Assembly (NCBI GenBank): GCA_937967685.1
Contig: CALBTX010000114.1
Location: 5,570 to 69,569 of the forward strand
Reading direction: 5' to 3'
Source: an uncultured Bacillaceae bacterium
Lineage (GTDB): Bacteria; Bacillota; Bacilli; Caldalkalibacillales; Caldalkalibacillaceae
DNA length: 64,000 bases
In this document: in pieces, positions 1 through 64,000 of the stretch
How positions within the stretch are numbered: the first letter of the stretch is position 1
Layout: each line of letters starts with the position of its first letter
Made by a program: the position numbers and the translations under genes
Notes under the pieces: generated by a model
Told to the model about the DNA's origin: nothing
The model's input: the letters and a program-made list of their open reading frames with translations, nothing else
Databases searched by the model: none

Positions 1-668
1 GCTTCCAGGCTGCCAAAATCACCCACTTTTAAAATTTGGGAATGCAAGTCATATCCGTTGAGCAACTCCTGTTCGACGCGGCGTGTCGCTTCACTCATGA
101 ACAAAAAGCGCTGTTCGCCATGAACGAGTTGGAAAACGAGGGAGTTGTCTTTCATCCCTAACGACAGGGGAACGGTCGGGTGTAAGATATGTATGTTGCT
201 CTCTCCCCATTCTAAACTGTCCCCTCTTTTTAAAGCGTGTGCTTCAGTTGCTTCCCCCAGTTCCAACTGTTGAAAATAGTCCTCCAGATAGAATGGAAAA
301 TAAATTTGACGCGGCTCGTACGTGTCATAAATGTCCTTGAAATTGCCGAAATGTTCGTCCTGGGCATTCGTAATGACCAGCCGATCAATGTGGCGAATTT
401 CCTGTTCGTTGAAAAAGGAAAAAAGTTCATCTTTGGAAAAAGAACTGCCGGTGTCGACTAAAATCGTTTCTTCTTCGGGCGTTTGGATCAAAGTGGCTTC
501 TCCGCTCGTTAATTGAATAAAATAAACTTTCAACCCTTCGGCAGGAATGTTTTGCCGCAAATTTTCTTCGCCTAATGCGGCGCTCGCTGCTGTCGTGCTG
601 AACAAAAAAAAGACGGCGGCAAACATACCGGAAACAATGATTTGCCGTGGACCAGTTCGTCTGTTCAA
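1..668 (-). CDS. Secreted MBL-fold (ComEC C-terminal-like) protein with degenerate metal-binding motifs. This is the N-terminal part and the ORF runs off the window edge.
   Basis: Hand translation of the minus strand is open from 668 to position 1; the ORF track omits it because it is edge-truncated. There is a signal-peptide-like N-terminus (MNRRTGPRQIIVSGMFAAVFFLFSTTAASAALG). ITNAQDEHFG replaces the THxDxDH motif, and LKVGDFGS replaces LKVGHHGS. A TTG at 668 overlaps the upstream TGA as TTGA; the alternative ATG is at 626. Confidence 0.6.
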   Translation of the reverse strand, partial: MNRRTGPRQIIVSGMFAAVFFLFSTTAASAALGEENLRQNIPAEGLKVYFIQLTSGEATLIQTPEEETILVDTGSSFSKDELFSFFNEQEIRHIDRLVITNAQDEHFGNFKDIYDTYEPRQIYFPFYLEDYFQQLELGEATEAHALKRGDSLEWGESNIHILHPTVPLSLGMKDNSLVFQLVHGEQRFLFMSEATRRVEQELLNGYDLHSQILKVGDFGSLE

Positions 669-1840
669 CGGGCGTTCACCTGCTCCAAAACGGCGTATGT
701 GCGCTCGTAATCTTCGTTCTGCAAATGTTTTAGCCCTTGAATCAAAGGATGGTTTCCGTGTCTTTGCGCCAACAAATCGATGGCCTGCCCAGCCTTCTCT
801 TTTTCATTCCAGAGAAGCAGCATCCAAACATAAGCCATTTGGAGATCCGTGTCTTGCGGGAAGAGCGTCAGTGCTTTCAAAAACGTTCGCCGGCTTTTTT
901 CCTTGTCTCCCGCTAAACCGTAATTCCAGGCCAAACCAAACCAGGCCTGTTGTTTCATCGTCCGCGTGTTCACTTTCATAAACCGCTCATAACAATGGGC
1001 TGCCATCTGAAAATACGTTTTTTGTTCAAATTGCCTGGCCATGGCCAGCAGTAAATCCGGGTTTTCCTGGTGCTGCAAAGCTTCAAACCAAAAGGCGAAT
1101 CCTGTCTCTTCATCCCCCAATTGGTGATGGACCATCCCCAACATGAACAAACCTTTCCAGTCATCAGGGACAAGCTGATGATAAGCGCTGAATTTTTGTT
1201 GGCACAAATCAAATTGTTTCAACTGGTACAGCGTCTGGGCATGGTTGTAGAGCACGATCGGTTGCCACTCTTCTCTCAACTCATCCACACGCAATTTTTG
1301 AAAATAATGGTCGGCTTGTGCATAATTTTTTAAAGTTCCTTCAATACAAGCCAGCGCATGGACAGCCAGCTGCGTGAATTCCGGCCGCCTGCTCGTTTCC
1401 GCAAGAAACTGCAGATGGTATTTCGCTTTGTCCGTTTGAGAGTGCGCCAAATAAGCCTGACCCAAATAGAGACGGGCCGGCTCGAAATCGGGGACCTCGC
1501 TCAAAAGGGATTCCAGCCGCCTGATTGCTTCCGGAAACATTTGCAAGTCATAAAGTGCTTTAGCCCGTTTCCATTGCTGAATTTGTTCTTCGTTCGTTAA
1601 TGAAGGGGATGAATGTAAGTCGGGCCCACCTTCGTCATAAACCGTTTGCGTCCCGAATTGTTTATAGTGAGCCAACAGATCTTCAAGTTCAATCCATTCT
1701 TCCAAAATCATTTCACTTTCTTTTTGGATGGAGCGCAGTTCTTTTTCAAATTCGGAAAATTGCAGTTTGTTTTGGGCATATTGTTCAGCCAACCCGTGTA
1801 ATTTTTGTTTGATGTGAGTGAAAGCTTCTTTCATTTCCAT
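665..1840 (-). CDS. TPR-repeat protein (391 aa from the internal ATG)
   Basis: Long ORF 665..1939. The ATG at 1840 (MEMKEAF...) is preceded by GGTGG plus a T7 spacer and avoids overlapping panD. Repeated A/Y/L TPR-like helices run throughout. Confidence 0.7.
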   Translation of the reverse strand: MEMKEAFTHIKQKLHGLAEQYAQNKLQFSEFEKELRSIQKESEMILEEWIELEDLLAHYKQFGTQTVYDEGGPDLHSSPSLTNEEQIQQWKRAKALYDLQMFPEAIRRLESLLSEVPDFEPARLYLGQAYLAHSQTDKAKYHLQFLAETSRRPEFTQLAVHALACIEGTLKNYAQADHYFQKLRVDELREEWQPIVLYNHAQTLYQLKQFDLCQQKFSAYHQLVPDDWKGLFMLGMVHHQLGDEETGFAFWFEALQHQENPDLLLAMARQFEQKTYFQMAAHCYERFMKVNTRTMKQQAWFGLAWNYGLAGDKEKSRRTFLKALTLFPQDTDLQMAYVWMLLLWNEKEKAGQAIDLLAQRHGNHPLIQGLKHLQNEDYERTYAVLEQVNAR

Positions 1841-1917
1841 AAAAAAACCACCCAACAGGCTATTTTTCTTCAGTGTTTCACCACGGCGAAACATTATACC
1901 TGTCAGGTGATCGGATT

Positions 1918-2301
1918 TTAGCGGATCGTGCCGTGACATTCAGCATGAATTAGTTCCGCCACACGATTTCCTTCTCCAAGAATGGCAATTTTCGGTTTAT
2001 GCGCAACGGCTTCTTCATGACGCACAAAGGCGTAGGCCATAATAATCACCGTATCTCCCGGTTGAACCAGTCTGGCCGCTGCCCCGTTCAAGCAAATGAT
2101 GCCGGATCCTTTTTCACCGGGGATCACGTAGGTCTCCAAACGGGCGCCATTATTGTTATTGACCACCTGTACCTTTTCGTTGGGGAGGATGTCCACCGCC
2201 TCTAACAAATCTTCATCAATGGTGATGCTTCCCACATAGTTTAAGTTTGCTTCGGTCACTGTCGCTCGGTGCAGTTTGGCCTTCAGCATTTCACGCCACA
2301 C
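1918..2301 (-). CDS. panD: Aspartate 1-decarboxylase
   Basis: [25 protein letters not shown] contains the self-processing G-S site. GTG start has a GGGAGGG RBS 7 nt upstream. Position follows pan operon synteny. Confidence 0.95.
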
Positions 2302-3176
2302 TGTTGAACCCTCCCGTCATTGTCTATATGCACGACGATGTTGTCAATCAAACGCGCTTTGCCAAATTTGACGGCCAAGGCGATAATAAACGTTTGTTGC
2401 AGATAATCAAGCTTTTGCAACCCCGGATAAGTACGGAGCTCCACATAATCAATTTCAGCGAGCGGCGCTCCTTCAATTTCAGTTCTAATGCGCTCTTCTA
2501 TCTTGCCGGGACGGCGCTCCCCTTTTTGCACTGCGTCATAAGCGTTCTTTAGGGAACGATACAGCACGGTGGCTTGTTTTCTTTCATCCGTTGATAAGTA
2601 AACATTTCTCGAACTTAAAGCCAGACCGTCACTTTCCCGGATAATGGGACAAGGGCGAATGTGCACGGGCACATTTAAGTCGTTGACCATTTGTTCAATG
2701 ATGGCCACCTGCTGGGCATCTTTTAAACCGAAATAAGCATAATCGGGTTGTATGATTTGAAACAATTTCATGACGACCGTCGCCACACCGTCAAAATGGC
2801 CGGGTCTCGATTTTCCGCACATCACATCCGATAATTCCCGGACAGATACGGTCGTTAAAGGCGCAGCGGAAGGATACATTTCGTTCGTCGATGGAGCAAA
2901 AATGACATCGACCCCGCGAGCTTGCGCTTTTTGCGCATCCTGTTCCAAATTGCGCGGATAGTCGGCGAAATCTTCATTGGCCCCGAATTGCAAAGGGTTG
3001 ACGAAAATGCTCATCACGACGAGATCACATTCCTGTCGAGCATGGTCGACCATACTTAAATGGCCTTCATGCAAATAACCCATTGTTGGAATCAGGCCGA
3101 TATTCAGCCTGGGATTGTCCGTCAGCAATTCCATGCGTTGTTCCCGCCACGCTTTGATCGTCCGAATAATCTTCAT
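2283..3176 (-). CDS. panC: Pantoate-beta-alanine ligase
   Basis: [18 protein letters not shown]-like motif. Overlaps the panD start and the panB stop. Confidence 0.95.
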
Positions 3177-4027
3177 TAATTTTCATCCGCCTTTCCGCCG
3201 TACAACTGTCCCAATACTTGTTCATTCATCGAAAAGGAATGTTCTTCGGCAGGAAATGCCCTCGTTTTAACCTCTTGCACATAATGTTTAACCGCTTGAA
3301 TCAATTGCTGGTCGGCTTGGGCATACTGCTTGACAAACTTGGGATTTAAGTCACTGCCAAAACCGACGAGGTCATGAAAGACAAGCACCTGACCATCACA
3401 ATGAGGGCCGGCACCGATACCGATCGTCGGGACGTTGACCGATTCGGTGATTTTTTGAGCCAAAGCAGCCGGTATACATTCCAAAACAAGGGCGAACACT
3501 CCGGCTTCTTCCACTGCTTGCGCATCTGCGATTAACCGTTGGGCAGACTCGACATCTTTTCCCTGCACTTTATACCCGCCCAATTGATGAACAGACTGGG
3601 GCGTCAGGCCGATATGGCCCATGACAGGCACACCGGCCGCAACCAGTTTTTCAATCGTTGGGCACACTTCCCGGCCCCCTTCCAGTTTGACGGCTCGTGC
3701 GCCGCCTTCTTGCATCAAACGGGCGCTTGACTTTAACGTCTCTTCCAGTGGACCATGATAAGACAGAAAAGGTAAATCGGCGACGACAAGCGCCTTGTCA
3801 GTCCCCCGGGTGACCGCTTTCGTATGGTGGAGTATATCATTGACCGTCACCGGGACGGTCGAATCATATCCCAAAACAACCATGCCGAGTGAATCGCCGA
3901 CGAGGATGATTTCAATGCCCGCCGCATCGACCACTTTTGCCGTCGGGTAATCGTAAGCGGTGATCATCGCAATCGGTTCACGATCCTCTTTCATTTTTCG
4001 CAAAGTGGCTGTTGTCACTGGACTCAT
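3176..4027 (-). CDS. panB: 3-methyl-2-oxobutanoate hydroxymethyltransferase
   Basis: ITAYDYPTAK...VGDSLGMV motifs. Internal ATG at 4027 has a GGGAGGA RBS. The longer ORF to 4186 would run through an upstream terminator. Confidence 0.93.
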   Translation of the reverse strand: MSPVTTATLRKMKEDREPIAMITAYDYPTAKVVDAAGIEIILVGDSLGMVVLGYDSTVPVTVNDILHHTKAVTRGTDKALVVADLPFLSYHGPLEETLKSSARLMQEGGARAVKLEGGREVCPTIEKLVAAGVPVMGHIGLTPQSVHQLGGYKVQGKDVESAQRLIADAQAVEEAGVFALVLECIPAALAQKITESVNVPTIGIGAGPHCDGQVLVFHDLVGFGSDLNPKFVKQYAQADQQLIQAVKHYVQEVKTRAFPAEEHSFSMNEQVLGQLYGGKADEN

Positions 4028-4149
4028 CACGATTCCTCCCTCTAGAAATCTTGTTCGCTTCAAAAAAGCAGCTTGCATTCTAAAATGGCCAACAGAGCGA
4101 TCAGCAGACGCCGGCCAAGACGCCGTCACGAGACAAAGAACGTCAACAG

Positions 4150-4184
4150 CAAAATAAAAAACCTTCCGCGGGCAGCAGAAGGTC
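4150..4184 (-). terminator. Intrinsic terminator after birA
   Basis: On the minus strand: ACCTTC-tgctgcccgcg-GAAGGT followed by TTTTTTATTTT. Confidence 0.6.
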
Positions 4185-4373
4185 ACCTAGACACATCGGT
4201 CTTTACCTTAAAAATCGATGTCCTTTACGATCCTTCTGTCCCCGTTCAAGCGGTTGACTCGAGGCAGAATACTCGTCAAAAAAGAACGATGCAGTTTTCA
4301 AATGAACGGCATGATGGCCGGTATGGTTCCTTAACGGATACCATCCGCTTTTCATTATATCAGAAATAAGATG

Positions 4374-5357
4374 TCATGTCTTAAGATCGGCCGAATAAAT
4401 TTGCCGAATGTTTCCATTTGCTTCTTCCAATAATAATATCCCTTCATCCGTAATCCCTGTGGCCCGTCCTTCATATTGGCCCTCCATGGTCCGGGCAATG
4501 ACACGTTGGCCTAATGATACACTGTATGTTTCCCACAGCGTTTTGATCGGACGAAAGCCTTTTTCAAGGTACAGTTCATACAAACGCTCCCATTCTTCCA
4601 GAACATGAATGAGACACGCTTTCCGATCGATTGGTTTTCCCGCTTCCATAGCCAGAGAAGTGGCCCCTTGTTGCAGATCGGCTGGAAAATCCTCTGTTTT
4701 CTGATTGACATTGATGCCGATGCCTATGAGCACCACATGCACTCGATCAGATTCGGCATCTAATTCAGTGAGAATGCCGGCCACCTTTCGCCCGTTGATC
4801 AGTAAATCATTGGGCCATTTAATACCTATATCGAGATGGGTCACTTGGCGTAAAGCACGCGTGGCGGCCACCGCCGAAAGCAGAGTCAATTGCGGAATTT
4901 TCGATAAAACCAGGTCTGGACGAACGAGCAGACTGAGCCAGATGCCCGTCCCCGGCGGAGAATGCCACGGACGCCCCAAACGCCCTTTCCCGTTTGTTTG
5001 CTGCTCTGCCAAAACAACCGTTCCCGAAGAACTCCCTGTCCTTGCTAATCGCTTGGCTTCCTGCTGAGTCGATTCGCTGCGCTCAAAAACATGAATATGC
5101 TGTCCTACCCACTCTGTGGATAAATGCGGAAGCAACGTCGAAGCGGATATTTGAGCCGGTTCTTGAATGAGTCGGTAACCTTTCTTGCGCACCGCCTCAA
5201 TCTGAAACCCCTCTGATTTCAAGTCTTCAATATATTTCCAAACAGCTGTCCGGGAAATATTTAAACGATTGCTTAACATTTCACCGGAGACAAATTGTCC
5301 TTTTTCTTCAACAAGATACTGCAGTAACTGTCTGCGGTTAGCATTCATCGCTGTCAC
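4374..5357 (-). CDS. birA: Bifunctional biotin-[acetyl-CoA-carboxylase] ligase / biotin operon repressor
   Basis: N-terminal HTH (ISRTAVWKYIEDLK) plus the GKGRLGRPW biotin-binding loop. Start codon is uncertain (GTG 5357 or ATG 5348). Confidence 0.93.
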   Translation of the reverse strand: MTAMNANRRQLLQYLVEEKGQFVSGEMLSNRLNISRTAVWKYIEDLKSEGFQIEAVRKKGYRLIQEPAQISASTLLPHLSTEWVGQHIHVFERSESTQQEAKRLARTGSSSGTVVLAEQQTNGKGRLGRPWHSPPGTGIWLSLLVRPDLVLSKIPQLTLLSAVAATRALRQVTHLDIGIKWPNDLLINGRKVAGILTELDAESDRVHVVLIGIGINVNQKTEDFPADLQQGATSLAMEAGKPIDRKACLIHVLEEWERLYELYLEKGFRPIKTLWETYSVSLGQRVIARTMEGQYEGRATGITDEGILLLEEANGNIRQIYSADLKT

Positions 5358-6573
5358 GCTCCATTAAGTAAGCCAGCAACTGATCCCTGTCATTTTCTAC
5401 GTGACCGTCAAGCACGGCTTTTTGCAGCTTGCGCAAAGTTTGCTGGATCCATGGCCCCGGTTTTTTGGTATAGATATCCAAAAGATCTTTTCCATTCACG
5501 CGCAGATCTTGTTTACTCTGTAAGGGCAATGCCCTGAAAGTGCGGTGGAGGGCCGTCAGTCGTGCAGGGTCAATCTGACCGTGCTGTTTGACGAGATTGA
5601 TTTTTAGAACGGAGGCAAGCGTCGATTCACCGATGTCAAACATTTCATACGTCGTCAGTTGCTCTAAATGCGTGATGGCCGCATAATGCCTGATGTATGA
5701 GAGCAGAGTGCGAACTTGTCTGGCAAACGCTTTTGTTAAACGTAATTGCTTTAAAAAAACACCCGCCTCTTCTTCTGTTGCCAAAGATAAAAACAGTGCC
5801 CAGCGCTCGACAACGCTTAACGGATAAAGCGGGTAGTGCCCAATCTCGACAAATGATTGTTCAACCGCCGAAAATGGCGCCACCTTCCGAGCAATACCGT
5901 TCTGTGCATAAGCGAGCAAGCCCGTGTCAACAAAAGGGGCGGCCATCGTTTTTTCAAATTCGGCGGTGATCCGCTCCATGGAGATCCGCTCCAGAAGCTC
6001 GGCAGACGCTTGGATGTGCCGCTCGACTTGATCCTCTAGACGAAAGCCGAGCTGGGCGCCGAAACGGATGGCCCTCAACATGCGTAAAGCATCTTCCTGA
6101 AAACGCTCCGCGGGAGCACCGACCGTGCGGATGACCCTCCGTTTCAAATCTTCAAGGCCTTGAAAGTAGTCCACAATTTGATCATCCTTGTCCATGGCCA
6201 TAGCATTCATGGTAAAATCCCGCCGGATTAAGTCGTCTTTCAAGAGGCGGACATAGCGGACATGATGCGGCCGTCGATGGTCCGTATAGACTCCATCCCG
6301 GCGATATGTCGTCACCTCAAAAGGCTGATTGTCGACGAGCACGGTGACTGTGCCGTGCTTCAAACCGGTAGGAATCACCCGTTCAAACAGCCGGCGGACT
6401 TCTTGCGGATGAGCCGCTGTGCAGATGTCCACATCATGAACGGGACGGTTCAGCAGCATATCACGCACACACCCGCCGACGACAAACGCTTCGTGTCCGT
6501 TTGCCTCTAACGTTTGCAAAATGTTTTTTGCCTTGCTTAACAAATCCTTCGCCTTGGCAAACAATCTCATCAT
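5338..6573 (-). CDS. cca: CCA-adding tRNA nucleotidyltransferase
   Basis: GGCVRDMLL...DVDI polymerase-beta nucleotidyltransferase motif; RRDFTMNAMA. Synteny supports the call. Confidence 0.93.
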   Translation of the reverse strand: MMRLFAKAKDLLSKAKNILQTLEANGHEAFVVGGCVRDMLLNRPVHDVDICTAAHPQEVRRLFERVIPTGLKHGTVTVLVDNQPFEVTTYRRDGVYTDHRRPHHVRYVRLLKDDLIRRDFTMNAMAMDKDDQIVDYFQGLEDLKRRVIRTVGAPAERFQEDALRMLRAIRFGAQLGFRLEDQVERHIQASAELLERISMERITAEFEKTMAAPFVDTGLLAYAQNGIARKVAPFSAVEQSFVEIGHYPLYPLSVVERWALFLSLATEEEAGVFLKQLRLTKAFARQVRTLLSYIRHYAAITHLEQLTTYEMFDIGESTLASVLKINLVKQHGQIDPARLTALHRTFRALPLQSKQDLRVNGKDLLDIYTKKPGPWIQQTLRKLQKAVLDGHVENDRDQLLAYLMERDSDEC

Positions 6574-6612
6574 CCGCTTTCACATAAACAAGCCCTTATG
6601 TCATAAACTAAC

Positions 6613-6697
6613 ACTGCACTTGTCACAAGTACATTCATTTGCCCTAGTACTCTGATGGACTGCACTTGTCACAAGTTCAAACATTTGCCATAAGTAC
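6613..6697. repeat. Two direct copies (38/39 nt, 46-nt period), each carrying the 13-bp palindrome ACTTGTCACAAGT
   Basis: Copy 1 is 6613-6650 and copy 2 is 6659-6697. The first 18 nt are identical and TTTGCC..TAGTAC/TAAGTAC is conserved at the end. Confidence 0.8.
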
Positions 6698-6715
6698 ACC
6701 GATGGAGGAATGCGT

Positions 6716-6784
6716 ATGAGAACGATATATGGCCTCATGATTATGCTGGCCAAAATCATGCAAAGCAGAAAAAGATTCCGGTAA
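6716..6784 (+). CDS. Candidate 22-aa micro-ORF (MRTIYGLMIMLAKIMQSRKRFR)
   Basis: GGAGGA sits 6 nt upstream of the ATG. The peptide has a hydrophobic core and a basic tail. It converges on the bshA stop 5 nt away. It falls below the ORF-track length cutoff. Confidence 0.3.
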   Translation: MRTIYGLMIMLAKIMQSRKRFR

Positions 6785-6789
6785 AACAG

Positions 6790-7926
6790 TTACGTCTCAG
6801 CCAGTACTGATTCATAAATATCGATATACTGCCGTAAAATATCCCGAGCGTTAAAATGTGTACGGGCTCTCTCAATCGATGCAGCAGAAAAATGGCGGTA
6901 CATCTCCTCATTTTGCAACAAGCGGATGGCCGCCGAGGCCATTTCTTCCGTCGCCCCAATGGGATAAACAAATCCGCTTTGCTCGTGCTTAATCAGTTCC
7001 GGCAGTCCCCCGGCGTCCGAGGCAACAACAGGAACACCGCAAGCCATCGCTTCCAACGCCACCAAACCAAAACTCTCCTGTTCAGAAGGAAGCAGCATAA
7101 TGTCTGTTTGAGATAAAATTTCAACAATATTCTTTTGTTCACCGAGAAAGATGACTTTCTCCTCCAAACCGGAGTTTTTCAGCAGCTGACAAGCTTTGGG
7201 AAAGTCCGGGCCCTCTCCGATTAAGACGAGTTTGGCTCGTACTTGTCTAGCGATGATTTGAAAAACTTTGACGACATCAGCCACCCGTTTGACCGGCCGA
7301 AAGTTGGAAATATGAACGACCAGCTTTTCATCAGGGTCAGCTAACGTGCCGCGCAGCGCCGCTGACTTTTGAGGATAGTAAACGCGTTCGTCCACAAAAT
7401 TATACACTTTGCGAATCGGCTGATTGACTTGAAACAAATCATACGTTTGCCGGATGAGATGCTCGGAGACGGCGGTGACACTGTCGGACTTTTCAATTCC
7501 GAAGCGAATCATGTCTTTCAATGATTCATCATAGCCCAAAACGGTAATATCCGTCCCATGCAAAGTCGTGATCACTTTCAACGGATGAGCCGTCAGCTGC
7601 TTGGCTAAATAAGCACAGATTGCATGAGGAATCGCATAGTGGACATGTAACAGATCCAAACGTTCCCGGTTGGCCACTTGAGCCATTTTATTCGCCAATG
7701 TTAAATCATAAGGCGGATAGCGAAAAACAGAGTATTGATTCACTTCCACTTCATGATAAAAAATGTTCGGATTATAGCCGTTGAGCCTGAACGGCATGCT
7801 TGAGGTGATAAAATGGACTTCATGTCCCGCTTCAGCCAACAGTTTGCCCAGCTCCGTGGCAATGACTCCTGATCCCCCTAGAGTTGGATAGCAGGTAATT
7901 CCTATTTTTAATAATTTTGCGGACAT
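6790..7926 (-). CDS. bshA: N-acetyl-alpha-D-glucosaminyl L-malate synthase (bacillithiol biosynthesis, GT4)
   Basis: KIGITCYPTLGGSGVIATELG start; GT4 EQESFGLVALEAMACGVPVV motif. Synteny supports the call. Confidence 0.92.
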   Translation of the reverse strand: MSAKLLKIGITCYPTLGGSGVIATELGKLLAEAGHEVHFITSSMPFRLNGYNPNIFYHEVEVNQYSVFRYPPYDLTLANKMAQVANRERLDLLHVHYAIPHAICAYLAKQLTAHPLKVITTLHGTDITVLGYDESLKDMIRFGIEKSDSVTAVSEHLIRQTYDLFQVNQPIRKVYNFVDERVYYPQKSAALRGTLADPDEKLVVHISNFRPVKRVADVVKVFQIIARQVRAKLVLIGEGPDFPKACQLLKNSGLEEKVIFLGEQKNIVEILSQTDIMLLPSEQESFGLVALEAMACGVPVVASDAGGLPELIKHEQSGFVYPIGATEEMASAAIRLLQNEEMYRHFSAASIERARTHFNARDILRQYIDIYESVLAET

Positions 7927-7927
7927 G

Positions 7928-8647
7928 TCATACCCCTTTCCTTAAAATCAACTGTTGGAGAAGAAGAGGTTGTTTCACAACAAACGCTTCCGCATAACGA
8001 ACATTGACCCATTTGCCGAAAAGTTGGTCTCGTGCTTCAATCGCTTCCACAAATCCGGTGTTTAAACGCGTTTCAACTTCAGCAGCCTCTGCTTGAAACT
8101 GTGAAGCATAAGCGAGCAGAGCCTTTTTTTTGATCTCCATCTGTTCCGAAATGTCGATGATCACATCGGGCTTGGCCACTTCGTTAAAAAAATAATAATA
8201 CATTTGTTCCACTCGGTGGGGAGGGACAGCGTCCTGCTCCCTTTGATATTTGCGGATGTTGGCTGAGAAAACAGCTTCCTCGACAATCCGCGCCGTCTGG
8301 CGATGATCGGGATGACGATCTTCAGCATAAGGGAGACACACCACTTTAGGTCGAAAGCGACGAACCAAAACGACGATCTTCCATAACAGAGCATCGTTCA
8401 CTGTTAATCCCCTGTCGGGAAACCCCAAATTGACCCGCTGCTCTACGCCTAAAATGTCTGCGGCCTGAGCGGCCTCCCTTTGTCTGCCCGCCACCGTTCC
8501 GTTAGATGACAGTTCCCCTTTCGTCAAATCAACGATGCCCACTTTGAGACCGTCCCGCACATGTTTATGTATCGTACCGGCCATGCCAATTTCCACGTCA
8601 TCAGGATGAGCGCCAAAACAGAGCATGTCCACCGTATGCTGATCCAT
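7928..8647 (-). CDS. bshB1: Bacillithiol biosynthesis deacetylase (LmbE family)
   Basis: FGAHPDDVEIGMAGT LmbE motif. The internal ATG at 8647 avoids overlap with mgsA. Confidence 0.9.
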   Translation of the reverse strand: MDQHTVDMLCFGAHPDDVEIGMAGTIHKHVRDGLKVGIVDLTKGELSSNGTVAGRQREAAQAADILGVEQRVNLGFPDRGLTVNDALLWKIVVLVRRFRPKVVCLPYAEDRHPDHRQTARIVEEAVFSANIRKYQREQDAVPPHRVEQMYYYFFNEVAKPDVIIDISEQMEIKKKALLAYASQFQAEAAEVETRLNTGFVEAIEARDQLFGKWVNVRYAEAFVVKQPLLLQQLILRKGV

Positions 8648-8678
8648 ATGACCACCCTTTCCGGTCAATCTCTCTCGC

Positions 8679-9083
8679 TTATTCATCGTTGCGCAGTTCG
8701 GAACGCCAATCCAAATAGCCGGACTGGACGGCTTTAATAAGCATTTCAGCTGTGGCCATATTGGTGGCCAAAGGAATGCGATGCACATCACACAGACGTA
8801 ACAAAGCGATGATATCCGGCTCATGCGGTTGAGCCGTCAACGGGTCGCGAAAAAAAAGAACCATATCCATCTGACCTTGAGCGATTAAAGAGCCGATTTG
8901 CTGATCTCCACCTAAAGGACCGGACAACAGCCGGATCACTTTGAGCGGCGTGTTTTCCATAATCCGCTTGCCGGTCGTCCCCGTGGCATACAAATGATGG
9001 TTTTTGAGAATCGGTTCATAAGCCGTTACAAAATGAATCATGTCTTTCTTTTTTTCATCATGGGCAATCAGGGCGATATTCAT
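8679..9083 (-). CDS. mgsA: Methylglyoxal synthase
   Basis: [15 protein letters not shown]...LYATGTTG...[10 protein letters not shown] matches MgsA almost end to end. Confidence 0.95.
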
Positions 9084-9105
9084 TCGTTTCCTGTCGTTTG
9101 ACCGC

Positions 9106-9909
9106 TTACTCATTTTCAAGTACACGGTCCAATCCGTAGACAAATTTGCTTAATTCCATCACTTTCCTAATCGCCAGACGCACCCCGGGCATAAATGATC
9201 GGCGATTGATGGAATCATGACGAATGGTCAAAGTTTGCCCCTCACTGCCGAAAATGACCTGTTGATGAGCCACCAATCCAGGCAAACGCACGCTGTGGAT
9301 GGGGAAACCTTCATAAAAAGCGCCTCTTGCTCCATCCAGCGTTTCTTTTTCATCGGGATGTCCTTGTTTATGTTCTTTCCTCACTTCAGCGATCATCTCC
9401 GCTGTTTTCAACGCCGTTCCCGAAGGCGCATCCAGCTTCCGATCGTGGTGCATCTCGATAATTTCTACGTCGGGCATATATTTTGCCGCTTCCCGGGCAA
9501 ACTTCATCATTAAGACCGCTCCGAGGGCAAAGTTAGGAGCGAGAATGGCCCCCATTTGTTGCCGATGACATAACTGTTCTATTTCACTGATTTCTTCCGA
9601 AGTCAAACCTGTTGTTCCGATAACAGGACGCACCCTGTACTTAATGGCCAAATCGGCATGTCTTTTGACATGCTGCGGTGTCGTAAAATCAACGAGAACG
9701 TCTGCCTCTGTTTGTTCCAGCACGCGTTCAAGATCGTTATAAAAAAGGACGCCCATCGGCCCCATACCGATCACTTCGCCGACATCAACGTTGTTTAAGG
9801 TTGAATCCACGGCAGAGACGAGTTGTAAATCCGGATCATCGGCAATCATTTTGATGGTTTCCGAACCCATCTTCCCTTTTCCACCTGCTACGATCACTCG
9901 GATAGGCAT
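9106..9909 (-). CDS. dapB: 4-hydroxy-tetrahydrodipicolinate reductase
   Basis: [11 protein letters not shown] Rossmann motif; [18 protein letters not shown] signature. Confidence 0.95.
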
Positions 9910-10029
9910 GGCAAGAAACACTCCTTATGTATCGATGGCTTTTTAGGCTGAAGAGCACTATAATGTACCTACATTTTACTATATGACGACTGATTTGACT
10001 ATGTAGTTGCCCAAAGGAGGTACGAACAT

Positions 10030-10893
10030 ATGTCTTTAAAATTGAAAAATATGGGGATGGTGATCGTTGGCAGCGCCATATATGCCTTTGGCTTGAATTA
10101 TTTCAACATCGCCAACCAATTGGTCGAAGGCGGATTCACGGGCGTCACCCTTCTTCTCAAATATTTGTTTGGCTTGAATCCGGCGCTGTCCAACATTATT
10201 TTGAACTTGCCGATGTTCTTCATCGGCTTGCAAGTCCTCGGACGCCACGTCTTTATTTACACGATGCTCGGAACGTTTTCGCTTTCTTTTTTTCTCTGGC
10301 TGTTTCAAGATTTTCAGCTTGTTTTAGGGGATGATTTATTGCTGGCCGCCCTTTATGCGGGAGTGAGCGCCGGAATCGGCTTGGGCATCGTTTTTCGCTA
10401 CGGGGGAACAACCGGAGGGGTGGATATATTGGCCCGTCTGGCCAACAAATATATGGGCTGGAGTATCGGAACGACGATTTTTGTCTTCGATATTTTCGTC
10501 ATTTCCGCATCCCTATTATATTTAGACCATAAGGTTGCCATGTATACGATCATTGCCGTTTATGTCGGGGCACGAGTGATCGATTTCGTCCAGGAAGGCA
10601 CCCGGGCAGCCAAAGCGATTATGATCATTTCCGAAAATGCACCACGGATAGCCGATCAAATCATCAAGAATATGGATCGGGGAGCAACCGTTCTACAGGG
10701 AAGGGGAGGTTTTACCGGCCATGCCAGAGAAGTCCTTTATTGTGTCATCAGCCGTAACGAACTGATGCGCCTGAAAAATATCGTTCAACAGATAGATCCA
10801 TACGCATTTCTGACCGTGCATGATGTCAAAGATGTGCTCGGTGAAGGATTTACACATGATGAAAATAAACGGCCTTTAAGAGAAGATATATGA
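10030..10893 (+). CDS. ypjC: YitT-family membrane protein with C-terminal DUF2179 domain
   Basis: Multi-pass hydrophobic N-terminal region followed by a soluble C-terminal domain. It sits at the ypjC position. RBS AAAGGAGG lies upstream. Confidence 0.8.
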   Translation: MSLKLKNMGMVIVGSAIYAFGLNYFNIANQLVEGGFTGVTLLLKYLFGLNPALSNIILNLPMFFIGLQVLGRHVFIYTMLGTFSLSFFLWLFQDFQLVLGDDLLLAALYAGVSAGIGLGIVFRYGGTTGGVDILARLANKYMGWSIGTTIFVFDIFVISASLLYLDHKVAMYTIIAVYVGARVIDFVQEGTRAAKAIMIISENAPRIADQIIKNMDRGATVLQGRGGFTGHAREVLYCVISRNELMRLKNIVQQIDPYAFLTVHDVKDVLGEGFTHDENKRPLREDI

Positions 10894-10925
10894 TCATGAT
10901 GGGACAGAACGAAACGGAGCAAAGT

Positions 10926-10967
10926 AAAAAGCCTTGCCATTTCCTTTCCAGGAGGAAGCGCAAGGCT
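10926..10967 (-). terminator. Intrinsic terminator between convergent genes (U-tract on the minus strand)
   Basis: GCCTTGC ... GCAAGGC outer stem with an inner TTCCT/AGGAA helix. A T-run follows on the minus strand. Confidence 0.6.
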
Positions 10968-10991
10968 CAGGGATGAGCATATTCGCTCGTC

Positions 10992-11675
10992 TTATTCTTG
11001 TTGAGAAAGCGCGAAAAAATAGACGAGTCTAAGCAATTCCAACACAGCCGTCAAGGCGGCGGCAACATACGTCAGTGCAGCGGCATCAAGCACCTTGCGT
11101 GTTGAGCGTTCCTCTTCATTGCGGATAATCCCCGCGGAAACGACCTGTTGCATGGCCCTGGAGCTGGCGTTAAATTCCACGGGTAAAGTGATGACCTGGA
11201 ACAATACAGCCGCTGAGAAGAGAATTATACCCAACAGCAGCAAGCTAGAACCGAAACTACCGAAAAACAAGCCGGCGATGATGAGCGGAAAAGCGGCCAT
11301 CGTACCGAAATTGGCGACGGGCACCAAACTATGTCTGAAACGCAAAAAAGCGTAATCCTCCGCATCCTGTAACGCATGTCCGACCTCGTGGGCTGCAATG
11401 GCCGTGGCTGCCAGTGAATGTCCGTAATAATTTTCTTCCGACAAACGGACCACTTTGGCCTGAGGATCGTAATGGTCGGATAACTTGCCTTTCACCGGTT
11501 CCACGCCAATATTGAATAAGCCGTGGTCATCCAAAATTTGACGCGCCACCTGAGCCCCCGTCATTTGTGATGATGAGGCAACCTGTGAATAACGGCTGTA
11601 AGCGGAACGAACTTTGTATTGAGCATACAAAGCCAGGGCAAGAGCAGGGATGATGGTCAACATATAAATCAGCAC
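10992..11675 (-). CDS. Membrane zinc metallopeptidase (YugP-like, Zn_peptidase_2)
   Basis: HEVGHALQ zinc motif flanked by TM segments. B. subtilis has no such gene at this locus. Confidence 0.8.
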   Translation of the reverse strand: MLIYMLTIIPALALALYAQYKVRSAYSRYSQVASSSQMTGAQVARQILDDHGLFNIGVEPVKGKLSDHYDPQAKVVRLSEENYYGHSLAATAIAAHEVGHALQDAEDYAFLRFRHSLVPVANFGTMAAFPLIIAGLFFGSFGSSLLLLGIILFSAAVLFQVITLPVEFNASSRAMQQVVSAGIIRNEEERSTRKVLDAAALTYVAAALTAVLELLRLVYFFALSQQE

Positions 11676-11753
11676 GGTTCTTCCCCTCCTTCAAAATAAA
11701 CAAAATGATGATCGTAATTTTATTATAGTAGAAAGGTCAAAGTTAGTCAAACA

Positions 11754-12611
11754 CTAAGATTGATTAAATTCCCGCCATGAAACGGTTTGCCGTGCACGTT
11801 CTCCCTGATATTTTCTCCAACCGACATAACTTAATATCCCGCAAATAAACGTCCCCAAACCGACCATTAAAAACCAGAAAGATTTTTGGCTGTCGTTCTC
11901 AAGGAAAAAAGCGATGCGCACTTGCTCAAGAAGCGCATCCAACAATGCTTCCGTTCTTTCCTTATCCTGCCACAACTGACTTCTTTGCTCCGTTAAATAA
12001 GCCATTTGTGAATCCAGCTGTGTATACACACGCAAAGGATGGCTGACGATAATCGCCGGACGAACGAGTTCATAATGGACGGCCAAACGGTTTAAATGAG
12101 CAAAAAACGGATCCCGCTCCCCTTCTTTTAAAGCGTGCTGTAATTCCAAGATCACTTTTTCAATGGACGGATAATATTGCAGCCATAACGGCTCCTCTTG
12201 ATGAGCCACAGCATTTAAAGCCAATTTCATCGTCAACACTTTTTTTTGAACTTTCTGTTCATCTAAATCGGTCTCAGTGAGGGCATCTTTCGCTTGCAAC
12301 ATCGTTTCCAGTAATATATGAGCTTGTTCCGGATGTTGGACAAATTTCCCCAGTTTCAACTGCATCAATTCATCGGCCATGTTTTGCACCCGATTTTTGG
12401 CTGTGGCATAATCCTTCTTTTCAACCAAAGCGAGCACTTCACTGGCTTGCTCGTTTAAATCATACCATTTTTGATGCCATTGATCGTTGTTTTCTTCATT
12501 GGCCAATACGCCAGTCGGTGATAAAAAAAGAAATAGTCCACAGAGTAAAAGCGCCCAAACTAGGCGATCAAAAAAAGCAATCCGTTTTTGACGAACATTG
12601 AGCACACTCAT
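11754..12611 (-). CDS. ypjB: Sporulation protein YpjB
   Basis: Called on synteny (between ypjA and ypjC), a signal/TM N-terminus and a C-terminal TM segment. ATG at 12611 has a GGAGGG RBS. Confidence 0.75.
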   Translation of the reverse strand: MSVLNVRQKRIAFFDRLVWALLLCGLFLFLSPTGVLANEENNDQWHQKWYDLNEQASEVLALVEKKDYATAKNRVQNMADELMQLKLGKFVQHPEQAHILLETMLQAKDALTETDLDEQKVQKKVLTMKLALNAVAHQEEPLWLQYYPSIEKVILELQHALKEGERDPFFAHLNRLAVHYELVRPAIIVSHPLRVYTQLDSQMAYLTEQRSQLWQDKERTEALLDALLEQVRIAFFLENDSQKSFWFLMVGLGTFICGILSYVGWRKYQGERARQTVSWREFNQS

Positions 12612-12667
12612 CCCGATCCCTCCTAAAAACATCGTATGGGACAAGGGACAAGTTTAGACCACTTTTT

Positions 12668-13276
12668 CTAAATTCGTGTGCTGACCTTTTGCCTCCGGTT
12701 GCGAACCACACCGAAATAAAAGATCAACAAGCAGATCAGACTTAAACTGACGGTAAACAGATAAACAAAGTCTAAATATGGATGGAGACGGGCATCAAGC
12801 CAGGGAAAAATGCCAAGTGTATAATCCATGATATCATTACTTAACGTCCACATGGCAATCAGTACCAAATGACGTAGCCCGAAGGAAAAATGGGGGATGT
12901 ACAGCAAAGCCTGCAAGGCCATGCCGAGGTGGGAGACAAGCAGCATGTAATGCTGCCAATTCAAAGTGCCGCCCAGTACAGCCGTTGATATAATCATCAC
13001 TGACGCCCAGATGCCATATTTAACTAACGTCACAGCGCTGAACGCTTCCACATATCGCCATGTTTTTCCAGCGAGAAATGCACCCAGTACAAGCGTGAAA
13101 AACAAGCTGGCTGTCGGACTGTCAGGGACAAAAGGCCACAAATAAACAGGCGTGGACAGCAGTTGGTTTTTATACCAGAAATAGCCATAAACCGTACCGA
13201 TGAGATTGACGGCGAATAACAACCATAAGGCGCTGGGCTGAGAGAGCCAATGAATCAACCATTTCCAATAGGTCAA
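12668..13276 (-). CDS. ypjA: DUF1405 integral membrane protein
   Basis: Polytopic membrane protein immediately downstream of qcrC, as in B. subtilis. Confidence 0.75.
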   Translation of the reverse strand: MTYWKWLIHWLSQPSALWLLFAVNLIGTVYGYFWYKNQLLSTPVYLWPFVPDSPTASLFFTLVLGAFLAGKTWRYVEAFSAVTLVKYGIWASVMIISTAVLGGTLNWQHYMLLVSHLGMALQALLYIPHFSFGLRHLVLIAMWTLSNDIMDYTLGIFPWLDARLHPYLDFVYLFTVSLSLICLLIFYFGVVRNRRQKVSTRI

Positions 13277-13302
13277 AACAATACCCCTACTTTCCCAAAG
13301 TG

Positions 13303-13332
13303 TAAAAAAGCTGACTTAAATAAAGTCAGCTT
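13303..13332 (-). terminator. Intrinsic terminator of the qcr operon
   Basis: On the minus strand: AGCTGACTT-tattt-AAGTCAGCT (9-bp perfect stem) followed by TTTTT. Confidence 0.75.
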
Positions 13333-13433
13333 GCACAAGTCATGCATGTATTTCTCCATGTCATTTTTCTAAGACGGTTTGTCAATGTCGATCTGTTCAA
13401 GTGAACGCCAAAAGTGATACGCAGCACGGCAAC

Positions 13434-14282
13434 TTAATCGCCTTCGCCGTTCCCATCAGCGCTTCCTTCTTCATCGGAAGCATCGCCTGACGGCGCTGCA
13501 TCAGTCCCTAACGAGACCAGCCATTCCACCAATATGTCCAGTTCTTCCTCGGAACCTTCAAATTGGCCAGGCGGCATCTCACCGATACCATTCTCAATCA
13601 AGTCGCGAACGCCGTCTGCATCATATTTCGCTCCGGCATCGAAAATAGGCGGTCCAACCGCTCCCTGCAACTGATCACCGTGGCAGGCAATACATGATTG
13701 GGCGGCGTAAATTTGGTATCCCTCTTCGCTTGTGTCGATTTCAACATTTTGAGCCGGGCTGTCATGGGCGTAGCGCTCTTCCTGTTCCCAGTTATGGCCC
13801 TCAGCCGCTTGGTACGTCAGAATAAACAGAGAGATAATCGTCATGAACATCAATCCCGAAGCAATCGGGCGTTTATACCAGCGGCGTTCGGGACCCGGAT
13901 CAAGCCAAGGCGCCAGCAATAAAGCCCCGACCGCTAAACCTGGAATAATCACCGTTCCAATGACTGTATACGGTCCGGAAGCGTATGTATACTTTAACAC
14001 TTCATACAGAAACAGAAAATACCAGTCAGGTATTGGACTGTAATTCGTGTCCGTCGGATCGGCAATCACTTGCAGAGGTGGTTCATGAGAAACGGTTAAG
14101 ATCAAAAAACCGATCAAAACGACGGCCCCAACCATCCATTCTTTGAGTAAGAAGTTGGGCCAAAACGGTTCCGTTTTACCCGGATATTCGGAGTAATCTT
14201 TCGGATAATTGGGCGTTCTTTGAGCACGGATCCGTGAATCGCCCACATACTTCACATCTTTATGATCATCATGACCGGCCAT
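13434..14282 (-). CDS. qcrC: Menaquinol-cytochrome c reductase, cytochrome b/c subunit
   Basis: N-terminal subunit-IV-like TM region plus a C-terminal CIACHG heme c site. Confidence 0.93.
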   Translation of the reverse strand: MAGHDDHKDVKYVGDSRIRAQRTPNYPKDYSEYPGKTEPFWPNFLLKEWMVGAVVLIGFLILTVSHEPPLQVIADPTDTNYSPIPDWYFLFLYEVLKYTYASGPYTVIGTVIIPGLAVGALLLAPWLDPGPERRWYKRPIASGLMFMTIISLFILTYQAAEGHNWEQEERYAHDSPAQNVEIDTSEEGYQIYAAQSCIACHGDQLQGAVGPPIFDAGAKYDADGVRDLIENGIGEMPPGQFEGSEEELDILVEWLVSLGTDAAPSGDASDEEGSADGNGEGD

Positions 14283-14315
14283 GTTTGGTCCCCCCTATCT
14301 AGAAAGCAATGCATT

Positions 14316-14987
14316 TTATAGTGGTCCGGATATTCCTTGTCTGCGAATCATAATAAAATGAGCCGCCAATAAGGCCATTAATGCAGCTGGCAGGAAAAAC
14401 ACATGTATTGCAAAGAAACGCGTTAATGTTTCAGCACCCAAAATGGTTCCACCTGTTAACAGGTCTTCCGCCAAACCGCCGATAACAGGGATGCTGGCCG
14501 CGATTTCAACCCCGACAGACGTGGCAAAATAGGCCTTCATGTCCCAGGGCAATAAATAACCGGTAAAACCTAAGCCCAGGATGACCAGGAAAAGAAGGAC
14601 ACCAACAACCCAATTCAATTCCCGTGGTTTCTTATAAGCACCGGTAAAGAAGACCCTTAAAGTATGTAGGAACATAAGGACGATCACAACGCTTGCTCCC
14701 CAATGATGCATTCCGCGCACAATCGCGCCGAAGGCGACTTCGTTTTGCAAATACATCACCGAGGCGTGTGCATTAACAATGTCGGGTACATAGTACATCG
14801 TCAAAAACATCCCCGATAAAAATTGAATGACGACGATAAAAAATGTCAAGCCGCCGAAACAGTACACAAACGCCGAAAAATGATGAGCCGGGTTGACGTG
14901 TTCCGGAACTTCATGGTCGGCTATATCTCGCCACATCGGCGTAATATCCAGACGTTCGTCCACCCAATCGTACAATTTTTGCAGCAT
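14316..14987 (-). CDS. qcrB: Menaquinol-cytochrome c reductase, cytochrome b subunit
   Basis: Cytochrome b6-type sequence (GGLTFF...RGMHHWGAS). Confidence 0.95.
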   Translation of the reverse strand: MLQKLYDWVDERLDITPMWRDIADHEVPEHVNPAHHFSAFVYCFGGLTFFIVVIQFLSGMFLTMYYVPDIVNAHASVMYLQNEVAFGAIVRGMHHWGASVVIVLMFLHTLRVFFTGAYKKPRELNWVVGVLLFLVILGLGFTGYLLPWDMKAYFATSVGVEIAASIPVIGGLAEDLLTGGTILGAETLTRFFAIHVFFLPAALMALLAAHFIMIRRQGISGPL

Positions 14988-14990
14988 TCG

Positions 14991-15527
14991 TTACAACTCC
15001 TCTCGAGGGACAGCTTTACCTAAATATAATGTCCCTTTGTCGTCCACTTTATATTGGTAGACATCCAGCGGCGCGGTTGGTGGTGTTCCGGGCACATTGA
15101 TACCGTCTTTCGTGTACAGGCCGTCATGGCACGGGCAGTAAAAATGTTCGGGATAGTCTTCATGCGTATCCCATTGGACGGTACAGCCGAGGTGTTTGCA
15201 AATCGGAGACAAGGCCAAAACTTCCCGTTCCCCTTTATCATTTTCGAAAACGGAGATCCATGCCGTTTGAGGAAGTTCATACTCTGCCCAGCCGTCTTTT
15301 ACCGGGAACTGAAAATCCTCACGGGTCGGCTCCGGTCCGTATTTGGAGATATCACCGATAGCGACCATGTCCGTCTCCTCATCCACTTTAAGGACAGGAT
15401 CGATAGCAAATCTCAACATGGGGGTAATTGTTCCTGCGACCAAGAAACCTCCTACGCCCATTAACGTATAGTTGAGAAATTGTCTTCTTGATACATCATT
15501 CGTCTTTTGTTGATCATTCTCGCTCAT
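14991..15527 (-). CDS. qcrA: Menaquinol-cytochrome c reductase, Rieske iron-sulfur subunit
   Basis: CKHLGC ... CPCHDG Rieske boxes and a Tat-like RRQFL N-terminus. Confidence 0.95.
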   Translation of the reverse strand: MSENDQQKTNDVSRRQFLNYTLMGVGGFLVAGTITPMLRFAIDPVLKVDEETDMVAIGDISKYGPEPTREDFQFPVKDGWAEYELPQTAWISVFENDKGEREVLALSPICKHLGCTVQWDTHEDYPEHFYCPCHDGLYTKDGINVPGTPPTAPLDVYQYKVDDKGTLYLGKAVPREEL

Positions 15528-15656
15528 CCTCTAAACCTCCCTCAACTTGTCAATCAACCCCTTGGGCAGGAAACGCGATACCACATCTTAGGACATAATC
15601 ATGATAGCCCAAGCTTATCATTGCGTCAAGAATATCATGTGCCAAAACAGGGAATC

Positions 15657-16121
15657 TTAATTCATCTTTTCGCTATTTTTCCAAAAACGGATTAAATGCT
15701 GAACCAATTGTTGTGCACATTGGTTTACTATTGTGCTAGACAAATCAAGTTCGTCTTCCTCGAAAGTCGGTATAAGCAAGCGAGCATCCAGGCGCTCTTC
15801 CCGATCCCGCCAAGTTTCATCCAAAGTCAGGCAAACGATATGTTGAAAATGGTTCTCGCGCAAAACCCTAAAATATGTATTGGCATTGTCAATCAGGGGT
15901 CCATCATCTTCAAAGCCGGTATAAGAAAATGCGGGAAAAAGCATCATCCGTCCAGTCAGTTGTTCTTCCAAAGCATTGGCCACTCGCACAAGCCATGTTG
16001 CTTTTGTCACTGACTCGCGCAGCTGATCCCCCGCCAAAACCTGTACGAAAGGAATGACGGCGGTATCTATATACGCTTGATGCTGGATAAACGTGTCAAC
16101 GGATGAGACATCCCATTTCAT
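15657..16121 (-). CDS. ypiF: YpiF-family protein
   Basis: Called on synteny next to qcrA. ATG at 16121 has GGAGGA 6 nt upstream. Confidence 0.7.
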   Translation of the reverse strand: MKWDVSSVDTFIQHQAYIDTAVIPFVQVLAGDQLRESVTKATWLVRVANALEEQLTGRMMLFPAFSYTGFEDDGPLIDNANTYFRVLRENHFQHIVCLTLDETWRDREERLDARLLIPTFEEDELDLSSTIVNQCAQQLVQHLIRFWKNSEKMN

Positions 16122-16272
16122 TTCAATTCCTCCAACGAGGCGATAAATCTGTTTTTCCCGTTCAAGCAAGGGTCAGAAATGCCATTTCATAAAGAATACC
16201 CGATCTTGGACCGGGTAGCAATAACGTGGTACAAAAGTACATAAAAAATTCACAAGTTTTATAGTTATACGC

Positions 16273-16304
16273 GATTCACTCTCGATTATACTCGGTTCAT
16301 TCTC
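16273..16304. repeat. 11-nt tandem repeat x3 just downstream of the ypiB stop
   Basis: Plus strand reads gattcactctc / gattatactc / ggttcattctc. The reverse complement resembles the last codons of ypiB (GATGATGAGTC). Confidence 0.6.
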
Positions 16305-16314
16305 AATGTTGACA

Positions 16315-16866
16315 TCACGACTCATCATCCCGCAATTGTTTCAGGCGCTGGCTTAAACGTAGAAATGTTTCGCGATCGCGCTTTTCCAACGAACGGTCAA
16401 TCTTTGCATATAACTGTTTTATTTCAAATTTTTCTAACGCTTCGTCCAATACCATGTCGGCTAATAAACTGTACAAAGTATTTGTGCGGACTCGATCTTG
16501 CGCTGAAAAAATGGATTCGCAGACGGCGGCATACTCAGGACACTGTTCGGATTTCGTGAATATGAGCTTAATAAAAATGTCCTCATCCGGGTTCAAACGT
16601 AGATCATGAAACGCTTTTTGAACATCAGAACTGATGATTTTTCCTTTTTTGAATTGAAAAGGCAGCCCTTTGATCCCTTTGGCAGAGATCACAATCGACC
16701 GGTGAACGTTGGTAATGTCATCGACAAAGCGGACTTTCTCCAACAACTTGTCCTCGGACATCAAGTAGGTCAGCAACCATGCGCATTCTTTCTTTTGTAA
16801 TTCATGGTTCTTGAGAAACCAGTCCACAAACGATCTCTTCTCCGCATTCGTAATCATCGGATTCAT
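16315..16866 (-). CDS. ypiB: UPF0302 protein YpiB
   Basis: MNPMITNAEKRSFVDWFLKNHELQKKECAWLL is typical of UPF0302/IDEAL-domain proteins. Synteny supports the call. Confidence 0.85.
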   Translation of the reverse strand: MNPMITNAEKRSFVDWFLKNHELQKKECAWLLTYLMSEDKLLEKVRFVDDITNVHRSIVISAKGIKGLPFQFKKGKIISSDVQKAFHDLRLNPDEDIFIKLIFTKSEQCPEYAAVCESIFSAQDRVRTNTLYSLLADMVLDEALEKFEIKQLYAKIDRSLEKRDRETFLRLSQRLKQLRDDES

Positions 16867-16920
16867 GACCCGTCTACCTCCCCTGTTCAGAGTGAGTGGC
16901 AGTGTTATATTATACATATT

Positions 16921-18006
16921 CTATTCGCCAAAAAAATTCCCTGCTTTTTTCCGGACATAGTGCCGCTCTGATTGAGCATGGACGCCGATTTGAATGAGAC
17001 CTAAATGCAGAAGCATTTGAATGATTCTTTCCCGAAAAATCGTCGGGACATCATCATAATAGTAACTTGAGATCCACGGAGAGATGGCATTGTAAAGCTT
17101 GTCAGTGGATATCCACTGCTGCAAAAGAACGGCATTCATCCAGTGAACAAGAAAAGGCAATGTCGGGAGAGGTTTGCCATACGTCTTCAGCCAGTAATGA
17201 AAACAGTCTTTTTGCTGCACTCGAAATAAAAGGGACGGATCAGTGAGCTTTGCATGCCCTGCCTCAGTGATATCAAGCCCGCCGGGCTCCTCTCGAATCC
17301 AGCCTCGGTCATAACTGAAGTCATAGATGAAGGCAAATCGGTTCGGGTAGAAAGGAAACCGTCTGCCATATCCAAAACGCCACGGTCGTCCTTCCACCAA
17401 TTGTTCCGCAACGCGCAATTTCTTCATTAACTGGTGTTGAAATCGCTTATGGAGCACACCTTCTTTCGTCAGTGGCGGACGCTTCTCGGCCACGAAGTGT
17501 AACCATGTTTTTAAATCATGCAGGAGAGACCGTTCTTCGTCTCTCACTGTCAGCCGGGCGGGTTCCGCATCAGGCAGATCGAATGCCCTTTGCCAAGCGC
17601 GAATGAACTGTTGCTGCAGAAACGGCCTGAAATCTTCCGGAATCTCATATTGAATGTGAAATTTGGTAGAGACAGGAAAAAGCCAGCCACTGTGGACGAG
17701 GCGAGCGATCCATGCCTTCGGTGAACCTTTTAAATCAAGCAGCTTTTGGATCAATGTTCCTTTCCCCATTAATTCTTCCAAACTGAACCAAGCTTTCGGC
17801 TGGAAAAGCAAATACGTCATCACATAAAAAATTTCTCGATCCAGTGTGGCAAACAAACGTTCATAGTTTCCGCTGTCTAGCATTTCATAATGAATGGTTT
17901 GGACAAGGTCAAGCTTGGAATGACGGTTGCAATCGCAGGCATAACGACCGGCGATTGCCCTCAAATCGGCCACATCTAGGTTCAGCAGATATTCCGATAG
18001 TTTCAT
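16921..18006 (-). CDS. Uncharacterised 361-aa soluble protein inserted between ypiB and ypiA
   Basis: Long ORF in the operon orientation. I recognised no motif. It is rich in W/F/Y and basic residues. Confidence 0.75.
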   Translation of the reverse strand: MKLSEYLLNLDVADLRAIAGRYACDCNRHSKLDLVQTIHYEMLDSGNYERLFATLDREIFYVMTYLLFQPKAWFSLEELMGKGTLIQKLLDLKGSPKAWIARLVHSGWLFPVSTKFHIQYEIPEDFRPFLQQQFIRAWQRAFDLPDAEPARLTVRDEERSLLHDLKTWLHFVAEKRPPLTKEGVLHKRFQHQLMKKLRVAEQLVEGRPWRFGYGRRFPFYPNRFAFIYDFSYDRGWIREEPGGLDITEAGHAKLTDPSLLFRVQQKDCFHYWLKTYGKPLPTLPFLVHWMNAVLLQQWISTDKLYNAISPWISSYYYDDVPTIFRERIIQMLLHLGLIQIGVHAQSERHYVRKKAGNFFGE

Positions 18007-18056
18007 CCCGTCACCTCACAACCCCGGAAGTTAGTTCTAGTATGGGTCGTGACGGG

Positions 18057-18104
18057 AACGCTTATGCTTCGGATCTGAAAAACGCTTATGCTTCGGATCT
18101 GAAA
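18057..18104. repeat. Perfect 24-nt tandem duplication straddling the ypiA stop codon
   Basis: aacgcttatgcttcggatctgaaa occurs twice (18057-18080 and 18081-18104). The stop TAA is at 18086-18088, inside copy 2. Confidence 0.95.
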
Positions 18105-19330
18105 ATCATATCCCGGATGTCTTCTTGTTCAGGATTTATTTGCAATGATTTTCTCCATAATGCCAAGGCTTCTTGTACTTGTCCCTCATTGCGCAACAAG
18201 AACGCCAAATGGTTCAACGCCTCCGTGTCTTGTGCATTCGCCCGGACGGCCGCACGGTAACTCTGTTCCGCTTTGTCCCACTGTTCAAGCTCTTCATACA
18301 ACAGACCTTTGTGCACATGGATATCACTGCGCCCCGGCGAAATATCCGCCAATCGTTCCAAATAGCGCAAACTTGCTTCAAGGTCCCCTTCATCTTTTAA
18401 GAGCAGGGCCATCTTTTCCAGTGCGGCGATGTTGGCCGGATCTTTATCTAAAGCGAGTTGCAGCTGTTCCTTAGCCTGGTGTTTTGCTCCGGTCTGTATG
18501 GCCAATTTTGCCTTTAACTCGTTTAGGCGGGCGTTCGTATCATCATATTTCAGGCCTTCTTCCACAACAGACAAAGCCCGTTCGGTGTCTCCTTCATGCA
18601 TATATGCTTCGACGAGAAACGGATACAAGGAAGTATAGTGGGGATCGGCATCTTTTAAACGGTTTAAGGCGGAAATCACGGATGGCCATTTGCGCATTTG
18701 AAAAGCGACCAGGGCATAACCAAACAACAGATCAGGTGTCTCCGTTCGTTCCATGGCCTCTTCGTAATATGCCAGCGCCTCTTCAAACCGGCCTAGGTGG
18801 GCGCAACAATCCGCCATTTTGGCATAATCAGGCTGAGTGCTTTGTTCAAAACATTCCAAGGCCAGCGCGTATTTTTCCTGTTCATAAAACACTTCACCTA
18901 ACGCCTGTTTTAAAATCGGTTGATCGGAATGTGACTGTAATGCTTCTTTAATTTTCATTTCGGCCACTTCAAATAAACCTTCGGACAAATAGATGTCGGC
19001 CGCGAGCAGGACGGCCCGGACAGCATCATCTTCTTCCTCGTCAATATGCCTTAACAATTCAAGGGCATCTTCATTTCGATCCGCTTCCATATAAAGTTCG
19101 GCCAGGGTTAAAATCAGTTCGGGCTCGTCAGGATATCGCGCATGCAACGTTTCCATGACGCTCAGCGCCTCGTCTAAAAAACCGTAGCGGTACAAAAACT
19201 GAGCTACTTCAAAACGCAAATCATCCGTCATTTGCGGGTGATCCAGCAGTCTTCGGATTTCCTCCACCCCTTCGGTGCTGTCGCCGAATTCAACCTTATT
19301 GAAATGCTTTTGAATTTCCTCGATAATCAT
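18086..19330 (-). CDS. ypiA: TPR-repeat protein YpiA
   Basis: Multiple TPR units (e.g. EALALWRKSLQINP) at the ypiA synteny position. Confidence 0.88.
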   Translation of the reverse strand: MIIEEIQKHFNKVEFGDSTEGVEEIRRLLDHPQMTDDLRFEVAQFLYRYGFLDEALSVMETLHARYPDEPELILTLAELYMEADRNEDALELLRHIDEEEDDAVRAVLLAADIYLSEGLFEVAEMKIKEALQSHSDQPILKQALGEVFYEQEKYALALECFEQSTQPDYAKMADCCAHLGRFEEALAYYEEAMERTETPDLLFGYALVAFQMRKWPSVISALNRLKDADPHYTSLYPFLVEAYMHEGDTERALSVVEEGLKYDDTNARLNELKAKLAIQTGAKHQAKEQLQLALDKDPANIAALEKMALLLKDEGDLEASLRYLERLADISPGRSDIHVHKGLLYEELEQWDKAEQSYRAAVRANAQDTEALNHLAFLLRNEGQVQEALALWRKSLQINPEQEDIRDMIFRSEA

Positions 19331-19413
19331 TTGCTTAAACCCCTTTAATGGTGTTCATGCGTATCATTGTGCACAAACTTGCAATGGCGTTCAATCCGTG
19401 TCTCAACGTCATA

Positions 19414-20343
19414 TCAGTTCCTGTCTGATTCGGTGTCATCCAAGCGGCTCTTAAATTCTTCCGCGGCACTGTACCCTTGCTGCATCAAATACCAGTTGTT
19501 CGCCGCCGCTTCGATGAGGCCGGCCACATCGCGGCCGGGTTGAAGCTGAATTTGAATATGGGGAATGCGAACATCCATATATTCGATATATTTCGATTCA
19601 AGTTCCAACTCATTGTTCAGAGAGTCTTTTTCCCATTTCGTCAGCTCGATGTCAAGGGCGATGCGCGTCTCGTCCTGAAACGCTTTTCTGCCGTATAAAC
19701 GAACGACATTTAACAAGCCGACACTGCGCAAGGCGAGAAATTCTTTATTGACTTCATTATGTGTTCCCAACAGGGTTTGGGGGCTCAGTTTTTTAAGAAC
19801 AACGATATCATCGGCCACAAGCCTGTGTCCCCGACCGATCAGCGTATGCGCTGTTTCGCTTTTGCCCACACCTGATTTGCCCCTGACTAATACGCCCAAC
19901 CCGGACACGTTGACACAAACGCCATGCACGGCAATTTCCGGGGCCAACTCTTTAGCCAAATAAGTATCAATCATGGCGATAAATTCGGCTGTCGATTGCT
20001 GGGTAAGCAGCAAAGGGATCCCTTCCTGCTCACAAAATTGGGTTAAATAAGTCAAGCCTTCTTGACCAGCGGTCACGATAAAACAGGGCGGATGATATTT
20101 GACAATATTGCCGATGCGCAGTTTGCGCTCTTCAACACTTAACTGATGCAAGAAGCTGATTTCTTTTTGGCCCAGTATTTGCACCCTTTCCATTGGAAAG
20201 AAATCAAAATAGCCGATAAACTCCAAACCCGGCCGGTGAGTCTTGGTCTTTTTGATCGTTCGCCGGAGATGATGGCTTGCTGCAAGCACTTGTAATGAAA
20301 ATTTTTTAACCAAATTCCCTACAGTAATTGATTTTTCATCCAT
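19414..20343 (-). CDS. hprK: HPr kinase/phosphorylase
   Basis: GKSGVGKSE P-loop, GHRLVADD signature and PGRDVAGLIEAAA C-terminal motif. ATG at 20343 (MDEKSITVG...). Confidence 0.9.
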   Translation of the reverse strand: MDEKSITVGNLVKKFSLQVLAASHHLRRTIKKTKTHRPGLEFIGYFDFFPMERVQILGQKEISFLHQLSVEERKLRIGNIVKYHPPCFIVTAGQEGLTYLTQFCEQEGIPLLLTQQSTAEFIAMIDTYLAKELAPEIAVHGVCVNVSGLGVLVRGKSGVGKSETAHTLIGRGHRLVADDIVVLKKLSPQTLLGTHNEVNKEFLALRSVGLLNVVRLYGRKAFQDETRIALDIELTKWEKDSLNNELELESKYIEYMDVRIPHIQIQLQPGRDVAGLIEAAANNWYLMQQGYSAAEEFKSRLDDTESDRN

Positions 20344-20383
20344 CGTCTTTCTTCCCTTCGTCAACATCACATCTACCATTGTA

Positions 20384-20432
20384 AATAAAAAAACCGCATA
20401 TTGCACCCCTTGTAAAGGCTTACAATATACGG
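20384..20432 (-). terminator. Strong intrinsic terminator inside the hprK 5' leader
   Basis: On the minus strand: CCGTATATTG-(19 nt with an inner CCTT/AAGG helix)-CAATATGCGG followed by TTTTTTT. It ends about 40 nt before the hprK ATG. Confidence 0.8.
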
Positions 20433-20493
20433 CACGGCTATAAAACCGAATATCTAAATGGATAGGAGTGGAGAGAAACCATACTGTATCTCT

Positions 20494-20521
20494 ATTATAG
20501 CCCCTCCACTCACTATGTCAA
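20494..20521 (-). promoter_or_regulatory. Near-consensus sigma-A promoter (TTGACA-16-TATAAT) with an upstream A-tract
   Basis: Minus strand reads aaaaaatagTTGACAtagtgagtggaggggcTATAATaga. Confidence 0.65.
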
Positions 20522-20604
20522 CTATTTTTTTAACATTTATTTGATTTTAACATTTAAAAGACGCTGTTCATCAAATGCCTGCGCGCCTGTTCAACCGATC
20601 ACGC

Positions 20605-21948
20605 TTATCTGAACTGTACTTGAACGCCTAATGAGGCCAATATGGAGAAGAACGTCGGGCATGTTTTCGATACGCAACCGGGATCGGAAATGCGCACGCC
20701 CGGTATTTTCGTTCCCAACAGAGCGAAGACCATCGCCTGGCGATGATCGTCATGAGGATCCAGAAGCGTTCCTTGCAGACGATTTCCCGGCCGAATTTCA
20801 AACCCATCGGCAAACTCCTGGACATTTGCTCCCAATCGTTTCAACGCTTCACAAATGACCGCAATCCGGTCTGATTCATGTTTCCTAATATGAGGCACGT
20901 TGTACACCCTGATGGGTCCGTCGGCAAATGGAGCCAGAGCGGCGAGCGTGATGGCTTGATCAGACATGGGTTTCATATCCACTGCAAATCCCCCGCGCAA
21001 CTTTTCCGGGCCGGTCACTTGCAAGAAATGCTCCCCCTTTTCACACCGACACCCCATTTTTTCCAATACATCGATAAATTTGGCATCAGGTTGCGCAGAA
21101 TGATAACCGACATTCGTAATGCGTATCGTACCGCCGGTCAAAGCCGCCAAACTTAAGAAATAACAAGCCGTGGAGGCATCTGCCTCAAGCGTTAATCGCC
21201 GCCCGGCATATCCCGTCGGGTAAACCGTGAATGCTTCCATTTGGCCGAAACGTTCCACTTTGGCGCCGAATTGCTCCATCAGTTGCAACGTGATTTCGAT
21301 ATAAGAAGGCTGAACCAAACCGTTTGTCACCCGAATATTGACCGGACCTTGCGCATAACTGCTGGCCATTAAGAGGCCGCTTAAAAATTGGCTGGAAACA
21401 TTTCCGGCAATCTGGACCTGCCCCCCCTTCAGCGTTTGACCAGACACTTTAAGAGGCAGTCCCCGATGATCCGTGACATATTCAATCTCGGCGCCGAGTT
21501 CTCTTAAAGCTTGTATTAACGGCTCCAAAGGGCGATTTCTCAACTGGTCCGTTCCGTCCACAAGCCAGCTTCCTTCCGGGCTGACCGCCAAAGCACCGGG
21601 CAAAAATCGGGCGATCGTACCCGCCGAACCAATAAACAGTTCGCCGTTTCGATTCTGCCATCGTCCGGCACAACCTTCAAGCCGCACTTGATCATCGTTA
21701 ATTTCAGTGGTGATCCCCAACCTTTTCAAAGCATCTAGGCACCAATAGGAATCATCACTTTTCAAGATGCCGTTGAGAATGGACTCTCCTCTGGCCAGCG
21801 CCGCAATCAACAAAGCGCGGTTCGTGTAGCTTTTCGAACCCGGGATTTGCAGGCTCCCATGGACGGGCTTGGTCACGGGGGTGATTTCGACCAGCTCTTT
21901 ATCGACGGCGCCAGCCCAGGGAGACCTCGAACTGACAGGCTGTGACAA
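20605..21948 (-). CDS. aroA: 3-phosphoshikimate 1-carboxyvinyltransferase (EPSP synthase)
   Basis: PGSKSYTNRALLIAAL motif. Sits at the position of B. subtilis aroE. Confidence 0.95.
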   Translation of the reverse strand: MSQPVSSRSPWAGAVDKELVEITPVTKPVHGSLQIPGSKSYTNRALLIAALARGESILNGILKSDDSYWCLDALKRLGITTEINDDQVRLEGCAGRWQNRNGELFIGSAGTIARFLPGALAVSPEGSWLVDGTDQLRNRPLEPLIQALRELGAEIEYVTDHRGLPLKVSGQTLKGGQVQIAGNVSSQFLSGLLMASSYAQGPVNIRVTNGLVQPSYIEITLQLMEQFGAKVERFGQMEAFTVYPTGYAGRRLTLEADASTACYFLSLAALTGGTIRITNVGYHSAQPDAKFIDVLEKMGCRCEKGEHFLQVTGPEKLRGGFAVDMKPMSDQAITLAALAPFADGPIRVYNVPHIRKHESDRIAVICEALKRLGANVQEFADGFEIRPGNRLQGTLLDPHDDHRQAMVFALLGTKIPGVRISDPGCVSKTCPTFFSILASLGVQVQFR

Positions 21949-21979
21949 TGATACACATCCTCCTTTTGACTGTCCAACA

Positions 21980-23086
21980 TTAGGGGCGATAAACGAGATA
22001 ATGAGCGTCTTGCATCACTTTCTCCGCTTTCTCCATATCGGATTCATTGCGAAAACTGAGACGCAATACACCCATAATATCTTCTCTCGTTTCCAAAATG
22101 GCAATATTGGTAATGCTGATCTCATGAATACCTAATAGCGTCGTAATTTGTCCAATGACACCGGGATGGTCGGGAATATCCACGTACAGATCAAAAAAGC
22201 TGGGAATCGCGCCTTGATTTTTCTCCGGCAACTCATCACGCACTTGTTTAGCATGGGCAAAAAAAGACTCGATCCGCTCTGCGTCCCTCGATTCAATCAT
22301 TTCACTCACTTCCTGCATGCGCTTGATCCAATCCTTCAGCTGGCTCACCAATAATGAATGATTGCTGAGGACAATATCCCGCCACATGCGCGGACTGGAA
22401 GAGGCGATGCGGGTGATATCCCGGAACCCTCCGGCCGCCAGCCGAAAATACCACTCATTCTGTTGTTGATAGTCAAAAACGTGTTCGACTAACGACGAAG
22501 CAATGACGTGAGGAAAATGACTGATCGCCCCGACGACTTCATCATGCTCTTGCGCACTCATTTGGATGATTTGCGCACGGGTACATGCCAACAACTCCTT
22601 CAAAGTCTGCAAATGCTCCGGGTTGGTCTGTTTGGACGGCGTTAGCACATAATAGGCATTTTCAAACAGGCGGTCGTTTGCCGCTTCCACACCCGATTTG
22701 TGTGAACCGGCCATCGGATGTCCGCCGATGAAAATGCCTTTGCTTTGAGCGGAAAACTGTTCACTGAGCGAGACGATACGGCTTTTCGTGCTCCCAACGT
22801 CGGTGATTATACACCCTTCTTTTATATGCGCTGAGAGCAACACCGGTTTAAGCAGCTCACACAACGTTTGAACCGGGGTGCACAAAAAGACGAAGTCTGC
22901 TTGCCCCAGCGCCCTGTCCAAATCGGTATATCCTTCATCAATCACACCTAGGGACTGCGCCAAATGCAGGCGGGAATCCTGCTTGTCATAAGCGTGAATG
23001 ACAATGTCTTCACGCAATCTTTTTTTCAGGCAAAGGGCGATGGAGCCTCCGATTAAGCCGACACCAATGATGGCCACTTTTTTCAT
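21980..23086 (-). CDS. tyrA: Prephenate dehydrogenase with C-terminal ACT domain
   Basis: VAIIGVGLIGGS Rossmann motif and HPMAG. Synteny supports the call. Confidence 0.93.
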   Translation of the reverse strand: MKKVAIIGVGLIGGSIALCLKKRLREDIVIHAYDKQDSRLHLAQSLGVIDEGYTDLDRALGQADFVFLCTPVQTLCELLKPVLLSAHIKEGCIITDVGSTKSRIVSLSEQFSAQSKGIFIGGHPMAGSHKSGVEAANDRLFENAYYVLTPSKQTNPEHLQTLKELLACTRAQIIQMSAQEHDEVVGAISHFPHVIASSLVEHVFDYQQQNEWYFRLAAGGFRDITRIASSSPRMWRDIVLSNHSLLVSQLKDWIKRMQEVSEMIESRDAERIESFFAHAKQVRDELPEKNQGAIPSFFDLYVDIPDHPGVIGQITTLLGIHEISITNIAILETREDIMGVLRLSFRNESDMEKAEKVMQDAHYLVYRP

Positions 23087-24174
23087 GACACATTTTTCAC
23101 CATTCGTTCTAAGACGTGAATAATCCGTTCATTTTGCGCTTCAGTGCCGATCGTAATGCGCAAAGACGTCGGATAGCCCAGCGCTTCCCCGGAGCGGACG
23201 ATAATGCCTTGTTTCAACAAAGCTTCAAAACACTGATGTGCCGGACGGTTGACATCGACCATGATAAAATTGGCTTCAGTCGGGAAGTACGACAGGCCCA
23301 ACTGTTGAAAAGCGGCGTAAAATTGCTCTTTTCCCGCACGGTTTCTTTGCACGCATTGGCGCATGTACGCTTGATCTCTCAGAGCGGCTATGGCCGCTTT
23401 TTGAGCCACTCTGGACGTATTAAACGGCGCGCGGACCTTGTTCAAATGGTCGATCAGATCGGGATGGCCGATGCCATAGCCAATGCGTAAAGCAGCCAAA
23501 CCGTACACTTTGGAAAAAGTGCGTAAAATGAGTACATTGGAGTGTTTGTCCAGCAGAGCCAATGAGTCCGGATAATCTTTTGCTGTCACGTATTCATAAT
23601 ACGCTTCATCAACGACGACCAAAACATCGCTGGGCAGTGACTCCAACAGGTTGGCTAACGCATCATGCGGGACATACGTGCCTGACGGATTGTTCGGATT
23701 GCACACCCAAACCACCCTTGTCCGCTGATTGACTCGCTTGCTCATTGCCTCTAAATCATGCACCCCGTCTTTCAGAGGCACTTCAATGATCTCAGCCCCT
23801 TCGATCAGCGCATTGATTTTGTACTCGGCAAACGAAGGGGTGGCCATCACCGTATTCGTGTCCGGTGAAAGAAAAGTACGGCAAATGAATTGGACGATTT
23901 CATCAGAACCGTTGCCAAAAATTAACTGATTCTGATCGATATGATAAAAATGGGCCACCGCCTCGCGCAGTTCGGCGGCATACCCGTCAGGATAAACGGC
24001 CAGCTCAGAAAATTCTTCCCGCATCGCCTGCTGCACAAGGGGCGACGGACCGAACGGGTTTTCATTCGAAGCTAGCTTGATCACTTCATCCAATTGGTAT
24101 TCCCGCTTCACTTCCTCGATCGGTTTTCCGGGTTCATATACGGGAACATCGATGATATGTTTTTTGGGCTTCAT
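23083..24174 (-). CDS. hisC: Histidinol-phosphate / aromatic aminotransferase
   Basis: Class-II aminotransferase with LASNENPFGPS and TFSKVYGLAALRIGY (PLP lysine). Confidence 0.93.
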   Translation of the reverse strand: MKPKKHIIDVPVYEPGKPIEEVKREYQLDEVIKLASNENPFGPSPLVQQAMREEFSELAVYPDGYAAELREAVAHFYHIDQNQLIFGNGSDEIVQFICRTFLSPDTNTVMATPSFAEYKINALIEGAEIIEVPLKDGVHDLEAMSKRVNQRTRVVWVCNPNNPSGTYVPHDALANLLESLPSDVLVVVDEAYYEYVTAKDYPDSLALLDKHSNVLILRTFSKVYGLAALRIGYGIGHPDLIDHLNKVRAPFNTSRVAQKAAIAALRDQAYMRQCVQRNRAGKEQFYAAFQQLGLSYFPTEANFIMVDVNRPAHQCFEALLKQGIIVRSGEALGYPTSLRITIGTEAQNERIIHVLERMVKNVS

Positions 24175-24269
24175 CTGCTTTCACCTCTATTGATCCTTTG
24201 TTCTGCTGATGATCTATTGTTCTGTTGAGATGAGATCAGTCTGTCGACCTGCATTTAATGTCTAGTTTA

Positions 24270-25148
24270 CTATGAATTCGCATTTGAAAATAGACCTTGG
24301 ACAAAAGTTTTTATTTCTAGCAAAGCCTGTTGTTTTGTTTTCCCGTCGCCAAACAGCGCCCGCCGTTCAGTGATCAAGTTGATCAGCGCACTGCCGATAA
24401 TGATTCCATCGGCCATGGAAGACAGTTGTTCAACATGCTCTCTTTTGGAGACACCGAAACCGACCGCAAGCGGTTTATCCGTATGCCTGCGAATGCGCTT
24501 CAAAAAATCATCGAGTTGCGCGGACAGATTTTCCCGGACGCCGGTCACTCCTAAAGAAGAAATACAGTATATGAATCCTTCGGCCTGACTGACAATGCGG
24601 CGAATCCGCTCTTTTGACGTCGGCGCCACCAAGGAAATGTAAACCAGATCATTCTGCCGACAAGCCCGCCGCACATGATCAGCTTCTTCATGGGGAAGAT
24701 CGGGTATCAACACGCCGTTTGCCCCAACTTCGCGAGCTTTCTTAGCAAACAGATCCAAACCAAATTGGAAGATAGGGTTATAATAGCAAAAAATAATCAG
24801 CGGGATGGTCAGTCCCGCTTGACGCATTGATCTAACGAGTTCCAATCCTTTGGAAAAAGTCATGCCGTTGGCCAACGCCGCTTGACTGGAGGCTTGAATG
24901 ACAGGCCCGTCGGCCAGAGGATCGGAATAAGGAAAACCGACTTCCAAGATGGAAGCTCCGGCATCTTGCAAAGCAAGCGCAATATCAATGGAATCTGCGT
25001 AAGTCGGATATCCCCCGGTGATGAAAGGAATGAACGCCGGTTTGCCTTGGCGCTTTTTTTCTTGAAAAGCATCTTCTACCGATTGCCGTGTCTTTGTGCC
25101 ACACGTACTTTCCCTTGATCCTGAGGGGTTGTCCTGGCCGAAAGCCAT
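24270..25148 (-). CDS. trpA: Tryptophan synthase alpha chain (about 20-aa N-terminal extension)
   Basis: FIPFITGGYP...GFPYSDPLADGPVIQ motifs. Confidence 0.93.
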   Translation of the reverse strand: MAFGQDNPSGSRESTCGTKTRQSVEDAFQEKKRQGKPAFIPFITGGYPTYADSIDIALALQDAGASILEVGFPYSDPLADGPVIQASSQAALANGMTFSKGLELVRSMRQAGLTIPLIIFCYYNPIFQFGLDLFAKKAREVGANGVLIPDLPHEEADHVRRACRQNDLVYISLVAPTSKERIRRIVSQAEGFIYCISSLGVTGVRENLSAQLDDFLKRIRRHTDKPLAVGFGVSKREHVEQLSSMADGIIIGSALINLITERRALFGDGKTKQQALLEIKTFVQGLFSNANS

Positions 25149-25190
25149 ACATGCTCCACTCCTTTTTAAATATTTAAATAATGATCAGTC

Positions 25191-25283
25191 TTCTATACGT
25201 AAACCTGATCAAACTTTTTAACGTCAACTTGACCAGCTTTTTTACGTAGACTTGACCGAGTTTCTATGCGTCATCCTATTCTC
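25191..25283. repeat. About 23-nt tandem repeat x3-4 in the trpB-trpA spacer
   Basis: Units are ttctatacgtaaacctgatcaaac / tttttaacgtcaacttgaccagc / ttttttacgtagacttgaccgag / tttctatgcgtcatcctattctc (weaker). Confidence 0.75.
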
Positions 25284-25310
25284 TCTGACGGCTCTAAGTT
25301 TCTCCCGTGC

Positions 25311-26531
25311 TTATGCATGCGGATGACTTAACGTTTGCTCAATCGTCTGCACATCCTTATCTCCCCGTCCCGACAGGCAAACGACGATCAGCTCGCCTGC
25401 TTCTGCAATGTGTGCTCTTTTTTTGGCTTCGGCCAAAGCATGGGCACTTTCAATCGCCGGCAAAATCCCTTCGGTTTGACACAAATCCTGCAAGGCGTTC
25501 AACGCCGCTGCATCAGTGGCGCTCGCATACTCCACGCGATTCGCCGCGGCCAAGTAGGCATGTTCGGGACCGACACCGGGATAGTCCAAACCTGCGGAGA
25601 TGGAGTGTGCTTCTTGAATTTGCCCCTGCTCATCCTGCAGCACATAGGTCATCATGCCGTGCAGCACCCCTTTTTTTCCTTTTGTAATCGTGGCCGCATG
25701 TTCGGAAGTATCCAATCCTTTTCCAGCTGCCTCCACACCGACCAGGCGGACTTGATCATCCGCTAAGAACGGGTAAAACATGCCCATCGCATTGCTTCCC
25801 CCGCCGACACAAGCGATGATCGTATCTGGCAAACGGTTTTCTTTTTCCATGATTTGGCGTTTCGTTTCATCGCCGATAATACGCTGAAAATCACGCACCA
25901 TTTGCGGATAAGGATGCGGTCCGACGACAGAGCCGATAATATAATGGCAATCATCGACATGACTCACCCAATAGCGAATGGCTTCATTGGTCGCATCTTT
26001 TAGCGTTTGCGATCCGGAACGGACAGGGATGACTTCCGCGCCGAGTAATTTCATGCGAAACACATTTAACGATTGCCGCCTGACATCTTCCTCACCCATA
26101 AACACTTTGCACGATAAACCGAAACGGGCGGCCACTGTGGCCGAAGCCACACCATGTTGCCCCGCACCCGTCTCGGCAATGATGTTTTGTTTGCCCATTT
26201 TTTTAGCCAGCAGCGCCTGTCCGAGCGCATTGTTAATTTTATGAGCACCGGTATGGTTTAAATCTTCTCTTTTTAAATAAATGACCGCTTTATTCCCCCA
26301 TGCTTCACTCAGGCGTTCGGCGCAATAAAGCGAGGTCGGGCGCCCCGCATATTCGCGGAGCAAACGTAAATACTCCCGCTGGAACGATTCATCCTCAGCG
26401 ATCCGGGCATACGCCTCTTTCAATTCTTCAATGGCGTTCATTAAAGTTTCCGGGACAAAGGATCCTCCGAACTCTCCAAAACGCCCGTTGTCATCCGGAT
26501 AGACATAAACTTTCCGATCAGAATTGAGCAT
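25311..26531 (-). CDS. trpB: Tryptophan synthase beta chain
   Basis: [14 protein letters not shown]-lysine motif and GGGSNA. Confidence 0.96.
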
Positions 26532-27297
26532 GTTGATGAACTCCTTTGAGCAACGCTTTAATTTTCTCTCCGTCTTTGCCGAAATCAGTTTCTACTCCGC
26601 TGGATACATCGATTCCGTCGATCGGAAAATCACGCACCAGTTCAGCCACATTGTCCGGGGTGATGCCTCCGGCAATCATTAAGGAAAGGGGAGCCTCTCC
26701 GGAAGCATTCCCTGATCCGCGTATGTGCCGATCGATGCCTCTTTCGGCCTGATCCATTATGTGGCGAATTTCGGGAATGACGGACCAATCGAACGTGACA
26801 CCGGTACCGCCTGACCGCCCTTTCACTTTCGTATCTAATAATATACTATCGACCACATTTAAGTAAGACCCGAGGCTGTACTGATCTGATTTTGTTATGG
26901 GCAGGTCTTTGGAAATGGCATCGGCAGCAGCCGGCAAACGGTGCCTTTGTTTGCGATCGATGGCGATCACCTTCCAAATTTCAAACCTCCGCTTCTCGCG
27001 CAAGCGGCGGCAATAATCAGGACTTTCTTTCCCGTGCAGCTGAATGCGCGCGATGCCGGTAAGAGCGGTCGTTTCCAGTATTTCTTCTTCAGGTTGGTCG
27101 AGAAAAACCGCGACCGCTTTTTCCCGCAATGGCGGATATTTGCCCAGCCAAACGGCGACTTGATCAGCCGAAACAACCCGCTTGCTTTTCGGTGTGAAAA
27201 TAAAGCCGACATAATCAATGGCCGTTAAAAAAGGGACGATGGTCTCAACGTCCTCATCCCGGTGATGACCGCATATTTTTACTTTCAGACCGCTCAC
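26518..27297 (-). CDS. trpF: N-(5'-phosphoribosyl)anthranilate isomerase (259 aa, carries insertions)
   Basis: KICG start, QLHG and [10 protein letters not shown] motifs. About 45 aa longer than typical TrpF. Confidence 0.9.
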
Positions 27298-27351
27298 TGG
27301 CTCACTCCCTTTCTGCCGGAGACTGGTGTTGGCTTCGCGTTAGATTCGGCC

Positions 27352-28125
27352 TCAAGTATAAAGCGCTGCCACGGCCTTTTCCAGTTCATTTTGCCTCATC
27401 AAGTATTCTCCGATTAAAAAGCCGTTGACTCCAAGCTGTTCCAGCGTGCGCATCGTTCGGGCATCATGTATCCCGCTTTCAGAGATGACCAAGGTGCCTT
27501 CGGGAACGTAAGGAAGAAGCGTTTTCGTCACTTCGGGACTGGTGCTGAACGTTGTCAAATCCCGGTTGTTAATGCCAATCAACTTGGGCTTAATTTTGGA
27601 AAAAACACGCTGAATTTCTTCTCGAGTGGACACTTCGATGAGACAGTCCAGACCGACTTGGCCTGCCAATTCATAAAGATCAGCCAATAATTCGGCAGAA
27701 AGCGCCTTGGCAATCAAAAGGATGGCATCCGCGCCAAGCTCGACACTTTGTTGGATTTGCAGTGGATCGACAATAAAATCCTTGCGTAGAACGGGAAGTT
27801 GAACTTTTTCTTTAATTTGGGCGATAAATGAAGGGTCGCCTTGAAAATACGTTTGGTCCGTTAATACGGAAAGGCAATCGGCTCCCGCCCGTTCGTACGC
27901 CTGGGCGATCTGAACGGGATGAAAATCTTTGCGCAGCACACCTTTGGACGGGGAAGCTTTTTTGATCTCAGCAATTAATGCCGAACGACGCTTCGGCTTT
28001 TGCAAGGCTTCCATGAATGAATATGTCGGTATCGGTCGCTCCTGAACGGTGAGCTGATAATGATAGTTGGATGCATACAGTTGCCGAACTTCATCCTTTT
28101 TCGTCTTTAAAATTTGATCAAGCAT
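27352..28125 (-). CDS. trpC: Indole-3-glycerol phosphate synthase
   Basis: IAEIKKASPSKG, LRKDFI and INNRDL motifs. Confidence 0.95.
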   Translation of the reverse strand: MLDQILKTKKDEVRQLYASNYHYQLTVQERPIPTYSFMEALQKPKRRSALIAEIKKASPSKGVLRKDFHPVQIAQAYERAGADCLSVLTDQTYFQGDPSFIAQIKEKVQLPVLRKDFIVDPLQIQQSVELGADAILLIAKALSAELLADLYELAGQVGLDCLIEVSTREEIQRVFSKIKPKLIGINNRDLTTFSTSPEVTKTLLPYVPEGTLVISESGIHDARTMRTLEQLGVNGFLIGEYLMRQNELEKAVAALYT

Positions 28126-29146
28126 GTTTCAGGGCACCCTTTCTGGATATCATCCGCTGATAATGTTGCTGAACTTTCCCGCTGTCAAGCAATGCTTTGG
28201 CCAGTTGCACGCCTTCAGCCATGTTTTTTGCTTTGCCTCCCACATATAAAGCTGCCCCGGCATTAAAGGCAACGATGTTGTACGCTGCACTGCGATTGTT
28301 TCCGGCAAACACATCGCGGATTATGGCGGCGCTCTGGCTGGCATTTTGAACTTGAATATGTGTAAGAGGATATCGTTTTAAGCCGACTTCTTCTGGAGTC
28401 AGGAGATATTGCCGAATGGTGCCTGCTTTCAATTCGGTCACCCTGGTCGGCCCGGAAATGGATAATTCGTCCAAACCGTCTTCCCCTTTGACAATGAGCA
28501 CGTGACGCGAACCTAATTCCTTTAAGGTTTCGGCAATTTTTAGACTGTAGGCGTCATCATACACGCCGATCACCTGGTTTTTAGCTCCCGCCGGATTGGT
28601 CAGCGGTCCCAGCAGATTGAAAACCGTTCGGAAGCCGATTTCTTTACGGGTCGGGGCGACATGCTTCATCGCTTGATGATAAAGGGGGGCAAACATGAAG
28701 CACATATGATCCGTGCGCAAAGCCTCCCGTATGCCTTCCGCCGATATTTTGACGGGCAACCCGAGTTCTTCAAGGACATCGGCACTCCCGCTCAAACTGG
28801 AAACCGAACGGTTGCCGTGCTTGGCGATATTCAGGCCGGCTGACGAAGCGACAATGGCACTCGCCGTGGAAATGTTAAACGTGTTCGTTCCGTCTCCCCC
28901 TGTTCCACACGTATCAACCACAGGGGCCAAGTCATCGACAGGGACCATTAAAGCATGATCCCTCATCGCTTCAGTTAGACCGATCAATTCTTCCGTTTCG
29001 ATCCCCCTGAAACTCAACAACGTGATAAAACTGCTCATTTGTGACGGCGTCGCTTTTCCTTGCAGAATGATGCGCATCGCCTCATAACTCGTCTTCCTCG
29101 TCAAGATTTCTTTGTTCATCAGTTGACTGAGCACTTTTTTAAACAT
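28118..29146 (-). CDS. trpD: Anthranilate phosphoribosyltransferase
   Basis: DTCGTGGDGTNTFNIST motif. The internal ATG at 29146 overlaps the trpE stop. The 84-codon upstream extension lies inside trpE. Confidence 0.93.
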   Translation of the reverse strand: MFKKVLSQLMNKEILTRKTSYEAMRIILQGKATPSQMSSFITLLSFRGIETEELIGLTEAMRDHALMVPVDDLAPVVDTCGTGGDGTNTFNISTASAIVASSAGLNIAKHGNRSVSSLSGSADVLEELGLPVKISAEGIREALRTDHMCFMFAPLYHQAMKHVAPTRKEIGFRTVFNLLGPLTNPAGAKNQVIGVYDDAYSLKIAETLKELGSRHVLIVKGEDGLDELSISGPTRVTELKAGTIRQYLLTPEEVGLKRYPLTHIQVQNASQSAAIIRDVFAGNNRSAAYNIVAFNAGAALYVGGKAKNMAEGVQLAKALLDSGKVQQHYQRMISRKGALKHA

Positions 29147-30716
29147 GGACCCCATCCCCCTGATTTGTTCGCTCAAAAATTTTTTCGGCCAACTGAACGG
29201 CAACGAGCATCGCTCGAGCTTTATTCCGGGTTTCCTGCCATTCTTTCTCCGGTACGGAGTCAGCGACAATGCCTGCCCCGGCCTGGATATGAGCCTTGCC
29301 GTCATGAACAAAGATCGTTCGAATCGCGATGCAGGAATCATGATTTCCCGAAAACGAAAAATACCCGACCGCGCCGGAATAAGCATGACGTGCGTCATTT
29401 TCCAATTCAGCCACGATTTCCATGGCCCGAATTTTGGGAGCCCCGGTCACTGTTCCCGCCGGGAAACAAGCGAATAAAGCGTCTACGGCATCATGTCCGT
29501 CCTTCATTTGGCCTTCAACAGTGGAGCAAATATGCATGACATGAGAAAATTTTTCAATCTGCATATGTTTAGTGACTTGCACCGTTCCGAACTGAGCCAC
29601 CCGACCGATATCGTTTCGTCCAAGATCAAGAAGCATGTGATGTTCGGCCCGCTCTTTTTCGTCCGCCAGCAGTTCTCTGGCCAACGCTTCATCCTCTTCC
29701 TTCGTTTTTCCTCTCGGCCTTGTCCCCGCGATTGGATTGGTTTCCGCCTTGTTCCCGACCAATTTGACCAGCCTTTCCGGTGAGCTACCGATAATGTTGA
29801 TCCCATCCCCCAAATCGAGATAGTACAGATAAGGAGACGGGTTGACCATCCTGAGCACACGGTATATATTGAACGGATCCGTTTCGATATCGAGGGTGAA
29901 ACGCTGGGACAACACGGTTTGAAAGACATCGCCAGCCCGAATGTATTTTTTGATTTTCTGTACAGATTCAAGGAAAGACTGCCGGTCAAAATTAGAACTG
30001 ACTTGAGACCAATCCACTTGAGGCCGTTCACTCGGAAGATGAAACAGTTCAAATTCATCCTGTTTCAGCCGTTTAAATACGCGATCAATCCGTCTAGAAA
30101 TGTGCGCACACGTTTCTTCGTAACTCAATTTTAATTCCTCTTCGGTTTGTGCCCGGTCCACTCTCAAATGAGAAATAAAGGTGATCTCCTGTTGCAAATG
30201 ATCAAAGGCAATCATTTCGTCGCAAAACATCAAGCGGATCTGATCCTGTTCAAAAATGTCTTGTCTATGTTTCGGAATGTCCTCAACCAACGTTATCGCA
30301 TCATAACCGACGTAACCGATCGCACCTCCGCTGAATGGGGGAAGGTCCAGCTCCTGCGGAACTCTGTACGTTCGCAACAATTTTTTTAAGAGCTCCAAGG
30401 GTTGGTTGCTGACCCGCGAGGCAAACAACTCGTCGGAAAAAAGACTGTCCTTCGCCGGACCATCCGATCGCAGTGGTTCGATATACCCCTTCCCATCGCG
30501 TACGGAAAACACGACAAAGGGTCGATTGCCGATAAACGAATATCTGCCCCACTGTTCGCCGCCTTCGACACTTTCAAGCAAAAAGGAGTAAGCTTCTTTC
30601 ACTTGTTGAAAGAGACGAATCGGAGTTAAATTGTCTGACCATACCTTTCGACTGATCGGAATAAAGGAATACGTGTCTTTCAAACGCAACACTTCTTCAA
30701 AGGAAGGATAAAACAT
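29139..30716 (-). CDS. trpE: Anthranilate synthase component I
   Basis: LLESVEGGEQWGRYSF and GAVGYFSFSGN motifs. ATG at 30716 has a GAAGGGGTG RBS. The longer ORF would run through the attenuator. Confidence 0.95.
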   Translation of the reverse strand: MFYPSFEEVLRLKDTYSFIPISRKVWSDNLTPIRLFQQVKEAYSFLLESVEGGEQWGRYSFIGNRPFVVFSVRDGKGYIEPLRSDGPAKDSLFSDELFASRVSNQPLELLKKLLRTYRVPQELDLPPFSGGAIGYVGYDAITLVEDIPKHRQDIFEQDQIRLMFCDEMIAFDHLQQEITFISHLRVDRAQTEEELKLSYEETCAHISRRIDRVFKRLKQDEFELFHLPSERPQVDWSQVSSNFDRQSFLESVQKIKKYIRAGDVFQTVLSQRFTLDIETDPFNIYRVLRMVNPSPYLYYLDLGDGINIIGSSPERLVKLVGNKAETNPIAGTRPRGKTKEEDEALARELLADEKERAEHHMLLDLGRNDIGRVAQFGTVQVTKHMQIEKFSHVMHICSTVEGQMKDGHDAVDALFACFPAGTVTGAPKIRAMEIVAELENDARHAYSGAVGYFSFSGNHDSCIAIRTIFVHDGKAHIQAGAGIVADSVPEKEWQETRNKARAMLVAVQLAEKIFERTNQGDGVHV

Positions 30717-30830
30717 AGGTGAACACCCCTTCAATTGGAGTTGAAGAGGAATCAAGAGAGGATCTGGACATGCCCGAGGAGGAAATGCATTTGGGAGTAT
30801 GGCGCGGACAAATGGACAAGCAAACGCCCT

Positions 30831-30861
30831 TAAAAAATAAAAACAGGGCCCGGAAGCCCTG
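30831..30861 (-). terminator. trp leader attenuator (intrinsic terminator)
   Basis: On the minus strand: CAGGGC-ttccgg-GCCCTG followed by TTTTTATTTTTT. It lies about 115 nt upstream of the trpE ATG and downstream of the triplet array. Confidence 0.8.
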
Positions 30862-30941
30862 CGCATGTTTCCTTGAAGACATACTTCAAACTTGGGACGA
30901 TCTGCAGTCGTTGCTTTGACCGTCTCAAGTAGAAAGACGTT

Positions 30942-31011
30942 CTCCTGCTAGGCTCTCCTCTGCTCAACTCTCTCCACTTTGCTAAACTCTACTCATGCTT
31001 TAATGCAACTC
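30942..31011 (-). promoter_or_regulatory. TRAP (MtrB) binding site: array of about 11 (G/U)AG triplets in the trp leader RNA
   Basis: Minus-strand RNA reads GAG..AAG cau GAG ua GAG uu UAG caaagug GAG a GAG uu GAG ca GAG ga GAG cc UAG cag GAG. mtrB is present at 40177-40401. Confidence 0.85.
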
Positions 31012-31087
31012 GTAAATCCTTTTAAATCAACTCAACATGATATGAAACGCTATGTTATGAATCGCTCCCTCATATGCTGTTAATTGG

Positions 31088-31117
31088 ATTTTAACTTAAA
31101 GCATAGGGTGACGTCAA
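31088..31117 (-). promoter_or_regulatory. Putative sigma-A promoter of the trp operon (TTGACG-18-TAAAAT)
   Basis: Minus strand reads cTTGACGtcaccctatgctttaagtTAAAATcc, immediately after the stop of the upstream gene. Confidence 0.5.
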
Positions 31118-31134
31118 GCAATTTAAGCATGTGT

Positions 31135-32865
31135 CTACTTTTTGACACTTTCTTTCTGCTCGGCGGGTTCGTCGCTCCCTCTGTACCGAGCGTACGGCAA
31201 GGGATTCCACGTCCGGTATGCCAAATCTTCTTTGCGCAATGCTGCCGGAATTTCATCCAGAATTTTTTTGGCGGCAGCAAGCTCGCGTTGTGCCTCTTCC
31301 TTGTCCTGGTACATGAATTCATCTGAAGCTGTCTCAGGCGCTTGCGCCACTTTTTCTTCCAAGTCCTCTACAACCATTTTTTGTTGGGATCTCATGGCAT
31401 CGCGGGCTTGCTTTCTCCATTCTGGATGCAGATCACGGTTGGTATCTCCTATTGAACTGAATTCTTCAAACACTTCACTGTAGACGCGATCGGCATTGAG
31501 CCTCACATCCATCACCGCGGCTTCCAAGTCACGTATATTCAGCTCATCAGGGCTTAACGGCACATCGCGCTTCGGACCGCCCAATCTTGTTCTTTCCAGA
31601 TAGAAGGGGAAAGTGCCTTTAACGATTTTGCCTACAGGGGAGATCGACTGCTTGTTTTCGTCAACACCTTTAGGCTGGATGCCCTGCATGGCGATGCGAG
31701 CAGACTCTGGCCGGACGATTTCCTTGGGCGGCAAGATGCCATGGCGCAGCATTTCGCGAATATTCGTTCCCGAGATGTTAATGCGCAAGCTATCATCGTG
31801 GCGGCACGTTTGCACGGTTGCCAGACTCGCACAACGCAGGCAATAGAAAACTTCGTGGAACAGGCGAATATCAATCCCCATTTCTTCCGGGGTAAATTCA
31901 TCGAATATCGAATGGCTGGCATACTTGTCGTAATAGTCCCCGATACCGGCATGGTCACGGCCGATCAGCGCGTGGGTACAACCATAGTTTTTCATGATCA
32001 GCGCGTGCAACACGGCTTCACGGGGACCGGCAAAAATATATGTCACCCTTAACGGAGAAAGAATGGACCGTTCTTTCGGATAATAAGTCTCGATCACACT
32101 CCGATAAGCCAGCATGCGGAATTCATGGCGGGTATACTCTCGTTTGGCCATTTCCACCAGCGGCTGGAGCAGTAAACCGTCAATTTCTTCAAGCGCATTT
32201 CGGTGAATATATTCGTGACCGCGGTGCAAAGGATTGGCACCGGTAATAAATCCGGCAACAGAACGAAACTTCTTATCTTCATAAAATAAATGCCACGTAT
32301 CTTTCGGTTCCATGCGCAATTTTTCAAAAGGACCCCAATTCGCGCGGCGTAATAGTTTCAATGGCCCCCCTAACGCATATTCTCCCATTCGGCGGTAAAT
32401 CGAATCAACACCGGGATGATTGCGATCATTCGTGCCGAAAAGATGGCGCGCGCGCTCTTCCTTATCATAAGCAAATATATCTTCGATTTTAAGGATGGCG
32501 ACCGGCTCTTTCGTGTCATCAGCGAGAGCCACTTCATCTCCAACCGACAGTGATTGAACCACTTCTTGATTGCGCTTGCCTATAGGAGCGAAGCTTAAGG
32601 GAACCGGCCAGATCAGGCCATTACTTAGCCGGCCGTTTTTAAGAACCGATTTGTAATCAGCTTCATTCATAAAACCCTCATTTGGTGATAGAACGCCGGT
32701 GGCAATCATTTCGATCGTGATCACTGCTTCTAAATCAACAACAATCATCGGCAGCTCTTTGGCCCTTGCTAGTTCCTCATCTCTTTCCCGTCCGGTTAAA
32801 ACGGTATTGACTAGTTTCCCGCCGTGTGGCTTCTGCGGATAGTTGGCAAACAGTGCTTGATCCAT
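31135..32865 (-). CDS. ATP-sulfurylase-fold protein (Sat-like) with a variant active-site loop and a roughly 180-aa uncharacterised C-terminal extension
   Basis: PHGGKLVN PUA-like N-terminus, HRGHE, AGPREAVLHA, IGRDHAG, and a CxxC...CxH zinc knuckle. The canonical QTRNP loop reads ITGANP. The tail has no P-loop. RBS is GGGGAGGAG. Confidence 0.85.
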   Translation of the reverse strand: MDQALFANYPQKPHGGKLVNTVLTGRERDEELARAKELPMIVVDLEAVITIEMIATGVLSPNEGFMNEADYKSVLKNGRLSNGLIWPVPLSFAPIGKRNQEVVQSLSVGDEVALADDTKEPVAILKIEDIFAYDKEERARHLFGTNDRNHPGVDSIYRRMGEYALGGPLKLLRRANWGPFEKLRMEPKDTWHLFYEDKKFRSVAGFITGANPLHRGHEYIHRNALEEIDGLLLQPLVEMAKREYTRHEFRMLAYRSVIETYYPKERSILSPLRVTYIFAGPREAVLHALIMKNYGCTHALIGRDHAGIGDYYDKYASHSIFDEFTPEEMGIDIRLFHEVFYCLRCASLATVQTCRHDDSLRINISGTNIREMLRHGILPPKEIVRPESARIAMQGIQPKGVDENKQSISPVGKIVKGTFPFYLERTRLGGPKRDVPLSPDELNIRDLEAAVMDVRLNADRVYSEVFEEFSSIGDTNRDLHPEWRKQARDAMRSQQKMVVEDLEEKVAQAPETASDEFMYQDKEEAQRELAAAKKILDEIPAALRKEDLAYRTWNPLPYARYRGSDEPAEQKESVKK

Positions 32866-32899
32866 TATGTTTCTCCTCCCCGTGAATCTTATTGAGTAT

Positions 32900-33196
32900 T
32901 TATCGCCTTTGATTTGCTGAACATAAACGGTACTTCATTAAATGGATATGAAAAATGGCGATCGGTATGAAATGTTTGTTAGATGGTGTCAGAGACAAAA
33001 CTTCCCGTTCTATTAAAATGATGAAAGAAATCGGAAACGCTTTCACATCTGTAAAAAGATTCGCCAAGAGCATGCGCATGCTTTGACTGTCATGTTCGTT
33101 TTGCACGAAGATTATTTTTAATTCGATATTAACATTTTTGGCCCAGTTAGAAAAGAGGGCAATTTTTTTAAAAAAAGGAAGTGTAAGTTTAATCAT
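32900..33196 (-). CDS. Small AT-rich ORF (98 aa from the ATG at 33196), possibly a highly diverged AroH-type chorismate mutase relic
   Basis: The ORF stays open through about 35% GC DNA, which is unlikely by chance. AAGGTGA RBS. There is weak spacing-conserved similarity to B. subtilis AroH (MI(R/K)..., KII-12-MLL-9-FP). The catalytic Arg residues are not conserved. Confidence 0.4.
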   Translation of the reverse strand: MIKLTLPFFKKIALFSNWAKNVNIELKIIFVQNEHDSQSMRMLLANLFTDVKAFPISFIILIEREVLSLTPSNKHFIPIAIFHIHLMKYRLCSANQRR

Positions 33197-33272
33197 TGGT
33201 TTTAGCTCACCTTTTGCATCAGGTTCACGAAGAGACACCTCTATCAGTTAAATGCATCAATGAATGCTTTCT

Positions 33273-34373
33273 TTATTTAGCTGAAGACCACGCTTTGACG
33301 ATCAAAGCAGGTTCCACATCCCGAACCAATTCAGCCCGTCCGATTTCAGGCATCAGCACTAGATTCAGTGCGTTGCCCACCGCTTTTTTATCGGCATACA
33401 TTTTATCAATCACTTGCTGGACATCCCAGGGCAGTTGCTGCCATGAAACGGGAAGACCGTATGCTTCGAGCAAGCGTATCACCTGTTCGGCCAAATCGTT
33501 TTTCTCGTACACATATTCACTCACTTTGGCGGCCAAGACCATTCCGATGGAAACGGCTTCCCCGTGAGTCAAAGCGCCATATTTCCCCAGCGCTTCAAAA
33601 GCATGGGCAAATGTATGACCATAATTCAAGATGGCCCGCCTTCCCTGCTCCTTTTCATCTTCAGCCACGACAGCACTTTTGATTGCACAGGCCCGGCCGA
33701 TCGCTTTAGAGATGTAAGGCTCTTCCAGAGCCAAACATGGCTTGCGATAGATCCACAACCATTCAGCGAAATCCGCATCCTGAATAAAGGCATGTTTAAG
33801 CACTTCGGCAAAGCCGGACCGGATTTGTCTTTTTGGTAAAGTGGCCAGCGTTTTCGTATCATAAATGACTGCCAACGGCTGATAAAAAGCGCCGATTAAA
33901 TTTTTGCCCAATGTATGGTTGATGGCCACCTTCCCTCCCACGCTGCTGTCATGAGCCAAAAGGGTTGTCGGCAGCTGGACAAAGGGGATGCCGCGCATAA
34001 ACGTGCTGGCCACAAAGCCGGCCAAATCACCGACCACGCCTCCGCCCAAGGCCAAGACGACGCTTTTCCGATCCAGCTTTTGTTCGAGGGCATAGGTGAT
34101 CACTTGTTCATACACCTGTAAGGATTTGGATGATTCTCCCGCGGGCACGGCATATCGCCAAACTGAATAGCCGGCGTCTGCCAGTCTTTGCTGGAGTCCA
34201 TGGCCGTAAAGAGCGTCAACCTGCTCATCGGTGACGATCAATAACTTCCGGTTTGTATCGATAGGCAGCCGCTGTAAATAAAAAGCGATGTTAGCTAGCA
34301 GATCATCTCCGATCCAGATCGGGTAAGCCTTCTCCCCCAAAGGTACGGTTAAAGATTGGACGGTTGTTCCCAT
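33273..34373 (-). CDS. aroB: 3-dehydroquinate synthase
   Basis: GGGVVGDLAGFVA motif and metal-binding histidines (GHTFAHA...HGEAV). Confidence 0.95.
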   Translation of the reverse strand: MGTTVQSLTVPLGEKAYPIWIGDDLLANIAFYLQRLPIDTNRKLLIVTDEQVDALYGHGLQQRLADAGYSVWRYAVPAGESSKSLQVYEQVITYALEQKLDRKSVVLALGGGVVGDLAGFVASTFMRGIPFVQLPTTLLAHDSSVGGKVAINHTLGKNLIGAFYQPLAVIYDTKTLATLPKRQIRSGFAEVLKHAFIQDADFAEWLWIYRKPCLALEEPYISKAIGRACAIKSAVVAEDEKEQGRRAILNYGHTFAHAFEALGKYGALTHGEAVSIGMVLAAKVSEYVYEKNDLAEQVIRLLEAYGLPVSWQQLPWDVQQVIDKMYADKKAVGNALNLVLMPEIGRAELVRDVEPALIVKAWSSAK

Positions 34374-35546
34374 TTAAAATTGTTTCGCCTCCTCCACATA
34401 CTCCCGCAAATGACGAGCCATTTCCCGCACATCATCCTGCCCGAACTTTTCACAAAAGGCGTTGGCCACTTCCCAAGCGACAACCGCTTCGGCGACCACG
34501 CTGGCAGCGGGCACGGCACAGCTGTCCGAACGTTCAATGCTGGCCGCAAAAGGTTCTTTCGTATCGATGTCCACACTTTGCAGCGGTTTGTATAACGTCG
34601 GAATCGGCTTCATGACGCCCCGAACAATGATGGGCATCCCGTTCGTCATGCCCCCTTCGAAACCGCCGAGACGATTCGTTTTGCGATAATAGCCCCGTTC
34701 AGCGGACCAGGCAATTTCATCGTGCACCCGACTGCCCGGTCTTTTGGCCGCTTCAAAACCGATGCCGATTTCCACGCCCTTAAAAGCGTTAATGCTTAAT
34801 ACGGCCTGTCCGATACGACCGTCCAGTTTACGATCCCAATGCACGTGACTGCCCAAACCGACAGGGACACCCTCAACAATCACTTCGACAATGCCGCCGA
34901 CAGAATCGCCTTCATTCTTCGCCTGATCAATTTCTTTCATCATGTCCCGGGCGGCCTGTTCGTCCAAACAGCGCACAGGGGATGCTTCTGAGATTTGTTG
35001 TATTTGCTGAATGGTTTTATTTTCCAGCACATCCGGATTCGCTGCAACAGAACCGATGCGGACCACATGACCAGCGACATGAATGCCGAAATGTTGAAGC
35101 AATTTTTTGGCCACGGCTCCGCAAGCGACACGTATAGCCGTCTCCCTGGCACTGGAGCGTTCCAATATGTTGCGCATATCCCTGTGCTTATATTTGAGGG
35201 CGCCGTTCAGATCGGCGTGTCCCGGACGCGGCCTGGAGACCCTGCGCTTGCCGACGACGTCTTCCGCCAAAGGGTCCGCACTCATTAATTGCTGCCAATT
35301 GCGCCAATCTTTATTTTCTATCACTAAACCGATGGGAGCCCCGGTTGTTTTCCCGTCACGGACTCCAGCGGTAATCTGCACTTGATCTTTCTCAATTTGC
35401 ATGCGGCGTCCCCGGCCGTATCCCTTTTGCCTTCTCTGCAATTCAACATTGATGTCTTCTTTCAATAAAGGAAGATGGGCCGGCACGCCCTCGAGTATGG
35501 CCATTAACTGAGGGCCATGTGACTCTCCCGAAGTTAAATATCTCAT
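34374..35546 (-). CDS. aroC: Chorismate synthase
   Basis: [12 protein letters not shown] start and SRPRPGHAD motif. Called aroF in B. subtilis. ATG at 35546. Confidence 0.96.
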
Positions 35547-35547
35547 C

Positions 35548-35575
35548 AAATAGACCTCCTGAAATAGACCTCCTG
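35548..35575. repeat. Perfect 14-nt tandem duplication of the aroC Shine-Dalgarno region
   Basis: Plus strand has aaatagacctcctg twice. The mRNA therefore reads CAGGAGGTCTATTT CAGGAGGTCTATTT G ATG. Confidence 0.95.
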
Positions 35576-35629
35576 CTTTAACCTTTCATCATTATAGCCG
35601 AAAAGACTGAAAAATGATATGTTCACGGG

Positions 35630-36424
35630 TTATAATTTGCGGTAAAAAAAAGGCGCTTCCGGTTCCAAACCGAATGTTTCAGGATAAAAAATTTGCTCCG
35701 TACTGCCGACAAATAAGACCCCGCCGTTGCGCAACGATTGGGAAAAATGCTGAAAAAGTCGTCTCTTCGCTTCTTCTGTAAAATAGATGAGCACATTGCG
35801 GCATAAAATTAAATCAAGACCTTTTGGAAAGGGATCGGCCAACAAATTGTGCCGGTCAAACGTCACCCTCGACTTGATCTTCTCGGATAAGACATAACTT
35901 CCCGTTTCATGTTCAAAATAAGTGCGCAACAAGTGAGCGGGAACATGTTGAACGGCGCGTTGAACATATATGCCTTGTTTCGCTTTGTCGATGGCCGCCT
36001 GGTCGATATCCGTCGCTTGAACATGAATCTGTTCCAGCGGCATCAACCGGCTCAGTAACATGACCAAAGAATAAGGTTCTTCTCCGGTCGAACAGGCCGC
36101 ACTCCAGATCTTCAAAGGCGAACGATGTTGCAACAAACGCGGTAAAATTTTTCTTTCCAACACCTGCCATCTTTCCGGGTTGCGAAAAAATTCGGAGACA
36201 TTAATGGTCATCCGGTCCATAAATTCATTCAACAGTTCAGGATCTTTGATCAACGCATCGTAATACGCAGCGAAAGAAGCAAATCCCCTTTTTTGTCTTA
36301 AAGAAGTTAAACGTCTTTTCATCTGAGGTTGCTTGTATTGATTTAAGTCAATGCCTGTATGGCGTTTCACTCGCTGTTTAAATTGCTCGAAATCATCCAT
36401 CCCCACCGATGATGGCCCTCCCAT
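35630..36424 (-). CDS. cheR: Chemotaxis protein methyltransferase
   Basis: IWSAACSTGEEPYS SAM-binding motif. Start is uncertain (36424 or 36400). Confidence 0.9.
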   Translation of the reverse strand: MGGPSSVGMDDFEQFKQRVKRHTGIDLNQYKQPQMKRRLTSLRQKRGFASFAAYYDALIKDPELLNEFMDRMTINVSEFFRNPERWQVLERKILPRLLQHRSPLKIWSAACSTGEEPYSLVMLLSRLMPLEQIHVQATDIDQAAIDKAKQGIYVQRAVQHVPAHLLRTYFEHETGSYVLSEKIKSRVTFDRHNLLADPFPKGLDLILCRNVLIYFTEEAKRRLFQHFSQSLRNGGVLFVGSTEQIFYPETFGLEPEAPFFYRKL

Positions 36425-36425
36425 T

Positions 36426-36451
36426 GAAAAAAGCCCTTAAGCAGGGCTTTC
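36426..36451 (-). terminator. Intrinsic terminator after ndk
   Basis: On the minus strand: AAAGCCCT-gctta-AGGGCTTT followed by a T-run. Confidence 0.7.
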
Positions 36452-36472
36452 CATTCGTTTCATGATCAAACT

Positions 36473-36922
36473 TTATACCCACTTATTCATCTCTCGGGAA
36501 TATGTAAGCAACTCATCATCCTCAAAAAATAGCTTGATCTCCCTTTCCGCGCTCTCGGGAGAATCCGAGCCATGAATGACATTCATGCTCACCTGAACAG
36601 CATAATCCCCGCGGATCGTCCCCGGTGCCGCTTCGGCTGGATTGGTCGCCCCCATCATTCCTCGGGCCGCCTTGATCACATTCTCGCCTTCCCACACCAT
36701 GGCGAAAACCGGTCCGGAAGTAATAAAATCGACGAGTTCGCCAAAAAAAGGTTTATCCTTATGTTCACCATAATGCTCCTCGGCCAAGTCCCGGGAGATG
36801 TGCATCAGTTTGGCACCAACCAATTGAAAACCTTTGTGCTCAAAGCGACTGATAATGCTGCCTATCAGATTGCGTTGAACGCCGTCAGGCTTGACCATGA
36901 TAAATGTTTGTTCGACTGCCAT
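36473..36922 (-). CDS. ndk: Nucleoside diphosphate kinase
   Basis: [14 protein letters not shown] start and NVIHGSDS active-site His. Confidence 0.96.
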
Positions 36923-37039
36923 ATCTACCAACTCCTATCTCTGCCACATTTTTAAGCAATAGCGTCACAATTATGGCTAAGCAAAATCGCGGTAACTACG
37001 GGAGAATTGTACCAAATATCATTATTGAAAGCAATTCAA

Positions 37040-37999
37040 TCAAAATGTGCGTTGTTCAATAAACCCGGCTATTTGAGAAAAAATATCCTTGCTATCGTGG
37101 TCGTGCAAATGATTCAGGGATTCACGCGCCTTATGCAGGTACTTTTGGGCGATTTCCTTCGCTCTATGGATTCCCCCGCTGTTCAGCACCAGATCAATAA
37201 TATGTTTAATATCGGGATGGCCGCTATTAAACTCTTGGATAATGTGATTTTTTACTGACGCATTTTCCATAGAAAGCAAAACAGGCAGGGTAATATTTCC
37301 TTGTAATAAATCGTTGCCCGCTGGTTTACCTAACTGCTGCTCGGTTCCCGTCAAATCCAAAATATCGTCCGTGATCTGAAAGGCCATGCCCACATTGTAA
37401 CCATAGCGGTATAACGCCTGAACGATGTCTTCTTTCGCACCACAGGCCAAAGCCCCCAGCTGGCAGCTGATGGCCATTAAAAGTGCCGTCTTGCGTTTAA
37501 TCCTTAACAAATACGTTTTTAGGGACTGGTTCCATTCATACAAACACTTGATTTGCTCGATTTCCCCGATGCACATATTGACAATCGCCTTGGAGAGAAT
37601 TTGATGGATGCGCACATTTTCAAGTTTACTGATATAACCGACAGCTTGGGAGAGGATATAATTTCCCGTATACATCGCCACCCGGTTATCCCATTTAGAT
37701 TTCACCGTTAACTGACCGCGCCGAATATCGGCATCATCGACGACGTCGTCATGGACGAGAGAAGACATGTGCACCAATTCCAAAGCAACGGCGATATATT
37801 TTAAGCGATTGATGTCATAGTTGCCGCTTTTACCGCCCAGAAGCACAAAAATAGGCCGGATTCTTTTACCGCCCGCTTTTAGTAGGTGGGAAGAAGCTTC
37901 AGTCATCAATGGATCCGGGCTGTGCACTGATTTGTACAGTTCCCGCTCAATAAACTGCATGTCTGTTTTTAATTTTTTGTAGATGTTCAACAAATTCAT
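37040..37999 (-). CDS. hepT: Heptaprenyl diphosphate synthase component II
   Basis: LVHDDVVDD and ITDDILD aspartate-rich motifs. Confidence 0.93.
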   Translation of the reverse strand: MNLLNIYKKLKTDMQFIERELYKSVHSPDPLMTEASSHLLKAGGKRIRPIFVLLGGKSGNYDINRLKYIAVALELVHMSSLVHDDVVDDADIRRGQLTVKSKWDNRVAMYTGNYILSQAVGYISKLENVRIHQILSKAIVNMCIGEIEQIKCLYEWNQSLKTYLLRIKRKTALLMAISCQLGALACGAKEDIVQALYRYGYNVGMAFQITDDILDLTGTEQQLGKPAGNDLLQGNITLPVLLSMENASVKNHIIQEFNSGHPDIKHIIDLVLNSGGIHRAKEIAQKYLHKARESLNHLHDHDSKDIFSQIAGFIEQRTF

Positions 38000-38733
38000 T
38001 GATGATTCTCCTGCTTCTCAGCGTATTGCGGCTTGTAGCCAATATGCAACGCTGCAATACCCCCGGTTAATAAGTGCGTTTCAACTCGCTCCAAACCGAC
38101 TTCTTCAAAAATGCGGGCCAATGCTTTATGGTCAGGAAAATGCTTCAAGGATTCGGGAAGCCAGCTGTATTGATCATACCGATTGGCGAACAATTTGCCC
38201 AAAAACGGCAGCAAGTGATTGAAATAAAAGTAATACAACTGTTTGAAAACTGGAACGACAGGCTTGGACAATTCTAAGGAAACGACCATGCCGCCCGGTT
38301 TGACCACCCGTCTCATTTCCGACAATACCTGTTTCACATCGGGGACATTCCTGAGTGCAAAACCGATCGTTGCATAATGAAACGAATGATCGGCATAAGG
38401 CAAAGCCATCGCGTTGCCTAATTTCAATTCAATGTGATTAAACCCGGCTTTTTCCATCTTTTGAGCGCCGATATCCAACATGTTTTGACTAAAATCTAAG
38501 CCGACGACTTGTCCTTCTTTGCCCACCGCTTCCGCCAAAGCGAGCGTCCAATCACCCGTTCCACAGCATACATCGATCGCTTTCTCGCCTTTAGCCACAT
38601 TCATTTTTTTCATGCTGAATTTACGCCAGGCTCTATGCCGGCGAAAGCTGAGCACCGTATTCATCATGTCATATTTATCGGCGATCGTTTCAAATACGTG
38701 GTGCACATATTGTTCTTTTGATGACTTGTTCAT
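37996..38733 (-). CDS. menG: Demethylmenaquinone methyltransferase
   Basis: YDMMN and DVCCGTGDW SAM motifs. Known as menH/ubiE in B. subtilis. Confidence 0.94.
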   Translation of the reverse strand: MNKSSKEQYVHHVFETIADKYDMMNTVLSFRRHRAWRKFSMKKMNVAKGEKAIDVCCGTGDWTLALAEAVGKEGQVVGLDFSQNMLDIGAQKMEKAGFNHIELKLGNAMALPYADHSFHYATIGFALRNVPDVKQVLSEMRRVVKPGGMVVSLELSKPVVPVFKQLYYFYFNHLLPFLGKLFANRYDQYSWLPESLKHFPDHKALARIFEEVGLERVETHLLTGGIAALHIGYKPQYAEKQENHQ

Positions 38734-38769
38734 CGTTTCTCCTCACCTTATGTCAGCCTGACCCCTTCT

Positions 38770-39480
38770 TTATGAGCCGATCAACATGTGTTCCTGTTGG
38801 GTTTTGTCCAACCAGAGACGAAATTCACTTTGAACATCTTTTTCAAATTGTTTTAATTGACGGTCCAGGTGCTGGATGATTTGTTCAAGAGAAACTTTCT
38901 CATCACGGTAGGCTCTATAAAATTTCGTCTTTAGAAACAGTCGGTAAACTTCATACCATTTGTCTTCTGCATCATGCCACGATAAAACCGCGTTTGGCAA
39001 TTGACTTCTCGCCTCTATCAATCCGCTCACAAGATCTTTCTCTGATAAAGCATCTCTATGCTGGTGTAACTTCATTTTAAATTCATTCACCGATTTCAAC
39101 ACTTTGGCAAAGCCCTCAATTAAATGGTTCTGTTTCTTTTGCGCCAAATAATAATAATAATAACTGCTGAAAAAATCGCCGGACAACACGGTTAATTGAC
39201 GGTTTTTGATCGCTTTTTCATCTTCAATTTTTTCCGTCCCGACGTTGTCCATACAATCAAGTCCGAGTTGAATCAACATTTGACACACACAATACATTTC
39301 CCGAATTTCCTGGGTAAAGCCTTTCGCTCTCAAAAATAAGTAAATGAAGTGCATTTGAAAAAAATCGATTTCCGGGTAAGCCACATATTGATTCGCATAC
39401 GGATGAAAGGTGTTTTTCTTGACGACCTCGATCATCTGCAATAATTCATCCTGATATCTGGACTGGTATATAATCTCCAT
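38770..39480 (-). CDS. hepS: Heptaprenyl diphosphate synthase component I
   Basis: Called on synteny. ATG at 39480 has GGAGGAG 6 nt upstream. Confidence 0.8.
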   Translation of the reverse strand: MEIIYQSRYQDELLQMIEVVKKNTFHPYANQYVAYPEIDFFQMHFIYLFLRAKGFTQEIREMYCVCQMLIQLGLDCMDNVGTEKIEDEKAIKNRQLTVLSGDFFSSYYYYYLAQKKQNHLIEGFAKVLKSVNEFKMKLHQHRDALSEKDLVSGLIEARSQLPNAVLSWHDAEDKWYEVYRLFLKTKFYRAYRDEKVSLEQIIQHLDRQLKQFEKDVQSEFRLWLDKTQQEHMLIGS

Positions 39481-39556
39481 GTTTGGCTCCTCCAACACAC
39501 ATGACTAGCAAAATGCCCATCGTTCATGCCTATCAGTATACCACAAAACCGGTGCA

Positions 39557-40132
39557 TTATCTTCCGGATTGCCACCCTGTTCCGTAAATCATTTGCGTAT
39601 ACTTGGAGAGGAATTGTTTCGCGTTCATTTCTTGAAAAGCTTTTTCCATCTCCTTCATTTCTTCGATGCGGCGCTCACCCATGACAGCAAAAAGTAACAC
39701 GAGGTCTGTTCCCTCATCAGCAACAAAACGCAAATAGACATGATCGATGTTAGACGTTTTCATGAAAGATTCGTAGATGATTTGCGCGGCATCCTCGTAG
39801 ATCGATTGGGGATCATCGTCAGCATCAGACCATAAGTCGATAAACAAGTCACCGTTTGCCATATTCACCTTGCGGTAAGAATGATGAAGAGGTATCTGTT
39901 TCAGAAAAGAAACCAATTTCTCTTTTTCTAAATGAACAGGTTTGTTTACTTGCATCACCGTTTTTCCAGCGGGAAATAGCATGGGGCCATTCTCCAAAAA
40001 GTCCGATTCAAACAACGGAAGCATGGAAATGACCACTGCCAAACCAATGGATATAATCGACGCAGTCAGCAAACCTCTCAACATGTACAAGGACGATCCC
40101 TCCTTGTACATATGTATTCCAGATGCGCTCAT
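39557..40132 (-). CDS. Uncharacterised membrane-anchored protein (single N-terminal TM); start uncertain
   Basis: ORF lies between hepS and mtrB and has no B. subtilis counterpart at this site. Its SD is buried in a 10-bp hairpin. Confidence 0.6.
   Translation of the reverse strand: MSASGIHMYKEGSSLYMLRGLLTASIISIGLAVVISMLPLFESDFLENGPMLFPAGKTVMQVNKPVHLEKEKLVSFLKQIPLHHSYRKVNMANGDLFIDLWSDADDDPQSIYEDAAQIIYESFMKTSNIDHVYLRFVADEGTDLVLLFAVMGERRIEEMKEMEKAFQEMNAKQFLSKYTQMIYGTGWQSGR
40084..40110 (-). promoter_or_regulatory. Perfect 10-bp hairpin enclosing the Shine-Dalgarno of the 39557-40132 gene
   Basis: The mRNA reads TGTACAAGGA-gggatcg-TCCTTGTACA, with AAGGAGGG split between the stem and the loop. 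Confidence 0.45.
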
Positions 40133-40140
40133 ATTTAGAA

Positions 40141-40172
40141 GAGAAAAAGAGAAAAAGCAGGAAATCCTGCTC
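40141..40172 (-). terminator. Intrinsic terminator after mtrB
   Basis: On the minus strand: AGCAGG-attt-CCTGCT followed by TTTTCTCTTTTTCTC. Confidence 0.6.
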
Positions 40173-40176
40173 TTTG

Positions 40177-40401
40177 TTAAGTTTCATCCCCAGATTCAAT
40201 CTGACCATGCCGGGTGTATATCATCGCCTTCCCCCTGATTTTTATCGCTGACGTATGTTCCGTAAATTGAGCAATCATCACTTCGTGCTTGTCCAATTTT
40301 TCAGAATGATGGAAGCGGGTATCCTTACCACGGGTCAGACCGATCACGTTCACGCCGTCCTCTTTCGCCTTAATCACGACATAATCATTCAAATGTTCCA
40401 T
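40177..40401 (-). CDS. mtrB: trp RNA-binding attenuation protein (TRAP)
   Basis: 74 aa. DYVVIKA...[34 protein letters not shown] matches TRAP. It lies downstream of folE, as in the mtr operon. Confidence 0.95.
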
Positions 40402-40414
40402 GTCACGTTCTCCC

Positions 40415-40981
40415 CTATCCTTTGATTAAACTGAAAACTTCGGCACGGGCAGCGGCGTCTTTCTCGAATAACCCCCTGACGGCCGAAGTGACGGTTTGAG
40501 CGCCGGGTTTCTTCACACCACGCATGGACATACACATATGTTCAGCTTCAACAACGACGACGACTCCGTAGGGATTTAATTTCTGAACAATCGTTTCGGC
40601 TACCGTGGAAGTGATGCGTTCCTGCAATTGCGGTCTGCGGGCTACAGCCTCGACAGCCCGGGCCAATTTACTCAAGCCGGTCACCCGTCCCCCTCTTGGG
40701 ATGTAGCCAACGTGCGCCTTGCCGAAAAAGGGAACCAAATGATGTTCACACATGGAAAAGAAAGGGATATCTTTCACTAAAACTAATTCTTCATGATCTT
40801 CCCCAAAAACAACATCAAAATATTGACCGGGATCTTGCTTCATCCCTTCAAAGACTTCAGCATACATCCGGGCCACTCTTTTTGGGGTATCAACCAGTCC
40901 GTCACGTGTAGGGTCTTCACCGATTGCTTCAAGTATCATTTGAACGGCTTCTTCGATTTTAGCCTGATCGATTTCGTACAT
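40415..40981 (-). CDS. folE: GTP cyclohydrolase I
   Basis: [12 protein letters not shown] and [12 protein letters not shown] motifs. The ATG at 40981 lies downstream of the hbs terminator. Confidence 0.95.
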
Positions 40982-41037
40982 ACACCTCAACTCCTTAAGC
41001 GATAACATTGAAAATATAGCATATTTGGGTAGATATA

Positions 41038-41074
41038 GCAAAAAACAAGAGTCACCAGACGGCAACTCTTGTTC
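41038..41074 (-). terminator. Intrinsic terminator after hbs
   Basis: On the minus strand: AACAAGAG-(14 nt)-CTCTTGTT followed by TTTT. Confidence 0.7.
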
Positions 41075-41092
41075 AAAGTGTATGTACGATGA

Positions 41093-41374
41093 CTATTTAA
41101 CATTTTCTTTCAGTGCTTTACCAGGTTTAAATGCCGGGACTTTGCTGGCAGCGATTTGAATTTCTTTCCCCGTTTGCGGATTGCGTCCTTTTCTGGCAGC
41201 ACGTTCACGCACTTCAAAATTTCCGAACCCGATAATTTGAACTTTATCACCGCGCTTCAAACTTTGGGAAATCGCTTCAAAAACAGCATCAACAGCTCTG
41301 CCGGCATCTTTCTTGGTCATTTCCGTCATTTCAGCCACTTGGTTAATCAATTCCGTTTTATTCACGTCAGTCAC
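41093..41374 (-). CDS. hbs: DNA-binding protein HU
   Basis: [11 protein letters not shown]...[24 protein letters not shown] start. Confidence 0.96.
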
Positions 41375-41545
41375 CCCCTTCCCATGTGAGTTCTTATTCT
41401 CTTCTTTACCGATTTAGATTGATTTTATACGCTTAAACACACATTTTTATTTAATTTTCCTGTATTTAGTCAACTCCTCATTCATCCTAATATACTGCCT
41501 GTAAAAATGCAAGTCCATTTTGGCGTAAATTTGGATGCTGATAGA

Positions 41546-41576
41546 AAGAAAAAAGCCTCCAACGATAGGAAGCTTG
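41546..41576 (-). terminator. Intrinsic terminator after spoIVA
   Basis: On the minus strand: AAGCTTCC-tatcgtt-GGAGGCTT followed by TTTTTT. Confidence 0.7.
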
Positions 41577-41585
41577 AAACATGAT

Positions 41586-43064
41586 TTATAATATAATCGC
41601 AATCAGCCCCCCTGATCCTTCATTGATGATCCGTTCTAACGTATCTTTCAATTTATAGCGCGCATTTTCCGGCATCGTACTCAGTTTGGCCGTGATGCCT
41701 TCGCGAACAATCGAGTGTAAGGAACGGCCAAAGACGTCCGACTGCCAAATGGAAAGCGGATCCGATTCAAAGTCTTGCATCAAATAGCGAATCAATTCTT
41801 CACTCTGCTTTTCCGTGCCGATGATCGGCGCAAATTCGGATTCGACATCCACTTTGATCATATGGATGGAAGGAGCCACCGCTTTTAAACGCACGCCGAA
41901 TCTGGAGCCTTGACGAATAATTTCGGGTTCATCCAACGTCATATCTTCCAAAGAAGGCGAGGCGATGCCATAGCCGGTTTGGCGGACCATTTTGATCGCT
42001 TCGGCCACTTGATCATACTCTTTCTTAGCGGTGGCAAAATCTTGCATCAATTGTAAGAGGTGGTCTTTGCCGCGAATTTCCACCCCAACGACTTCTTTTA
42101 ACACTTCATCATAAAGGTGATCAGGTGCGATTAAATCGATTTCGGCCACGCCTGTCCCCATATCCATACCGGCCAGCGAGGCGTTTTCAATGAAGTCATA
42201 CTCGTGAAAATAACCAACGACGCGGTCCACATCCCGTAACCTGCGGATATCCTTGACCGTATTGCGCACCGCTTCTTCATAGTTTTGGCGCAGCCAGTGT
42301 TCCTCTTTGAGCACCATCACCCAGCTGGGCAGGTTGACGTTCACTTCATGGACCGGGAATTCATATAAGACTTCGCGGAGCACGTTCGTCGCGTCACGAT
42401 CGTCCATTTGTTCGACGCTCATCGCCAGGCAAGGAATATCGTATTTTTCGGACAGCTCATGGCGCAATGCTTCCGTTTCGGGGCTGTAAGGTTGTGTTGA
42501 ATTGATGAGCATAATAAATGGTTTGCCCACTTCCTTTAATTCCTGGACAACTCTTTCTTCAGCATCCACATAATCTTCTCTCGGAATTTCAGCGATCGTT
42601 CCGTCCGTGGTCACTACGACTCCTATGGTCGAATGTTCTTGAATGACCTTGCGTGTCCCGTATTCTGCCGCCTCTTGAAATGGAATCGGCTCTTCATACC
42701 ACGGCGTATTGATCATCCGCGGGCCGTTTTCATCTTCGTATCCCTTCGCTCCCGGTACCACATAGCCGACGCAATCAATTAAACGGACGTTAATGTCCAA
42801 TCCTTCATCCACATGCACTTCAACCGCTTGATTGGGCACAAATTTTGGTTCGGTCGTCATGATCGTACGGCCTGCGGCACTTTGCGGCATTTCATCCTGG
42901 GCCCTGATACGGTCGGAATCCGAGGTAATATTCGGTATTACCGCTTGTTCCATAAACCGTTTAATAAACGTGGATTTACCGGTCCGAACGGCACCGACAA
43001 CCCCGATGTAAATGTCGCCTCCGGTTCGTTCGGCAATATCTTTAAAAATATCCACCTTTTCCAC
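41586..43064 (-). CDS. spoIVA: Stage IV sporulation protein A (spore coat morphogenetic ATPase)
   Basis: GVVGAVRTGKSTFIKRFM Walker A. 492 aa with an end-to-end SpoIVA-like sequence. Confidence 0.96.
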   Translation of the reverse strand: MEKVDIFKDIAERTGGDIYIGVVGAVRTGKSTFIKRFMEQAVIPNITSDSDRIRAQDEMPQSAAGRTIMTTEPKFVPNQAVEVHVDEGLDINVRLIDCVGYVVPGAKGYEDENGPRMINTPWYEEPIPFQEAAEYGTRKVIQEHSTIGVVVTTDGTIAEIPREDYVDAEERVVQELKEVGKPFIMLINSTQPYSPETEALRHELSEKYDIPCLAMSVEQMDDRDATNVLREVLYEFPVHEVNVNLPSWVMVLKEEHWLRQNYEEAVRNTVKDIRRLRDVDRVVGYFHEYDFIENASLAGMDMGTGVAEIDLIAPDHLYDEVLKEVVGVEIRGKDHLLQLMQDFATAKKEYDQVAEAIKMVRQTGYGIASPSLEDMTLDEPEIIRQGSRFGVRLKAVAPSIHMIKVDVESEFAPIIGTEKQSEELIRYLMQDFESDPLSIWQSDVFGRSLHSIVREGITAKLSTMPENARYKLKDTLERIINEGSGGLIAIIL

Positions 43065-43124
43065 ACGATCCCCTCCTGAGTAGTGGTTACAAGGCCTGAA
43101 AAAGACAAGACCTCCTTTATCTCT

Positions 43125-43154
43125 AAGATATGTGGAGGTCTGGCGTAAATATGC
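43125..43154 (-). promoter_or_regulatory. Putative sigma-E-type promoter of spoIVA
   Basis: Minus strand reads GCATATT-15 nt-CATATCTT, resembling the sigma-E consensus (ATATT / CATACA-T). Confidence 0.4.
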
Positions 43155-43157
43155 TAA

Positions 43158-43913
43158 TTAATTTTTCGTATTCCAACTTTCTATAAACACGGGTTGATCA
43201 TCTTCCAGCTTGTATGGAAAAGAATAGGCGGGCACAAATTTGCTGACTTTGACCAGCAAGTGGCGAATATCAACGTTTTCCGGCACCTCCAATTCATCGG
43301 CGCTGGATAACAGCTGATTCAAATCAAGGCGATAGTCAATGCCCACCTGTCCCTCCTGATTGATAATTAACGGTAACAACTGACCGCTGTATGGACTGGT
43401 TACCTGCGGGGGCTGGTCCAGATTCAATTTTTCTTCATCCAATGTAAAATATCCGTTTCCGAGATGGTCAGCGACAGGCAGATGGGGACTTTTCGTTCGG
43501 ACATACTCATTGACCCGAAGCTGCAGTTCCTGTACGGCTCTGGACAAGCGCAAATCAATCAACTTCACCTTAGGATCGCTTTCCACATCGACAAGTACGT
43601 AACGATAGACTCCGCCCGCCTCAAAAGAGTTCGGTGGCGGTTCTGCCAGATAGCGGGGAATTAAGCGGTTAAAATCAAGGACATATTTTTGAAAAACGGG
43701 TGTGTCCGCTTCCGTCGTCTGAATGGGCAGGACCCCTGTATCCTGCCAATATGCTTGTACACTGTTTTGCACTTCTTCTATTTGAACCTCGTCATCAGGC
43801 TGGTTTTTCATCTTAAGTTCCTGCGGATATAAGCATCCGCCAAGCACAACCGCCGAAAGAAACAATAACAGTGTCATCCATATGCATTTCTTGAGCCGCG
43901 TAGACATAATCAT
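43158..43913 (-). CDS. yphF: YphF-like lipoprotein
   Basis: Lipobox LGGC after a hydrophobic signal sequence. Synteny with spoIVA supports the call. Confidence 0.75.
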   Translation of the reverse strand: MIMSTRLKKCIWMTLLLFLSAVVLGGCLYPQELKMKNQPDDEVQIEEVQNSVQAYWQDTGVLPIQTTEADTPVFQKYVLDFNRLIPRYLAEPPPNSFEAGGVYRYVLVDVESDPKVKLIDLRLSRAVQELQLRVNEYVRTKSPHLPVADHLGNGYFTLDEEKLNLDQPPQVTSPYSGQLLPLIINQEGQVGIDYRLDLNQLLSSADELEVPENVDIRHLLVKVSKFVPAYSFPYKLEDDQPVFIESWNTKN

Positions 43914-43935
43914 CCCTCACCTGTTGACTTAAAGA

Positions 43936-44121
43936 TCATACGGAAAAGACGACAATGACAATAAAAATGAACGATATAAACACAAATACGGCAGCGGTGG
44001 AAGAAACAAGCCATTTTAAAATGCCCCGCAACTTGCTTCTAGAAAATAAAATAAGGATGTTGGCTACAAACATCAGCAAGATGGCGATCAAGGCGATTAA
44101 CATTTTCATCAATGGTTCCAT
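43936..44121 (-). CDS. yphE: Small two-TM membrane protein (YphE-like)
   Basis: Hydrophobic 61-aa product at the syntenic position. Start chosen at the ATG after GTGAGG. Confidence 0.55.
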   Translation of the reverse strand: MEPLMKMLIALIAILLMFVANILILFSRSKLRGILKWLVSSTAAVFVFISFIFIVIVVFSV

Positions 44122-44256
44122 CGGAACAAACCTCACTTCCATGTCCAGACAAAAACATGTGTCGCCAGTCATTATACCATAACTCGCAGAAAGAACGTAA
44201 ATGATGCAGTTGACATAATATATATTGATAAAACGAAACGAAGGAGGTTCTGTCAA

Positions 44257-44631
44257 ATGTCCCAGCATGCTTGGCGCAAGCCCCCCTCGTCCTCTACTTT
44301 TTCGTATATAGATGAAATTCAACATACATTGGTAGAGTTGGATAAAGCGATTAAAAATATTGAAATGATGGCCCGTACGGCAAAAAAATTAGGCATCCCC
44401 GAACTTTTACAGTCTCCCGGAACCTTTTGGCAGCAATCTCAAGCCAACTGGCAAAACATCATGCAAAACATCGACCTCCAACAACTCAAGGCGTTAATCA
44501 ACTCCCCCGTACTGCGTAAAATTTTAACTGATCCGGAATTCTATCAACTGTTTGCTCCTGACACCGGCAAACCGCCTGGAACCGGGACAACATCTAATCA
44601 CCACGAAGTGAACAGGGATGAACATCCATGA
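44257..44631 (+). CDS. Uncharacterised Q/N-rich 124-aa protein
   Basis: Strong GAAGGAGG RBS 9 nt upstream of the ATG. One of the few plus-strand genes. No motif recognised. Confidence 0.7.
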   Translation: MSQHAWRKPPSSSTFSYIDEIQHTLVELDKAIKNIEMMARTAKKLGIPELLQSPGTFWQQSQANWQNIMQNIDLQQLKALINSPVLRKILTDPEFYQLFAPDTGKPPGTGTTSNHHEVNRDEHP

Positions 44632-44698
44632 ATCGTCTGCTTATTCGAAGCTTTGCTTATTCTATCGTGTTTCACTCTGACTTCCGCTCACATACGAA

Positions 44699-44724
44699 GG
44701 GCTGGCCTTTCCCTGGGCCAGCCC
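44699..44724. other. GC-rich 9-bp perfect hairpin between convergent genes, without a U-tract
   Basis: GGGCTGGCC-tttccctg-GGCCAGCCC. Confidence 0.6.
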
Positions 44725-44823
44725 TATGAACTGTATCCTTCCGCACGCCTTTTTTTGAGCCATTTAATTGTAAGCTAGTGCTATGCTATGCTAAGCATGG
44801 CAGGCTTGTAACAAATGCAGTGC

Positions 44824-45102
44824 CTATTTTTTTGGTTGCATAAACATTTTGACCATCTGTTGCATTTCTTGCATGGACAATTTATTTTTGACCAAATAGT
44901 TGACAATTTGATCTTCTTTTTCTTTCGACACTGGAACGCCTGCTAGATTGGCCACTTGAGCCACCAATTGACGCACCTTTTTTTCGTCTTGCAAATCTTT
45001 AGGATCCACTTTATTGGCTAACGATTTAATCTTTTTCTCAGACACATTCGTCTGTTTTTGAATCTGATCGAAAATGTTGTTGCCTTTTTTCTTTTTGCTC
45101 AC
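44824..45102 (-). CDS. Stage VI sporulation protein F-like small protein
   Basis: K-rich 92 aa. The central ...DEKKVRQLVAQVANLAGVPVSKEKEDQIV... segment resembles the SpoVIF family as I recall it. Confidence 0.55.
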   Translation of the reverse strand: MSKKKKGNNIFDQIQKQTNVSEKKIKSLANKVDPKDLQDEKKVRQLVAQVANLAGVPVSKEKEDQIVNYLVKNKLSMQEMQQMVKMFMQPKK

Positions 45103-45173
45103 CTGTTCCCCTCCTCATAAGCTTTCTCAACATATCTTATGAAAAGGAAAAACGCTTGGTGAGCATTCAGACC

Positions 45174-46211
45174 CTAAAAGTAGCGATTCAAATCACCTAA
45201 CAAATTCGCTTCCAATTCATGGGTCCTTCCCCGGCGCATTAAATCATCCACCGCTAGACGCGGGGGTTTCCCTTCGAATAGTACGGCAAACAGCTCCTGT
45301 GTAATGGGCATTTTAACGCCTTTTGACCGGGAAAGCTGATACGCCGCTTTTGTTGTTCGTACACCTTCGACGACCATGCCCATGGAATCGAGCACGTCAT
45401 TCAAAGGCCGCCCCTGACCAATCGCAAAACCGCACCGCCAATTGCGCGAATGCCGGCTCGTACAGGTGGCAATCAAATCGCCCAGCCCGGTCAATCCGGA
45501 AAAAGTCAAAGGGTGGGCCCCCAATTCCATGCCTAATCGGGTGATTTCAGTCAGCCCCCTTGTCATCAGCGCCGCTTTGGCGTTATCACCGTACCCCAGT
45601 CCGTCTGAAAGACCCGCGCCCAAAGCGATAATGTTTTTGAGCGCCCCGCCGATCTCGACCCCGACAACATCCGTATGCGTATATACGCGGAAATTTTCAT
45701 TAATAAACAAGTCCTGGACTTTCTCGGCCAAGTGCACGTTAACGGCTGAAGCCACCACGGTTGTTGGCGAACGCAAACTGACTTCCTCGGCATGACTCGG
45801 TCCTGATAAAACGACAATGCCTTCCCGCTGCTCAGACGCTATTTCTTCTTCGATCATTTGCGAAATTCGTTTATATGTGTCCGGTTCAAGACCTTTGGAT
45901 GAATGAACGATCAATGATTTTTTGGGGATGAAGGGGCTCATTTCCCGCAGAGCCGTACGCAAAGCCGCCGTAGGCAAAACAAGGATGACGATGTTCGCTT
46001 GACTCAGAACCTCTTGATAAGTGCTGTATGCTCTAATCTTCGGATGTAAAACAACGTCGGGTAAGTAGCGTCTGTTCGTATGTTCAGTGTTGATTTCGAC
46101 GGCTTGTTCTTTCCTTCTGGCATATAAGGCCACTTCAAAGCCGTTATCTGCGAGCACCAAGGACAGAGCCGTCCCCCAACTCCCTGCACCGATGACCGCA
46201 ATCGTTTTCAT
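45174..46211 (-). CDS. gpsA: NAD(P)H-dependent glycerol-3-phosphate dehydrogenase
   Basis: MKTIAVIGAGSWGTAL Rossmann start. The ATG at 46211 overlaps the plsY stop by 4 nt. Confidence 0.95.
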   Translation of the reverse strand: MKTIAVIGAGSWGTALSLVLADNGFEVALYARRKEQAVEINTEHTNRRYLPDVVLHPKIRAYSTYQEVLSQANIVILVLPTAALRTALREMSPFIPKKSLIVHSSKGLEPDTYKRISQMIEEEIASEQREGIVVLSGPSHAEEVSLRSPTTVVASAVNVHLAEKVQDLFINENFRVYTHTDVVGVEIGGALKNIIALGAGLSDGLGYGDNAKAALMTRGLTEITRLGMELGAHPLTFSGLTGLGDLIATCTSRHSRNWRCGFAIGQGRPLNDVLDSMGMVVEGVRTTKAAYQLSRSKGVKMPITQELFAVLFEGKPPRLAVDDLMRRGRTHELEANLLGDLNRYF

Positions 46212-46798
46212 GGTCTCCCTCCCAACTTGTTTTCTTTTCCTTGAACGAGACGAATAATATTTGTGCGATGTCGCCAAAACGATAAAAGCCCGATGACCAA
46301 AGTACCGAGAATATAAGGCAGGGGATATTGAAAAATAAACAGCATCACCGGCAACAAACTGACAAAACAGAGCGACCCGACGGACACATAGCGAAAGAGG
46401 ATAATGACGATGATGGCGAACATTCCCGCAATAAGCGACGGTATAAAAGCAAAGCTGGTCGCGACGCCAATCGTCGTGGCCACACCCTTGCCACCTCTGA
46501 ATGAAAAGAACACCGGCCAATTATGACCGATGATGGCGGCCAAACCCGACAGAACAATCCATGAAGGCTCACCAGTGATGCGCATGGCGAGCAATACCGG
46601 AATCACCCCTTTGAGCGTGTCTAAAACGAGCACAAACAGAGCCGGGCCAACGCCTAAAACCCTTAACGTGTTCGTTGCCCCCGCATTGCGCGAACCATGT
46701 TCCCTGATGTCAATTCCGGCCATTTTCCTGGCCACCAGTGTACTGAAACTGATCGAACCTAAAATATACCCTAATACAATGAGCAACGTTCCTTCCAC
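46208..46798 (-). CDS. plsY: Glycerol-3-phosphate acyltransferase PlsY
   Basis: GSRNAGATN and FRGGKGVAT motifs. GTG at 46798 follows GGAGAGGGAG. Confidence 0.92.
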   Translation of the reverse strand: MEGTLLIVLGYILGSISFSTLVARKMAGIDIREHGSRNAGATNTLRVLGVGPALFVLVLDTLKGVIPVLLAMRITGEPSWIVLSGLAAIIGHNWPVFFSFRGGKGVATTIGVATSFAFIPSLIAGMFAIIVIILFRYVSVGSLCFVSLLPVMLFIFQYPLPYILGTLVIGLLSFWRHRTNIIRLVQGKENKLGGRP

Positions 46799-46840
46799 GG
46801 CTCCCTCTCCTATTGCCAATATTTCTCTCCCAAATTGAAG

Positions 46841-46962
46841 CTTTATTTTCCTTAACTAACACTTTTTTCCTATACCGAATCTTTTCCCCTCTGTTTGAAT
46901 CGTTTTTCTCCTATATCGAATCTCTTTTTTCCTATACGGAATCCTTATTTTTGCCTCGAATC
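46841..46962. repeat. Array of about six 19-21-nt tandem units, each ending in GAATC, spanning the der stop and the der-plsY spacer
   Basis: Five clear units end in GAATC at 46881, 46901, 46922, 46943 and 46962. A weaker sixth unit (46841-46860) ends in AAC. Consensus is tYTTTTYCCTATAYCGAATC. The der stop (46932-46934) lies in the fourth clear unit. Confidence 0.9.
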
Positions 46963-48257
46963 AGAATGCGGATGGGAGTGCCTGCAAAGACGAAGGCTTC
47001 CCGAATTTTGTTTTCCAAATAGCGTTTATAAGAAAAATGCATCAGCTCCGGATCATTGACAAACAAGACGAAAGTGGGAGGTTTGACGCTGACCTGTGTT
47101 CCATAATAAATCTTAAGGCGCTTTCCCTTATCAGCAGGCGGAGCTTTCATCGTCACAGCATCGACTAAAAGATCGTTTAAGGCATGAGTCGGGATCCGCA
47201 TGGCGTGTTGTTCAGCCACTTCCTTGACTTGGGGCAAAATCTTATGCACGCGCTGGCCGGTTTTGGCGGAGACGAATAAGACGGGCGCATAAGCCAAAAA
47301 TTGAAACTGTTGGCGTATGCTGCGCATAAACTTGTGGAACGTCCCCTCATCCTTGGTCACGGCATCCCATTTATTGACCACGATAATGATCCCCCGACCC
47401 GCATCATGGGCATAGCCGGCGATGCGTTTATCTTGCTCCCGTATCCCTTCTTCCCCATTGAGCAGCAGGAGCGCCACATCGGAACGTTCAATCGCTTTTT
47501 GGGCCCTTAGCACGCTGTATTTTTCCGTTTTTTCATATATCTTGCCCCTTTTGCGCATGCCGGCAGTATCAATCAGGGCATATTTCTGCCCATCCCGTTC
47601 AAGCGCTGTGTCCACCGCATCACGGGTTGTCCCGGCGATCGGACTGACAATGACTCTCTCCTCGCCCAGAATGGCGTTAACCAAGGACGATTTTCCGACA
47701 TTGGGCCTCCCGATTAAGGCCACCCGAATGACGTCATCGGCATAACTTTCCTCCGCATCTTGCGGAAAAAGTTTGACCACTTCGTCCAAAACGTCCCCCA
47801 GTCCTCTCCCGTGAGCGCCGGAAACCGGAAAAGGTTCACCGAATCCTAAAGCATAAAATTCGTAAATAACGCCTTCCTGTTTCAAATGATCCACTTTATT
47901 CACAACGAGGACGACCGGTTTTTGAGCTCTATATAAAATCCGGGCGATTTCTTCATCGGCCGGTGTGATACCTGTCTTTGCATCAACAATAAATAAGATG
48001 ACATCCGCCTCGGCAATCGCTAATTCGGCTTGATGACGGACAAGGGTGAGCAAAGCTTCCTCGTCCCCGAGCTCGATGCCTCCTGTATCGATTAAGTGGA
48101 ATTCATGTGTCAGCCATTCTGCCGGGTGATATAATCGATCCCTTGTCACCCCCGGAGTATTTTCGACAATGGCGATCCGTTCGCCTACAATACGATTAAA
48201 AATCGTGGACTTGCCTACATTCGGTCTGCCCACGATGGCTACCGTCGGTTTGGACAT
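46932..48257 (-). CDS. der: Ribosome-biogenesis GTPase Der (EngA)
   Basis: Two GTPase domains (GRPNVGKST and GRPNVGKSS). Start at [17 protein letters not shown]. Confidence 0.96.
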
Positions 48258-48340
48258 GTCTGGCACACTACCTTTCTGCATGCAGAGTTGGCCGGCTTGT
48301 TCAATTTTCTTCTTTATCATAAGCTGTCAGACAATGACAT

Positions 48341-48811
48341 TCAACTTCTTTTTTGCTTTTCCAGCTCATTTTTAGTTTGTTGAACAAAGGTCACGAACCG
48401 CTCATAACTTTCACAGATCCCCTTTGCAGCCAAATAACGACCAATGCCAACCAAGCCATACCGTCTGGACAAAGCGCCGCCCAGCCTTCCTTTCCGATTT
48501 AAATAAGGAAGTGCTGCTGCAAAATAAAACGAGCGGTGATCAGCTCCACTTTCTTTGATCCATCCCCATAACGTTCTTTTAACGATATCGGGTTCACCGC
48601 CCATTCCCAGCGTATAGATCTCATTCCCGCGCTCATCTTTTCCTTTGAAAAAAATGTGACCCAAGGAATCGTCTCGAGCCACATCAAAATCAGGTAAAGC
48701 AACAATGTCTTTATAATCGGGAATATATTCCGTGGGCAAATGCCCCAGATGGATGGCAGCAGCCACAACCGAAGAATGGGCGCTTCCGTAACAATAATAA
48801 ATGACCTTCAT
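48341..48811 (-). CDS. DUF3189-like protein
   Basis: The MKVIYYCYGSAHSSVVAAAIHLG start is typical of DUF3189 as I recall it. GAGGGA RBS. Confidence 0.65.
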   Translation of the reverse strand: MKVIYYCYGSAHSSVVAAAIHLGHLPTEYIPDYKDIVALPDFDVARDDSLGHIFFKGKDERGNEIYTLGMGGEPDIVKRTLWGWIKESGADHRSFYFAAALPYLNRKGRLGGALSRRYGLVGIGRYLAAKGICESYERFVTFVQQTKNELEKQKRS

Positions 48812-48855
48812 CTGAATGTCCCTCAATTTGATTTTGAGCGACGTTTGATGTCGCT

Positions 48856-49137
48856 CTATTTTGATCGTTCAACAAACTCCCAATAGACGATACAATCCCC
48901 GATTAGAGGCCATAGATCAGCCCAAGCTTGTTTGCAGATTGATTTTGAATTGCCGAGAGCGGTCCAATAGACGGGTTGCCCATGCTTGTTCAGACCGATG
49001 TACATCATTTCTCCTTTAGGCTGTCGTAAGTAAAAACGACGCTGATCTTCCCTCAAAGCTTGTCCATAAACGTCATGCCATGCTTGTTCCAACTCCCATG
49101 CCCCGTTGCCTTCACCCATGTAAATCTTTTTCCTCAA
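48856..49137 (-). CDS. Uncharacterised 93-aa W-rich protein
   Basis: ORF is tightly packed between the DUF3189 gene and the 66-aa gene. Its TTG start overlaps the upstream TGA; the alternative ATG is at 49119. Confidence 0.55.
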   Translation of the reverse strand: MRKKIYMGEGNGAWELEQAWHDVYGQALREDQRRFYLRQPKGEMMYIGLNKHGQPVYWTALGNSKSICKQAWADLWPLIGDCIVYWEFVERSK

Positions 49138-49334
49138 TGGCGAACCACCACATATGTTGTCTCATTCACCTTATGTAACATTCCCCCTAAAACACTTTCA
49201 AAAAGTCTGGCTGTACGTTGCACCTCTTCTTCGGTATCGACGACGAAGATGGGGGCACCTCCACCGACTTTATCTTTGGACATGGTGATGATGGCCATGA
49301 TCGATTTTTCAAGCGTACTCATATTTTTCTGCAC
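49134..49334 (-). CDS. Small soluble protein paired with the YIEGIA protein (capping-subunit-like)
   Basis: 66 aa, immediately downstream of the YIEGIA gene with a 9-nt gap. Confidence 0.6.
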   Translation of the reverse strand: MQKNMSTLEKSIMAIITMSKDKVGGGAPIFVVDTEEEVQRTARLFESVLGGMLHKVNETTYVVVRH

Positions 49335-49343
49335 CCCTCTTCC

Positions 49344-50225
49344 TTAAGCTTGACTCGCTTCAGATTCAGACGGTATGCGCACCGCATTTTCAAGTACGGG
49401 AACTTCCGCAACCACTTTCACCGCTTGTTCCATGCTTTTGATTTGAGGAAGGAAAAAGATAGCGACCCGGCCATCTTCCAAATCCCGCCTTGACAGGGGA
49501 ACCAAGGAAGGTTTGTCACTATCGCGAAAAATACCCAACCCGACGGATAGATCGTGTAATATCGCTTGGCGTTGACCCGGATTGGACAAAGTGACCACAC
49601 TGTCCACCGTTTTCGGTTTGAGGATGATGCCGATCGCCTGCTTGGAAATCAGTTCCAAACTTTCCTTTAAACCGACATTCATAATATAAATGTCATTGAC
49701 CGTGACGTTCTCGCCCTCGACGAGGACTTCAGCCGGCTCAATGTCCGCAATATGGGCGATCTTTTTCCCTGTTTTGTAATAAAGCGCAAACAGTATTCCC
49801 GCTATGCCAACGATTACACCGACCCACCAGTTGACAAACTGGCTGGCCAAGGTCGTCACGAAAGCGATCAAGATGACCAAATAGTTGCGCCCCTCAAAAA
49901 CCATGGCGATCCCTTCAATATATACTCTTCCTCTGGAAACCAACTCCACTTCATCAATCTTTGACAACGTCTCCCGCTCCATATTGCGCACTTCTCGAAA
50001 CTGCTGGGCAGCTAAAGTTAAAAAAGTGACAGCCGTAAATTCCCCTTCCAATAAAGCGGGGATGGCGATGCTCCCCAGAGCGGCAGCAATAATGCCCATC
50101 GCTAAATGAATAATGCTGCCGTGCGGTTGGGTCGGATATTGCCGGTAATCTGTCCTCAGTAAGGCGACACGTCCGATAAATCCAAATAAAATACCTAACG
50201 AGACGGGCAGGACATAATCTTCCAT
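49344..50225 (-). CDS. seaA: YIEGIA-family membrane protein (B. subtilis YphB/SeaA homolog)
   Basis: Contains the literal YIEGIA motif (RGRVYIEGIAMVFEG). Has multiple TM segments. Synteny with der supports the call. Confidence 0.85.
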   Translation of the reverse strand: MEDYVLPVSLGILFGFIGRVALLRTDYRQYPTQPHGSIIHLAMGIIAAALGSIAIPALLEGEFTAVTFLTLAAQQFREVRNMERETLSKIDEVELVSRGRVYIEGIAMVFEGRNYLVILIAFVTTLASQFVNWWVGVIVGIAGILFALYYKTGKKIAHIADIEPAEVLVEGENVTVNDIYIMNVGLKESLELISKQAIGIILKPKTVDSVVTLSNPGQRQAILHDLSVGLGIFRDSDKPSLVPLSRRDLEDGRVAIFFLPQIKSMEQAVKVVAEVPVLENAVRIPSESEASQA

Positions 50226-50228
50226 CGG

Positions 50229-50873
50229 TTAACCCTCCTGTTTGCTTTGCGGCCGAAGCAGTTTAAGCATGTATCGGGACAGCTTCAGAATATAAGCCGT
50301 CGTATAAGCCGAAGCGGTGACAAAGACAAACCCTATGGCCAGCTGGTCTCGGAATAACGCATCACCGATATAAATCACATCGGCGTATGCCGATTGTAAA
50401 CTTTTATGCAACCATTCACCCAGAACAAACCCGCCTGTCATCATCAGCCATTGTTGTTGTACTGACTGCGTCGTCAACGTTAAAAACAAAGTAAACGCTA
50501 ATGGCACAAGATAGATCGGTGATATGATCATTAAAATGGGATCCATGGCAAACAACTCATAGCTCAGCGCATAAAATACACCCAAAAAAATGACCACAGC
50601 TATCATTTGTAGGCGAAATGGCGAGGGATCTGTCCATATTCTGTACAGAAACAGAAGGGGGATACAGACCATTGAACCTATATTGATCATCATCTCCGAA
50701 GAAAGCGGCACATAAAACGCTTGCCCAATCATGACCAGCAGAAGAAAAAGACAGGCCCGGCGGCGTTGACCGCCAAGGGCGCGTTCATCTTCCCAAATGA
50801 AATCCAGCCAGTGGGTCACCATCAAGATGAAGACCATCCAACCGATGATTATAAACAAATAACCGTCGTTCAT
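50229..50873 (-). CDS. yphA: Polytopic membrane protein YphA
   Basis: Hydrophobic 214 aa, ending 4 nt upstream of the YIEGIA gene. Confidence 0.75.
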   Translation of the reverse strand: MNDGYLFIIIGWMVFILMVTHWLDFIWEDERALGGQRRRACLFLLLVMIGQAFYVPLSSEMMINIGSMVCIPLLFLYRIWTDPSPFRLQMIAVVIFLGVFYALSYELFAMDPILMIISPIYLVPLAFTLFLTLTTQSVQQQWLMMTGGFVLGEWLHKSLQSAYADVIYIGDALFRDQLAIGFVFVTASAYTTAYILKLSRYMLKLLRPQSKQEG

Positions 50874-50975
50874 CCTTTTTTCATCCTTTCAGTTACAGTA
50901 TCACACAGTTGCAGCATTTTTATAGCCCTGATCAAGGGCGTGTGAAGGAATCGTCGATTGAGAAAAAGGCAATGC

Positions 50976-51008
50976 ATAAAAAACCAGCACCGATAACGAT
51001 GCTGGTTG
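50976..51008 (-). terminator. Intrinsic terminator about 105 nt after rpsA
   Basis: On the minus strand: AACCAGCA-tcgttatcgg-TGCTGGTT followed by TTTTT. Confidence 0.75.
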
Positions 51009-51087
51009 CCAAATGACGAACACTTTAGCTGCGGAAAGATATTCGAATGTATCTTAGGCTGTTACTGACAAAGTACAGCTAACTGTT

Positions 51088-51123
51088 GAATTTATGCTGG
51101 ATTTTATGCGGGATTATTTAAGT
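51088..51123. repeat. 12-nt tandem repeat x3 straddling the rpsA stop codon
   Basis: gaatttatgctg / gattttatgcgg / gattatttaagt. The stop is at 51114-51116, in the third unit. Confidence 0.75.
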
Positions 51124-52403
51124 TTCTTTAACTGATCACCGAACATATCTCCCAGCGTGACACCTGTATGATTTTCTTCGTTGGACGTATATGCTTCCAC
51201 TTGTTTAGCGTTTTCTTCATCTAACAATTCCCGAATACTTAAACTGATTCGCTCCTCACTCGGATTGACGTCAAGCACTTTCGCTTTGATTTGCTGCCCT
51301 TCTTCCAGCACTTCTCCGGGCGTTCCGATGCGCCGGTTGGCAATTTGCGAAATATGCACCAATCCTTCCACACCCGGGAGCACTTCGACGAAAGCGCCAA
51401 AGGAAACGAGGCGTTTCACCGTTCCTTCAACGACATCTCCCGGCTTGATTTCTTCCGCCGCTGTTTCCCAGGGGCTGGGTTGTGTGGCTTTGATGCTCAA
51501 ACTGACCTTTTTGTTTTCGGGATCAACTTTCAACACTTTAACCTTGACGACATCTCCTTCGCTGACGACATCCGAAGGTGTCTCCACGCGTTGCCAAGAC
51601 AGCTCAGAGATATGTACGAGACCATCAATATCTCCAATATCGACAAAAACACCAAATGAGGTTAAGCGTTGAACGGTCCCTTCCAATATTTGACCGACTT
51701 CAAGCGATTCCAAACGTTTTTGTATCGCTTGTTCAGCTTCTTCATCTAAAACGGCTTTTTGAGATAAAATCAGTTTATTTTTATCGCGGTCTAATTCAAT
51801 CACTTTGACACGCAACGTGCGTCCTTTGTAATCACTGAAATCTTCAACGTAGTGGCGTTCGACCAAGGAGGCGGGTATGAAACCTCTTAAGCCGACATCA
51901 ACGACAAGACCGCCCTTGACAACTTCGGCCACAGTCACTTCAAACGTTTCTTGCGAGGCCAATTTCTGTTCAAGTTCCTGCCAAGCCTCCTCGTTATCCA
52001 CCCTGCGTTTAGAAGCGACAATTTCTTCATCGCTCACTTTCGTTATTTCTACTTCAACGTCATCTCCCACGGATAGCACATCAGCCACTTTGTCAATATG
52101 CACATTGGAAATTTCGCCAATGGGCAGAATGGCATCTAATTTATAACCAAAATCAATGAGGGCATGTTTTTCTTCAACTTTAATGACTTTTCCTTTCACT
52201 CTATCCCCGACTTGGTAGTCTGGAACGTGTGCGTCATGTTCTTCTTGTACATCACTTGTATTTTCGGCTTCCGTTCCATGCTGAACAGAAGTCTGCTCTT
52301 CCGGCAGATTATCTGTATTTGCTGAGCCAACCTGATCATTTTGGACATCTTGTGCGTCCGTTTCCTGTTTTACTTCGTGATCCTTATTCATTTCATCCAC
52401 CAT
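51114..52403 (-). CDS. rpsA: 30S ribosomal protein S1 homolog with an acidic N-terminal extension
   Basis: Four S1 domains (e.g. GDRVKGKVIKVE, GQILEGTVQRLTSFGVFVDI). ATG at 52403 has an AAGGAGG RBS. Confidence 0.93.
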   Translation of the reverse strand: MVDEMNKDHEVKQETDAQDVQNDQVGSANTDNLPEEQTSVQHGTEAENTSDVQEEHDAHVPDYQVGDRVKGKVIKVEEKHALIDFGYKLDAILPIGEISNVHIDKVADVLSVGDDVEVEITKVSDEEIVASKRRVDNEEAWQELEQKLASQETFEVTVAEVVKGGLVVDVGLRGFIPASLVERHYVEDFSDYKGRTLRVKVIELDRDKNKLILSQKAVLDEEAEQAIQKRLESLEVGQILEGTVQRLTSFGVFVDIGDIDGLVHISELSWQRVETPSDVVSEGDVVKVKVLKVDPENKKVSLSIKATQPSPWETAAEEIKPGDVVEGTVKRLVSFGAFVEVLPGVEGLVHISQIANRRIGTPGEVLEEGQQIKAKVLDVNPSEERISLSIRELLDEENAKQVEAYTSNEENHTGVTLGDMFGDQLKKLK

Positions 52404-52549
52404 GTTCCAAGTCCTCCTTACTCCCCCACTTTGGTGGGGACACTCTGACGCCTGCAAACATTTCGGTCAGAGGTGCAAAATCTTTCAATCAAAAAGTTTT
52501 CTTCTTTCATCATACTACATTTAACACACTTGTGCCAATTCGATATCGC

Positions 52550-53146
52550 TTAAGAAGCTTCCCGGTATTCATCAAGCAAGCTTTGAATACTGTTCATCAT
52601 CCGTTCGGTTGCTTCCCGGGCATTTTCTTTCGTCACTTTATCCCCACGCAAATCCTCGATCATGACAGGCGGGCCGATGGCGACCTTCATTTTTCTAAAT
52701 AAACGGTATTGACCGATGATCGCGATGGGAATCACCGTGCATTTTTCCTTGAGGGCGATGAAACCGGCGCCTGTAAATGCGGGACCCAGTTCACCCGTCT
52801 TCGATCTTGTTCCTTCAGGGAAAATCACAAACGCATCCCCGTTTTTTAATACTTGCAAAGACGTCCGAATCGCCGCTTTATCCGGTGCACCTCTTTTAAC
52901 GGGAAATCCTTTTAGTTTTTTCAAGTAAGCGGCAATGAGCGGTATTTTAAACAGTTCCGCTTTAGCCATAAACGTGACCGGTCGCTTAATGCTCACCCCA
53001 ATCAAAGGCGGATCCAAAACATGAATATGGTTTGCACATAATAGCACCGGACCTCGTTTTGGTATATGTTCAGCGCCAATCACTTCATTTCGAAAAAATA
53101 TTCGAAAAAAAAGCATGCAAATGAAGCGGCTGAGCCAATAAATCAT
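52550..53146 (-). CDS. 1-acyl-sn-glycerol-3-phosphate acyltransferase family protein
   Basis: NHIHVLD (NHxxxxD) and FPEGTRS motifs. ATGA overlap with the cmk stop. Confidence 0.88.
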   Translation of the reverse strand: MIYWLSRFICMLFFRIFFRNEVIGAEHIPKRGPVLLCANHIHVLDPPLIGVSIKRPVTFMAKAELFKIPLIAAYLKKLKGFPVKRGAPDKAAIRTSLQVLKNGDAFVIFPEGTRSKTGELGPAFTGAGFIALKEKCTVIPIAIIGQYRLFRKMKVAIGPPVMIEDLRGDKVTKENAREATERMMNSIQSLLDEYREAS

Positions 53147-53835
53147 GGACGTACCTCTCTTTCGCTGTAAATGCATGTTTTGGCCAGATGGACAATTTTT
53201 TCGACCACTTCATTTACAGTAAGGAACGTTGAATTCAGCTCTATCGCATCCGCCGCCTTCTCAAGCGGCGCAAATGTGCGGCCGCTGTCTCTTTCATCCC
53301 GCAGCCGAATCTCTTGCTCCACCTTATCCAAGGAGGCTTCTTCTCCTCTGTTTTTCAATTCGGCATGTCTCCTTTTGGCCCGTTCCTTTAATGACGCCGA
53401 AAGATAAATCTTCACCTCGGCATCGGGGAGGACATGGGTGCCGATATCCCTTCCGTCCATCACAACCCCTTTGTCCTTGGCCATCGTTTGCTGTATGCGA
53501 ACCATTTCTTGCCGCACCTTTTGGTGACCGGCGACAAAGGACACGTTGTTGGTAACGCTCCGCTCTCTAATTTGTTCCGTCACGTCATCATTGTTGACGA
53601 AAACTTTCTGCCCATGTTCTGTTGGCGTCAATTGAATACGAATCCTGTCAAGCAAAGCTGAAAGTGCTTCTTCGTCGTGCACATCGACCTGATCTTGCAG
53701 CGCTTTCCAAGTTAAGGCACGGTACATCGCACCGGTATCCACGTAGACGTAATCCAATCGTTCAGCCACGATCTTGGCCACTGTACTCTTACCGGCGCCT
53801 GCAGGGCCGTCTATGGCAATATTGATTTTTTTCAT
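53143..53835 (-). CDS. cmk: Cytidylate kinase
   Basis: IAIDGPAGAGKSTVAK P-loop and GRDIGT. Confidence 0.96.
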   Translation of the reverse strand: MKKINIAIDGPAGAGKSTVAKIVAERLDYVYVDTGAMYRALTWKALQDQVDVHDEEALSALLDRIRIQLTPTEHGQKVFVNNDDVTEQIRERSVTNNVSFVAGHQKVRQEMVRIQQTMAKDKGVVMDGRDIGTHVLPDAEVKIYLSASLKERAKRRHAELKNRGEEASLDKVEQEIRLRDERDSGRTFAPLEKAADAIELNSTFLTVNEVVEKIVHLAKTCIYSEREVRP

Positions 53836-53883
53836 ACGTTCACCTCAACCTACATCCCGCAACAAAAAAATCATACCATACGG

Positions 53884-54057
53884 CTAACGTCGTTGCAACG
53901 TCGCTTTTGCCTGAACACGGTCCTCATGGAATACACCTTCGTAGCGCACCGATTTATTGACCAAAGCTTGATGATCTTCACTGGAAAGAAGAAACATTTG
54001 GGATAGAACGAGGGCGGTCAAAAGGAAAACCAAACATATTAATAACAGTTTCTCCAT
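53884..54057 (-). CDS. ypfB: Small single-TM protein at the ypfB position
   Basis: MEKLLLICLVFLLTALVLSQMF... Called on synteny only. Confidence 0.5.
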   Translation of the reverse strand: MEKLLLICLVFLLTALVLSQMFLLSSEDHQALVNKSVRYEGVFHEDRVQAKATLQRR

Positions 54058-54133
54058 TTGAGCAGAAAGCGCCCGAAAGTATGTCAACAGGCTCAACCCC
54101 TTTACCTTTAGTGTTGACGAGGATTTAAGCACC

Positions 54134-54184
54134 AAACAAGGGGCTCTCAAAAGTCACCGTGACTTTTTTAAAGCCCCTTGTTGT
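54134..54184 (-). terminator. Nested hairpin after ypeB (weak U-tract)
   Basis: CAAGGGGCT ... AGCCCCTTG outer stem enclosing AAAAGTCA-ccg-TGACTTTT. Confidence 0.5.
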
Positions 54185-54234
54185 TGCGCCGGAATATACT
54201 TTCACTGGGAAATCTGCTTCACTGTGCGCTTCAG

Positions 54235-55590
54235 TTAAACGATAGGTTCGGCCTGTTTCATCTTTTCGATCATTTCCTCAGTTCCTGTTTTGGCATCGAC
54301 AAAGATGCGGAATGTTTCTTGATCTATCGTGCCCAACAATTCATAACAGAGCTTGACCTCACCGGGTTCTGTTTCAATCATGCTCAGGTGATCTTCCATC
54401 ACTTGGAAATTACTATTAAGCGCCTCTTTAGCTTCCTCGAGGGAAATCTCCGGTTTCGGCACGTCCACATGACCGTCATGATTGATCACATAATCCAGCC
54501 CTTCATAACCGATGAGATCACCATTATCCAGGGCCACTTGAACACGGACGGCCTCTGGGTAAATGCGGACGCCATCCTGCTCGTAAACAAAGTCAAATAC
54601 ACCGACGTTGTCGTATTGATCTGACTCAACGGCCGCCATAGAAGTCATGCCCCGTTGTTCCAAAAACTTCTCCGCTTTTTGTTGGGCTTCGTACAGACCG
54701 ATTTTCGATTGCTCAATATCACGGCTGTCCAGCATCCAGAGAATATGCCCTCCATTTTTGGAAACATCGACGATGACCGGGTTTTCACGTTCAGCGGCCT
54801 TCAGGGAGACAGAATAGGAACTGAAGTCGTTCCCTTCACCGTTTTTGACCACTTCAGTCTTCACCTTTTCGCCGAATCCCATAAACTGTTTGGCTTTTTG
54901 TGCGGCTTCATGTTCTGACACAGGGGCTCCCTCAATGAGCTTTGTTTTGTCACTCGACTGACTCGTTATTTTGTTTTCCTCGGCTCCTTGCTCTGTTTCA
55001 ATGTAACCTTCTACTTGCTTATCAATGGATTCCATGCCATCTAAAAGTGTTTTGTCCATATCGGCATTTTCTTCGGCTGCCGCCATCTCGACATCCATCC
55101 ATCGCAAACCATCACTTAAAACTTTCGTTTGAATTTTACGGAGTTCACGTTGCAATTCTTTGGACTGTCCGTGTAATTTTTTCAATTCGTCCCATTCGGC
55201 CTCAGTCAGGGGCTCTGTTTCCAAGTTTCTCATCCCAATGCCATAAGTGTAATCTCCGACTTGGGCCAAAAATGTTTCAATTTTACTGAAGGGGGTTAAA
55301 TTCATCGGCAACTGACCGATGTTTGACTGAGCATCATAGGCGATTCTCCAAATATTCGCCATACATGGGGCTAATAATTTGCGCGAGTTCGTTGCAATTG
55401 ATTTGCCCAGTTCATCTTCCAGATTAGCCATATCGTTGTTCAGATCATGGAAGGCGCGCTGGTAACTGTTTTCCGCCTTGATCAAAACAGAATTTTTGTC
55501 TTGATGCTCTTGATACCCCCAATAAGCGGTTCCAGCCAAAGCAAGTATTAATACAGCGTAACCCGCCACTGCAATAATCCGGGATAACAT
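54235..55590 (-). CDS. ypeB: Germination protein YpeB
   Basis: Collinear with B. subtilis YpeB (YWGY.EHQ.K..VL, RWMDVEMA, PepSY repeats). ATG at 55590 has a GGAGGG RBS. Confidence 0.93.
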   Translation of the reverse strand: MLSRIIAVAGYAVLILALAGTAYWGYQEHQDKNSVLIKAENSYQRAFHDLNNDMANLEDELGKSIATNSRKLLAPCMANIWRIAYDAQSNIGQLPMNLTPFSKIETFLAQVGDYTYGIGMRNLETEPLTEAEWDELKKLHGQSKELQRELRKIQTKVLSDGLRWMDVEMAAAEENADMDKTLLDGMESIDKQVEGYIETEQGAEENKITSQSSDKTKLIEGAPVSEHEAAQKAKQFMGFGEKVKTEVVKNGEGNDFSSYSVSLKAAERENPVIVDVSKNGGHILWMLDSRDIEQSKIGLYEAQQKAEKFLEQRGMTSMAAVESDQYDNVGVFDFVYEQDGVRIYPEAVRVQVALDNGDLIGYEGLDYVINHDGHVDVPKPEISLEEAKEALNSNFQVMEDHLSMIETEPGEVKLCYELLGTIDQETFRIFVDAKTGTEEMIEKMKQAEPIV

Positions 55591-55606
55591 TGACAACTTC
55601 CCTCCT

Positions 55607-56593
55607 TTATCTGACAAACAGATGTTTGCCGATTCGTTTCACCGGTTGTTTGTTAAACATCCACTGGGATGTGGCCGTTGCTGGATTGTAATAGTGTGTC
55701 AGTCCCCCTGTAGGGTCCCAGCCGTTGATGGCGTCCATCACCGCTCTTCTGGATGTTTCATCAGGCTGCAGCCAGATTTGACCGTCGGCCACTGCCGTAA
55801 ATGCGCGCGGTTCAAAAATGACGCCGGATACTGTATTCGGAAATTCCGCACTGTTCACCCGGTTGATGATGACGGCGGCAATGGCCACTTGACCGATATA
55901 AGGCTCTCCGCGTGCCTCTCCGTAAACGGCATTAGCCATTAATTGAATGTCATTTTCCGAAAAGCCAGCAGGAATATTCACAGCCGGGGCCACATGACCG
56001 ATATTTCTTTCACGTTGGGCAGATTGAGGTGTTTCCTGTGGAGCAGCACCTCCTTCAGGTGCCGGTTGAGCCGGAGCTTTCTCACGTTCCGGTTGGCGTT
56101 GTACTTGTCCCTCTTCTCGTTGCCTGCCCTTTTGCTGTTTTTCTTTCTGTGCGCGTTCGTCTAAATTGCCTGGATCTCTTTGTCCCGGGGGAGGAAGCCC
56201 CTCAGGTCCTTTTTTCGGCCCGTACGTGTCAGGGTCTTTTCCTTTTTCAAGGTGACTGTAAACATACTCTCTGTCAAAATGCGTGTACTGCTCTAATTTC
56301 TTTTTCAACTCATCCCCGACAAGTCCGTCCACCTCAAGCCCAAAATCGTGTTGAAAGTTACGCACCGCCCAATAAGTATTCCAGCCAAAAACACCATCTA
56401 TCGTTCCATGATAATAGCCGTAATTTTGCAGTCTGGCTTGCAGTTCAATGACATCATCCCCTGTTGCTCCACGCTGAATCACTTGATCGCTAAAAGCTTG
56501 CGTATCCTGAGCAAAAAAAGTAAAGAACAGGGTGATGATGAACAATGAACAAATGCTCCTTTTGAAGTATTTGTTCAACTGGTCCATGTTCAT
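55607..56593 (-). CDS. sleB: Spore cortex-lytic enzyme SleB (with a low-complexity Q/E/P/K linker)
   Basis: N-terminal PG-binding domain (GDDVIELQARLQNYGYY...DGVFG) and C-terminal Hydrolase_2 (GEARGEPYIGQVAIAAVIINR). Confidence 0.93.
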   Translation of the reverse strand: MNMDQLNKYFKRSICSLFIITLFFTFFAQDTQAFSDQVIQRGATGDDVIELQARLQNYGYYHGTIDGVFGWNTYWAVRNFQHDFGLEVDGLVGDELKKKLEQYTHFDREYVYSHLEKGKDPDTYGPKKGPEGLPPPGQRDPGNLDERAQKEKQQKGRQREEGQVQRQPEREKAPAQPAPEGGAAPQETPQSAQRERNIGHVAPAVNIPAGFSENDIQLMANAVYGEARGEPYIGQVAIAAVIINRVNSAEFPNTVSGVIFEPRAFTAVADGQIWLQPDETSRRAVMDAINGWDPTGGLTHYYNPATATSQWMFNKQPVKRIGKHLFVR

Positions 56594-56654
56594 TGTCCCT
56601 CCTATGTCATTTGCCTCGTATGGGTATTTTTCTACTCTTGACCACGATTTATGC

Positions 56655-56688
56655 AAGAAAAAAGAAAAGGATGTCCAACAGACATCCT
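56655..56688 (-). terminator. Intrinsic terminator after gudB
   Basis: On the minus strand: GGATGTC-tgttg-GACATCC followed by TTTTCTTTTTTCTT. Confidence 0.8.
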
Positions 56689-56765
56689 CAAAGAAAAGAT
56701 ATTAACTTAAATGCGTCTTCCGCTAGTCAATTTCTTAAACTTGCTGTATGAAATGAATCGTTTCC

Positions 56766-56823
56766 CTATACCCAACCTTATAGCCGAGGCTTCTATACCC
56801 AACCTCTATATCTGGAAGCTTCT
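56766..56823. repeat. About 27-nt tandem duplication straddling the gudB stop codon
   Basis: ctatacccaacct(t)ata.gcc.aggcttct is followed by ctatacccaacctctatatctggaagcttct. The true stop is at 56793-56795 and the downstream copy has diverged. Confidence 0.85.
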
Positions 56824-58067
56824 GCAAGTTTGCGGACACCAACAATGTAAGCAGCCAAACGCATGTTGACCCCCCGCGTTTTGGCCGTCTGATAAACATT
56901 GTTGAACGCTTTGATCATGATTTCCTCGAGTTTTCTTTCCACTTCTTCTTCCGACCAATAGTAACCCTGGTTATTTTGTACCCATTCGAAATAAGAAACA
57001 GTGACACCGCCGGAGCTGGCCAAAACGTCCGGAACCAAAAGAACCCCTCTCTCAGTTAAAATGTTCGTCGCTTCCATCGTCGTCGGGCCGTTCGCCGCTT
57101 CAACGATAATTTTTGCTTTAATATTTCGAGCATTTTGAGCGGTAATTTGGTTTTGGATGGCCGCAGGAACCAATATATCACACGGGAGTTCAAGCATGTC
57201 TTCGTTTGTGATCGTATCTTTAAACAAATTGGTGACCGCCCCGAAAGAATCCCGGCGATCGAGTAAATAATCGATATCCAACCCTTCTTCATCATACAGG
57301 GCGCCGTAAGCATCGGAAATGGCGACGACTTTGGCCCCGGCATCATGCATAAATTTCGCCAAAAAACCGCCGGCATTGCCAAACCCTTGAATAATCACTT
57401 TGGCCCCTTTGATGTCAACACCTTTCTTTTGCGCCGCTTGACGAATACAATGCGTGACACCTTTAGCGGTGGCCGTTTCCCTGCCGTACGATCCTCCGAG
57501 GACAATGGGTTTGCCGGTAATAAAACCGGGCGAATCGAATTCGCGAATGCGGCTGTATTCATCCATCATCCAAGCCATGATCTGGGAGTTCGTAAACACA
57601 TCCGGTGCAGGAATATCCTTTGTCGGCCCGACAATTTGGCTGATCGCCCGCACGTATCCGCGGCTTAACCGTTCCAGTTCACGAAAAGACATCTGCCTAG
57701 GGTCACAAACGATACCGCCTTTACCCCCTCCGTACGGAATGTCGACGATGCCCGCTTTCAAACTCATCCAGATGGCCAGGGCTTTCACTTCTTCCGCGGT
57801 GACATCCGGATGGAAGCGCACGCCGCCTTTCGTCGGACCGATGGAGTCATTATGTTGAGCCCGATACCCGGTAAATACTTTGACGGATTGGTCATCCATT
57901 CTAACCGGAATGCGCACGGTCATCATTCTGAGCGGTTCTTTCATCAATTCGTAGACTTCTTCGGGATAGCCCAGTTTATCCAAAGCTTCTTTGATCACTT
58001 TTTGAGTTGTCTCCAATATGCCGAGACTTTCCTGATTTTCCTTGGTGTCTTGAGCAACGTCTCCCAT
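56793..58067 (-). CDS. gudB: NAD-specific glutamate dehydrogenase
   Basis: GPTKGGVRFHP and GGGKGG motifs. A single VKA at the site duplicated in cryptic B. subtilis 168 gudB indicates an intact enzyme. Confidence 0.95.
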   Translation of the reverse strand: MGDVAQDTKENQESLGILETTQKVIKEALDKLGYPEEVYELMKEPLRMMTVRIPVRMDDQSVKVFTGYRAQHNDSIGPTKGGVRFHPDVTAEEVKALAIWMSLKAGIVDIPYGGGKGGIVCDPRQMSFRELERLSRGYVRAISQIVGPTKDIPAPDVFTNSQIMAWMMDEYSRIREFDSPGFITGKPIVLGGSYGRETATAKGVTHCIRQAAQKKGVDIKGAKVIIQGFGNAGGFLAKFMHDAGAKVVAISDAYGALYDEEGLDIDYLLDRRDSFGAVTNLFKDTITNEDMLELPCDILVPAAIQNQITAQNARNIKAKIIVEAANGPTTMEATNILTERGVLLVPDVLASSGGVTVSYFEWVQNNQGYYWSEEEVERKLEEIMIKAFNNVYQTAKTRGVNMRLAAYIVGVRKLAEASRYRGWV

Positions 58068-58108
58068 AAATAGACCACCTCGTCATCGTACTAATCGACC
58101 CACATCTA

Positions 58109-58136
58109 AGTATACACTTTCCGGTTCACGGTGCAA
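58109..58136 (-). promoter_or_regulatory. Putative sigma-A promoter of gudB (TTGCAC-16-TGtTATACT)
   Basis: Minus strand reads TTGCACcgtgaaccggaaagtgTATACT, with a TG at the extended -10 position. Confidence 0.45.
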
Positions 58137-58146
58137 CTGTATAGAC

Positions 58147-58181
58147 AGGAAAAGCCCTCTGTCACTGGGGACAGGGGGCTC
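58147..58181 (-). terminator. Intrinsic terminator after mecB
   Basis: On the minus strand: AGCCCCCTGTC-cccagt-GACAGAGGGCT (one mismatch) followed by TTTTCCT. Confidence 0.7.
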
Positions 58182-58185
58182 GTTG

Positions 58186-58797
58186 TCAAGGTTTAAAATA
58201 CTTGCATAATGTTTGAATGGCCCGATCTTCCATGATGAGATGTCCATATTCGTGCAGTACGTATTTGCTTTGAGTGGAGGGTTCCCCAAACTCGGAAAGC
58301 AGGGCAATCAGTAATTCATAGACAGAATCTTCCAAGGAAATATCCTCAAATAATAAGAAATAACGGGAATGATATTGGTACAGCTTGCCTCCGTCTTCTT
58401 CAAGAAAAGGCTTCAGTTTATAAGCAACATGGATGACATCGTCTAAATCTTGAAACGAGAACAAGATATCTTCGCTTTCATCCAATGTCACTTCAAGCTC
58501 ATAATAATCATCAAACTCTTCTTCAAGACTGCTCTCATAAGACGAATATTTGGAAACACCCCCGCGGGTGACGATGACAACCATCCCTTGAGCCGGCAGA
58601 GAAAACACTTCTACAGCGACCGGACCGACAACGACAAAATCCAACTCTTGATGGGCCTGATTCATCATATCGTTAAATAGCTCGTGTACTTTATGAATGT
58701 CTTGCCATATATCGTCCTTATTAATGCCTCGTTCAAGTAAATCATCAAAAGTGAGGAAAATCCGGATTTTATCTTGATTAAGGCGTTCAAGTCGCAT
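58186..58797 (-). CDS. mecB: MecA-family adaptor protein (MecB/YpbH paralog)
   Basis: MRLERLNQDKIRIFLTFDDLLERGI is a MecA N-terminus. ATG at 58797 has a GAGGAGGG RBS. Confidence 0.88.
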   Translation of the reverse strand: MRLERLNQDKIRIFLTFDDLLERGINKDDIWQDIHKVHELFNDMMNQAHQELDFVVVGPVAVEVFSLPAQGMVVIVTRGGVSKYSSYESSLEEEFDDYYELEVTLDESEDILFSFQDLDDVIHVAYKLKPFLEEDGGKLYQYHSRYFLLFEDISLEDSVYELLIALLSEFGEPSTQSKYVLHEYGHLIMEDRAIQTLCKYFKP

Positions 58798-58981
58798 GGA
58801 TGACCCTCCTCGCCAAACAGATACATATAATAATATATGGTTTTTAAAAATATTTGTTAAGAATACTGTACCACATTCGTCTGAATTCGAAAATACCATT
58901 TGTTGTCCATCAGAAATCAACCTACGGGCTGTCAGAAAAGGGCTGAAAAATCATCAGAAAAAACGGTTTGGAGTGAAAACG

Positions 58982-59995
58982 ATGGTCAAACGTCTTCTGC
59001 CCGCGATCCTTTCCGCCGTCATTTTACTCTTGGGCGGATGTGCCGAACCTCCCATCGTCTCGGAAGAACAGGAAGAAGTGATTCCCGTGCAAACGGAACA
59101 GGTCAAAAAAGAACCGTTCAGCGAAATCGTTGAACTGAGCGGTCGGGCGAGAAGCAAACAAGATTTTCCCGTCTTTGCTCCGACAGGGATGATGATTGAA
59201 CAGGTTTATGTTCAAATCGGGGATGATGTCAGAGCGGGCGATCCATTGCTTCTTCTGACTCAGGCCTTGGGAGGAGGGGGAGCAATGGGACAAGCTGCGT
59301 TAAAAAGGGCACAAGCTTTGCTGGACGGAGCACAAACAGGGGCGGTGACGATGTTGGAATTGGAAACCGCAAGACAGCTGCTTTCCCAAAACGAATCCGC
59401 TGCAAAAGAGGAACCCCGATTCATTTTCGCCCCTTTCGACGGGGTGATCACGCTGCTTAACGCCCAATCAGGCAGCATGGTGAGTGAAAATATACCGGTG
59501 TTACAATTGTCCAATTTAGACCAACTCGTTGTTGATTTGCAAGTTGGCAGTTCATACATTCACCAGCTGCAGGCAGGGATGAAGGCTTATGTCTGGTTTG
59601 ATCATCTGGACAAGCCGGTGGAAGCTTCATTAGATGCCTTATCTCCCGGGGTATCGGCTGAGGGAAATTTTTACCAAGCCCAAATTAACCTGAGTAATGT
59701 TGAACGAACCATTTTCCCTGGTATGTTGGCCCGGGTGGAAGTGGAAACCCAATACTATGAAGACGCCCTGCTGGTGCCGACTGAATCTGTTTTTTTCCAA
59801 GATGAAGAAGCTTTTGTCTATAAGGTTCAGGATGGCGAAGCTCAATTACAGACCATCAAGGTGAATGGGCGCAACCCGACACATTACCGGGTTCTAGCCG
59901 GATTAAAAGAAGGGGAACAGGTGGTCACCTTAGGCAGGGAAAGGTTGTCGGATGGACGCAAAGTGTATGTCAGCAACGAGAGTGATTCCCGATGA
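58982..59995 (+). CDS. Efflux RND transporter periplasmic adaptor (HlyD/MFP family) lipoprotein
   Basis: Lipobox LLGGC. Has the barrel-sandwich/hairpin pattern. Overlaps the RND gene start by 4 nt. Confidence 0.88.
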   Translation: MVKRLLPAILSAVILLLGGCAEPPIVSEEQEEVIPVQTEQVKKEPFSEIVELSGRARSKQDFPVFAPTGMMIEQVYVQIGDDVRAGDPLLLLTQALGGGGAMGQAALKRAQALLDGAQTGAVTMLELETARQLLSQNESAAKEEPRFIFAPFDGVITLLNAQSGSMVSENIPVLQLSNLDQLVVDLQVGSSYIHQLQAGMKAYVWFDHLDKPVEASLDALSPGVSAEGNFYQAQINLSNVERTIFPGMLARVEVETQYYEDALLVPTESVFFQDEEAFVYKVQDGEAQLQTIKVNGRNPTHYRVLAGLKEGEQVVTLGRERLSDGRKVYVSNESDSR

Positions 59996-62900
59996 AATTA
60001 ACGCTGTTAGCCGTAAACCGTCCGGTGGCTATGACGATGGTCATCATGATCATTCTTGTCATTGGCACGGCATCCTTTATCGGCCTGGACGTCGATCTGT
60101 TTCCTCATTTGGAGTATCCGACGGCAGCGATTCAAATCAACTACCCCGGAACAGGCCCCGAGGAAGTGGAGCATTTGATCACGCGTCCCGTTGAAAATGC
60201 GCTTGGCACGTTGGCCAACGTGCAGGAAATTCGTTCCACTTCCCGGTTGGGGGGCGCCTTGATTACCGTTGAATTTGACTGGGGAACCGATATGGAGCGG
60301 GCGATGAACGAGATTCGGGACAGGCTGGATCAAATTGAGAACATGCTCCCCGCAGAATCATCCGCCCCTTTGGTTCTTCAATTCGGACCGCAAAATTTAC
60401 CTCTTCTCCAACTGGCCCTCTCCAGCAGCGAACATGATATCACGGAAACAAAACGCATCGCTGAAAACGTTGTTCAGCCGCGTTTGGAATCCGTTGAAGG
60501 TGTGGCTTCCGTTCAGATAGAAGGCGGTCATAAGAAGGAGATACGGATTACGTTGCGCCCGGACGAATTACAAAATTATGGTTTGTCGCTCAACGCCATC
60601 AAACAAATCCTGCAAGCCGAGAATTTAAATTTGCCGGGCGGGACGGTTATTGAACAAAATAAGGAGATGCCTTTGAGAATCCGGGGACAGTTTGCATCGA
60701 TCCGGGAAATCGAAGATTTGTTGATCCCGACCATGACGGGGGAGGCCATTCCGCTTTCCACTTTGGGCAAAATTGAAGAAACGTATCAACCAACGTCGGT
60801 CATATCCAAGCTGAACAAAGAACCGAGCGTGGGAATCCTCATCCACAAGCAGGCCGGTGCAAATACCGTCGCCGTTGGCAATGCCCTGCACGACGCTTTG
60901 CGAGATTTAGAAGAGGATTTGCCACCAAGTTTGTCTATGGCCCCGATTTTTGATGAATCCTTATATATAAAGCAATCGATCATGGCCTTGAGCACGAATA
61001 TCATCTTTGGCGCCGCATTGGCCGTTTCGGTGCTTTATGTCTTCTTAAGGAATTGGCGATCAACATTGATCATCGCCGTCTCCATCCCAGTTTCTGTCGT
61101 GGCCGCTTTCGGATTTATGTTTTTAGCCGGACAAAGCTTGAATTTACTCACTTTAGGAGGCTTGGCTCTCGGTGTGGGCATGATGGTTGACAATGCGATC
61201 GTCATTATGGAAAATGTCCATCGCTACAAAAGAAACGGATTTTCTCCGCGTGACGCCGCTGTCAAGGGGACGCGTGAAGTTGGCCCGGCGCTTCTCGCCT
61301 CAACACTGACGACGGTCATCGTCTTCATTCCGATGATTTTTGTCGAAGGCCTCGCCGCTCAGTTGTTTAAACCGTTAGCCCTCGTAATCGCTTTATCATT
61401 AGCGGCTTCATTGTTTACATCGATCATTCTCGTCCCTTTACTTTTTTCTAAATTAAGACATGCCGAGGAGAATGAACAGAGATCTCGCTTTCAAGATGCC
61501 TTTGAACGGCTTAAACGGGTTTATGAACATCTCTTGCAGTCGTCTTTAAGAAGTCCGAAAAAAATTGTTTTCGCCGCGCTCTTCATCTTGCTGATCAGTG
61601 CGGCCATGATCCCTTGGATCGGCACCGAATTTATGCCTCATCTGGATCAGAGTATTCTGTACATGGACATTCACCTTCCCGTTGGCACGAGCATGGAAAC
61701 GACCTTAAAAGCCACTCAAAACGTGGAGGATCAAATCGCCGACATTCCGGAGATCGAACACATCTATGTCTCTGTCGGCGGCGTGGGCCAGTTTCAGATT
61801 GGCGCAGGTTCTCTCTCCAACCGGGCCAATTATACCCTTCCGCTCGTTCCTGCGGATAAAAGAAGCCGTTCCGACCACGAAATTGCCGCCGAGATCCGCC
61901 AAAAATTATCCGATCTGCCGGGGATCAGCGTCAACATCAATGCCGGCGACAGCGGAGAAGGACTCGCAGGACCTCCCATCGTCTTGCACATTCAGGGTCC
62001 CGATGTCCGTGTTTTAAAATCTTTGTCTGAAGACGTTGCCTCGATCTTACAGCAAATTGACGGTGTGACGGAAATCAGAAGTCATTTCAATCGTGCCCAG
62101 GAAGAAATACACATTGAAGTCGATCGATTTATGGCCAGTCAATATGGCATTTCGACCGCCCAAGTGGCTGATGCCATTCTTCAAGCAAACCAAGGCGTCG
62201 TGGCTTCCCGTCTGATTCGAGCAGGGGAAGAATTAAATGTGCGCCTCACCTTTGGCGAGGCCTATCATCAACAATTGGATCGTTTAAAGCTGATCGACAT
62301 TCCAACCGAGCAAGGCAATCATATTCCCCTGCAACAAATCGTTCAGGTTAAAAAAGAAGCGGGGCCGTACACGATTTCACGTTCGAACAAAATGCGGGAA
62401 ATCAGGGTCCAAGCCGAGCTATTCAACCGTGACCTCGGCTCGGCCATCACAGATATTAGAGACCGTCTGGAAGAAGAGCTGACGCTTCCGAGCGGCTATC
62501 AAATTCATTTCGGGGGACAAGAGGAAGAAAGGTCTGAAGCCTTCGAAACATTATCCGCAGCCCTGGTCTTGGCTCTGCTCCTTGTCTACATGGTGATGGC
62601 CGCCCAGTTTGAATCTTTGATTCAACCTTTGATCATCATGGGGTCCGTTCCTCTCGCTGGCATCGGCGTCTTACTCGGCCTGTTTCTGACCGACAGACCG
62701 CTTGGTGTCGGGGCGATGGTGGGCTTGATTGTCTTAGGCGGCATCGTTGTCAACAACGCCATCGTCTTTGTCGATTATGTCAATACGTTAAGAAAAGAAG
62801 GACTGTCCCGGGAAAACGCTTTAATCAAGGCAGGCAGTGTTCGTTTGCGACCCATCTTGATGACCTCCCTGACAACCATCCTGGGATTAGCGCCACTTAT

Positions 62901-63054
62901 GTTCGGATTGGGGGAAGGAAGCGAACTGCAAGCGCCTTTGGCCACCGTCGTGATCTTTGGGCTCATAAGCTCCACTGGTCTAACGCTTATTTTCATGCCG
63001 GTTGTCTATCAGCTATGCGTAGAATGGAGGGAAAAACGCCGTGAACAAACATAA
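59992..63054 (+). CDS. RND (AcrB/AcrD/AcrF family) efflux permease
   Basis: 1020 aa with 12-TM architecture and two large loops. Has the typical ...LGGLALGVGMMVDNAIV... motif. Confidence 0.93.
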   Translation: MKLTLLAVNRPVAMTMVIMIILVIGTASFIGLDVDLFPHLEYPTAAIQINYPGTGPEEVEHLITRPVENALGTLANVQEIRSTSRLGGALITVEFDWGTDMERAMNEIRDRLDQIENMLPAESSAPLVLQFGPQNLPLLQLALSSSEHDITETKRIAENVVQPRLESVEGVASVQIEGGHKKEIRITLRPDELQNYGLSLNAIKQILQAENLNLPGGTVIEQNKEMPLRIRGQFASIREIEDLLIPTMTGEAIPLSTLGKIEETYQPTSVISKLNKEPSVGILIHKQAGANTVAVGNALHDALRDLEEDLPPSLSMAPIFDESLYIKQSIMALSTNIIFGAALAVSVLYVFLRNWRSTLIIAVSIPVSVVAAFGFMFLAGQSLNLLTLGGLALGVGMMVDNAIVIMENVHRYKRNGFSPRDAAVKGTREVGPALLASTLTTVIVFIPMIFVEGLAAQLFKPLALVIALSLAASLFTSIILVPLLFSKLRHAEENEQRSRFQDAFERLKRVYEHLLQSSLRSPKKIVFAALFILLISAAMIPWIGTEFMPHLDQSILYMDIHLPVGTSMETTLKATQNVEDQIADIPEIEHIYVSVGGVGQFQIGAGSLSNRANYTLPLVPADKRSRSDHEIAAEIRQKLSDLPGISVNINAGDSGEGLAGPPIVLHIQGPDVRVLKSLSEDVASILQQIDGVTEIRSHFNRAQEEIHIEVDRFMASQYGISTAQVADAILQANQGVVASRLIRAGEELNVRLTFGEAYHQQLDRLKLIDIPTEQGNHIPLQQIVQVKKEAGPYTISRSNKMREIRVQAELFNRDLGSAITDIRDRLEEELTLPSGYQIHFGGQEEERSEAFETLSAALVLALLLVYMVMAAQFESLIQPLIIMGSVPLAGIGVLLGLFLTDRPLGVGAMVGLIVLGGIVVNNAIVFVDYVNTLRKEGLSRENALIKAGSVRLRPILMTSLTTILGLAPLMFGLGEGSELQAPLATVVIFGLISSTGLTLIFMPVVYQLCVEWREKRREQT

Positions 63055-63829
63055 CCATTGGCCACGTTTGAGCGCAAGCTTTGTGCATGGCAGAAACCTG
63101 TTGATCTCTTTCGTTTTCATCATGGCTGTTTTTGGAGGAATGACGATGAAAAGCGAAGCAGAAGAACAAACGACACTGACATATATAGCCCTGGGTGATT
63201 CCCTGACGATGGGTATCGGTGCTTCGGAGACGGATTATTTGCGAATGAACGCGTTCGTGCCCCAACTGACCGCCTATCTAAGAAAAAATTTTGATGTCTA
63301 TGTGGAAAATCACGGGATGCCCGGAATCACTTCGGCCGAATTGCTTGACTATGTCCGTCATCATCCCGGTATGGACCGCTTATTGCGCGGTGCGGACGTG
63401 CTCACGTTGACCATCGGGGGGAACGACTTGCTCCAGCTTTTGAACCGGGATGCCTTGAATGAAGAAACGATCGAGCAAACGGTTGAACAGTTTGGGGAAT
63501 TATTTGAACAAATCATCGTCGAGATCCGTCAACATCAACCAAACGCTCCCATTTACGTGCTCGAATTATATTCGCCTTATGACAAAAGGCATGCCTTGCA
63601 CAAAATCGGTCAAACAACCGTTCAGACATATAACGATGAATTAGCCCGGCGCATTCAAAAGCTGAACAATGTTTTCCAAGTTAAAATCTTTAAAGCGTTC
63701 CAAGGAAAGGAAGCTCAATGGACACATATTGATCACAATGACGTTCATCCGAATGATGAAGGTTACGCCGCCATTTTTGAAGCTTTTCAAAAGCTTTTGC
63801 GGTTGGATGCATTGACAAACCATTCGTAG
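63041..63829 (+). CDS. Membrane-anchored SGNH/GDSL hydrolase
   Basis: GDSLTMG (block I), TIGGNDLL (block III) and DVHPND (block V), with an N-terminal TM segment. The GTG start overlaps the RND stop. Confidence 0.85.
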   Translation: MNKHNHWPRLSASFVHGRNLLISFVFIMAVFGGMTMKSEAEEQTTLTYIALGDSLTMGIGASETDYLRMNAFVPQLTAYLRKNFDVYVENHGMPGITSAELLDYVRHHPGMDRLLRGADVLTLTIGGNDLLQLLNRDALNEETIEQTVEQFGELFEQIIVEIRQHQPNAPIYVLELYSPYDKRHALHKIGQTTVQTYNDELARRIQKLNNVFQVKIFKAFQGKEAQWTHIDHNDVHPNDEGYAAIFEAFQKLLRLDALTNHS

Positions 63830-64000
63830 ATCAAAATGAACAAGGAAACGATCAAAGCCAAATATCCGTAAAAGAGCAGCATTTGTACGTACACAAAAGC
63901 GACACAAATGGATAAGAGCAGTGCGCCGATAGGAACGGTACGCAAGATAAAGGCCACTTTAAACTCATAAATCAGTTTACGGATGAGATAGGCGATGCAC
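63787..64000 (-). CDS. C-terminal fragment of a hydrophobic membrane protein; runs off the window
   Basis: Hand translation is open from 63999 to the TGA at 63787-63789 (…LLLSICVAFVYVQMLLFYGYLALIVSLFILIYEWF…). It overlaps the GDSL gene 3' end by 43 nt. Confidence 0.4.
   Translation of the reverse strand, partial: CIAYLIRKLIYEFKVAFILRTVPIGALLLSICVAFVYVQMLLFYGYLALIVSLFILIYEWFVNASNRKSF

Follow-up and report, generated by a model that had tools for sequence, protein, structure and literature searches.

The window, as the whole 64,000-nucleotide stretch of DNA analysed here is called, contains short segments that are repeated head to tail at gene boundaries, and several of these repeats include the stop codon of a gene. 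This raises the question of whether gene ends are special targets of a duplication process or whether duplications arise throughout the genome and survive mainly where they are harmless.

Tandem duplications at the gene boundaries of the window

Repeats were located with Tandem Repeats Finder (TRF) and by direct reading of the letters, and gene identities were checked with Pfam (Table 1). All eight duplications that had been listed in a sequence-only reading were found where that reading had placed them. The perfect duplication enclosing the ypiA stop codon, the duplication around the gudB stop, the repeats beyond the ypiB and trpB stops, and the perfect doubling of the aroC ribosome-binding site were present as described. 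For der, the 21-nt unit and the inclusion of the stop codon were borne out, and TRF scored ×4.3 copies in place of the five to six that had been counted. At rpsA, three 12-nt copies with the stop codon had been suggested; a duplication overlapping the TAA by two bases is present, but the third copy, which would hold the stop, is weak. The statement that no repeat lies within coding sequence was nearly right, the only exceptions being two weak in-gene rows at 24081-24136 (score 63, 76% matches) and 17308-17332 (score 36).

Table 1. Tandem repeats in the window, their copy agreement and their position relative to genes
Position	Strand	Unit and copies	Copy agreement	Location	Basis
6613..6706	.	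46 nt × 2.0	85% matches	Spacer from the stop of a GT4 glycosyltransferase gene (6790..7926, -) to the start of a cca-type nucleotidyltransferase gene (5338..6573, -)	TRF, sequence; genes by Pfam
16265..16304	.	21 nt × 1.9	84% matches	11 nt 3' of the ypiB (UPF0302/IDEAL) stop, stop at 16315	TRF, sequence; gene by Pfam
18057..18105	-	24 nt × 2	perfect	Final codons and TAA (18086-18088) of ypiA (TPR gene) in gene-sense copy 1; copy 2 a non-coding ghost	TRF, sequence, Pfam
25197..25257	.	23 nt × 2.6	78% matches	Within the 162-nt trpB-trpA spacer, 54 nt beyond the trpB stop	TRF, Pfam
30958..31066	.	10 nt × 3.9 and 15 nt × 2.0	weak	Spacer of ORFs 29139..30866 and 31135..32865	TRF
35548..35575	-	14 nt × 2	perfect	Directly upstream of aroC, doubling its ribosome-binding site AGGAGG	TRF, sequence
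46862..46950	-	21 nt × 4.3, diverged	68% matches	Opens with the der stop (46932-46934) and occupies the der-plsY spacer	TRF
50869..50889	-	11 nt × 1.9	perfect	Spans the yphA ribosome-binding site and ATG (start 50871-50873)	TRF, sequence, Pfam
51091..51115	-	12 nt × 2.1		Adjoins the rpsA TAA (51114-51116), two-base overlap with the stop	TRF, sequence
56766..56810	-	~27 nt × 2 (scored by TRF as 13 nt × 3.4)	copies ~80% alike	gudB TAG (56793-56795) in copy 1	TRF, sequence, Pfam

A genome-wide excess of non-coding repeats

With a period of at least 10 nt and a TRF score of at least 50 as thresholds, 502 tandem repeats, or 190 per Mb, were found in the genome of 2.64 Mb, which is 96.9% complete and assembled in 258 contigs. 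Tandem repeats cover 5.3% of the non-coding bases. In the comparison with shuffled sequence that the sequence-only reading had proposed, spacers contained 312 repeats with a score of at least 50, compared with 2-3 after shuffling. Periods are mostly 10-35 nt, and by TRF copy number 310 non-coding arrays have fewer than three copies and 97 have three to seven. With 133 perfect duplications with periods of at least 10 nt and copy-identity counts that are approximately flat or rising from 100% to 85%, the repeats look steady and long-lived.

The repeat units do not form a sequence family. A shared TATAC...GAATC-like motif had been guessed by eye from the der, gudB, and ypiB units, but k-mer counts over all units revealed no family, the commonest 8-mer being present in 7 of the 502. 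No shared consensus of a dispersed family of the REP, BOX, or MITE type was found among these units, and the junction sequences of the duplications yielded no motif and none suggesting a site-specific nuclease. Self-BLAST of the bin for repeats of at least 150 bp returned a single repeated segment (216 bp, at two contig ends) and no insertion-sequence copies.

Related genomes, of which 20-400 kb each were sampled and in which genes were called with a crude home-made caller, contain far fewer such repeats. The non-coding repeat density is 1.11-1.15 per kb in this genome, compared with 0.17, 0.12, and 0.08 per kb in three genomes of the same family (G001, G002, and G003), 0.27 and 0.30 per kb in two other genomes of the class (G007 and G012), and 0.074 per kb in syntenic 20-kb pieces pooled from 20 class genomes. 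Of 33 chunks of 20 kb from this genome, 31 contain at least one non-coding repeat, while 19 of 20 pieces from other genomes have none. This genome exceeds every sampled relative in density by a factor of 4-15 and ranks highest among the genomes sampled in the class. Perfect duplications within coding DNA are not clearly commoner than in G003 or G007, where their counts are small. No sister species turned up in the public data covered, the nearest Der among 5.8 billion proteins being 76% identical, and a search for related loci with YpiA yielded unrelated TPR proteins alone. The two closest relatives by Der in public data (75-76% identity) have zero and one repeat in 21 kb. Their der-plsY junctions are tight or overlapping, with spacers of 20 nt and -11 nt; in the present genome, the same junction is now a spacer of 133 nt that consists mostly of array. 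At aroC and yphA, ribosome-binding sites have been doubled.

Gene ends, spacers and selection

Repeat coverage amounts to 0.3-0.5% inside genes, 6.5-10% along the entire spacer downstream of stops, and 5.5-7.5% upstream of starts. The period is a multiple of three in 84 of 95 coding repeats. Stop codons are contained in 95 arrays, and 3.8% of all stop codons lie in an array, most of them with a ghost copy one period downstream. Of 98 stop-straddling cases, 85 have their working stop in the first copy, and in 65 of these 85 the ghost stop has been kept exactly one period downstream. Among spacers, the density falls from convergent (1.56 per kb) to co-directional (1.27 per kb) and divergent ones (0.72 per kb), i.e. 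it tracks constraint.

The excess, its genome-wide spread, the missing common motif, and the filtering by selection are shown by these data. The repeats are probably independent local duplications of 10-50 nt whose number has been raised about tenfold in the lineage and which selection purges from genes. Each would be a locus-specific, head-to-tail doubling of local sequence, and a minority would have expanded to arrays of three to seven units. Such duplications would arise or become fixed about ten times more often in this lineage than in related genomes and would do so genome-wide, those that break genes being removed by purifying selection. One surviving class would comprise duplications lying entirely within spacers; in a second, the unit would include the stop codon, so that the protein is preserved by the first copy while the second becomes dead sequence. 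Rarer survivors would extend over a start codon or ribosome-binding site, or lie in frame within genes. A high duplication rate in the lineage combined with survivorship had already been proposed from the letters of the window, and this proposal is supported by the lineage excess together with the in-frame, ghost-stop, and constraint patterns.

An ordinary duplication rate could in principle lead to the same density if duplications persisted because of weak selection, as in a small effective population with a reduced genome, or because deletions that collapse repeats were rare. This is an unlikely explanation. It would agree with the small genome (2.64 Mb, compared with 3.2-3.9 Mb in genus g3), with a divergence of only 0.04-0.25% within the species across many samples, and with a repeat identity spectrum that indicates no early loss. 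However, G001 from the same family has an equally small genome (2.4 Mb) and a low density, and spacers are no longer here than in relatives. In addition, pN/pS was 0.12 and spacer polymorphism was 0.29 of synonymous polymorphism among ten strains in one 20-kb stretch, indicating tighter constraint on spacer sites than on synonymous ones. The low pN/pS, which stems from this one stretch, and the uninflated spacers point to raised mutational input rather than weaker selection as the probable cause.

The position of many repeats near stop codons could also reflect a process acting at gene 3' ends, with duplications being made at transcript or translation ends or being kept there by selection for their effect on 3' UTRs, terminators, or translational coupling. 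Both variants, the second as selection on 3' UTR structure, had been considered in the sequence-only reading, whose description of the repeats as especially straddling stop codons was not confirmed. Repeat 5' ends are about 1.5 times as common in the 20 nt before stops as in the average spacer (39 observed, 26.8 expected, p = 0.016), stop-containing repeats number 0.34 times the intergenic ones (naive expectation 0.15), and convergent spacers are 2.2 times as dense in repeats as divergent ones (p = 7e-4). However, repeats cover the spacer almost evenly along its length, with nearly equal coverage ahead of starts. The excess at stops over adjoining spacer is just about 1.5-fold. The final 20 nt of genes have a coverage of 2.8%, or 0.31 of the spacer plateau, which is about what a uniform spacer process would predict as spill-over (own estimate 0.26). 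Stop-straddling repeats have no bias toward periods that are multiples of three (33:23:29), the units are without a common motif, and the arrays are missing from the closest relatives. A 3' bias of this kind would in any case follow from tighter constraint on promoter and 5' UTR DNA. Neither targeting of transcript or translation ends nor selection on 3' UTR structure is upheld by these data, and a 3'-end origin is quite improbable. Copies over stop codons are harmless spill-over and do not indicate a stop-directed system.

Duplication route and relation to known systems

Among 130 perfect two-copy duplications, the microhomology arm measures 0 nt in 55, 1 nt in 24, 2 nt in 11, 3 nt in 3, and at least 4 nt in 37. 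For the microhomology-mediated route suggested in the sequence-only reading, an arm of about 3-4 nt or more would be expected, visible as a partial third copy. Arms of at least 3 nt are well above chance but occur in just about 31% of these young duplications. The classes from 0 to 3 nt (55:24:11:3) are close to the chance expectation (own estimate ~50:27:11:4).

Clean duplications without microhomology would be expected if staggered double-strand breaks, arising for example in dormant spores, were filled and ligated by Ku and LigD. The organism carries the spore-former genes SpoIVA, SpoVIF, and YpeB and an intact Ku above the family cut-off, and the ORF adjacent to Ku matches the NHEJ ligase domain with 222 bits, just below the cut-off of 227.75 bits. 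Furthermore, 42% of the perfect two-copy duplications are armless, with 0-3 nt classes that fit chance. However, the low-density relatives G002, G003, and G007 also possess Ku, and the arms of at least 3 nt exceed chance. The armless fraction is also not unusual, as 50-60% is reached in reference genomes generally (bioRxiv 10.64898/2026.02.28.708716). Searching the literature for a link between LigD and bacterial tandem duplication gave nothing useful. End-joining is a very improbable source of the repeats.

A mutator lineage deficient in mismatch repair or RecJ, for which the sequence-only reading had advised checking, is rejected: MutS (1117 bits), MutL (794 bits), and RecJ (583 bits) are all present above curated cut-offs and in open frames. 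PolA is likewise intact. Loss of a DinG-type exonuclease as the cause does not discriminate, as this enzyme is missing from the whole family. A RecQ-type helicase and a stand-alone flap nuclease (FenA/YpcP) were not found in this one 96.9%-complete genome, and relatives were compared only partly for RecQ. Their absence alongside the repeat excess is a correlation from one genome. The leading guess is that faulty processing of lagging-strand flaps, or strand misalignment, may generate the duplications in cells without the flap nuclease and RecQ. A heritable, approximately tenfold rise in duplication input in a genus-level lineage of spore-forming Bacillota, with many events lacking microhomology, may stem from the loss of a replication or repair function, a proposal that can only be put forward tentatively. 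The RecQ/RecS-type helicase and stand-alone FenA/YpcP would be the candidates for this loss, after which only the 5'-nuclease domain of Pol I would remain. If true, the lineage would parallel, in a natural bacterium, the duplication phenotype of yeast rad27. Related bacteria can differ about tenfold in their mix of insertion mutations, a difference that visibly shapes non-coding DNA, and such lineages are natural experiments for finding the replication or repair factor that controls short duplications in bacteria.

The arrays are also real. An assembly artefact, which the sequence-only reading had allowed for, or a dispersed mobile family of the REP, BOX, or MITE-like type can practically be dismissed: the assembly is fragmented and about 15% of contig ends have a repeat at the end itself or no more than 150 nt away (77 observed, 14.7 expected, a fivefold excess), but no sequence is common to the units, and the repeats between 34.8 and 55.1 kb of the window are unchanged, base for base, in ten independent ENA and Logan assemblies of the same species from several samples (99.75-99.96% identical), which refutes an artefact for the 20 kb tested. 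The aroC duplication is the same in all four other assemblies that reach its position. Arrays break short-read assemblies, and three Logan contigs end inside a perfect 18-nt array on contig C66.

Variable number tandem repeat (VNTR) or minisatellite loci used for MLVA typing, such as the many 9-20 bp arrays of Yersinia pestis, resemble the present arrays in having locus-specific units of 10-50 nt, in being mostly intergenic or in frame, and in being dense in particular lineages. In contrast, the arrays described here are mostly plain two-copy duplications, many of which have diverged to 70-90% identity. No repeat varies in copy number among the ten strains over the 20 kb, and no duplication was caught in the act of arising; one array, that on C66, is a unit shorter in a contig with 3.8x coverage, which may be an assembly collapse. 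The arrays could nevertheless act as strain-typing markers.

Microhomology-mediated tandem duplication (MTD) offers a second comparison. Tandem duplications are described as neutral and purged from coding DNA, with a rate controlled by Rad27/FEN in yeast, in two reports (PMC13167724; bioRxiv 10.64898/2026.02.28.708716), which also give armless fractions of 13% for de novo, 25-30% for strain-variable, and 50-60% for reference-genome duplications. As in MTD, single-copy local segments are doubled head to tail and some expand later, the products are neutral outside genes and depleted in coding DNA, where survivors are in frame. A part of the young duplications, approximately 31%, also has an arm of at least 3 nt. 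The differences are the armless 42% of perfect two-copy duplications, though this is within the range of reference genomes, and a density far above that of relatives. Prokaryotic spacers are generally enriched in tandem repeats according to the DetectRepeats survey (NAR 2025, PMC12418385), whose average profile is likewise low in genes and rises downstream of stops and upstream of starts; that profile is an average over thousands of genomes, whereas this genome stands at the top of the sampled class members. Features of this kind are known, and the pattern does not represent a new genetic system.

Repeat load and authenticity of the arrays

The assembly holding the window consists of 258 contigs (2.64 Mb, 47% GC), in which a simple custom codon-model caller placed 2486 genes (86% coding). 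Tandem Repeats Finder (TRF, settings 2 5 7 80 10 30 500) detected 502 repeats with a period of at least 10 nt and a score of at least 50. These are 274 wholly intergenic repeats, 95 wholly in genes, 95 with a stop codon, 34 with a called start and 8 with partial overlap, four repeats with both stop and called start being counted in both classes. Repeats cover 5.3% of the non-coding bases, and 312 are found in real spacers compared to 2-3 in shuffled ones. No sequence is common to the units, with even the most frequent 8-mer being present in only 7 of 502, so that the repeats are independent local events and not a dispersed element.

For the 64-kb window itself, TRF gives 23 rows, including all eight repeats named in an earlier reading without database searches (the sequence-only reading). 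Genes were named from Pfam hits, with ypiA being a TPR gene and the gudB-type gene encoding a glutamate dehydrogenase. Four stop codons had been placed inside repeats; this holds for ypiA, der and gudB, but the rpsA repeat abuts the TAA. The duplication at the aroC ribosome-binding site is perfect, as had been described, and the statement that no repeat lies inside coding sequence is nearly correct, with two weak TRF rows within genes. A 361-aa ORF located between ypiB and ypiA (window 16921-18006) gave no hit in Pfam (E<=1e-5).

Tandem repeats in the window and a possibly variable array elsewhere in the genome (contig C66 of the assembly)
Repeat	Position	Relation to genes	Basis
46 nt x2	6613-6706		TRF
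21 nt x1.9	16265-16304		TRF
24 nt x2, perfect	18057-18105	ypiA TAA in first unit	TRF, minus-strand reading
23 nt x2.6	25197-25257		TRF
14 nt x2, perfect	35548-35575	aroC AGGAGG and spacer doubled	TRF, minus-strand reading
21 nt x4.3	46862-46950	der stop in first unit	TRF, minus-strand reading
11 nt, perfect duplication	50869-50889	spans yphA ribosome-binding site and ATG	minus-strand reading
12 nt x2.1	51091-51115	adjoins rpsA TAA; third copy weak	TRF, minus-strand reading
~27 nt x2	56766-56810	gudB TAG in first unit	TRF, minus-strand reading
18 nt x4.9, perfect	C66:17309-17396	repeats last five codons and TAG of DRTGG-CBS-4HBT gene	

The authenticity of the arrays was assessed by aligning independent assemblies to window 34.8-55.1 kb. 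The window's exact SpoVIF protein is encoded on contigs from many samples, and ten of these contigs, taken from ENA and Logan, aligned with 99.75-99.96% identity. Over 20 kb, the ten strains differ by a single indel, a 4-bp TGTT at 36967-36970 in the spacer upstream of ndk, which some strains have and others lack. As the aroC, der, yphA and rpsA repeats show zero differences across the ten contigs, the arrays are real and fixed in the species and not the assembly artefacts for which the sequence-only reading had allowed. Seventy-seven repeats are located no more than 150 nt from a contig end, five-fold more than the 14.7 expected, and 32 touch an end. The arrays seem to contribute to the fragmentation of this short-read assembly, so that the repeat count is probably an underestimate. 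Contig-end repeats of this genome are located at C185:1-94, C98:7-38 and 4396-4428, C30:1-26 and C169:20441-20467; the polA and NHEJ-ligase genes both terminate in such arrays.

Repeat density in related genomes

The window's genome is the only member of its genus among the species representatives compared, and relatives align to it at 64-70% DNA identity. The same pipeline was applied to pieces of other genomes, with density being expressed as non-coding repeats per kb of non-coding DNA. The window's genome is the densest of all sampled, with 1.11-1.15 vs 0.17, 0.12 and 0.08 in the same-family genomes G001, G002 and G003, respectively, and 0.27 and 0.30 in G007 and G012 of the same class. Syntenic 20-kb pieces of 20 genomes of the class have a pooled density of 0.074, with G012 supplying all four repeats and the other 19 pieces none, whereas 31 of 33 20-kb chunks of the window's genome contain at least one (mean 3.0). 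Perfect non-coding duplications with a period of at least 13 nt reach 0.208 per kb vs 0-0.104 in relatives. Overall spacer length is not greater than in relatives.

The closest Der proteins among 5.8 billion public ones are only 75-76% identical, and the syntenic 21-kb loci of the two closest Der relatives contain 0 and 1 repeat. In one of these relatives, 20 nt separate der from plsY, and in the other the two genes overlap by 11 nt, whereas here they are separated by a 133-nt spacer consisting mostly of the array, which is therefore a derived insertion. Der ends in ...IRGKNKDSV* in the window genome vs approximately ...IRQK* in the two closest relatives (window 46932-46950), and the last five der codons may originate from the repeat region. 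In a relative with 75% Der identity, the folE stop is covered by a perfect 16-nt x2 duplication (L163:17714-17745), so that such events also take place, at low frequency, in other genomes.

Selective filter, stop codons and mutational input

There are clear signs of a selective filter on the duplications. Coding repeats are in frame in 84 of 95 cases, and this frame bias is absent in stop-straddlers (33:23:29). In 85 of 98 stop-straddling cases it is the first copy that contains the working stop, and 65 of these 85 have a ghost stop, i.e., a dead copy of the stop codon, exactly one period downstream. Convergent, co-directional and divergent spacers contain 1.56, 1.27 and 0.72 repeats per kb (p=7e-4), as would be predicted if constraint were strongest on promoter and 5' UTR DNA. 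Together with the lineage excess, these observations support the earlier proposal of a high duplication input combined with survivorship. An example of a tolerated coding duplication is the in-frame repeat QQTEHQQTELQQTGHQQTEH in the MutL linker (C151:12522-14466).

Raised mutational input is favoured over drift. Selection looks effective in the one stretch of DNA for which polymorphism was analyzed, since the ten strains, compared over 20 kb, have a pN/pS of 0.12 and a spacer polymorphism of 0.29 of the synonymous one. The equally small genome of G001 from the same family has few repeats.

The sequence-only reading had stressed stop codons and considered a process aimed at transcript or translation ends, or selection on 3' UTR structure. 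Repeat coverage is 0.3-0.5% within genes and 2.8% in their last 20 nt, compared to 6.5-10% throughout the spacer that follows a stop and 5.5-7.5% in front of starts. The pre-stop coverage is 0.31 of the plateau, compared to about 0.26 estimated for uniformly placed units of about 20 nt. Among the 760 genes followed by a spacer of 120 nt or more, 18 and 21 repeat 5' ends fall into the two 10-nt bins before the stop (spacer average 13.4 per bin), giving 39 vs 26.8 expected (p=0.016). The raw ratio of stop-containing to intergenic repeats, 0.34 vs a naive 0.15, overstates the effect because a large part of the DNA classed as intergenic belongs to long stretches with few repeats; spacers above 400 nt have 0.47 repeats per kb and probably harbour RNA genes or genes missed by the custom caller. 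The excess at stop codons is thus largely spill-over, stops are not targeted, and neither the end-directed process nor 3' UTR selection is supported.

Origin of the duplications and known systems

Perfect duplications with a period of at least 10 nt number 133 genome-wide. In the 130 two-copy cases, with a partial third copy being taken as microhomology arm, arms of 0, 1, 2, 3 and at least 4 nt were found 55, 24, 11, 3 and 37 times. The 0-3 nt classes fit chance (estimate ~50:27:11:4), so that the microhomology suggested earlier would account for about 31% of these duplications, the remainder looking independent of it. Armless tandem duplications make up 13% of de novo, 25-30% of strain-variable and 50-60% of reference-genome cases (bioRxiv 10.64898/2026.02.28.708716), which places the window's genome inside the general reference-genome range. 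No sequence motif was found at duplication junctions, and repeats have 37.7% GC vs 42.7% in spacers in general. As copy identity declines from 100% to 85%, repeat counts stay level or increase, which indicates steady input and long persistence, not a recent burst. With about 60-100 repeats in each mismatch class, the inferred rate is roughly one fixed duplication for every hundred or so substitutions in spacers. The C66 array has one unit fewer in an ERZ794974 contig, and three Logan contigs break within it, which suggests a variable-number locus.

A loss of mismatch-repair genes or recJ, whose status the sequence-only reading had marked for checking, is not seen: MutS and MutL, like Ku, score above their family cut-offs, and RecJ is present here and in four of four relatives tested. 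An NHEJ ligase-domain ORF adjoins Ku (C169:18.6-20.4 kb), PolA is complete including its 5'-nuclease domain, and motifs of RecA, RecN, PcrA, LigA, SbcC, RecG, RuvB and PriA are present. Ku was dropped as discriminating factor since it also occurs in G002, G003 and G007, and a DinG-type exonuclease is absent throughout the family. A RecQ-family helicase is not detectable: its motifs are absent from the assembly, and tblastn with RecQ/RecS proteins of four relatives gave only weak matches to other helicases; pieces of four other genomes (G003, G010, G012 and G013) contain one each. A stand-alone 5' flap nuclease (FenA/YpcP) was not found, the sole flap-nuclease domain in the assembly being the PolA N-terminus. 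Missing RecQ and FenA are leads only; FenA is the more interesting candidate because Rad27/FEN is linked to tandem duplication in yeast (PMC13167724). That the loss of either gene has made the lineage heritably prone to duplications is regarded as unlikely.

Some lineages are known to have large numbers of short arrays, e.g., Yersinia pestis with its VNTRs. Prokaryotic spacers are enriched in tandem repeats, the more so the farther from start and stop codons (PMC12418385), and in the published view tandem duplications arise everywhere, act neutrally and are purged from genes (bioRxiv 10.64898/2026.02.28.708716; PMC13167724). The present case is of interest for how large the excess is within Bacillota, for its clean examples of doubled stops and ribosome-binding sites, and for the candidate gene losses. 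The evidence supports the simple explanation but not the targeted alternatives, and in view of these precedents the window's genome is a strong new case of a known phenomenon.

Follow-up and report, generated by a model that had tools for sequence, protein, structure and literature searches.

We report that the spacer upstream of hprK in the window (the whole 64-kb stretch of DNA that was analysed) carries a unit composed of a consensus promoter, a CU-rich core, hairpins and an intrinsic terminator, and that this unit recurs among the Bacillales, with the first 28 bases of the predicted RNA almost identical in far more than a hundred species related to Bacillus. The best reading of these data, and one that we hold to be fairly probable, is that the unit represents the gene for a stand-alone small RNA (sRNA) that would occlude Shine-Dalgarno (SD) sequences and that would be catabolite-repressed in most lineages. 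For the window, this removes a supposed hprK riboregulator.

The features of the unit and of its two neighbours in the window are listed in Table 1. The original prediction placed a near-consensus promoter behind an A-tract, and this agrees with the sequence: -35 and -10 match the consensus at 12 of 12 positions, and this is the sole perfect TTGACA-N16-18-TATAAT of the entire window (chance expectation 0.02). The hairpin and U7 tract predicted to follow about 100 nt past the promoter were likewise recovered (20433-20387), and the U run lies 44 nt before the hprK ATG, i.e. shortly ahead of the gene as had been claimed. A very strong sigma-A promoter of this kind would give rise to a transcript of approximately 100 nt, running from around position 20487 to the hairpin-U7 terminator, and the gene would span 20387-20521. 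The minimum free energy (MFE) of the 113-nt stretch is -28.4 kcal/mol (z = -2.95 vs shuffled sequences) and the 5' core is mostly unpaired in the MFE fold. Searches of the unit in the window for tRNA and tmRNA gave none. Since no further terminator was detected between the aroA stop and the terminator of the unit, the latter probably ends the aroA transcript too.

Table 1. Features of the promoter-core-hairpin-terminator unit and its neighbours in the window
Feature	Position	Strand	Basis or remark
AT-rich UP-element-like region, with an A7 tract inside (20531-20525)	20522..20560	-	upstream of -35
-35 hexamer TTGACA	20516..20521	-	sequence
Promoter spacer, 16 nt between TTGACA and TATAAT		-	
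-10 hexamer TATAAT	20494..20499	-	sequence
Predicted transcription start (A), 7 nt past the -10 box	20487	-	promoter geometry
5' core ACAGUAUGGUUUCUCUCCACUCCUAUCC, CU-rich, anti-SD-like putative seed	20460..20487	-	
P2 hairpin CGGUU-UUAU-AGCCG	20435..20448	-	MFE
Terminator hairpin, 12-13 bp in MFE, arms CCGUAUAUUG / CAAUAUGCGG	20393..20433	-	
U7 tract, predicted 3' end of the RNA of about 100 nt	20387..20393	-	sequence
Cre-like palindrome TTGTAAGCCTTTACA, top of terminator, central CG changed to CC	20411..20425	-	
Anti-seed GAGTGGAGGGG, within the promoter spacer, complementary to the core (CUCUCCACUC)	20501..20511	-	
hprK, HPr kinase/phosphorylase, 309 aa (ATG at 20343), downstream neighbour	19414..20343	-	Pfam Hpr_kinase_N + Hpr_kinase_C
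aroA, EPSP synthase (stop at 20605), upstream neighbour	20605..21948	-	Pfam EPSP_synthase; synteny

Window positions 20340-20610 were used as BLAST query against 60 relatives, and the promoter-core-hairpin-terminator unit was present in 28 of the 61 genomes sampled from the class, corresponding to 18 of the 32 sampled families. The matches were 93-100% identical and restricted to one short stretch, the core. The loci share a common layout, in which AT-rich sequence precedes TTGACA, TATAAT comes after a spacer of about 17 nt and (A)CAGUAUGGUUUCUCUCCACUCCUAUCC begins another 6-7 nt on; 3' of the core the sequence is lineage-specific, with a GC-rich hairpin and U run at its end. When one genome per species was scanned for an exact match to 20 nt of the core, at least 120 loci were returned, and the carriers number at least 120 named species, from at least six families; the matches listed all belong to the Bacillales. 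Carriers among the matches listed include Paenibacillus, Cohnella, Brevibacillus, Aneurinibacillus, Ammoniphilus and Candidatus Carbobacillus, the Thermoactinomycetaceae Salinithrix, Melghirimyces, Laceyella, Marininema and Thermoactinomyces, and also Halalkalibacter, Shouchella, Alkalihalobacillus, Pseudalkalibacillus, Marinococcus, Alteribacillus, Fictibacillus, Geomicrobium and Caldalkalibacillus. The gene is single-copy, and no phage-borne copies were found among the viral contigs searched.

Conservation extends beyond the 20-nt pattern itself. Among 143 loci the four preceding bases are 92-99% identical and the next base 94%, and at the expected start, 7 nt past the -10 box, 127 loci have an A. 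In nearly all of these loci the distance from the core to the near-consensus -35 and -10 elements and to an A at +1 is constant, and phased A/T tracts recur at the equivalent place upstream of -35 across the family (column statistics). Hence, as expected for an independent sRNA gene, the unit has its own promoter, core, hairpins and U run at fixed geometry in the 143 loci. The predicted RNA of about 100 nt in the window compares with a family median of 83 nt (range 54-148). We also note that a class-wide invariance over 20-28 nt exceeds what a multi-target seed typically needs, and may point to a protein or some other conserved partner.

The predicted RNA structure is conserved as well, as judged from folds of individual sequences compared with shuffles, on which the structural statements made here rest (RNAalifold on a MAFFT alignment missed P2 and the terminator stem P3 owing to indels). 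Both P2 and the terminator hairpin follow the core in 85 of 105 non-redundant members and the terminator alone in 18, and the final stem ends 0-2 nt ahead of the U run in 99 of the 105. Folding of the post-core region gave a median z of -4.1, with 96% of the members below -2; for the P2 region by itself the median z is -2.2, and dG is -3 or lower in 88%. Between the window and its closest relatives P2 has undergone compensatory changes (CGGUU/AGCCG, UCGAC/GUCGA, AUCGAC/GUCGAU and ACGAC/GUCGU). A further stem, P1, would close the core into a loop of 17 nt (GUAUGG/CCAUAC and variants); it is weak and present in roughly 45% of the members, with some covarying extensions in e.g. L079, L127, L131 and L136. 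As P1 is detectable in this fraction only, the core is best described as single-stranded or weakly looped. The core is both invariant and unpaired in the MFE fold, as would be expected of a conserved accessible seed.

To analyse the genomic context, the proteins of the window were searched with tblastn across 147 loci. The hisC-tyrA-aroA cluster invariably has the unit at its 3' end. The unit is co-oriented and directly behind tyrA (56 loci), aroA (39) or hisC (3) in 98 loci, and tail-to-tail (convergent) with tyrA (10) or aroA (8) in another 18. This constant location could mean that the unit is a conserved 3'UTR with its terminator, or a DNA-level element, of hisC-tyrA-aroA and that the promoter-like sequence is incidental, and it might be argued in favour of this that aroA in the window has no other terminator and that the clade-specific anti-seed (see below) would pair with the core in read-through transcripts. 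We nevertheless consider it quite improbable. Near-consensus promoter elements and an A at +1 with constant spacing to the core are present in nearly all of the 143 loci, the upstream gene in Brevibacillus (L007/L072) has a terminator of its own ahead of the sRNA promoter, and the convergent orientation in 18 loci implies that the unit is not part of the hisC-tyrA-aroA transcript there, nor simply its 3'UTR.

The anti-seed, a GGAGTGGAGAG-like sequence in the promoter spacer that is complementary to the core, is present in five of the six members of the window's clade. For a transcript entering from aroA it is predicted to form a core-hiding helix of -17.6 to -24.5 kcal/mol; the corresponding energy in lineages without the anti-seed is -3 to -6 kcal/mol. 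One possibility is that it may mask the seed in read-through mRNA.

On the downstream side the ORFs fall into 34 unrelated clusters and 36 neighbours are encoded on the opposite strand. The biggest cluster, an ECF sigma factor, accounts for 47 of 123 loci at a distance of 136-370 nt. hprK lies 3' of the unit in one of the 147 loci, that of the window genome, and in two other genomes of the window's family (L003 and L006) a YpiA-like TPR gene comes directly after the unit. This is explained if the intergenic region represents an ancestral sRNA gene and hprK was inserted behind it, in the window genome only; the terminator would then double as the end of the aroA transcript and hprK would merely have landed downstream. 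Because no good sigma-A-like promoter was detected between the terminator and the hprK ATG, read-through of a leaky terminator could contribute to hprK expression, and any such read-through would be a by-product and not a sensor.

These data also bear on the original prediction, which left the choice between a stand-alone RNA of about 100 nt and a conditional attenuator of hprK, in which the choice between terminator and antiterminator would tune hprK in response to a signal. The class-wide conservation of the unit speaks for the former. As for the latter, the distance of 44 nt between terminator and ATG, with no sigma-A-like promoter in between, means that read-through may feed hprK, and the proposed alternative pairing does exist in the window, where GAUAUUCGG and CCGUAUAUU, 13 nt apart, are able to form 8 of 9 pairs. 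The antiterminator arm, however, overlaps P2 and is not matched by anything in the closest relatives, where P2 is kept instead, and the MFE fold places the CGG in P2; the mutually exclusive antiterminator is accordingly a property of the window sequence only, and the comparison with relatives that yielded compensatory changes for P2 spoke against the antiterminator. Moreover, hprK is found downstream in a single locus, the genes downstream are mutually unrelated and 36 of the neighbours lie on the opposite strand, such that a cis-acting leader is unsupported, and the unit and its neighbour converge in some lineages. The core shows no complementarity to the hprK ribosome-binding site, which ranks at the 74th percentile, and hprK was on this ground also rejected as a target of the RNA. 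We therefore rejected the attenuator, which we regard as very improbable.

Neither does the unit belong to a known RNA family. Rfam 15, whose families include riboswitches, T-box and other leaders, RsaOG, RsaE and BsrC/F/G, gave no match at the gathering threshold for this region of the window or for 19 homologous loci. This is in keeping with the view that the element is not a T-box, an S-box or another known riboswitch class, and adds to the case against an attenuator. At E<=10 the window gave chance-level hits only, e.g. trpB with 18.3 bits (vs 59) and BtsR1 with 13.4 bits (vs 66). T-box, riboswitch and RAT/LicT-type attenuators share with the unit the order of promoter, structured leader, intrinsic terminator and gene, but unlike such leaders the unit conserves neither an alternative pairing nor a downstream gene and matches no family.

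A 14-codon ORF (MVSLHSYPFRYSVL) had been noted in the leader, covering the antiterminator arm, and it is indeed present in the window. Given that the ATG within GUAUGG is widely conserved and is followed by an ORF of 8-14 or more codons, one might think of a micro-protein beginning MVSLHSYP. Yet the ORF is not conserved as such: it has 8 codons in several relatives and is open-ended in others, both its length and the C-terminus vary freely, and the ATG is missing in L025, L027, L029 and L054. In addition, no SD is present and a mere 5 nt separate the ATG from the predicted 5' end. Third codon positions show the same invariance as the other two, which indicates a constraint on the RNA rather than on coding. 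The probability of a micro-protein is in our view close to negligible.

To obtain information about possible regulation, we searched the loci for catabolite-responsive elements (cre) using the consensus WTGNAANCGNWNNCW (Miwa et al.), where a promoter cre is a full match at most 70 nt upstream of the core. A full cre in the promoter or the transcribed part was present in 97 of 145 loci. Promoter cre were found in 80 of the 145 (vs 0.1 expected from shuffles) and cre in the transcribed region in 20 (vs 0.3), numbers that come from related and hence not independent sequences. In Paenibacillus and Cohnella most promoter cre are situated in the -35/-10 spacer, e.g. TTGACAAAATGAAAACGTATACATATAAT, often joined by a second box with one mismatch over -35. 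Elsewhere the cre overlaps -35 on the other strand (Marinococcus) or is positioned at -56 (Ammoniphilus and relatives) or at -41 (L008), while those in the transcribed region usually top the terminator hairpin (Brevibacillus, Fictibacillus, Guptibacillus, Alteribacillus and Halalkalibacter); versions with one mismatch are seen in several further lineages. That the cre differ in position and orientation argues that CcpA control has been maintained repeatedly, with the site serving as promoter operator or roadblock. In the window itself the unit is devoid of a canonical cre, and TTGTAAGCCTTTACA in its terminator loop deviates from WTGNAANCGNWNNCW by one mismatch. This CC(C) variant is kept in L002-L006, L017, L019 and L023, i.e. 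in the window's clade and three other lineages. Thus, the family, and not the window copy, carries the consensus that marks members of the CcpA regulon.

Taken as a stand-alone sRNA, the molecule would have its functional part in the invariant, largely single-stranded and pyrimidine-rich 5' segment, (A)CAGUAUGGUUUCUCUCCACUCCUAUCC, with P2 as a stabilising element and the terminator following. The core is complementary to GGAUAGGAGUGGAGAGAAACCAUA, which consists of two SD-like blocks, a spacer and an AUG-like triplet (start codon). As this corresponds to SD, spacer and start codon, we propose that the RNA would act in trans by base-pairing with the ribosome-binding sites of a set of mRNAs, and that the pairing would occlude these sites and lower translation or stability, in the manner of RsaI, RoxS/RsaE and further sRNAs from Gram-positives. 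In most lineages the gene would be repressed by CcpA, so that the RNA would be made once preferred sugars run out.

Possible targets were predicted in the window's genome and in 2.42 Mb of a second carrier, G007 (66% of that genome). The longest matches to ribosome-binding sites in the window's genome are 11 nt (a glycosyltransferase and an ECF sigma factor), which is near chance. In G007 we found perfect matches of 14, 13 and 12 nt on three ribosome-binding sites, those of an Opp/Dpp-type permease (oppB-like), a NiFe-hydrogenase small subunit and a Crp/Fnr regulator, where about 0.08 matches of at least 12 nt are expected by a calculation that ignores SD composition. The number of orthologous pairs among the top sites of the two genomes (1, 5 and 16 observed vs 0.5, 3.8 and 14.5 expected) gave no enrichment. 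Functionally the top predicted targets are mixed and comprise, apart from the three G007 genes, PfkA, LysA, DAHP synthase, GH130, a glycosyltransferase, an ECF sigma factor and an FAA hydrolase. Within the 8-kb loci, no recurrent complementary site was detected that would make the conserved neighbours cis targets; in the window the trpA ribosome-binding site (AAGGAGUGGAG) and the trp leader (AGUGGAGAGA) have 10-nt matches each, which is chance level. Pairing with 16S, 23S or 5S rRNA was rejected as cause of the invariance, since in the rrn operon of a carrier genome the longest match is 7 nt and the duplex energies were no better than background (the window's own MAG has no rRNA genes). As a general remark, any CUCC-containing RNA will seem to match SD sequences.

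The main rival to an RNA that pairs with mRNAs, given the extreme invariance of the core, is one that binds protein or acts as a decoy, where the core would be a high-affinity site for a conserved RNA-binding protein or an anti-SD mimic titrating a factor or, globally, SDs, rather than a guide to a few particular mRNAs. We think this unlikely, though it has several observations on its side. An invariance over 20-28 nt in 18 families is more than usual for seeds, CCACUCCUAUC resembles the anti-SD tail CACCUCCUUUC at the 16S 3' end, no conserved mRNA target emerged from the two genomes compared, and ncr1015 of B. subtilis, which is possibly related (see below), showed a weak enrichment, 2.35-fold, with Hfq (Dambach et al. 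2013, PMC3574147). Against it, there is no candidate protein known and a GGA (CsrA-type) motif is absent, and the long perfect matches to ribosome-binding sites in G007 are as expected for a pairing RNA; moreover, the RNA could both pair and bind a protein.

Conservation beyond the genus is rare among regulatory RNAs of Gram-positive bacteria, the usual example being RoxS/RsaE, the one well-known sRNA with wide conservation in the Bacillales. RoxS/RsaE is short and terminator-bearing, and its pyrimidine-rich motifs pair with the SDs of central-metabolism mRNAs; RoxS has repeated CCCC/UCCC motifs and is under Rex/ResD control. The core described here differs in being a single CU-rich block of 20-28 nt with another sequence, and the Rfam RsaE model is unmatched. 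It is possible, though we lean against it, that the present family constitutes a second class-wide regulatory RNA of the Bacillales beside RoxS/RsaE, one that is catabolite-controlled and anti-SD-like and links CcpA/HPr-kinase signalling to translation of a conserved regulon. If so, the core would have been frozen throughout the history of the Paenibacillaceae, the Thermoactinomycetaceae and part of the Bacillaceae, because what is recognised would be either an entire translation-initiation region or a conserved protein partner, and the insertion of hprK right behind the sRNA gene would hint at a functional link. More generally, a short RNA with an invariant 20-28 nt core, one of the strongest promoters possible and a predicted CcpA operator in most carrier species would provide carbon catabolite control with a widespread post-transcriptional arm in Bacillales of soil and industry, such as Paenibacillus, Brevibacillus and alkaliphilic bacilli. 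Carriers include cultivable species, so the sRNA is directly testable. Genome annotations miss it since it is absent from Rfam.

A literature search with the core in DNA and RNA letters gave no paper containing this sequence, and RosA, RsaI, SR1 and ncr1015 were the sole related items that further searches brought up. The family as such, the breadth of the family, its core, the linkage to the aro cluster and the cre sites appear to be undescribed. A counterpart in several respects is RsaI (RsaOG) of Staphylococcus aureus, which is a stand-alone RNA repressed by CcpA via a promoter cre and which has an unpaired C/U-rich stretch that pairs with SD regions (PMC8216469; bioRxiv 10.1101/278127). 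The present family is similar in having a promoter cre in most lineages and a CU-rich single-stranded core. It differs in that it has no similarity to RsaI in sequence or model, lacks the G-tracks for sponging sRNAs and is about half the size of RsaI, and in that CcpA control is known for RsaI and predicted here. Also, RsaI is confined to Staphylococcus, whereas the present family is found in Paenibacillaceae, Thermoactinomycetaceae, alkaliphilic Bacillaceae and others. RosA (S345) and SR1 of B. subtilis are likewise CcpA-repressed regulatory RNAs (PMC8216469, PMC3526287), but the former is a 225-nt G-rich sponge and the latter a 205-nt dual-function RNA encoding SR1P, and neither shares core or size with the present RNA.

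Finally, ncr1015 of B. subtilis is an uncharacterised candidate sRNA of 75-120 nt, validated by Northern blot and located in the pps-xynA spacer (about 2,054,012-2,054,086 in strain 168), for which Irnov et al. 2010 (PMC2965217) noted BLAST matches to Brevibacillus and Paenibacillus. Its size and the unusual Brevibacillus/Paenibacillus distribution match the present family; its location between pps and xynA, and not next to aroE, does not. Since a BLAST hit at that phylogenetic distance needs an invariant block such as the present core, ncr1015 may be a relocated B. subtilis member, and we regard membership as having about an even chance. As a family member, ncr1015 would carry the core string GGTTTCTCTCCACTCCTATC.

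The window holds a predicted ~100-nt small RNA (sRNA) gene between aroA and hprK, and in the window's clade the promoter spacer of this gene contains a GGAGTGGAGAG-like stretch that is the reverse complement of the core of the sRNA itself, i.e. its invariant CU-rich 5' segment. We detected this complement in the window and at the homologous loci L002, L003, L004 and L006, while it is missing in other lineages, where cre (the CcpA operator consensus) occupies the same place. For the aroA read-through transcript of the window's clade, the computed helix between the core and the spacer complement ranges from -18 to -24 kcal/mol; on this folding, the core would be sequestered in transcripts reading through from aroA in this clade.

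The sRNA terminator, too, is capped by a cre-type palindrome in many lineages, e.g. at loci L007, L063, L079, L101 and L131, and the full cre consensus is present at this position in 20 of the 145 loci. A conserved cre variant, in which the central CG is replaced by CC(C), was found in the window's clade and at loci L017, L019 and L023. The terminator-top palindrome could be a CcpA roadblock, the site of another LacI-type regulator or a motif acting at the RNA level.

Within the trp region of the window, the trpB-trpA spacer ends in the ribosome-binding site of trpA, AAAAAGGAGUGGAGCAUG, which is complementary to the sRNA core over 10 nt; across the whole genome, a match of this length is no more than chance would give. 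Upstream of the trp genes, the leader has a run of GAG/UAG triplets spaced 2-3 nt apart (…GAGUAGAGUUUAGCAAAGUGGAGAGAGUUGAGCAGAGGAGAGCCUAG…), which, judged from its sequence, looks like a TRAP-binding attenuator.

Turning to the neighbouring genes, an ECF sigma factor of ~200 aa is encoded by the next co-oriented gene in Paenibacillus, Cohnella and Caldalkalibacillus; at L002, L005, L033 and 44 other loci, 136-370 nt separate this gene from the end of the sRNA unit, its terminator, which precedes it. A search for complementarity between the start region of the ECF sigma factor gene and the sRNA did not reveal any. In the window, the ypiA-like and ypiB-like genes flank a 361-aa ORF that has no Pfam match; its homologues adjoin the sRNA locus at L013, L014 and L016, which makes it a conserved unknown of the sRNA neighbourhood.

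Partial second copies of the core were found on the same strand downstream of the sRNA core in Paenibacillus luteus (L068; …CTCTCCACTCCTATC… at ~+260) and P. puldeungensis (L056; CTCTCCACTCC at ~+294), and these may be decayed tandem duplicates. The sRNA locus of L047, recorded as Priestia sp. FSL H7-0729, is almost the same as the Paenibacillus loci L012, L119 and L148; the contig may carry a wrong label or stem from contamination.

No 16S or 23S rRNA genes were found in the assembly to which the window belongs (258 contigs; 96.9% complete by markers). The sole gathering-level Rfam match within the window is a pan motif (RF01749; 45.4 bits vs. a threshold of 36.2).

Positions of the features discussed, in window coordinates
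Feature	Position	Strand
pan motif (RF01749)	4232-4347	-
361-aa ORF	16921-18006	-
cre-like palindrome, sRNA terminator top	20411-20425	-
Promoter-spacer complement to the core	20501-20511	-
trpA ribosome-binding site	25154-25163	-
GAG/UAG triplet run, trp leader	~30930-31010	-

Follow-up and report, generated by a model that had tools for sequence, protein, structure and literature searches.

The open reading frame at positions 31135-32865 of the window, the whole 64,000-nucleotide stretch of DNA that was analysed, encodes a truly divergent protein of the ATP-sulfurylase (Sat) fold with an altered anion loop. Such proteins form a broad, conserved clade in Bacillales, Acidobacteriota and Archaea, which is marked by a C-terminal tail and by the missing arginine of the loop. 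As judged from sequence comparison, the protein is a long-form adenylyltransferase that on balance probably still acts as an ATP sulfurylase. That its gene lies between aroB and the trp promoter reflects a lineage-specific rearrangement and is uninformative on function.

The coding sequence lies on the minus strand, as do all features given below. It begins with an ATG, encodes 576 aa and ends in the stop codon at 31135-31137. A ribosome-binding site, GGGAGGAG (32873-32880), was read from the sequence 7 nt 5′ of the ATG. The PUA-like N-terminal domain (aa 12-173; 32347-32832) matches Pfam PF14306 (PUA_2) at 1.2e-46, and the catalytic domain with domain III (aa 182-393; 31687-32322) matches PF01747 at 1.4e-68. 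The initial annotation had described the first ~390 aa as ATP-sulfurylase-like and had named these two families for the check; both the matches and the motifs that it listed (PHGGKLVN, HRGHE, AGPREAVLHA, IGRDHAG and a Zn knuckle) are present. The top PDB sequence match is the ATP sulfurylase (ATPS) of M. thermolithotrophicus (8a8d, 2.8e-79). Foldseek returned the same structure with an E of 5.7e-43 and a target TM-score of 0.92, the range for 8a8d and 1v47 being 0.92-0.94. Among the NCBIfam models, the Sat subfamily NF003166 scores 405.9 bits, above its cut-off of 387, while the equivalog domain TIGR00339 falls just under (317 against 322.95). NF004040 covers only aa 11-399, and its 254 bits fall short of the cut-off (669).

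Canonical Sat proteins (8a8d, 1v47 and Bacillales sat) are 35-41% identical to the 576-aa protein and have in common with it the PUA-like, catalytic and Zn-binding domain III regions as well as HxxH, GRDHAG and AGPREA. The protein differs from them in reading ITGANP for QTRNP and HRGH for HRAH, in the replacement of the G-E-T-K-x-D-D loop and the VFPAAM strand, in its extra conserved 180-aa tail, and in the location of its gene outside a cys operon.

The Gln and Arg of the QxRN loop of Sat bind the sulfate group. The arginine is not known to be missing from any characterised ATP sulfurylase. It is present in every canonical Sat of the comparison alignment and absent from the 576-aa protein, where the ITGANP loop (aa 207-212; 32230-32247), preceded by a Phe, stands in its place and neither QxRN side chain is found. 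FQTR-NVPHLGHE of 8a8d aligns with FITGANPLHRGHE, so that Gln is replaced by Ile, Arg is lost and one residue is inserted, which upholds the original reading of this loop against both 8a8d and the canonical Sats. The change can also be read as Gln to Ile and Arg to Ala with an inserted Gly, and the canonical arginine position is an alanine throughout the clade. Two loops near the QxRN loop are remodelled in the clade and carry the new invariant arginines R246 and R273. The clade-specific loop VEMAKREYTRHEFR (aa 237-250; 32116-32157), aligned in place of the canonical G-E-T-K-x-D-D, contains the clade-specific R246, and its positions 239-241 are among those that tell the subgroups of the clade apart.

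The nucleotide-binding machinery is retained. T208, N211, HRGH and GRDHAG are invariant across the 107 aligned clade sequences, which come from three phyla or domains. HRGH (H214-R-G-H217; 32215-32226) is the HxxH nucleotidyl-transferase motif, and it is found together with GRDHAG (G302-G307; 31945-31962) in canonical sequences also. The Zn knuckle of domain III, C342-x2-C345...C354-x-H356 (31798-31842), falls in invariant columns and, in the alignment with the M. thermolithotrophicus enzyme, coincides with the Zn site there. The invariance of these catalytic residues is a pattern unexpected for a degenerate site. It makes it improbable that the protein is a scaffold, catalytically dead or regulatory, that binds ATP or APS and leaves the real function to the tail, for example as an interaction module, although the missing QxRN arginine and the conserved tail would both suit such a role. 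An example of a non-catalytic ATPS fold, the ATPS-like domain of the T. denitrificans APS kinase 3cr8, is among the matches. This domain has the fold without the canonical active-site residues; the 576-aa protein, in contrast, keeps HxxH and GRDHAG and matches 3cr8 weakly (1.6e-14).

The conserved tail (aa 396-576; 31138-31680) opens with a QGIQPKG motif and comprises three predicted long helices, at aa 444-473, 482-508 and 522-538. It had been described as an acidic, helical extension of ~180 aa without a P-loop, distinct from an APS-kinase fusion; the pI of 5.1, the helix prediction and the lack of an APS-kinase family match all agree with that description. There was no significant Pfam match to aa 396-576. 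The proposed Foldseek search with the tail model, a helical bundle, gave no match, none in the PDB included. An APS kinase or another known domain was ruled out by the Pfam, NCBIfam, P-loop, profile and Foldseek searches. The fungal Sat proteins 1i2d and 1g8f and the Aquifex bifunctional Sat/APS kinase 2gks likewise join a Sat core to a C-terminal domain of ~170-200 aa, and their overall length is similar. Unlike these domains, the tail is predicted to be all-helical, with neither a P-loop nor an APS-kinase match. It is confined to the clade defined by it (59 matches among 1.84 billion representatives) and has 21 invariant positions. The tail and the PUA-like domain are conserved to the same degree, with identities between subgroups of 45% and 46%, respectively, and the tail is kept also in genomes where the gene adjoins unrelated genes. 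It may be a structural module common to the clade that acts in oligomerisation, regulation or active-site closure and does not set specificity.

The clade spans hundreds of species of Bacillales, Acidobacteriota, Hydrothermarchaeales and Methanosarcinales, of which ~260 have the ITGANP form, and a literature search found no paper on a tailed Sat clade that lacks the arginine. Its 107-sequence alignment contains 52 ITGANP loops, 54 QT-ANP loops and one QTRNP loop, the last in a probable chimera. The FQT-ANP form is seen in archaeal and other distant members, and tail-bearing homologues with QT-ANP are ~48-51% identical to the 576-aa protein. Operons with aprAB, sulfite-reductase-like, cysH or cysO/cysM-type genes surround the QT-ANP gene in six of the seven loci inspected. 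In three archaeal lineages, the QT-ANP sat is accompanied by aprA, aprB, two AsrC/Dsr-like genes and frhB, with aprA recognised by NF005331 (747 bits; cut-off, 557). The stop codon of a cysH gene overlaps the start of one QT-ANP sat, and the encoded CysH is 49% identical to Bacillales CysH. One further QT-ANP sat occurs in a tauE-JAB-thiS-PALP-PALP-thiS-thiF context and another beside thiF-thrC-like genes. Nine listed clade members have a C-terminal TusA domain. A contiguous Sat-AprAB-AsrC cluster was reported in Hydrothermarchaeota by Kato et al. 2019 (PMC6759336). The Sat of that cluster belongs to the same tailed clade without the arginine (~48-50% identity), but it has FQT-ANP, often a TusA fusion and a place in sulfur operons, whereas the 576-aa protein has FITGANP and neither of the other two.

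The sulfur-operon location of the QT-ANP members indicates that the tail and the missing arginine are compatible with sulfate or APS chemistry. The aprAB and cysH partners need an enzyme that forms or consumes APS, and these clusters hold no other sat gene, which also argues against a dead scaffold. The initial annotation had held that its proposal of an unusual role would fall if homologues with the same loop and tail proved to be ordinary enzymes of cys operons. Homologues with the tail and without the arginine do occur in aprAB, cysH and cysO/cysM-type operons; their QT-ANP loop, however, is not identical to ITGANP. Together with the invariant catalytic motifs and the NF003166 score, these relatives favour the retention of ATP-sulfurylase activity. 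ATP would donate AMP to sulfate (ATP + sulfate <-> APS + PPi), and the anion would sit in a pocket rewired to do without the classical Gln/Arg pair. Against this stand the absence of the loop Gln as well from the ITGANP subgroup and the TIGR00339 score just below its cut-off.

The genomic context of the ITGANP form is different. A survey of 80 genome loci and 80 metagenome loci with close homologues showed that cysH, cysP, cysC, sulfite reductase or apr genes never lie beside it. The subgroup is solitary at these ~160 loci, whereas the canonical Bacillales sat lies inside a cysH-cysP-sat-cysC-sir operon. A search with Cytobacillus Sat had its best 120 matches in genera other than those with ITGANP, and it bears on no ITGANP genus. 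The neighbours of the ITGANP form vary by clade without a common functional theme, and include lytST-DUF485-actP, a SAICAR-synthase-like gene with ddh, ytfJ, brnQ and MFS transporters. A conserved partner gene was rejected on the basis of these differences, and an apparent enrichment of ABC ATPase clusters was an artefact of pooling unrelated ABC systems.

There are 16 positions fixed differently in ITGANP and QT-ANP proteins, only one of which is in the tail. They cluster in loops close to the active site (207-209, 221, 239-241, 276/278, 291 and 300) and are more hydrophobic in the ITGANP form, where they include I207, G209, M239-A240-K241, Y276 and F278. This clustering raises the possibility of a shifted substrate, and a changed pocket of this kind would count against simple retention of sulfate activation. 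The ITGANP subgroup could have been neofunctionalised, so that it would still bind ATP and release PPi but would adenylylate an acceptor other than sulfate in its more hydrophobic pocket. Candidates are a different oxyanion or a small organic acid, and the product would be used by enzymes encoded elsewhere. Both sulfate-contacting QxRN side chains are gone and a Gly is inserted, and the lack of sulfur-gene neighbours, unlike in the QT-ANP relatives, would also fit. This remains a tentative reading, clearly less probable than ATP sulfurylation, given ~50% identity to QT-ANP members of apr and cysH operons, with all other invariant residues and the tail in common, no recurring alternative pathway context, and an NCBIfam score above the Sat subfamily cut-off. 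Similarly doubtful is its fuller form, in which the ITGANP branch uses the conserved ATP site, a rewired, more hydrophobic pocket and the tail for its new reaction, and the QT-ANP proteins, as the ancestral branch, are still Arg-independent ATP sulfurylases that work with AprAB, CysH and TusA. The altered substrate first suggested for the protein thus survives only for the ITGANP subgroup, and there as a minority possibility: the anion loop is indeed altered, but tailed relatives without the arginine sit in sulfur operons.

The B. subtilis supraoperon has the order aroF-aroB-aroH / trpEDCFBA-hisC-tyrA-aroE and is subject to TRAP attenuation. Pfam searches of the identical public contig gave a co-oriented order of chorismate synthase, DHQ synthase, the Sat-family gene, anthranilate synthase, TrpD, TrpC, TrpF and TrpB. 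The gene order around the insertion point is therefore the same, although the aroH position is taken by the Sat-family gene and a 407-nt AT-rich spacer that separates it from aroB. The upstream neighbour aroB (3-dehydroquinate synthase; 33273-34373) matches DHQ_synthase, and the downstream neighbour trpE (29139-30716; 525 aa from the ATG at 30716) matches Chorismate_bind. A trp promoter-like site, TTGACG-18-TAAAAT (31088-31117), starts 18 nt past the stop codon of the Sat-family gene. It is followed by (G/U)AG triplet repeats like those of TRAP-binding trp leaders (~30942-30997) and by an attenuator-like terminator stem with a T-run before trpE (30843-30862). These elements fit a TRAP-type trp leader directly downstream of the gene, and the TrpBP (mtrB) gene is present in the window (Pfam). 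The placement between aroB and the trp promoter, co-oriented with both, was thus correctly described at the outset, as was the lack of sulfur-assimilation genes: probes of real Bacillales CysH, CysP, CysC, SiR and CobA proteins found none in the window.

Transcription from the aro promoter probably extends through the Sat-family gene, which has no predicted terminator upstream and is perhaps also transcribed from a promoter of its own. A candidate extended -10-like element, TGTTAATAT (33126-33134), lies 269 nt 5′ of the ATG; of 80 homologous loci, 17 have the same element 60-83 nt 5′ of the start codon, where 3 would be expected. No S-box or T-box riboswitch was detected in the spacer or the downstream leader at the gathering threshold or at E<=5. 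CodY-like boxes with <=3 mismatches were seen in 22 of 81 upstream regions against ~4 expected, but common descent and the AT-rich sequence confound this count, which was set aside. A mobile element was rejected as an explanation of the insertion, as no flanking direct or inverted repeats were found around the gene and the Pueribacillus theae locus has homology to the window only in the coding region.

The proposal that the aroH slot is a clue to function is not sustained. The suggested survey of whether homologues always neighbour aro/trp genes found such genes at none of the 160 other loci (within up to 10 kb), nor are they near the gene of the closest named relative, P. theae, at 89% identity. 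The arrangement was seen only on the contig of the window itself, 1 of ~161 loci, which makes the position lineage-specific, and a functional link to aro/trp was rejected on these counts. A role in aromatic amino acid synthesis, as a replacement of AroH (e.g. through an AroQ-like tail) or by adenylylation of a shikimate intermediate, is accordingly very improbable. It would draw on the co-oriented, terminator-free location and on the failure to detect an AroH homologue or aroH remnant in the window with an approximate query sequence. The protein shows no AroH or AroQ likeness, however: an AroQ chorismate mutase is ruled out for the tail by an hhalign probability of 0.2% and no Pfam CM_2 or Foldseek match, and the tail is kept next to unrelated genes.

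The QxRN arginine has been held to be a hallmark of ATP sulfurylase, and here is a large clade without it, every member of which is annotated simply as “sulfate adenylyltransferase” despite the missing residue and a conserved extra domain. The arrangement in the window illustrates how the place of a gene in a familiar operon may be misleading if that place is not conserved. If the clade activates sulfate through another pocket, the structural definition of ATP sulfurylase widens. This would affect the calling of sat in sulfur-cycle metagenomics, where the archaeal Sat-AprAB-AsrC clusters rest on this clade. If instead the solitary Bacillales branch has changed its substrate, a new adenylate-forming reaction would be hidden under a routine annotation.

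The minus-strand gene at 31135-32865 is a real ORF of 576 aa with an ATG start and a strong RBS, GGGAGGAG. Its product, the window protein, contains a PUA-like domain (aa 12-173; Pfam 1.2e-46) followed by an ATP-sulfurylase domain (aa 182-393; Pfam 1.4e-68). Its NCBIfam scores clear the cut-off of NF003166, a Sat subfamily model (405.9 vs 387), and fall just short of that of TIGR00339, an equivalog-domain model (317 vs 322.95). The top solved relative is the biochemically active ATP sulfurylase of M. thermolithotrophicus (8a8d; 2.8e-79), a classic ATPS in which every critical residue is conserved (Jespersen et al. 2023). In the pairwise alignment, FQTR-NVPHLGHE of 8a8d is set against FITGANPLHRGHE. 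This agrees exactly with the initial annotation, which had read the canonical QTRNP loop as ITGANP. The other Sat motifs that it named (HRGHE, AGPREAVLHA, IGRDHAG and a CxxC...CxH Zn knuckle) are all retained. An AlphaFold model built on an alignment of 107 related sequences (mean pLDDT 83) resembles ATP sulfurylases from aa 1 to ~395, with Foldseek target TM-scores of 0.92-0.94.

Close homologues of 565-595 aa, with 73-89% identity, are frequent in Bacillales, for example in Pueribacillus, Sporosarcina, Virgibacillus, Ornithinibacillus, Oceanobacillus, Lederbergia, Fredinandcohnia and Siminovitchia. A wider set of 550-630-aa proteins, reached through one full-length match of the tail search, occurs in Acidobacteriota (Polarisedimenticolia), Hydrothermarchaeales, Methanosarcinales and other groups, with 45-51% identity to the window protein across the whole length, tail included. 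The loop is FITGANP in 52 of the 107 aligned sequences, FQT-ANP in 54 and FQTRNP in one, which resembles an assembly chimera. The Arg of the canonical QxRN is thus replaced by Ala clade-wide, so the altered loop has a wider scope than the initial annotation could see. No account of this clade, or of its loop or tail, turned up in the literature search. In the exceptional sequence, P0242 (550 aa, from a 2.2-kb JGI metagenome contig), the N-terminal half is fully canonical (FQTRNPVHRAHE, GETKGDD loop) and meets a clade-type, tail-bearing C-terminal half at GRDHAG; this reflects either chimeric assembly or natural recombination.

Alignment with canonical Sat reveals further replacements: HRAH by HRGH, the G-E-T-K-x-D-D loop by E-(M/T)-(A/T)-(K/R)-R-x-Y-x-R-x-E-F, and VFPAAM by PLRVT(Y/M), which gains an invariant Arg. 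There is also a WGPFE insertion. All 107 sequences share T208, N211, H214, R215, H217, GRDHAG and the Zn ligands. The window protein lacks the QxRN feature of Sat and has its fold and nucleotide-motif features. A purely scaffolding, non-catalytic role, as for the ATPS-like domain of 3cr8, is conceivable, but the invariance of HxxH and GRDHAG makes this improbable.

The acidic tail (aa 396-576; pI 5.1) is predicted in the AlphaFold model to form three long helices (aa 444-473, 482-508 and 522-538). It lacks a P-loop, and the bifunctional Sat/APS-kinase model of NCBIfam covers only aa 11-399, far under its cut-off, in keeping with the earlier view that this is not an APS-kinase fusion. The tail matched no Pfam family above threshold and no PDB sequence (lowest E-value 0.13). 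Zero Foldseek alignments of the full-length model reached into it, and a tail-only model (pLDDT 70) matched no PDB fold (lowest E-value 2.2). A tail-only search of 1.84 billion representatives returned just 59 matches, each a fragment or a full-length protein of this family. The tail is a domain described in no database. It showed no match to an AroQ chorismate mutase (probability 0.2%). Twenty-one tail positions are invariant, including QGxQPKG, FPxY, R433, D446, R455, Y462, Q495, K505, Q520, E524, E528 and RxWN, and identity between the ITGANP and QT-ANP subgroups is equal in the tail (45%) and the PUA-like domain (46%). As only one (513) of the 16 positions fixed differently between the subgroups lies in the tail, it is probably a module common to both that does not set specificity.

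Pfam matches on a nearly identical public contig, ENA ERZ794971, confirmed the gene order spoIVA, hbs, folE, TRAP (TrpBP), hepS, menH, hepT, ndk, cheR, chorismate synthase, DHQ synthase, window gene, trpE, trpD, trpC, trpF, trpB. A promoter-like site 18 nt past the stop codon is followed by (G/U)AG repeats and a terminator, indicating that the trp leader starts directly downstream. The TrpBP gene (mtrB; 74 aa, ~40178-40402, minus strand), which adjoins folE, fits this (G/U)AG leader and attenuator upstream of trpE (30997-30843). No terminator was predicted between aroB and the window gene. The AT-rich spacer of 407 nt (32866-33272) contained no aroH remnant, nor was an AroH homologue found in the window with the query sequence used. 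The spacer's sole long ORF (32900-33238; 112 aa, GTG start) looks spurious. Neither flanking intergenic region matches an Rfam family; the sole family in the window is a pan motif (RF01749; 4232-4347, minus strand; 45.4 bits, above the gathering score), presumably upstream of pantothenate biosynthesis genes.

The initial annotation was right to place the gene between aroB and the trp promoter, and real Bacillales probes detected no sulfate-assimilation genes in the window. The role it read from that position is not supported: aro/trp genes were absent from the flanks (up to 10 kb per side) of 80 genome loci and from the neighbours in 80 metagenome loci, the arrangement being limited to the window's own contig. 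The location is not meaningful, and a role in aromatic-amino-acid metabolism is highly improbable. In P. theae the gene (89% identity) has an ECF sigma/anti-sigma pair on one side and an MFS transporter on the other; homology between the two loci is confined to the coding region, and no repeats flank the window gene. Neighbours of homologues are clade-dependent with no common functional theme, including lytS-lytT-DUF485-actP, SAICAR-synthase-like and DAP dehydrogenase genes, YtfJ, BrnQ, MFS transporters and a 2-hydroxyacid dehydrogenase. Many orthologues appear to have their own putative promoter, given an extended -10-like element 60-83 nt upstream of the ATG at 17 of 80 loci; the window copy lies 269 nt upstream. 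CodY-box-like sequences (AATTTTCWGAAAATT, <=3 mismatches) were counted in 22 of the 81 upstream regions vs ~4 expected from shuffles, a count confounded by relatedness and AT-richness; among L001-L080 they lie ~ -75 to -110 from the ATG, at similar distance in several clades.

Six of the seven QT-ANP contexts inspected are sulfur operons. Three archaeal lineages contain aprA-aprB-sat(-TusA)-AsrC/Dsr-like, the last in one or two copies, alongside an FrhB-like gene; the AprA reaches 747 bits with the equivalog model NF005331 (cut-off 557). A contiguous Sat-AprAB-AsrC cluster is known in Hydrothermarchaeota, for which sulfate reduction was proposed (Kato et al. 2019). At another locus the cysH stop overlaps the sat start, and this CysH shares 49% identity with a CysH from Bacillales. 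The others comprise sat-tauE-JAB-thiS-PALP-PALP-thiS-thiF, and thiF ahead of a thrC-like gene, which overlaps the start of sat and shares 56% identity with a PALP gene of the former cluster. Sulfur neighbours are absent from the Acidobacteriota locus. AprAB and CysH both work on APS or PAPS, so such neighbours speak for tail-bearing, Arg-less enzymes that make or use APS. Archaeal members P0222, P0225, P0231, P0238-P0240, P0243, P0244 and P0248 carry an extra C-terminal TusA domain (PF01206) with a Cys-Pro motif. In their loci (L083, L084, L171), aprAB lies on one side of them and AsrC/Dsr-like genes on the other, an arrangement suggestive of a connection between Sat and a sulfur relay.

Canonical Bacillales sat lies inside a yezD-cysH-cysP-sat-cysC-sir operon, whereas the ITGANP gene does not: cysH, cysP, cysC, sulfite reductase, cobA and apr were never adjacent at ~160 loci. 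A more distant ITGANP member adjoins mevalonate-pathway genes. The loop Gln is lost too in the ITGANP form, and most of the 16 subgroup-separating positions lie in or beside active-site loops (207, 209, 221, 239-241, 276, 278, 291, 300), which suggests that its anion pocket has co-evolved to a more hydrophobic version. That this branch has a changed acceptor is possible, if rather unlikely.

In six Sporosarcina loci (L006, L009, L025, L026, L029, L034) a CysK/CysM-like PALP gene, 50% identical to that of the L172 sulfur cluster, lies 4-8 kb downstream, separated from the Sat-like gene by unrelated opposite-strand genes and followed by an ABC-transporter ATPase. Bacillus sp. JJ1533 has two paralogous ITGANP-type genes on two contigs in different contexts (L061, L069). 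Others (68-75% identity to the window protein) occur in an Arenibacter latericius DSM 15913 contig labelled Bacteroidota (L075), where the copy has no Shine-Dalgarno sequence, and in NZ_CP081281.1 (Phaeobacter inhibens), a record labelled as an alphaproteobacterial 16.7-kb 'plasmid'; both reflect either horizontal transfer or contamination.

On balance, the window protein is probably a Sat-family adenylyltransferase of long form whose rewired pocket still supports the reaction ATP + sulfate <-> APS + PPi. It resembles Sat in fold, nucleotide motifs and, on this account, working, and differs in QxRN and the extra domain; it also falls short of one curated cut-off. Sulfate would remain the substrate of the ITGANP form, R246 or R273 may compensate for the lost loop Arg, and the C-terminal helical domain would act in oligomerisation, regulation or active-site closure. 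The insertion of the gene into the aro-trp supraoperon is probably accidental.
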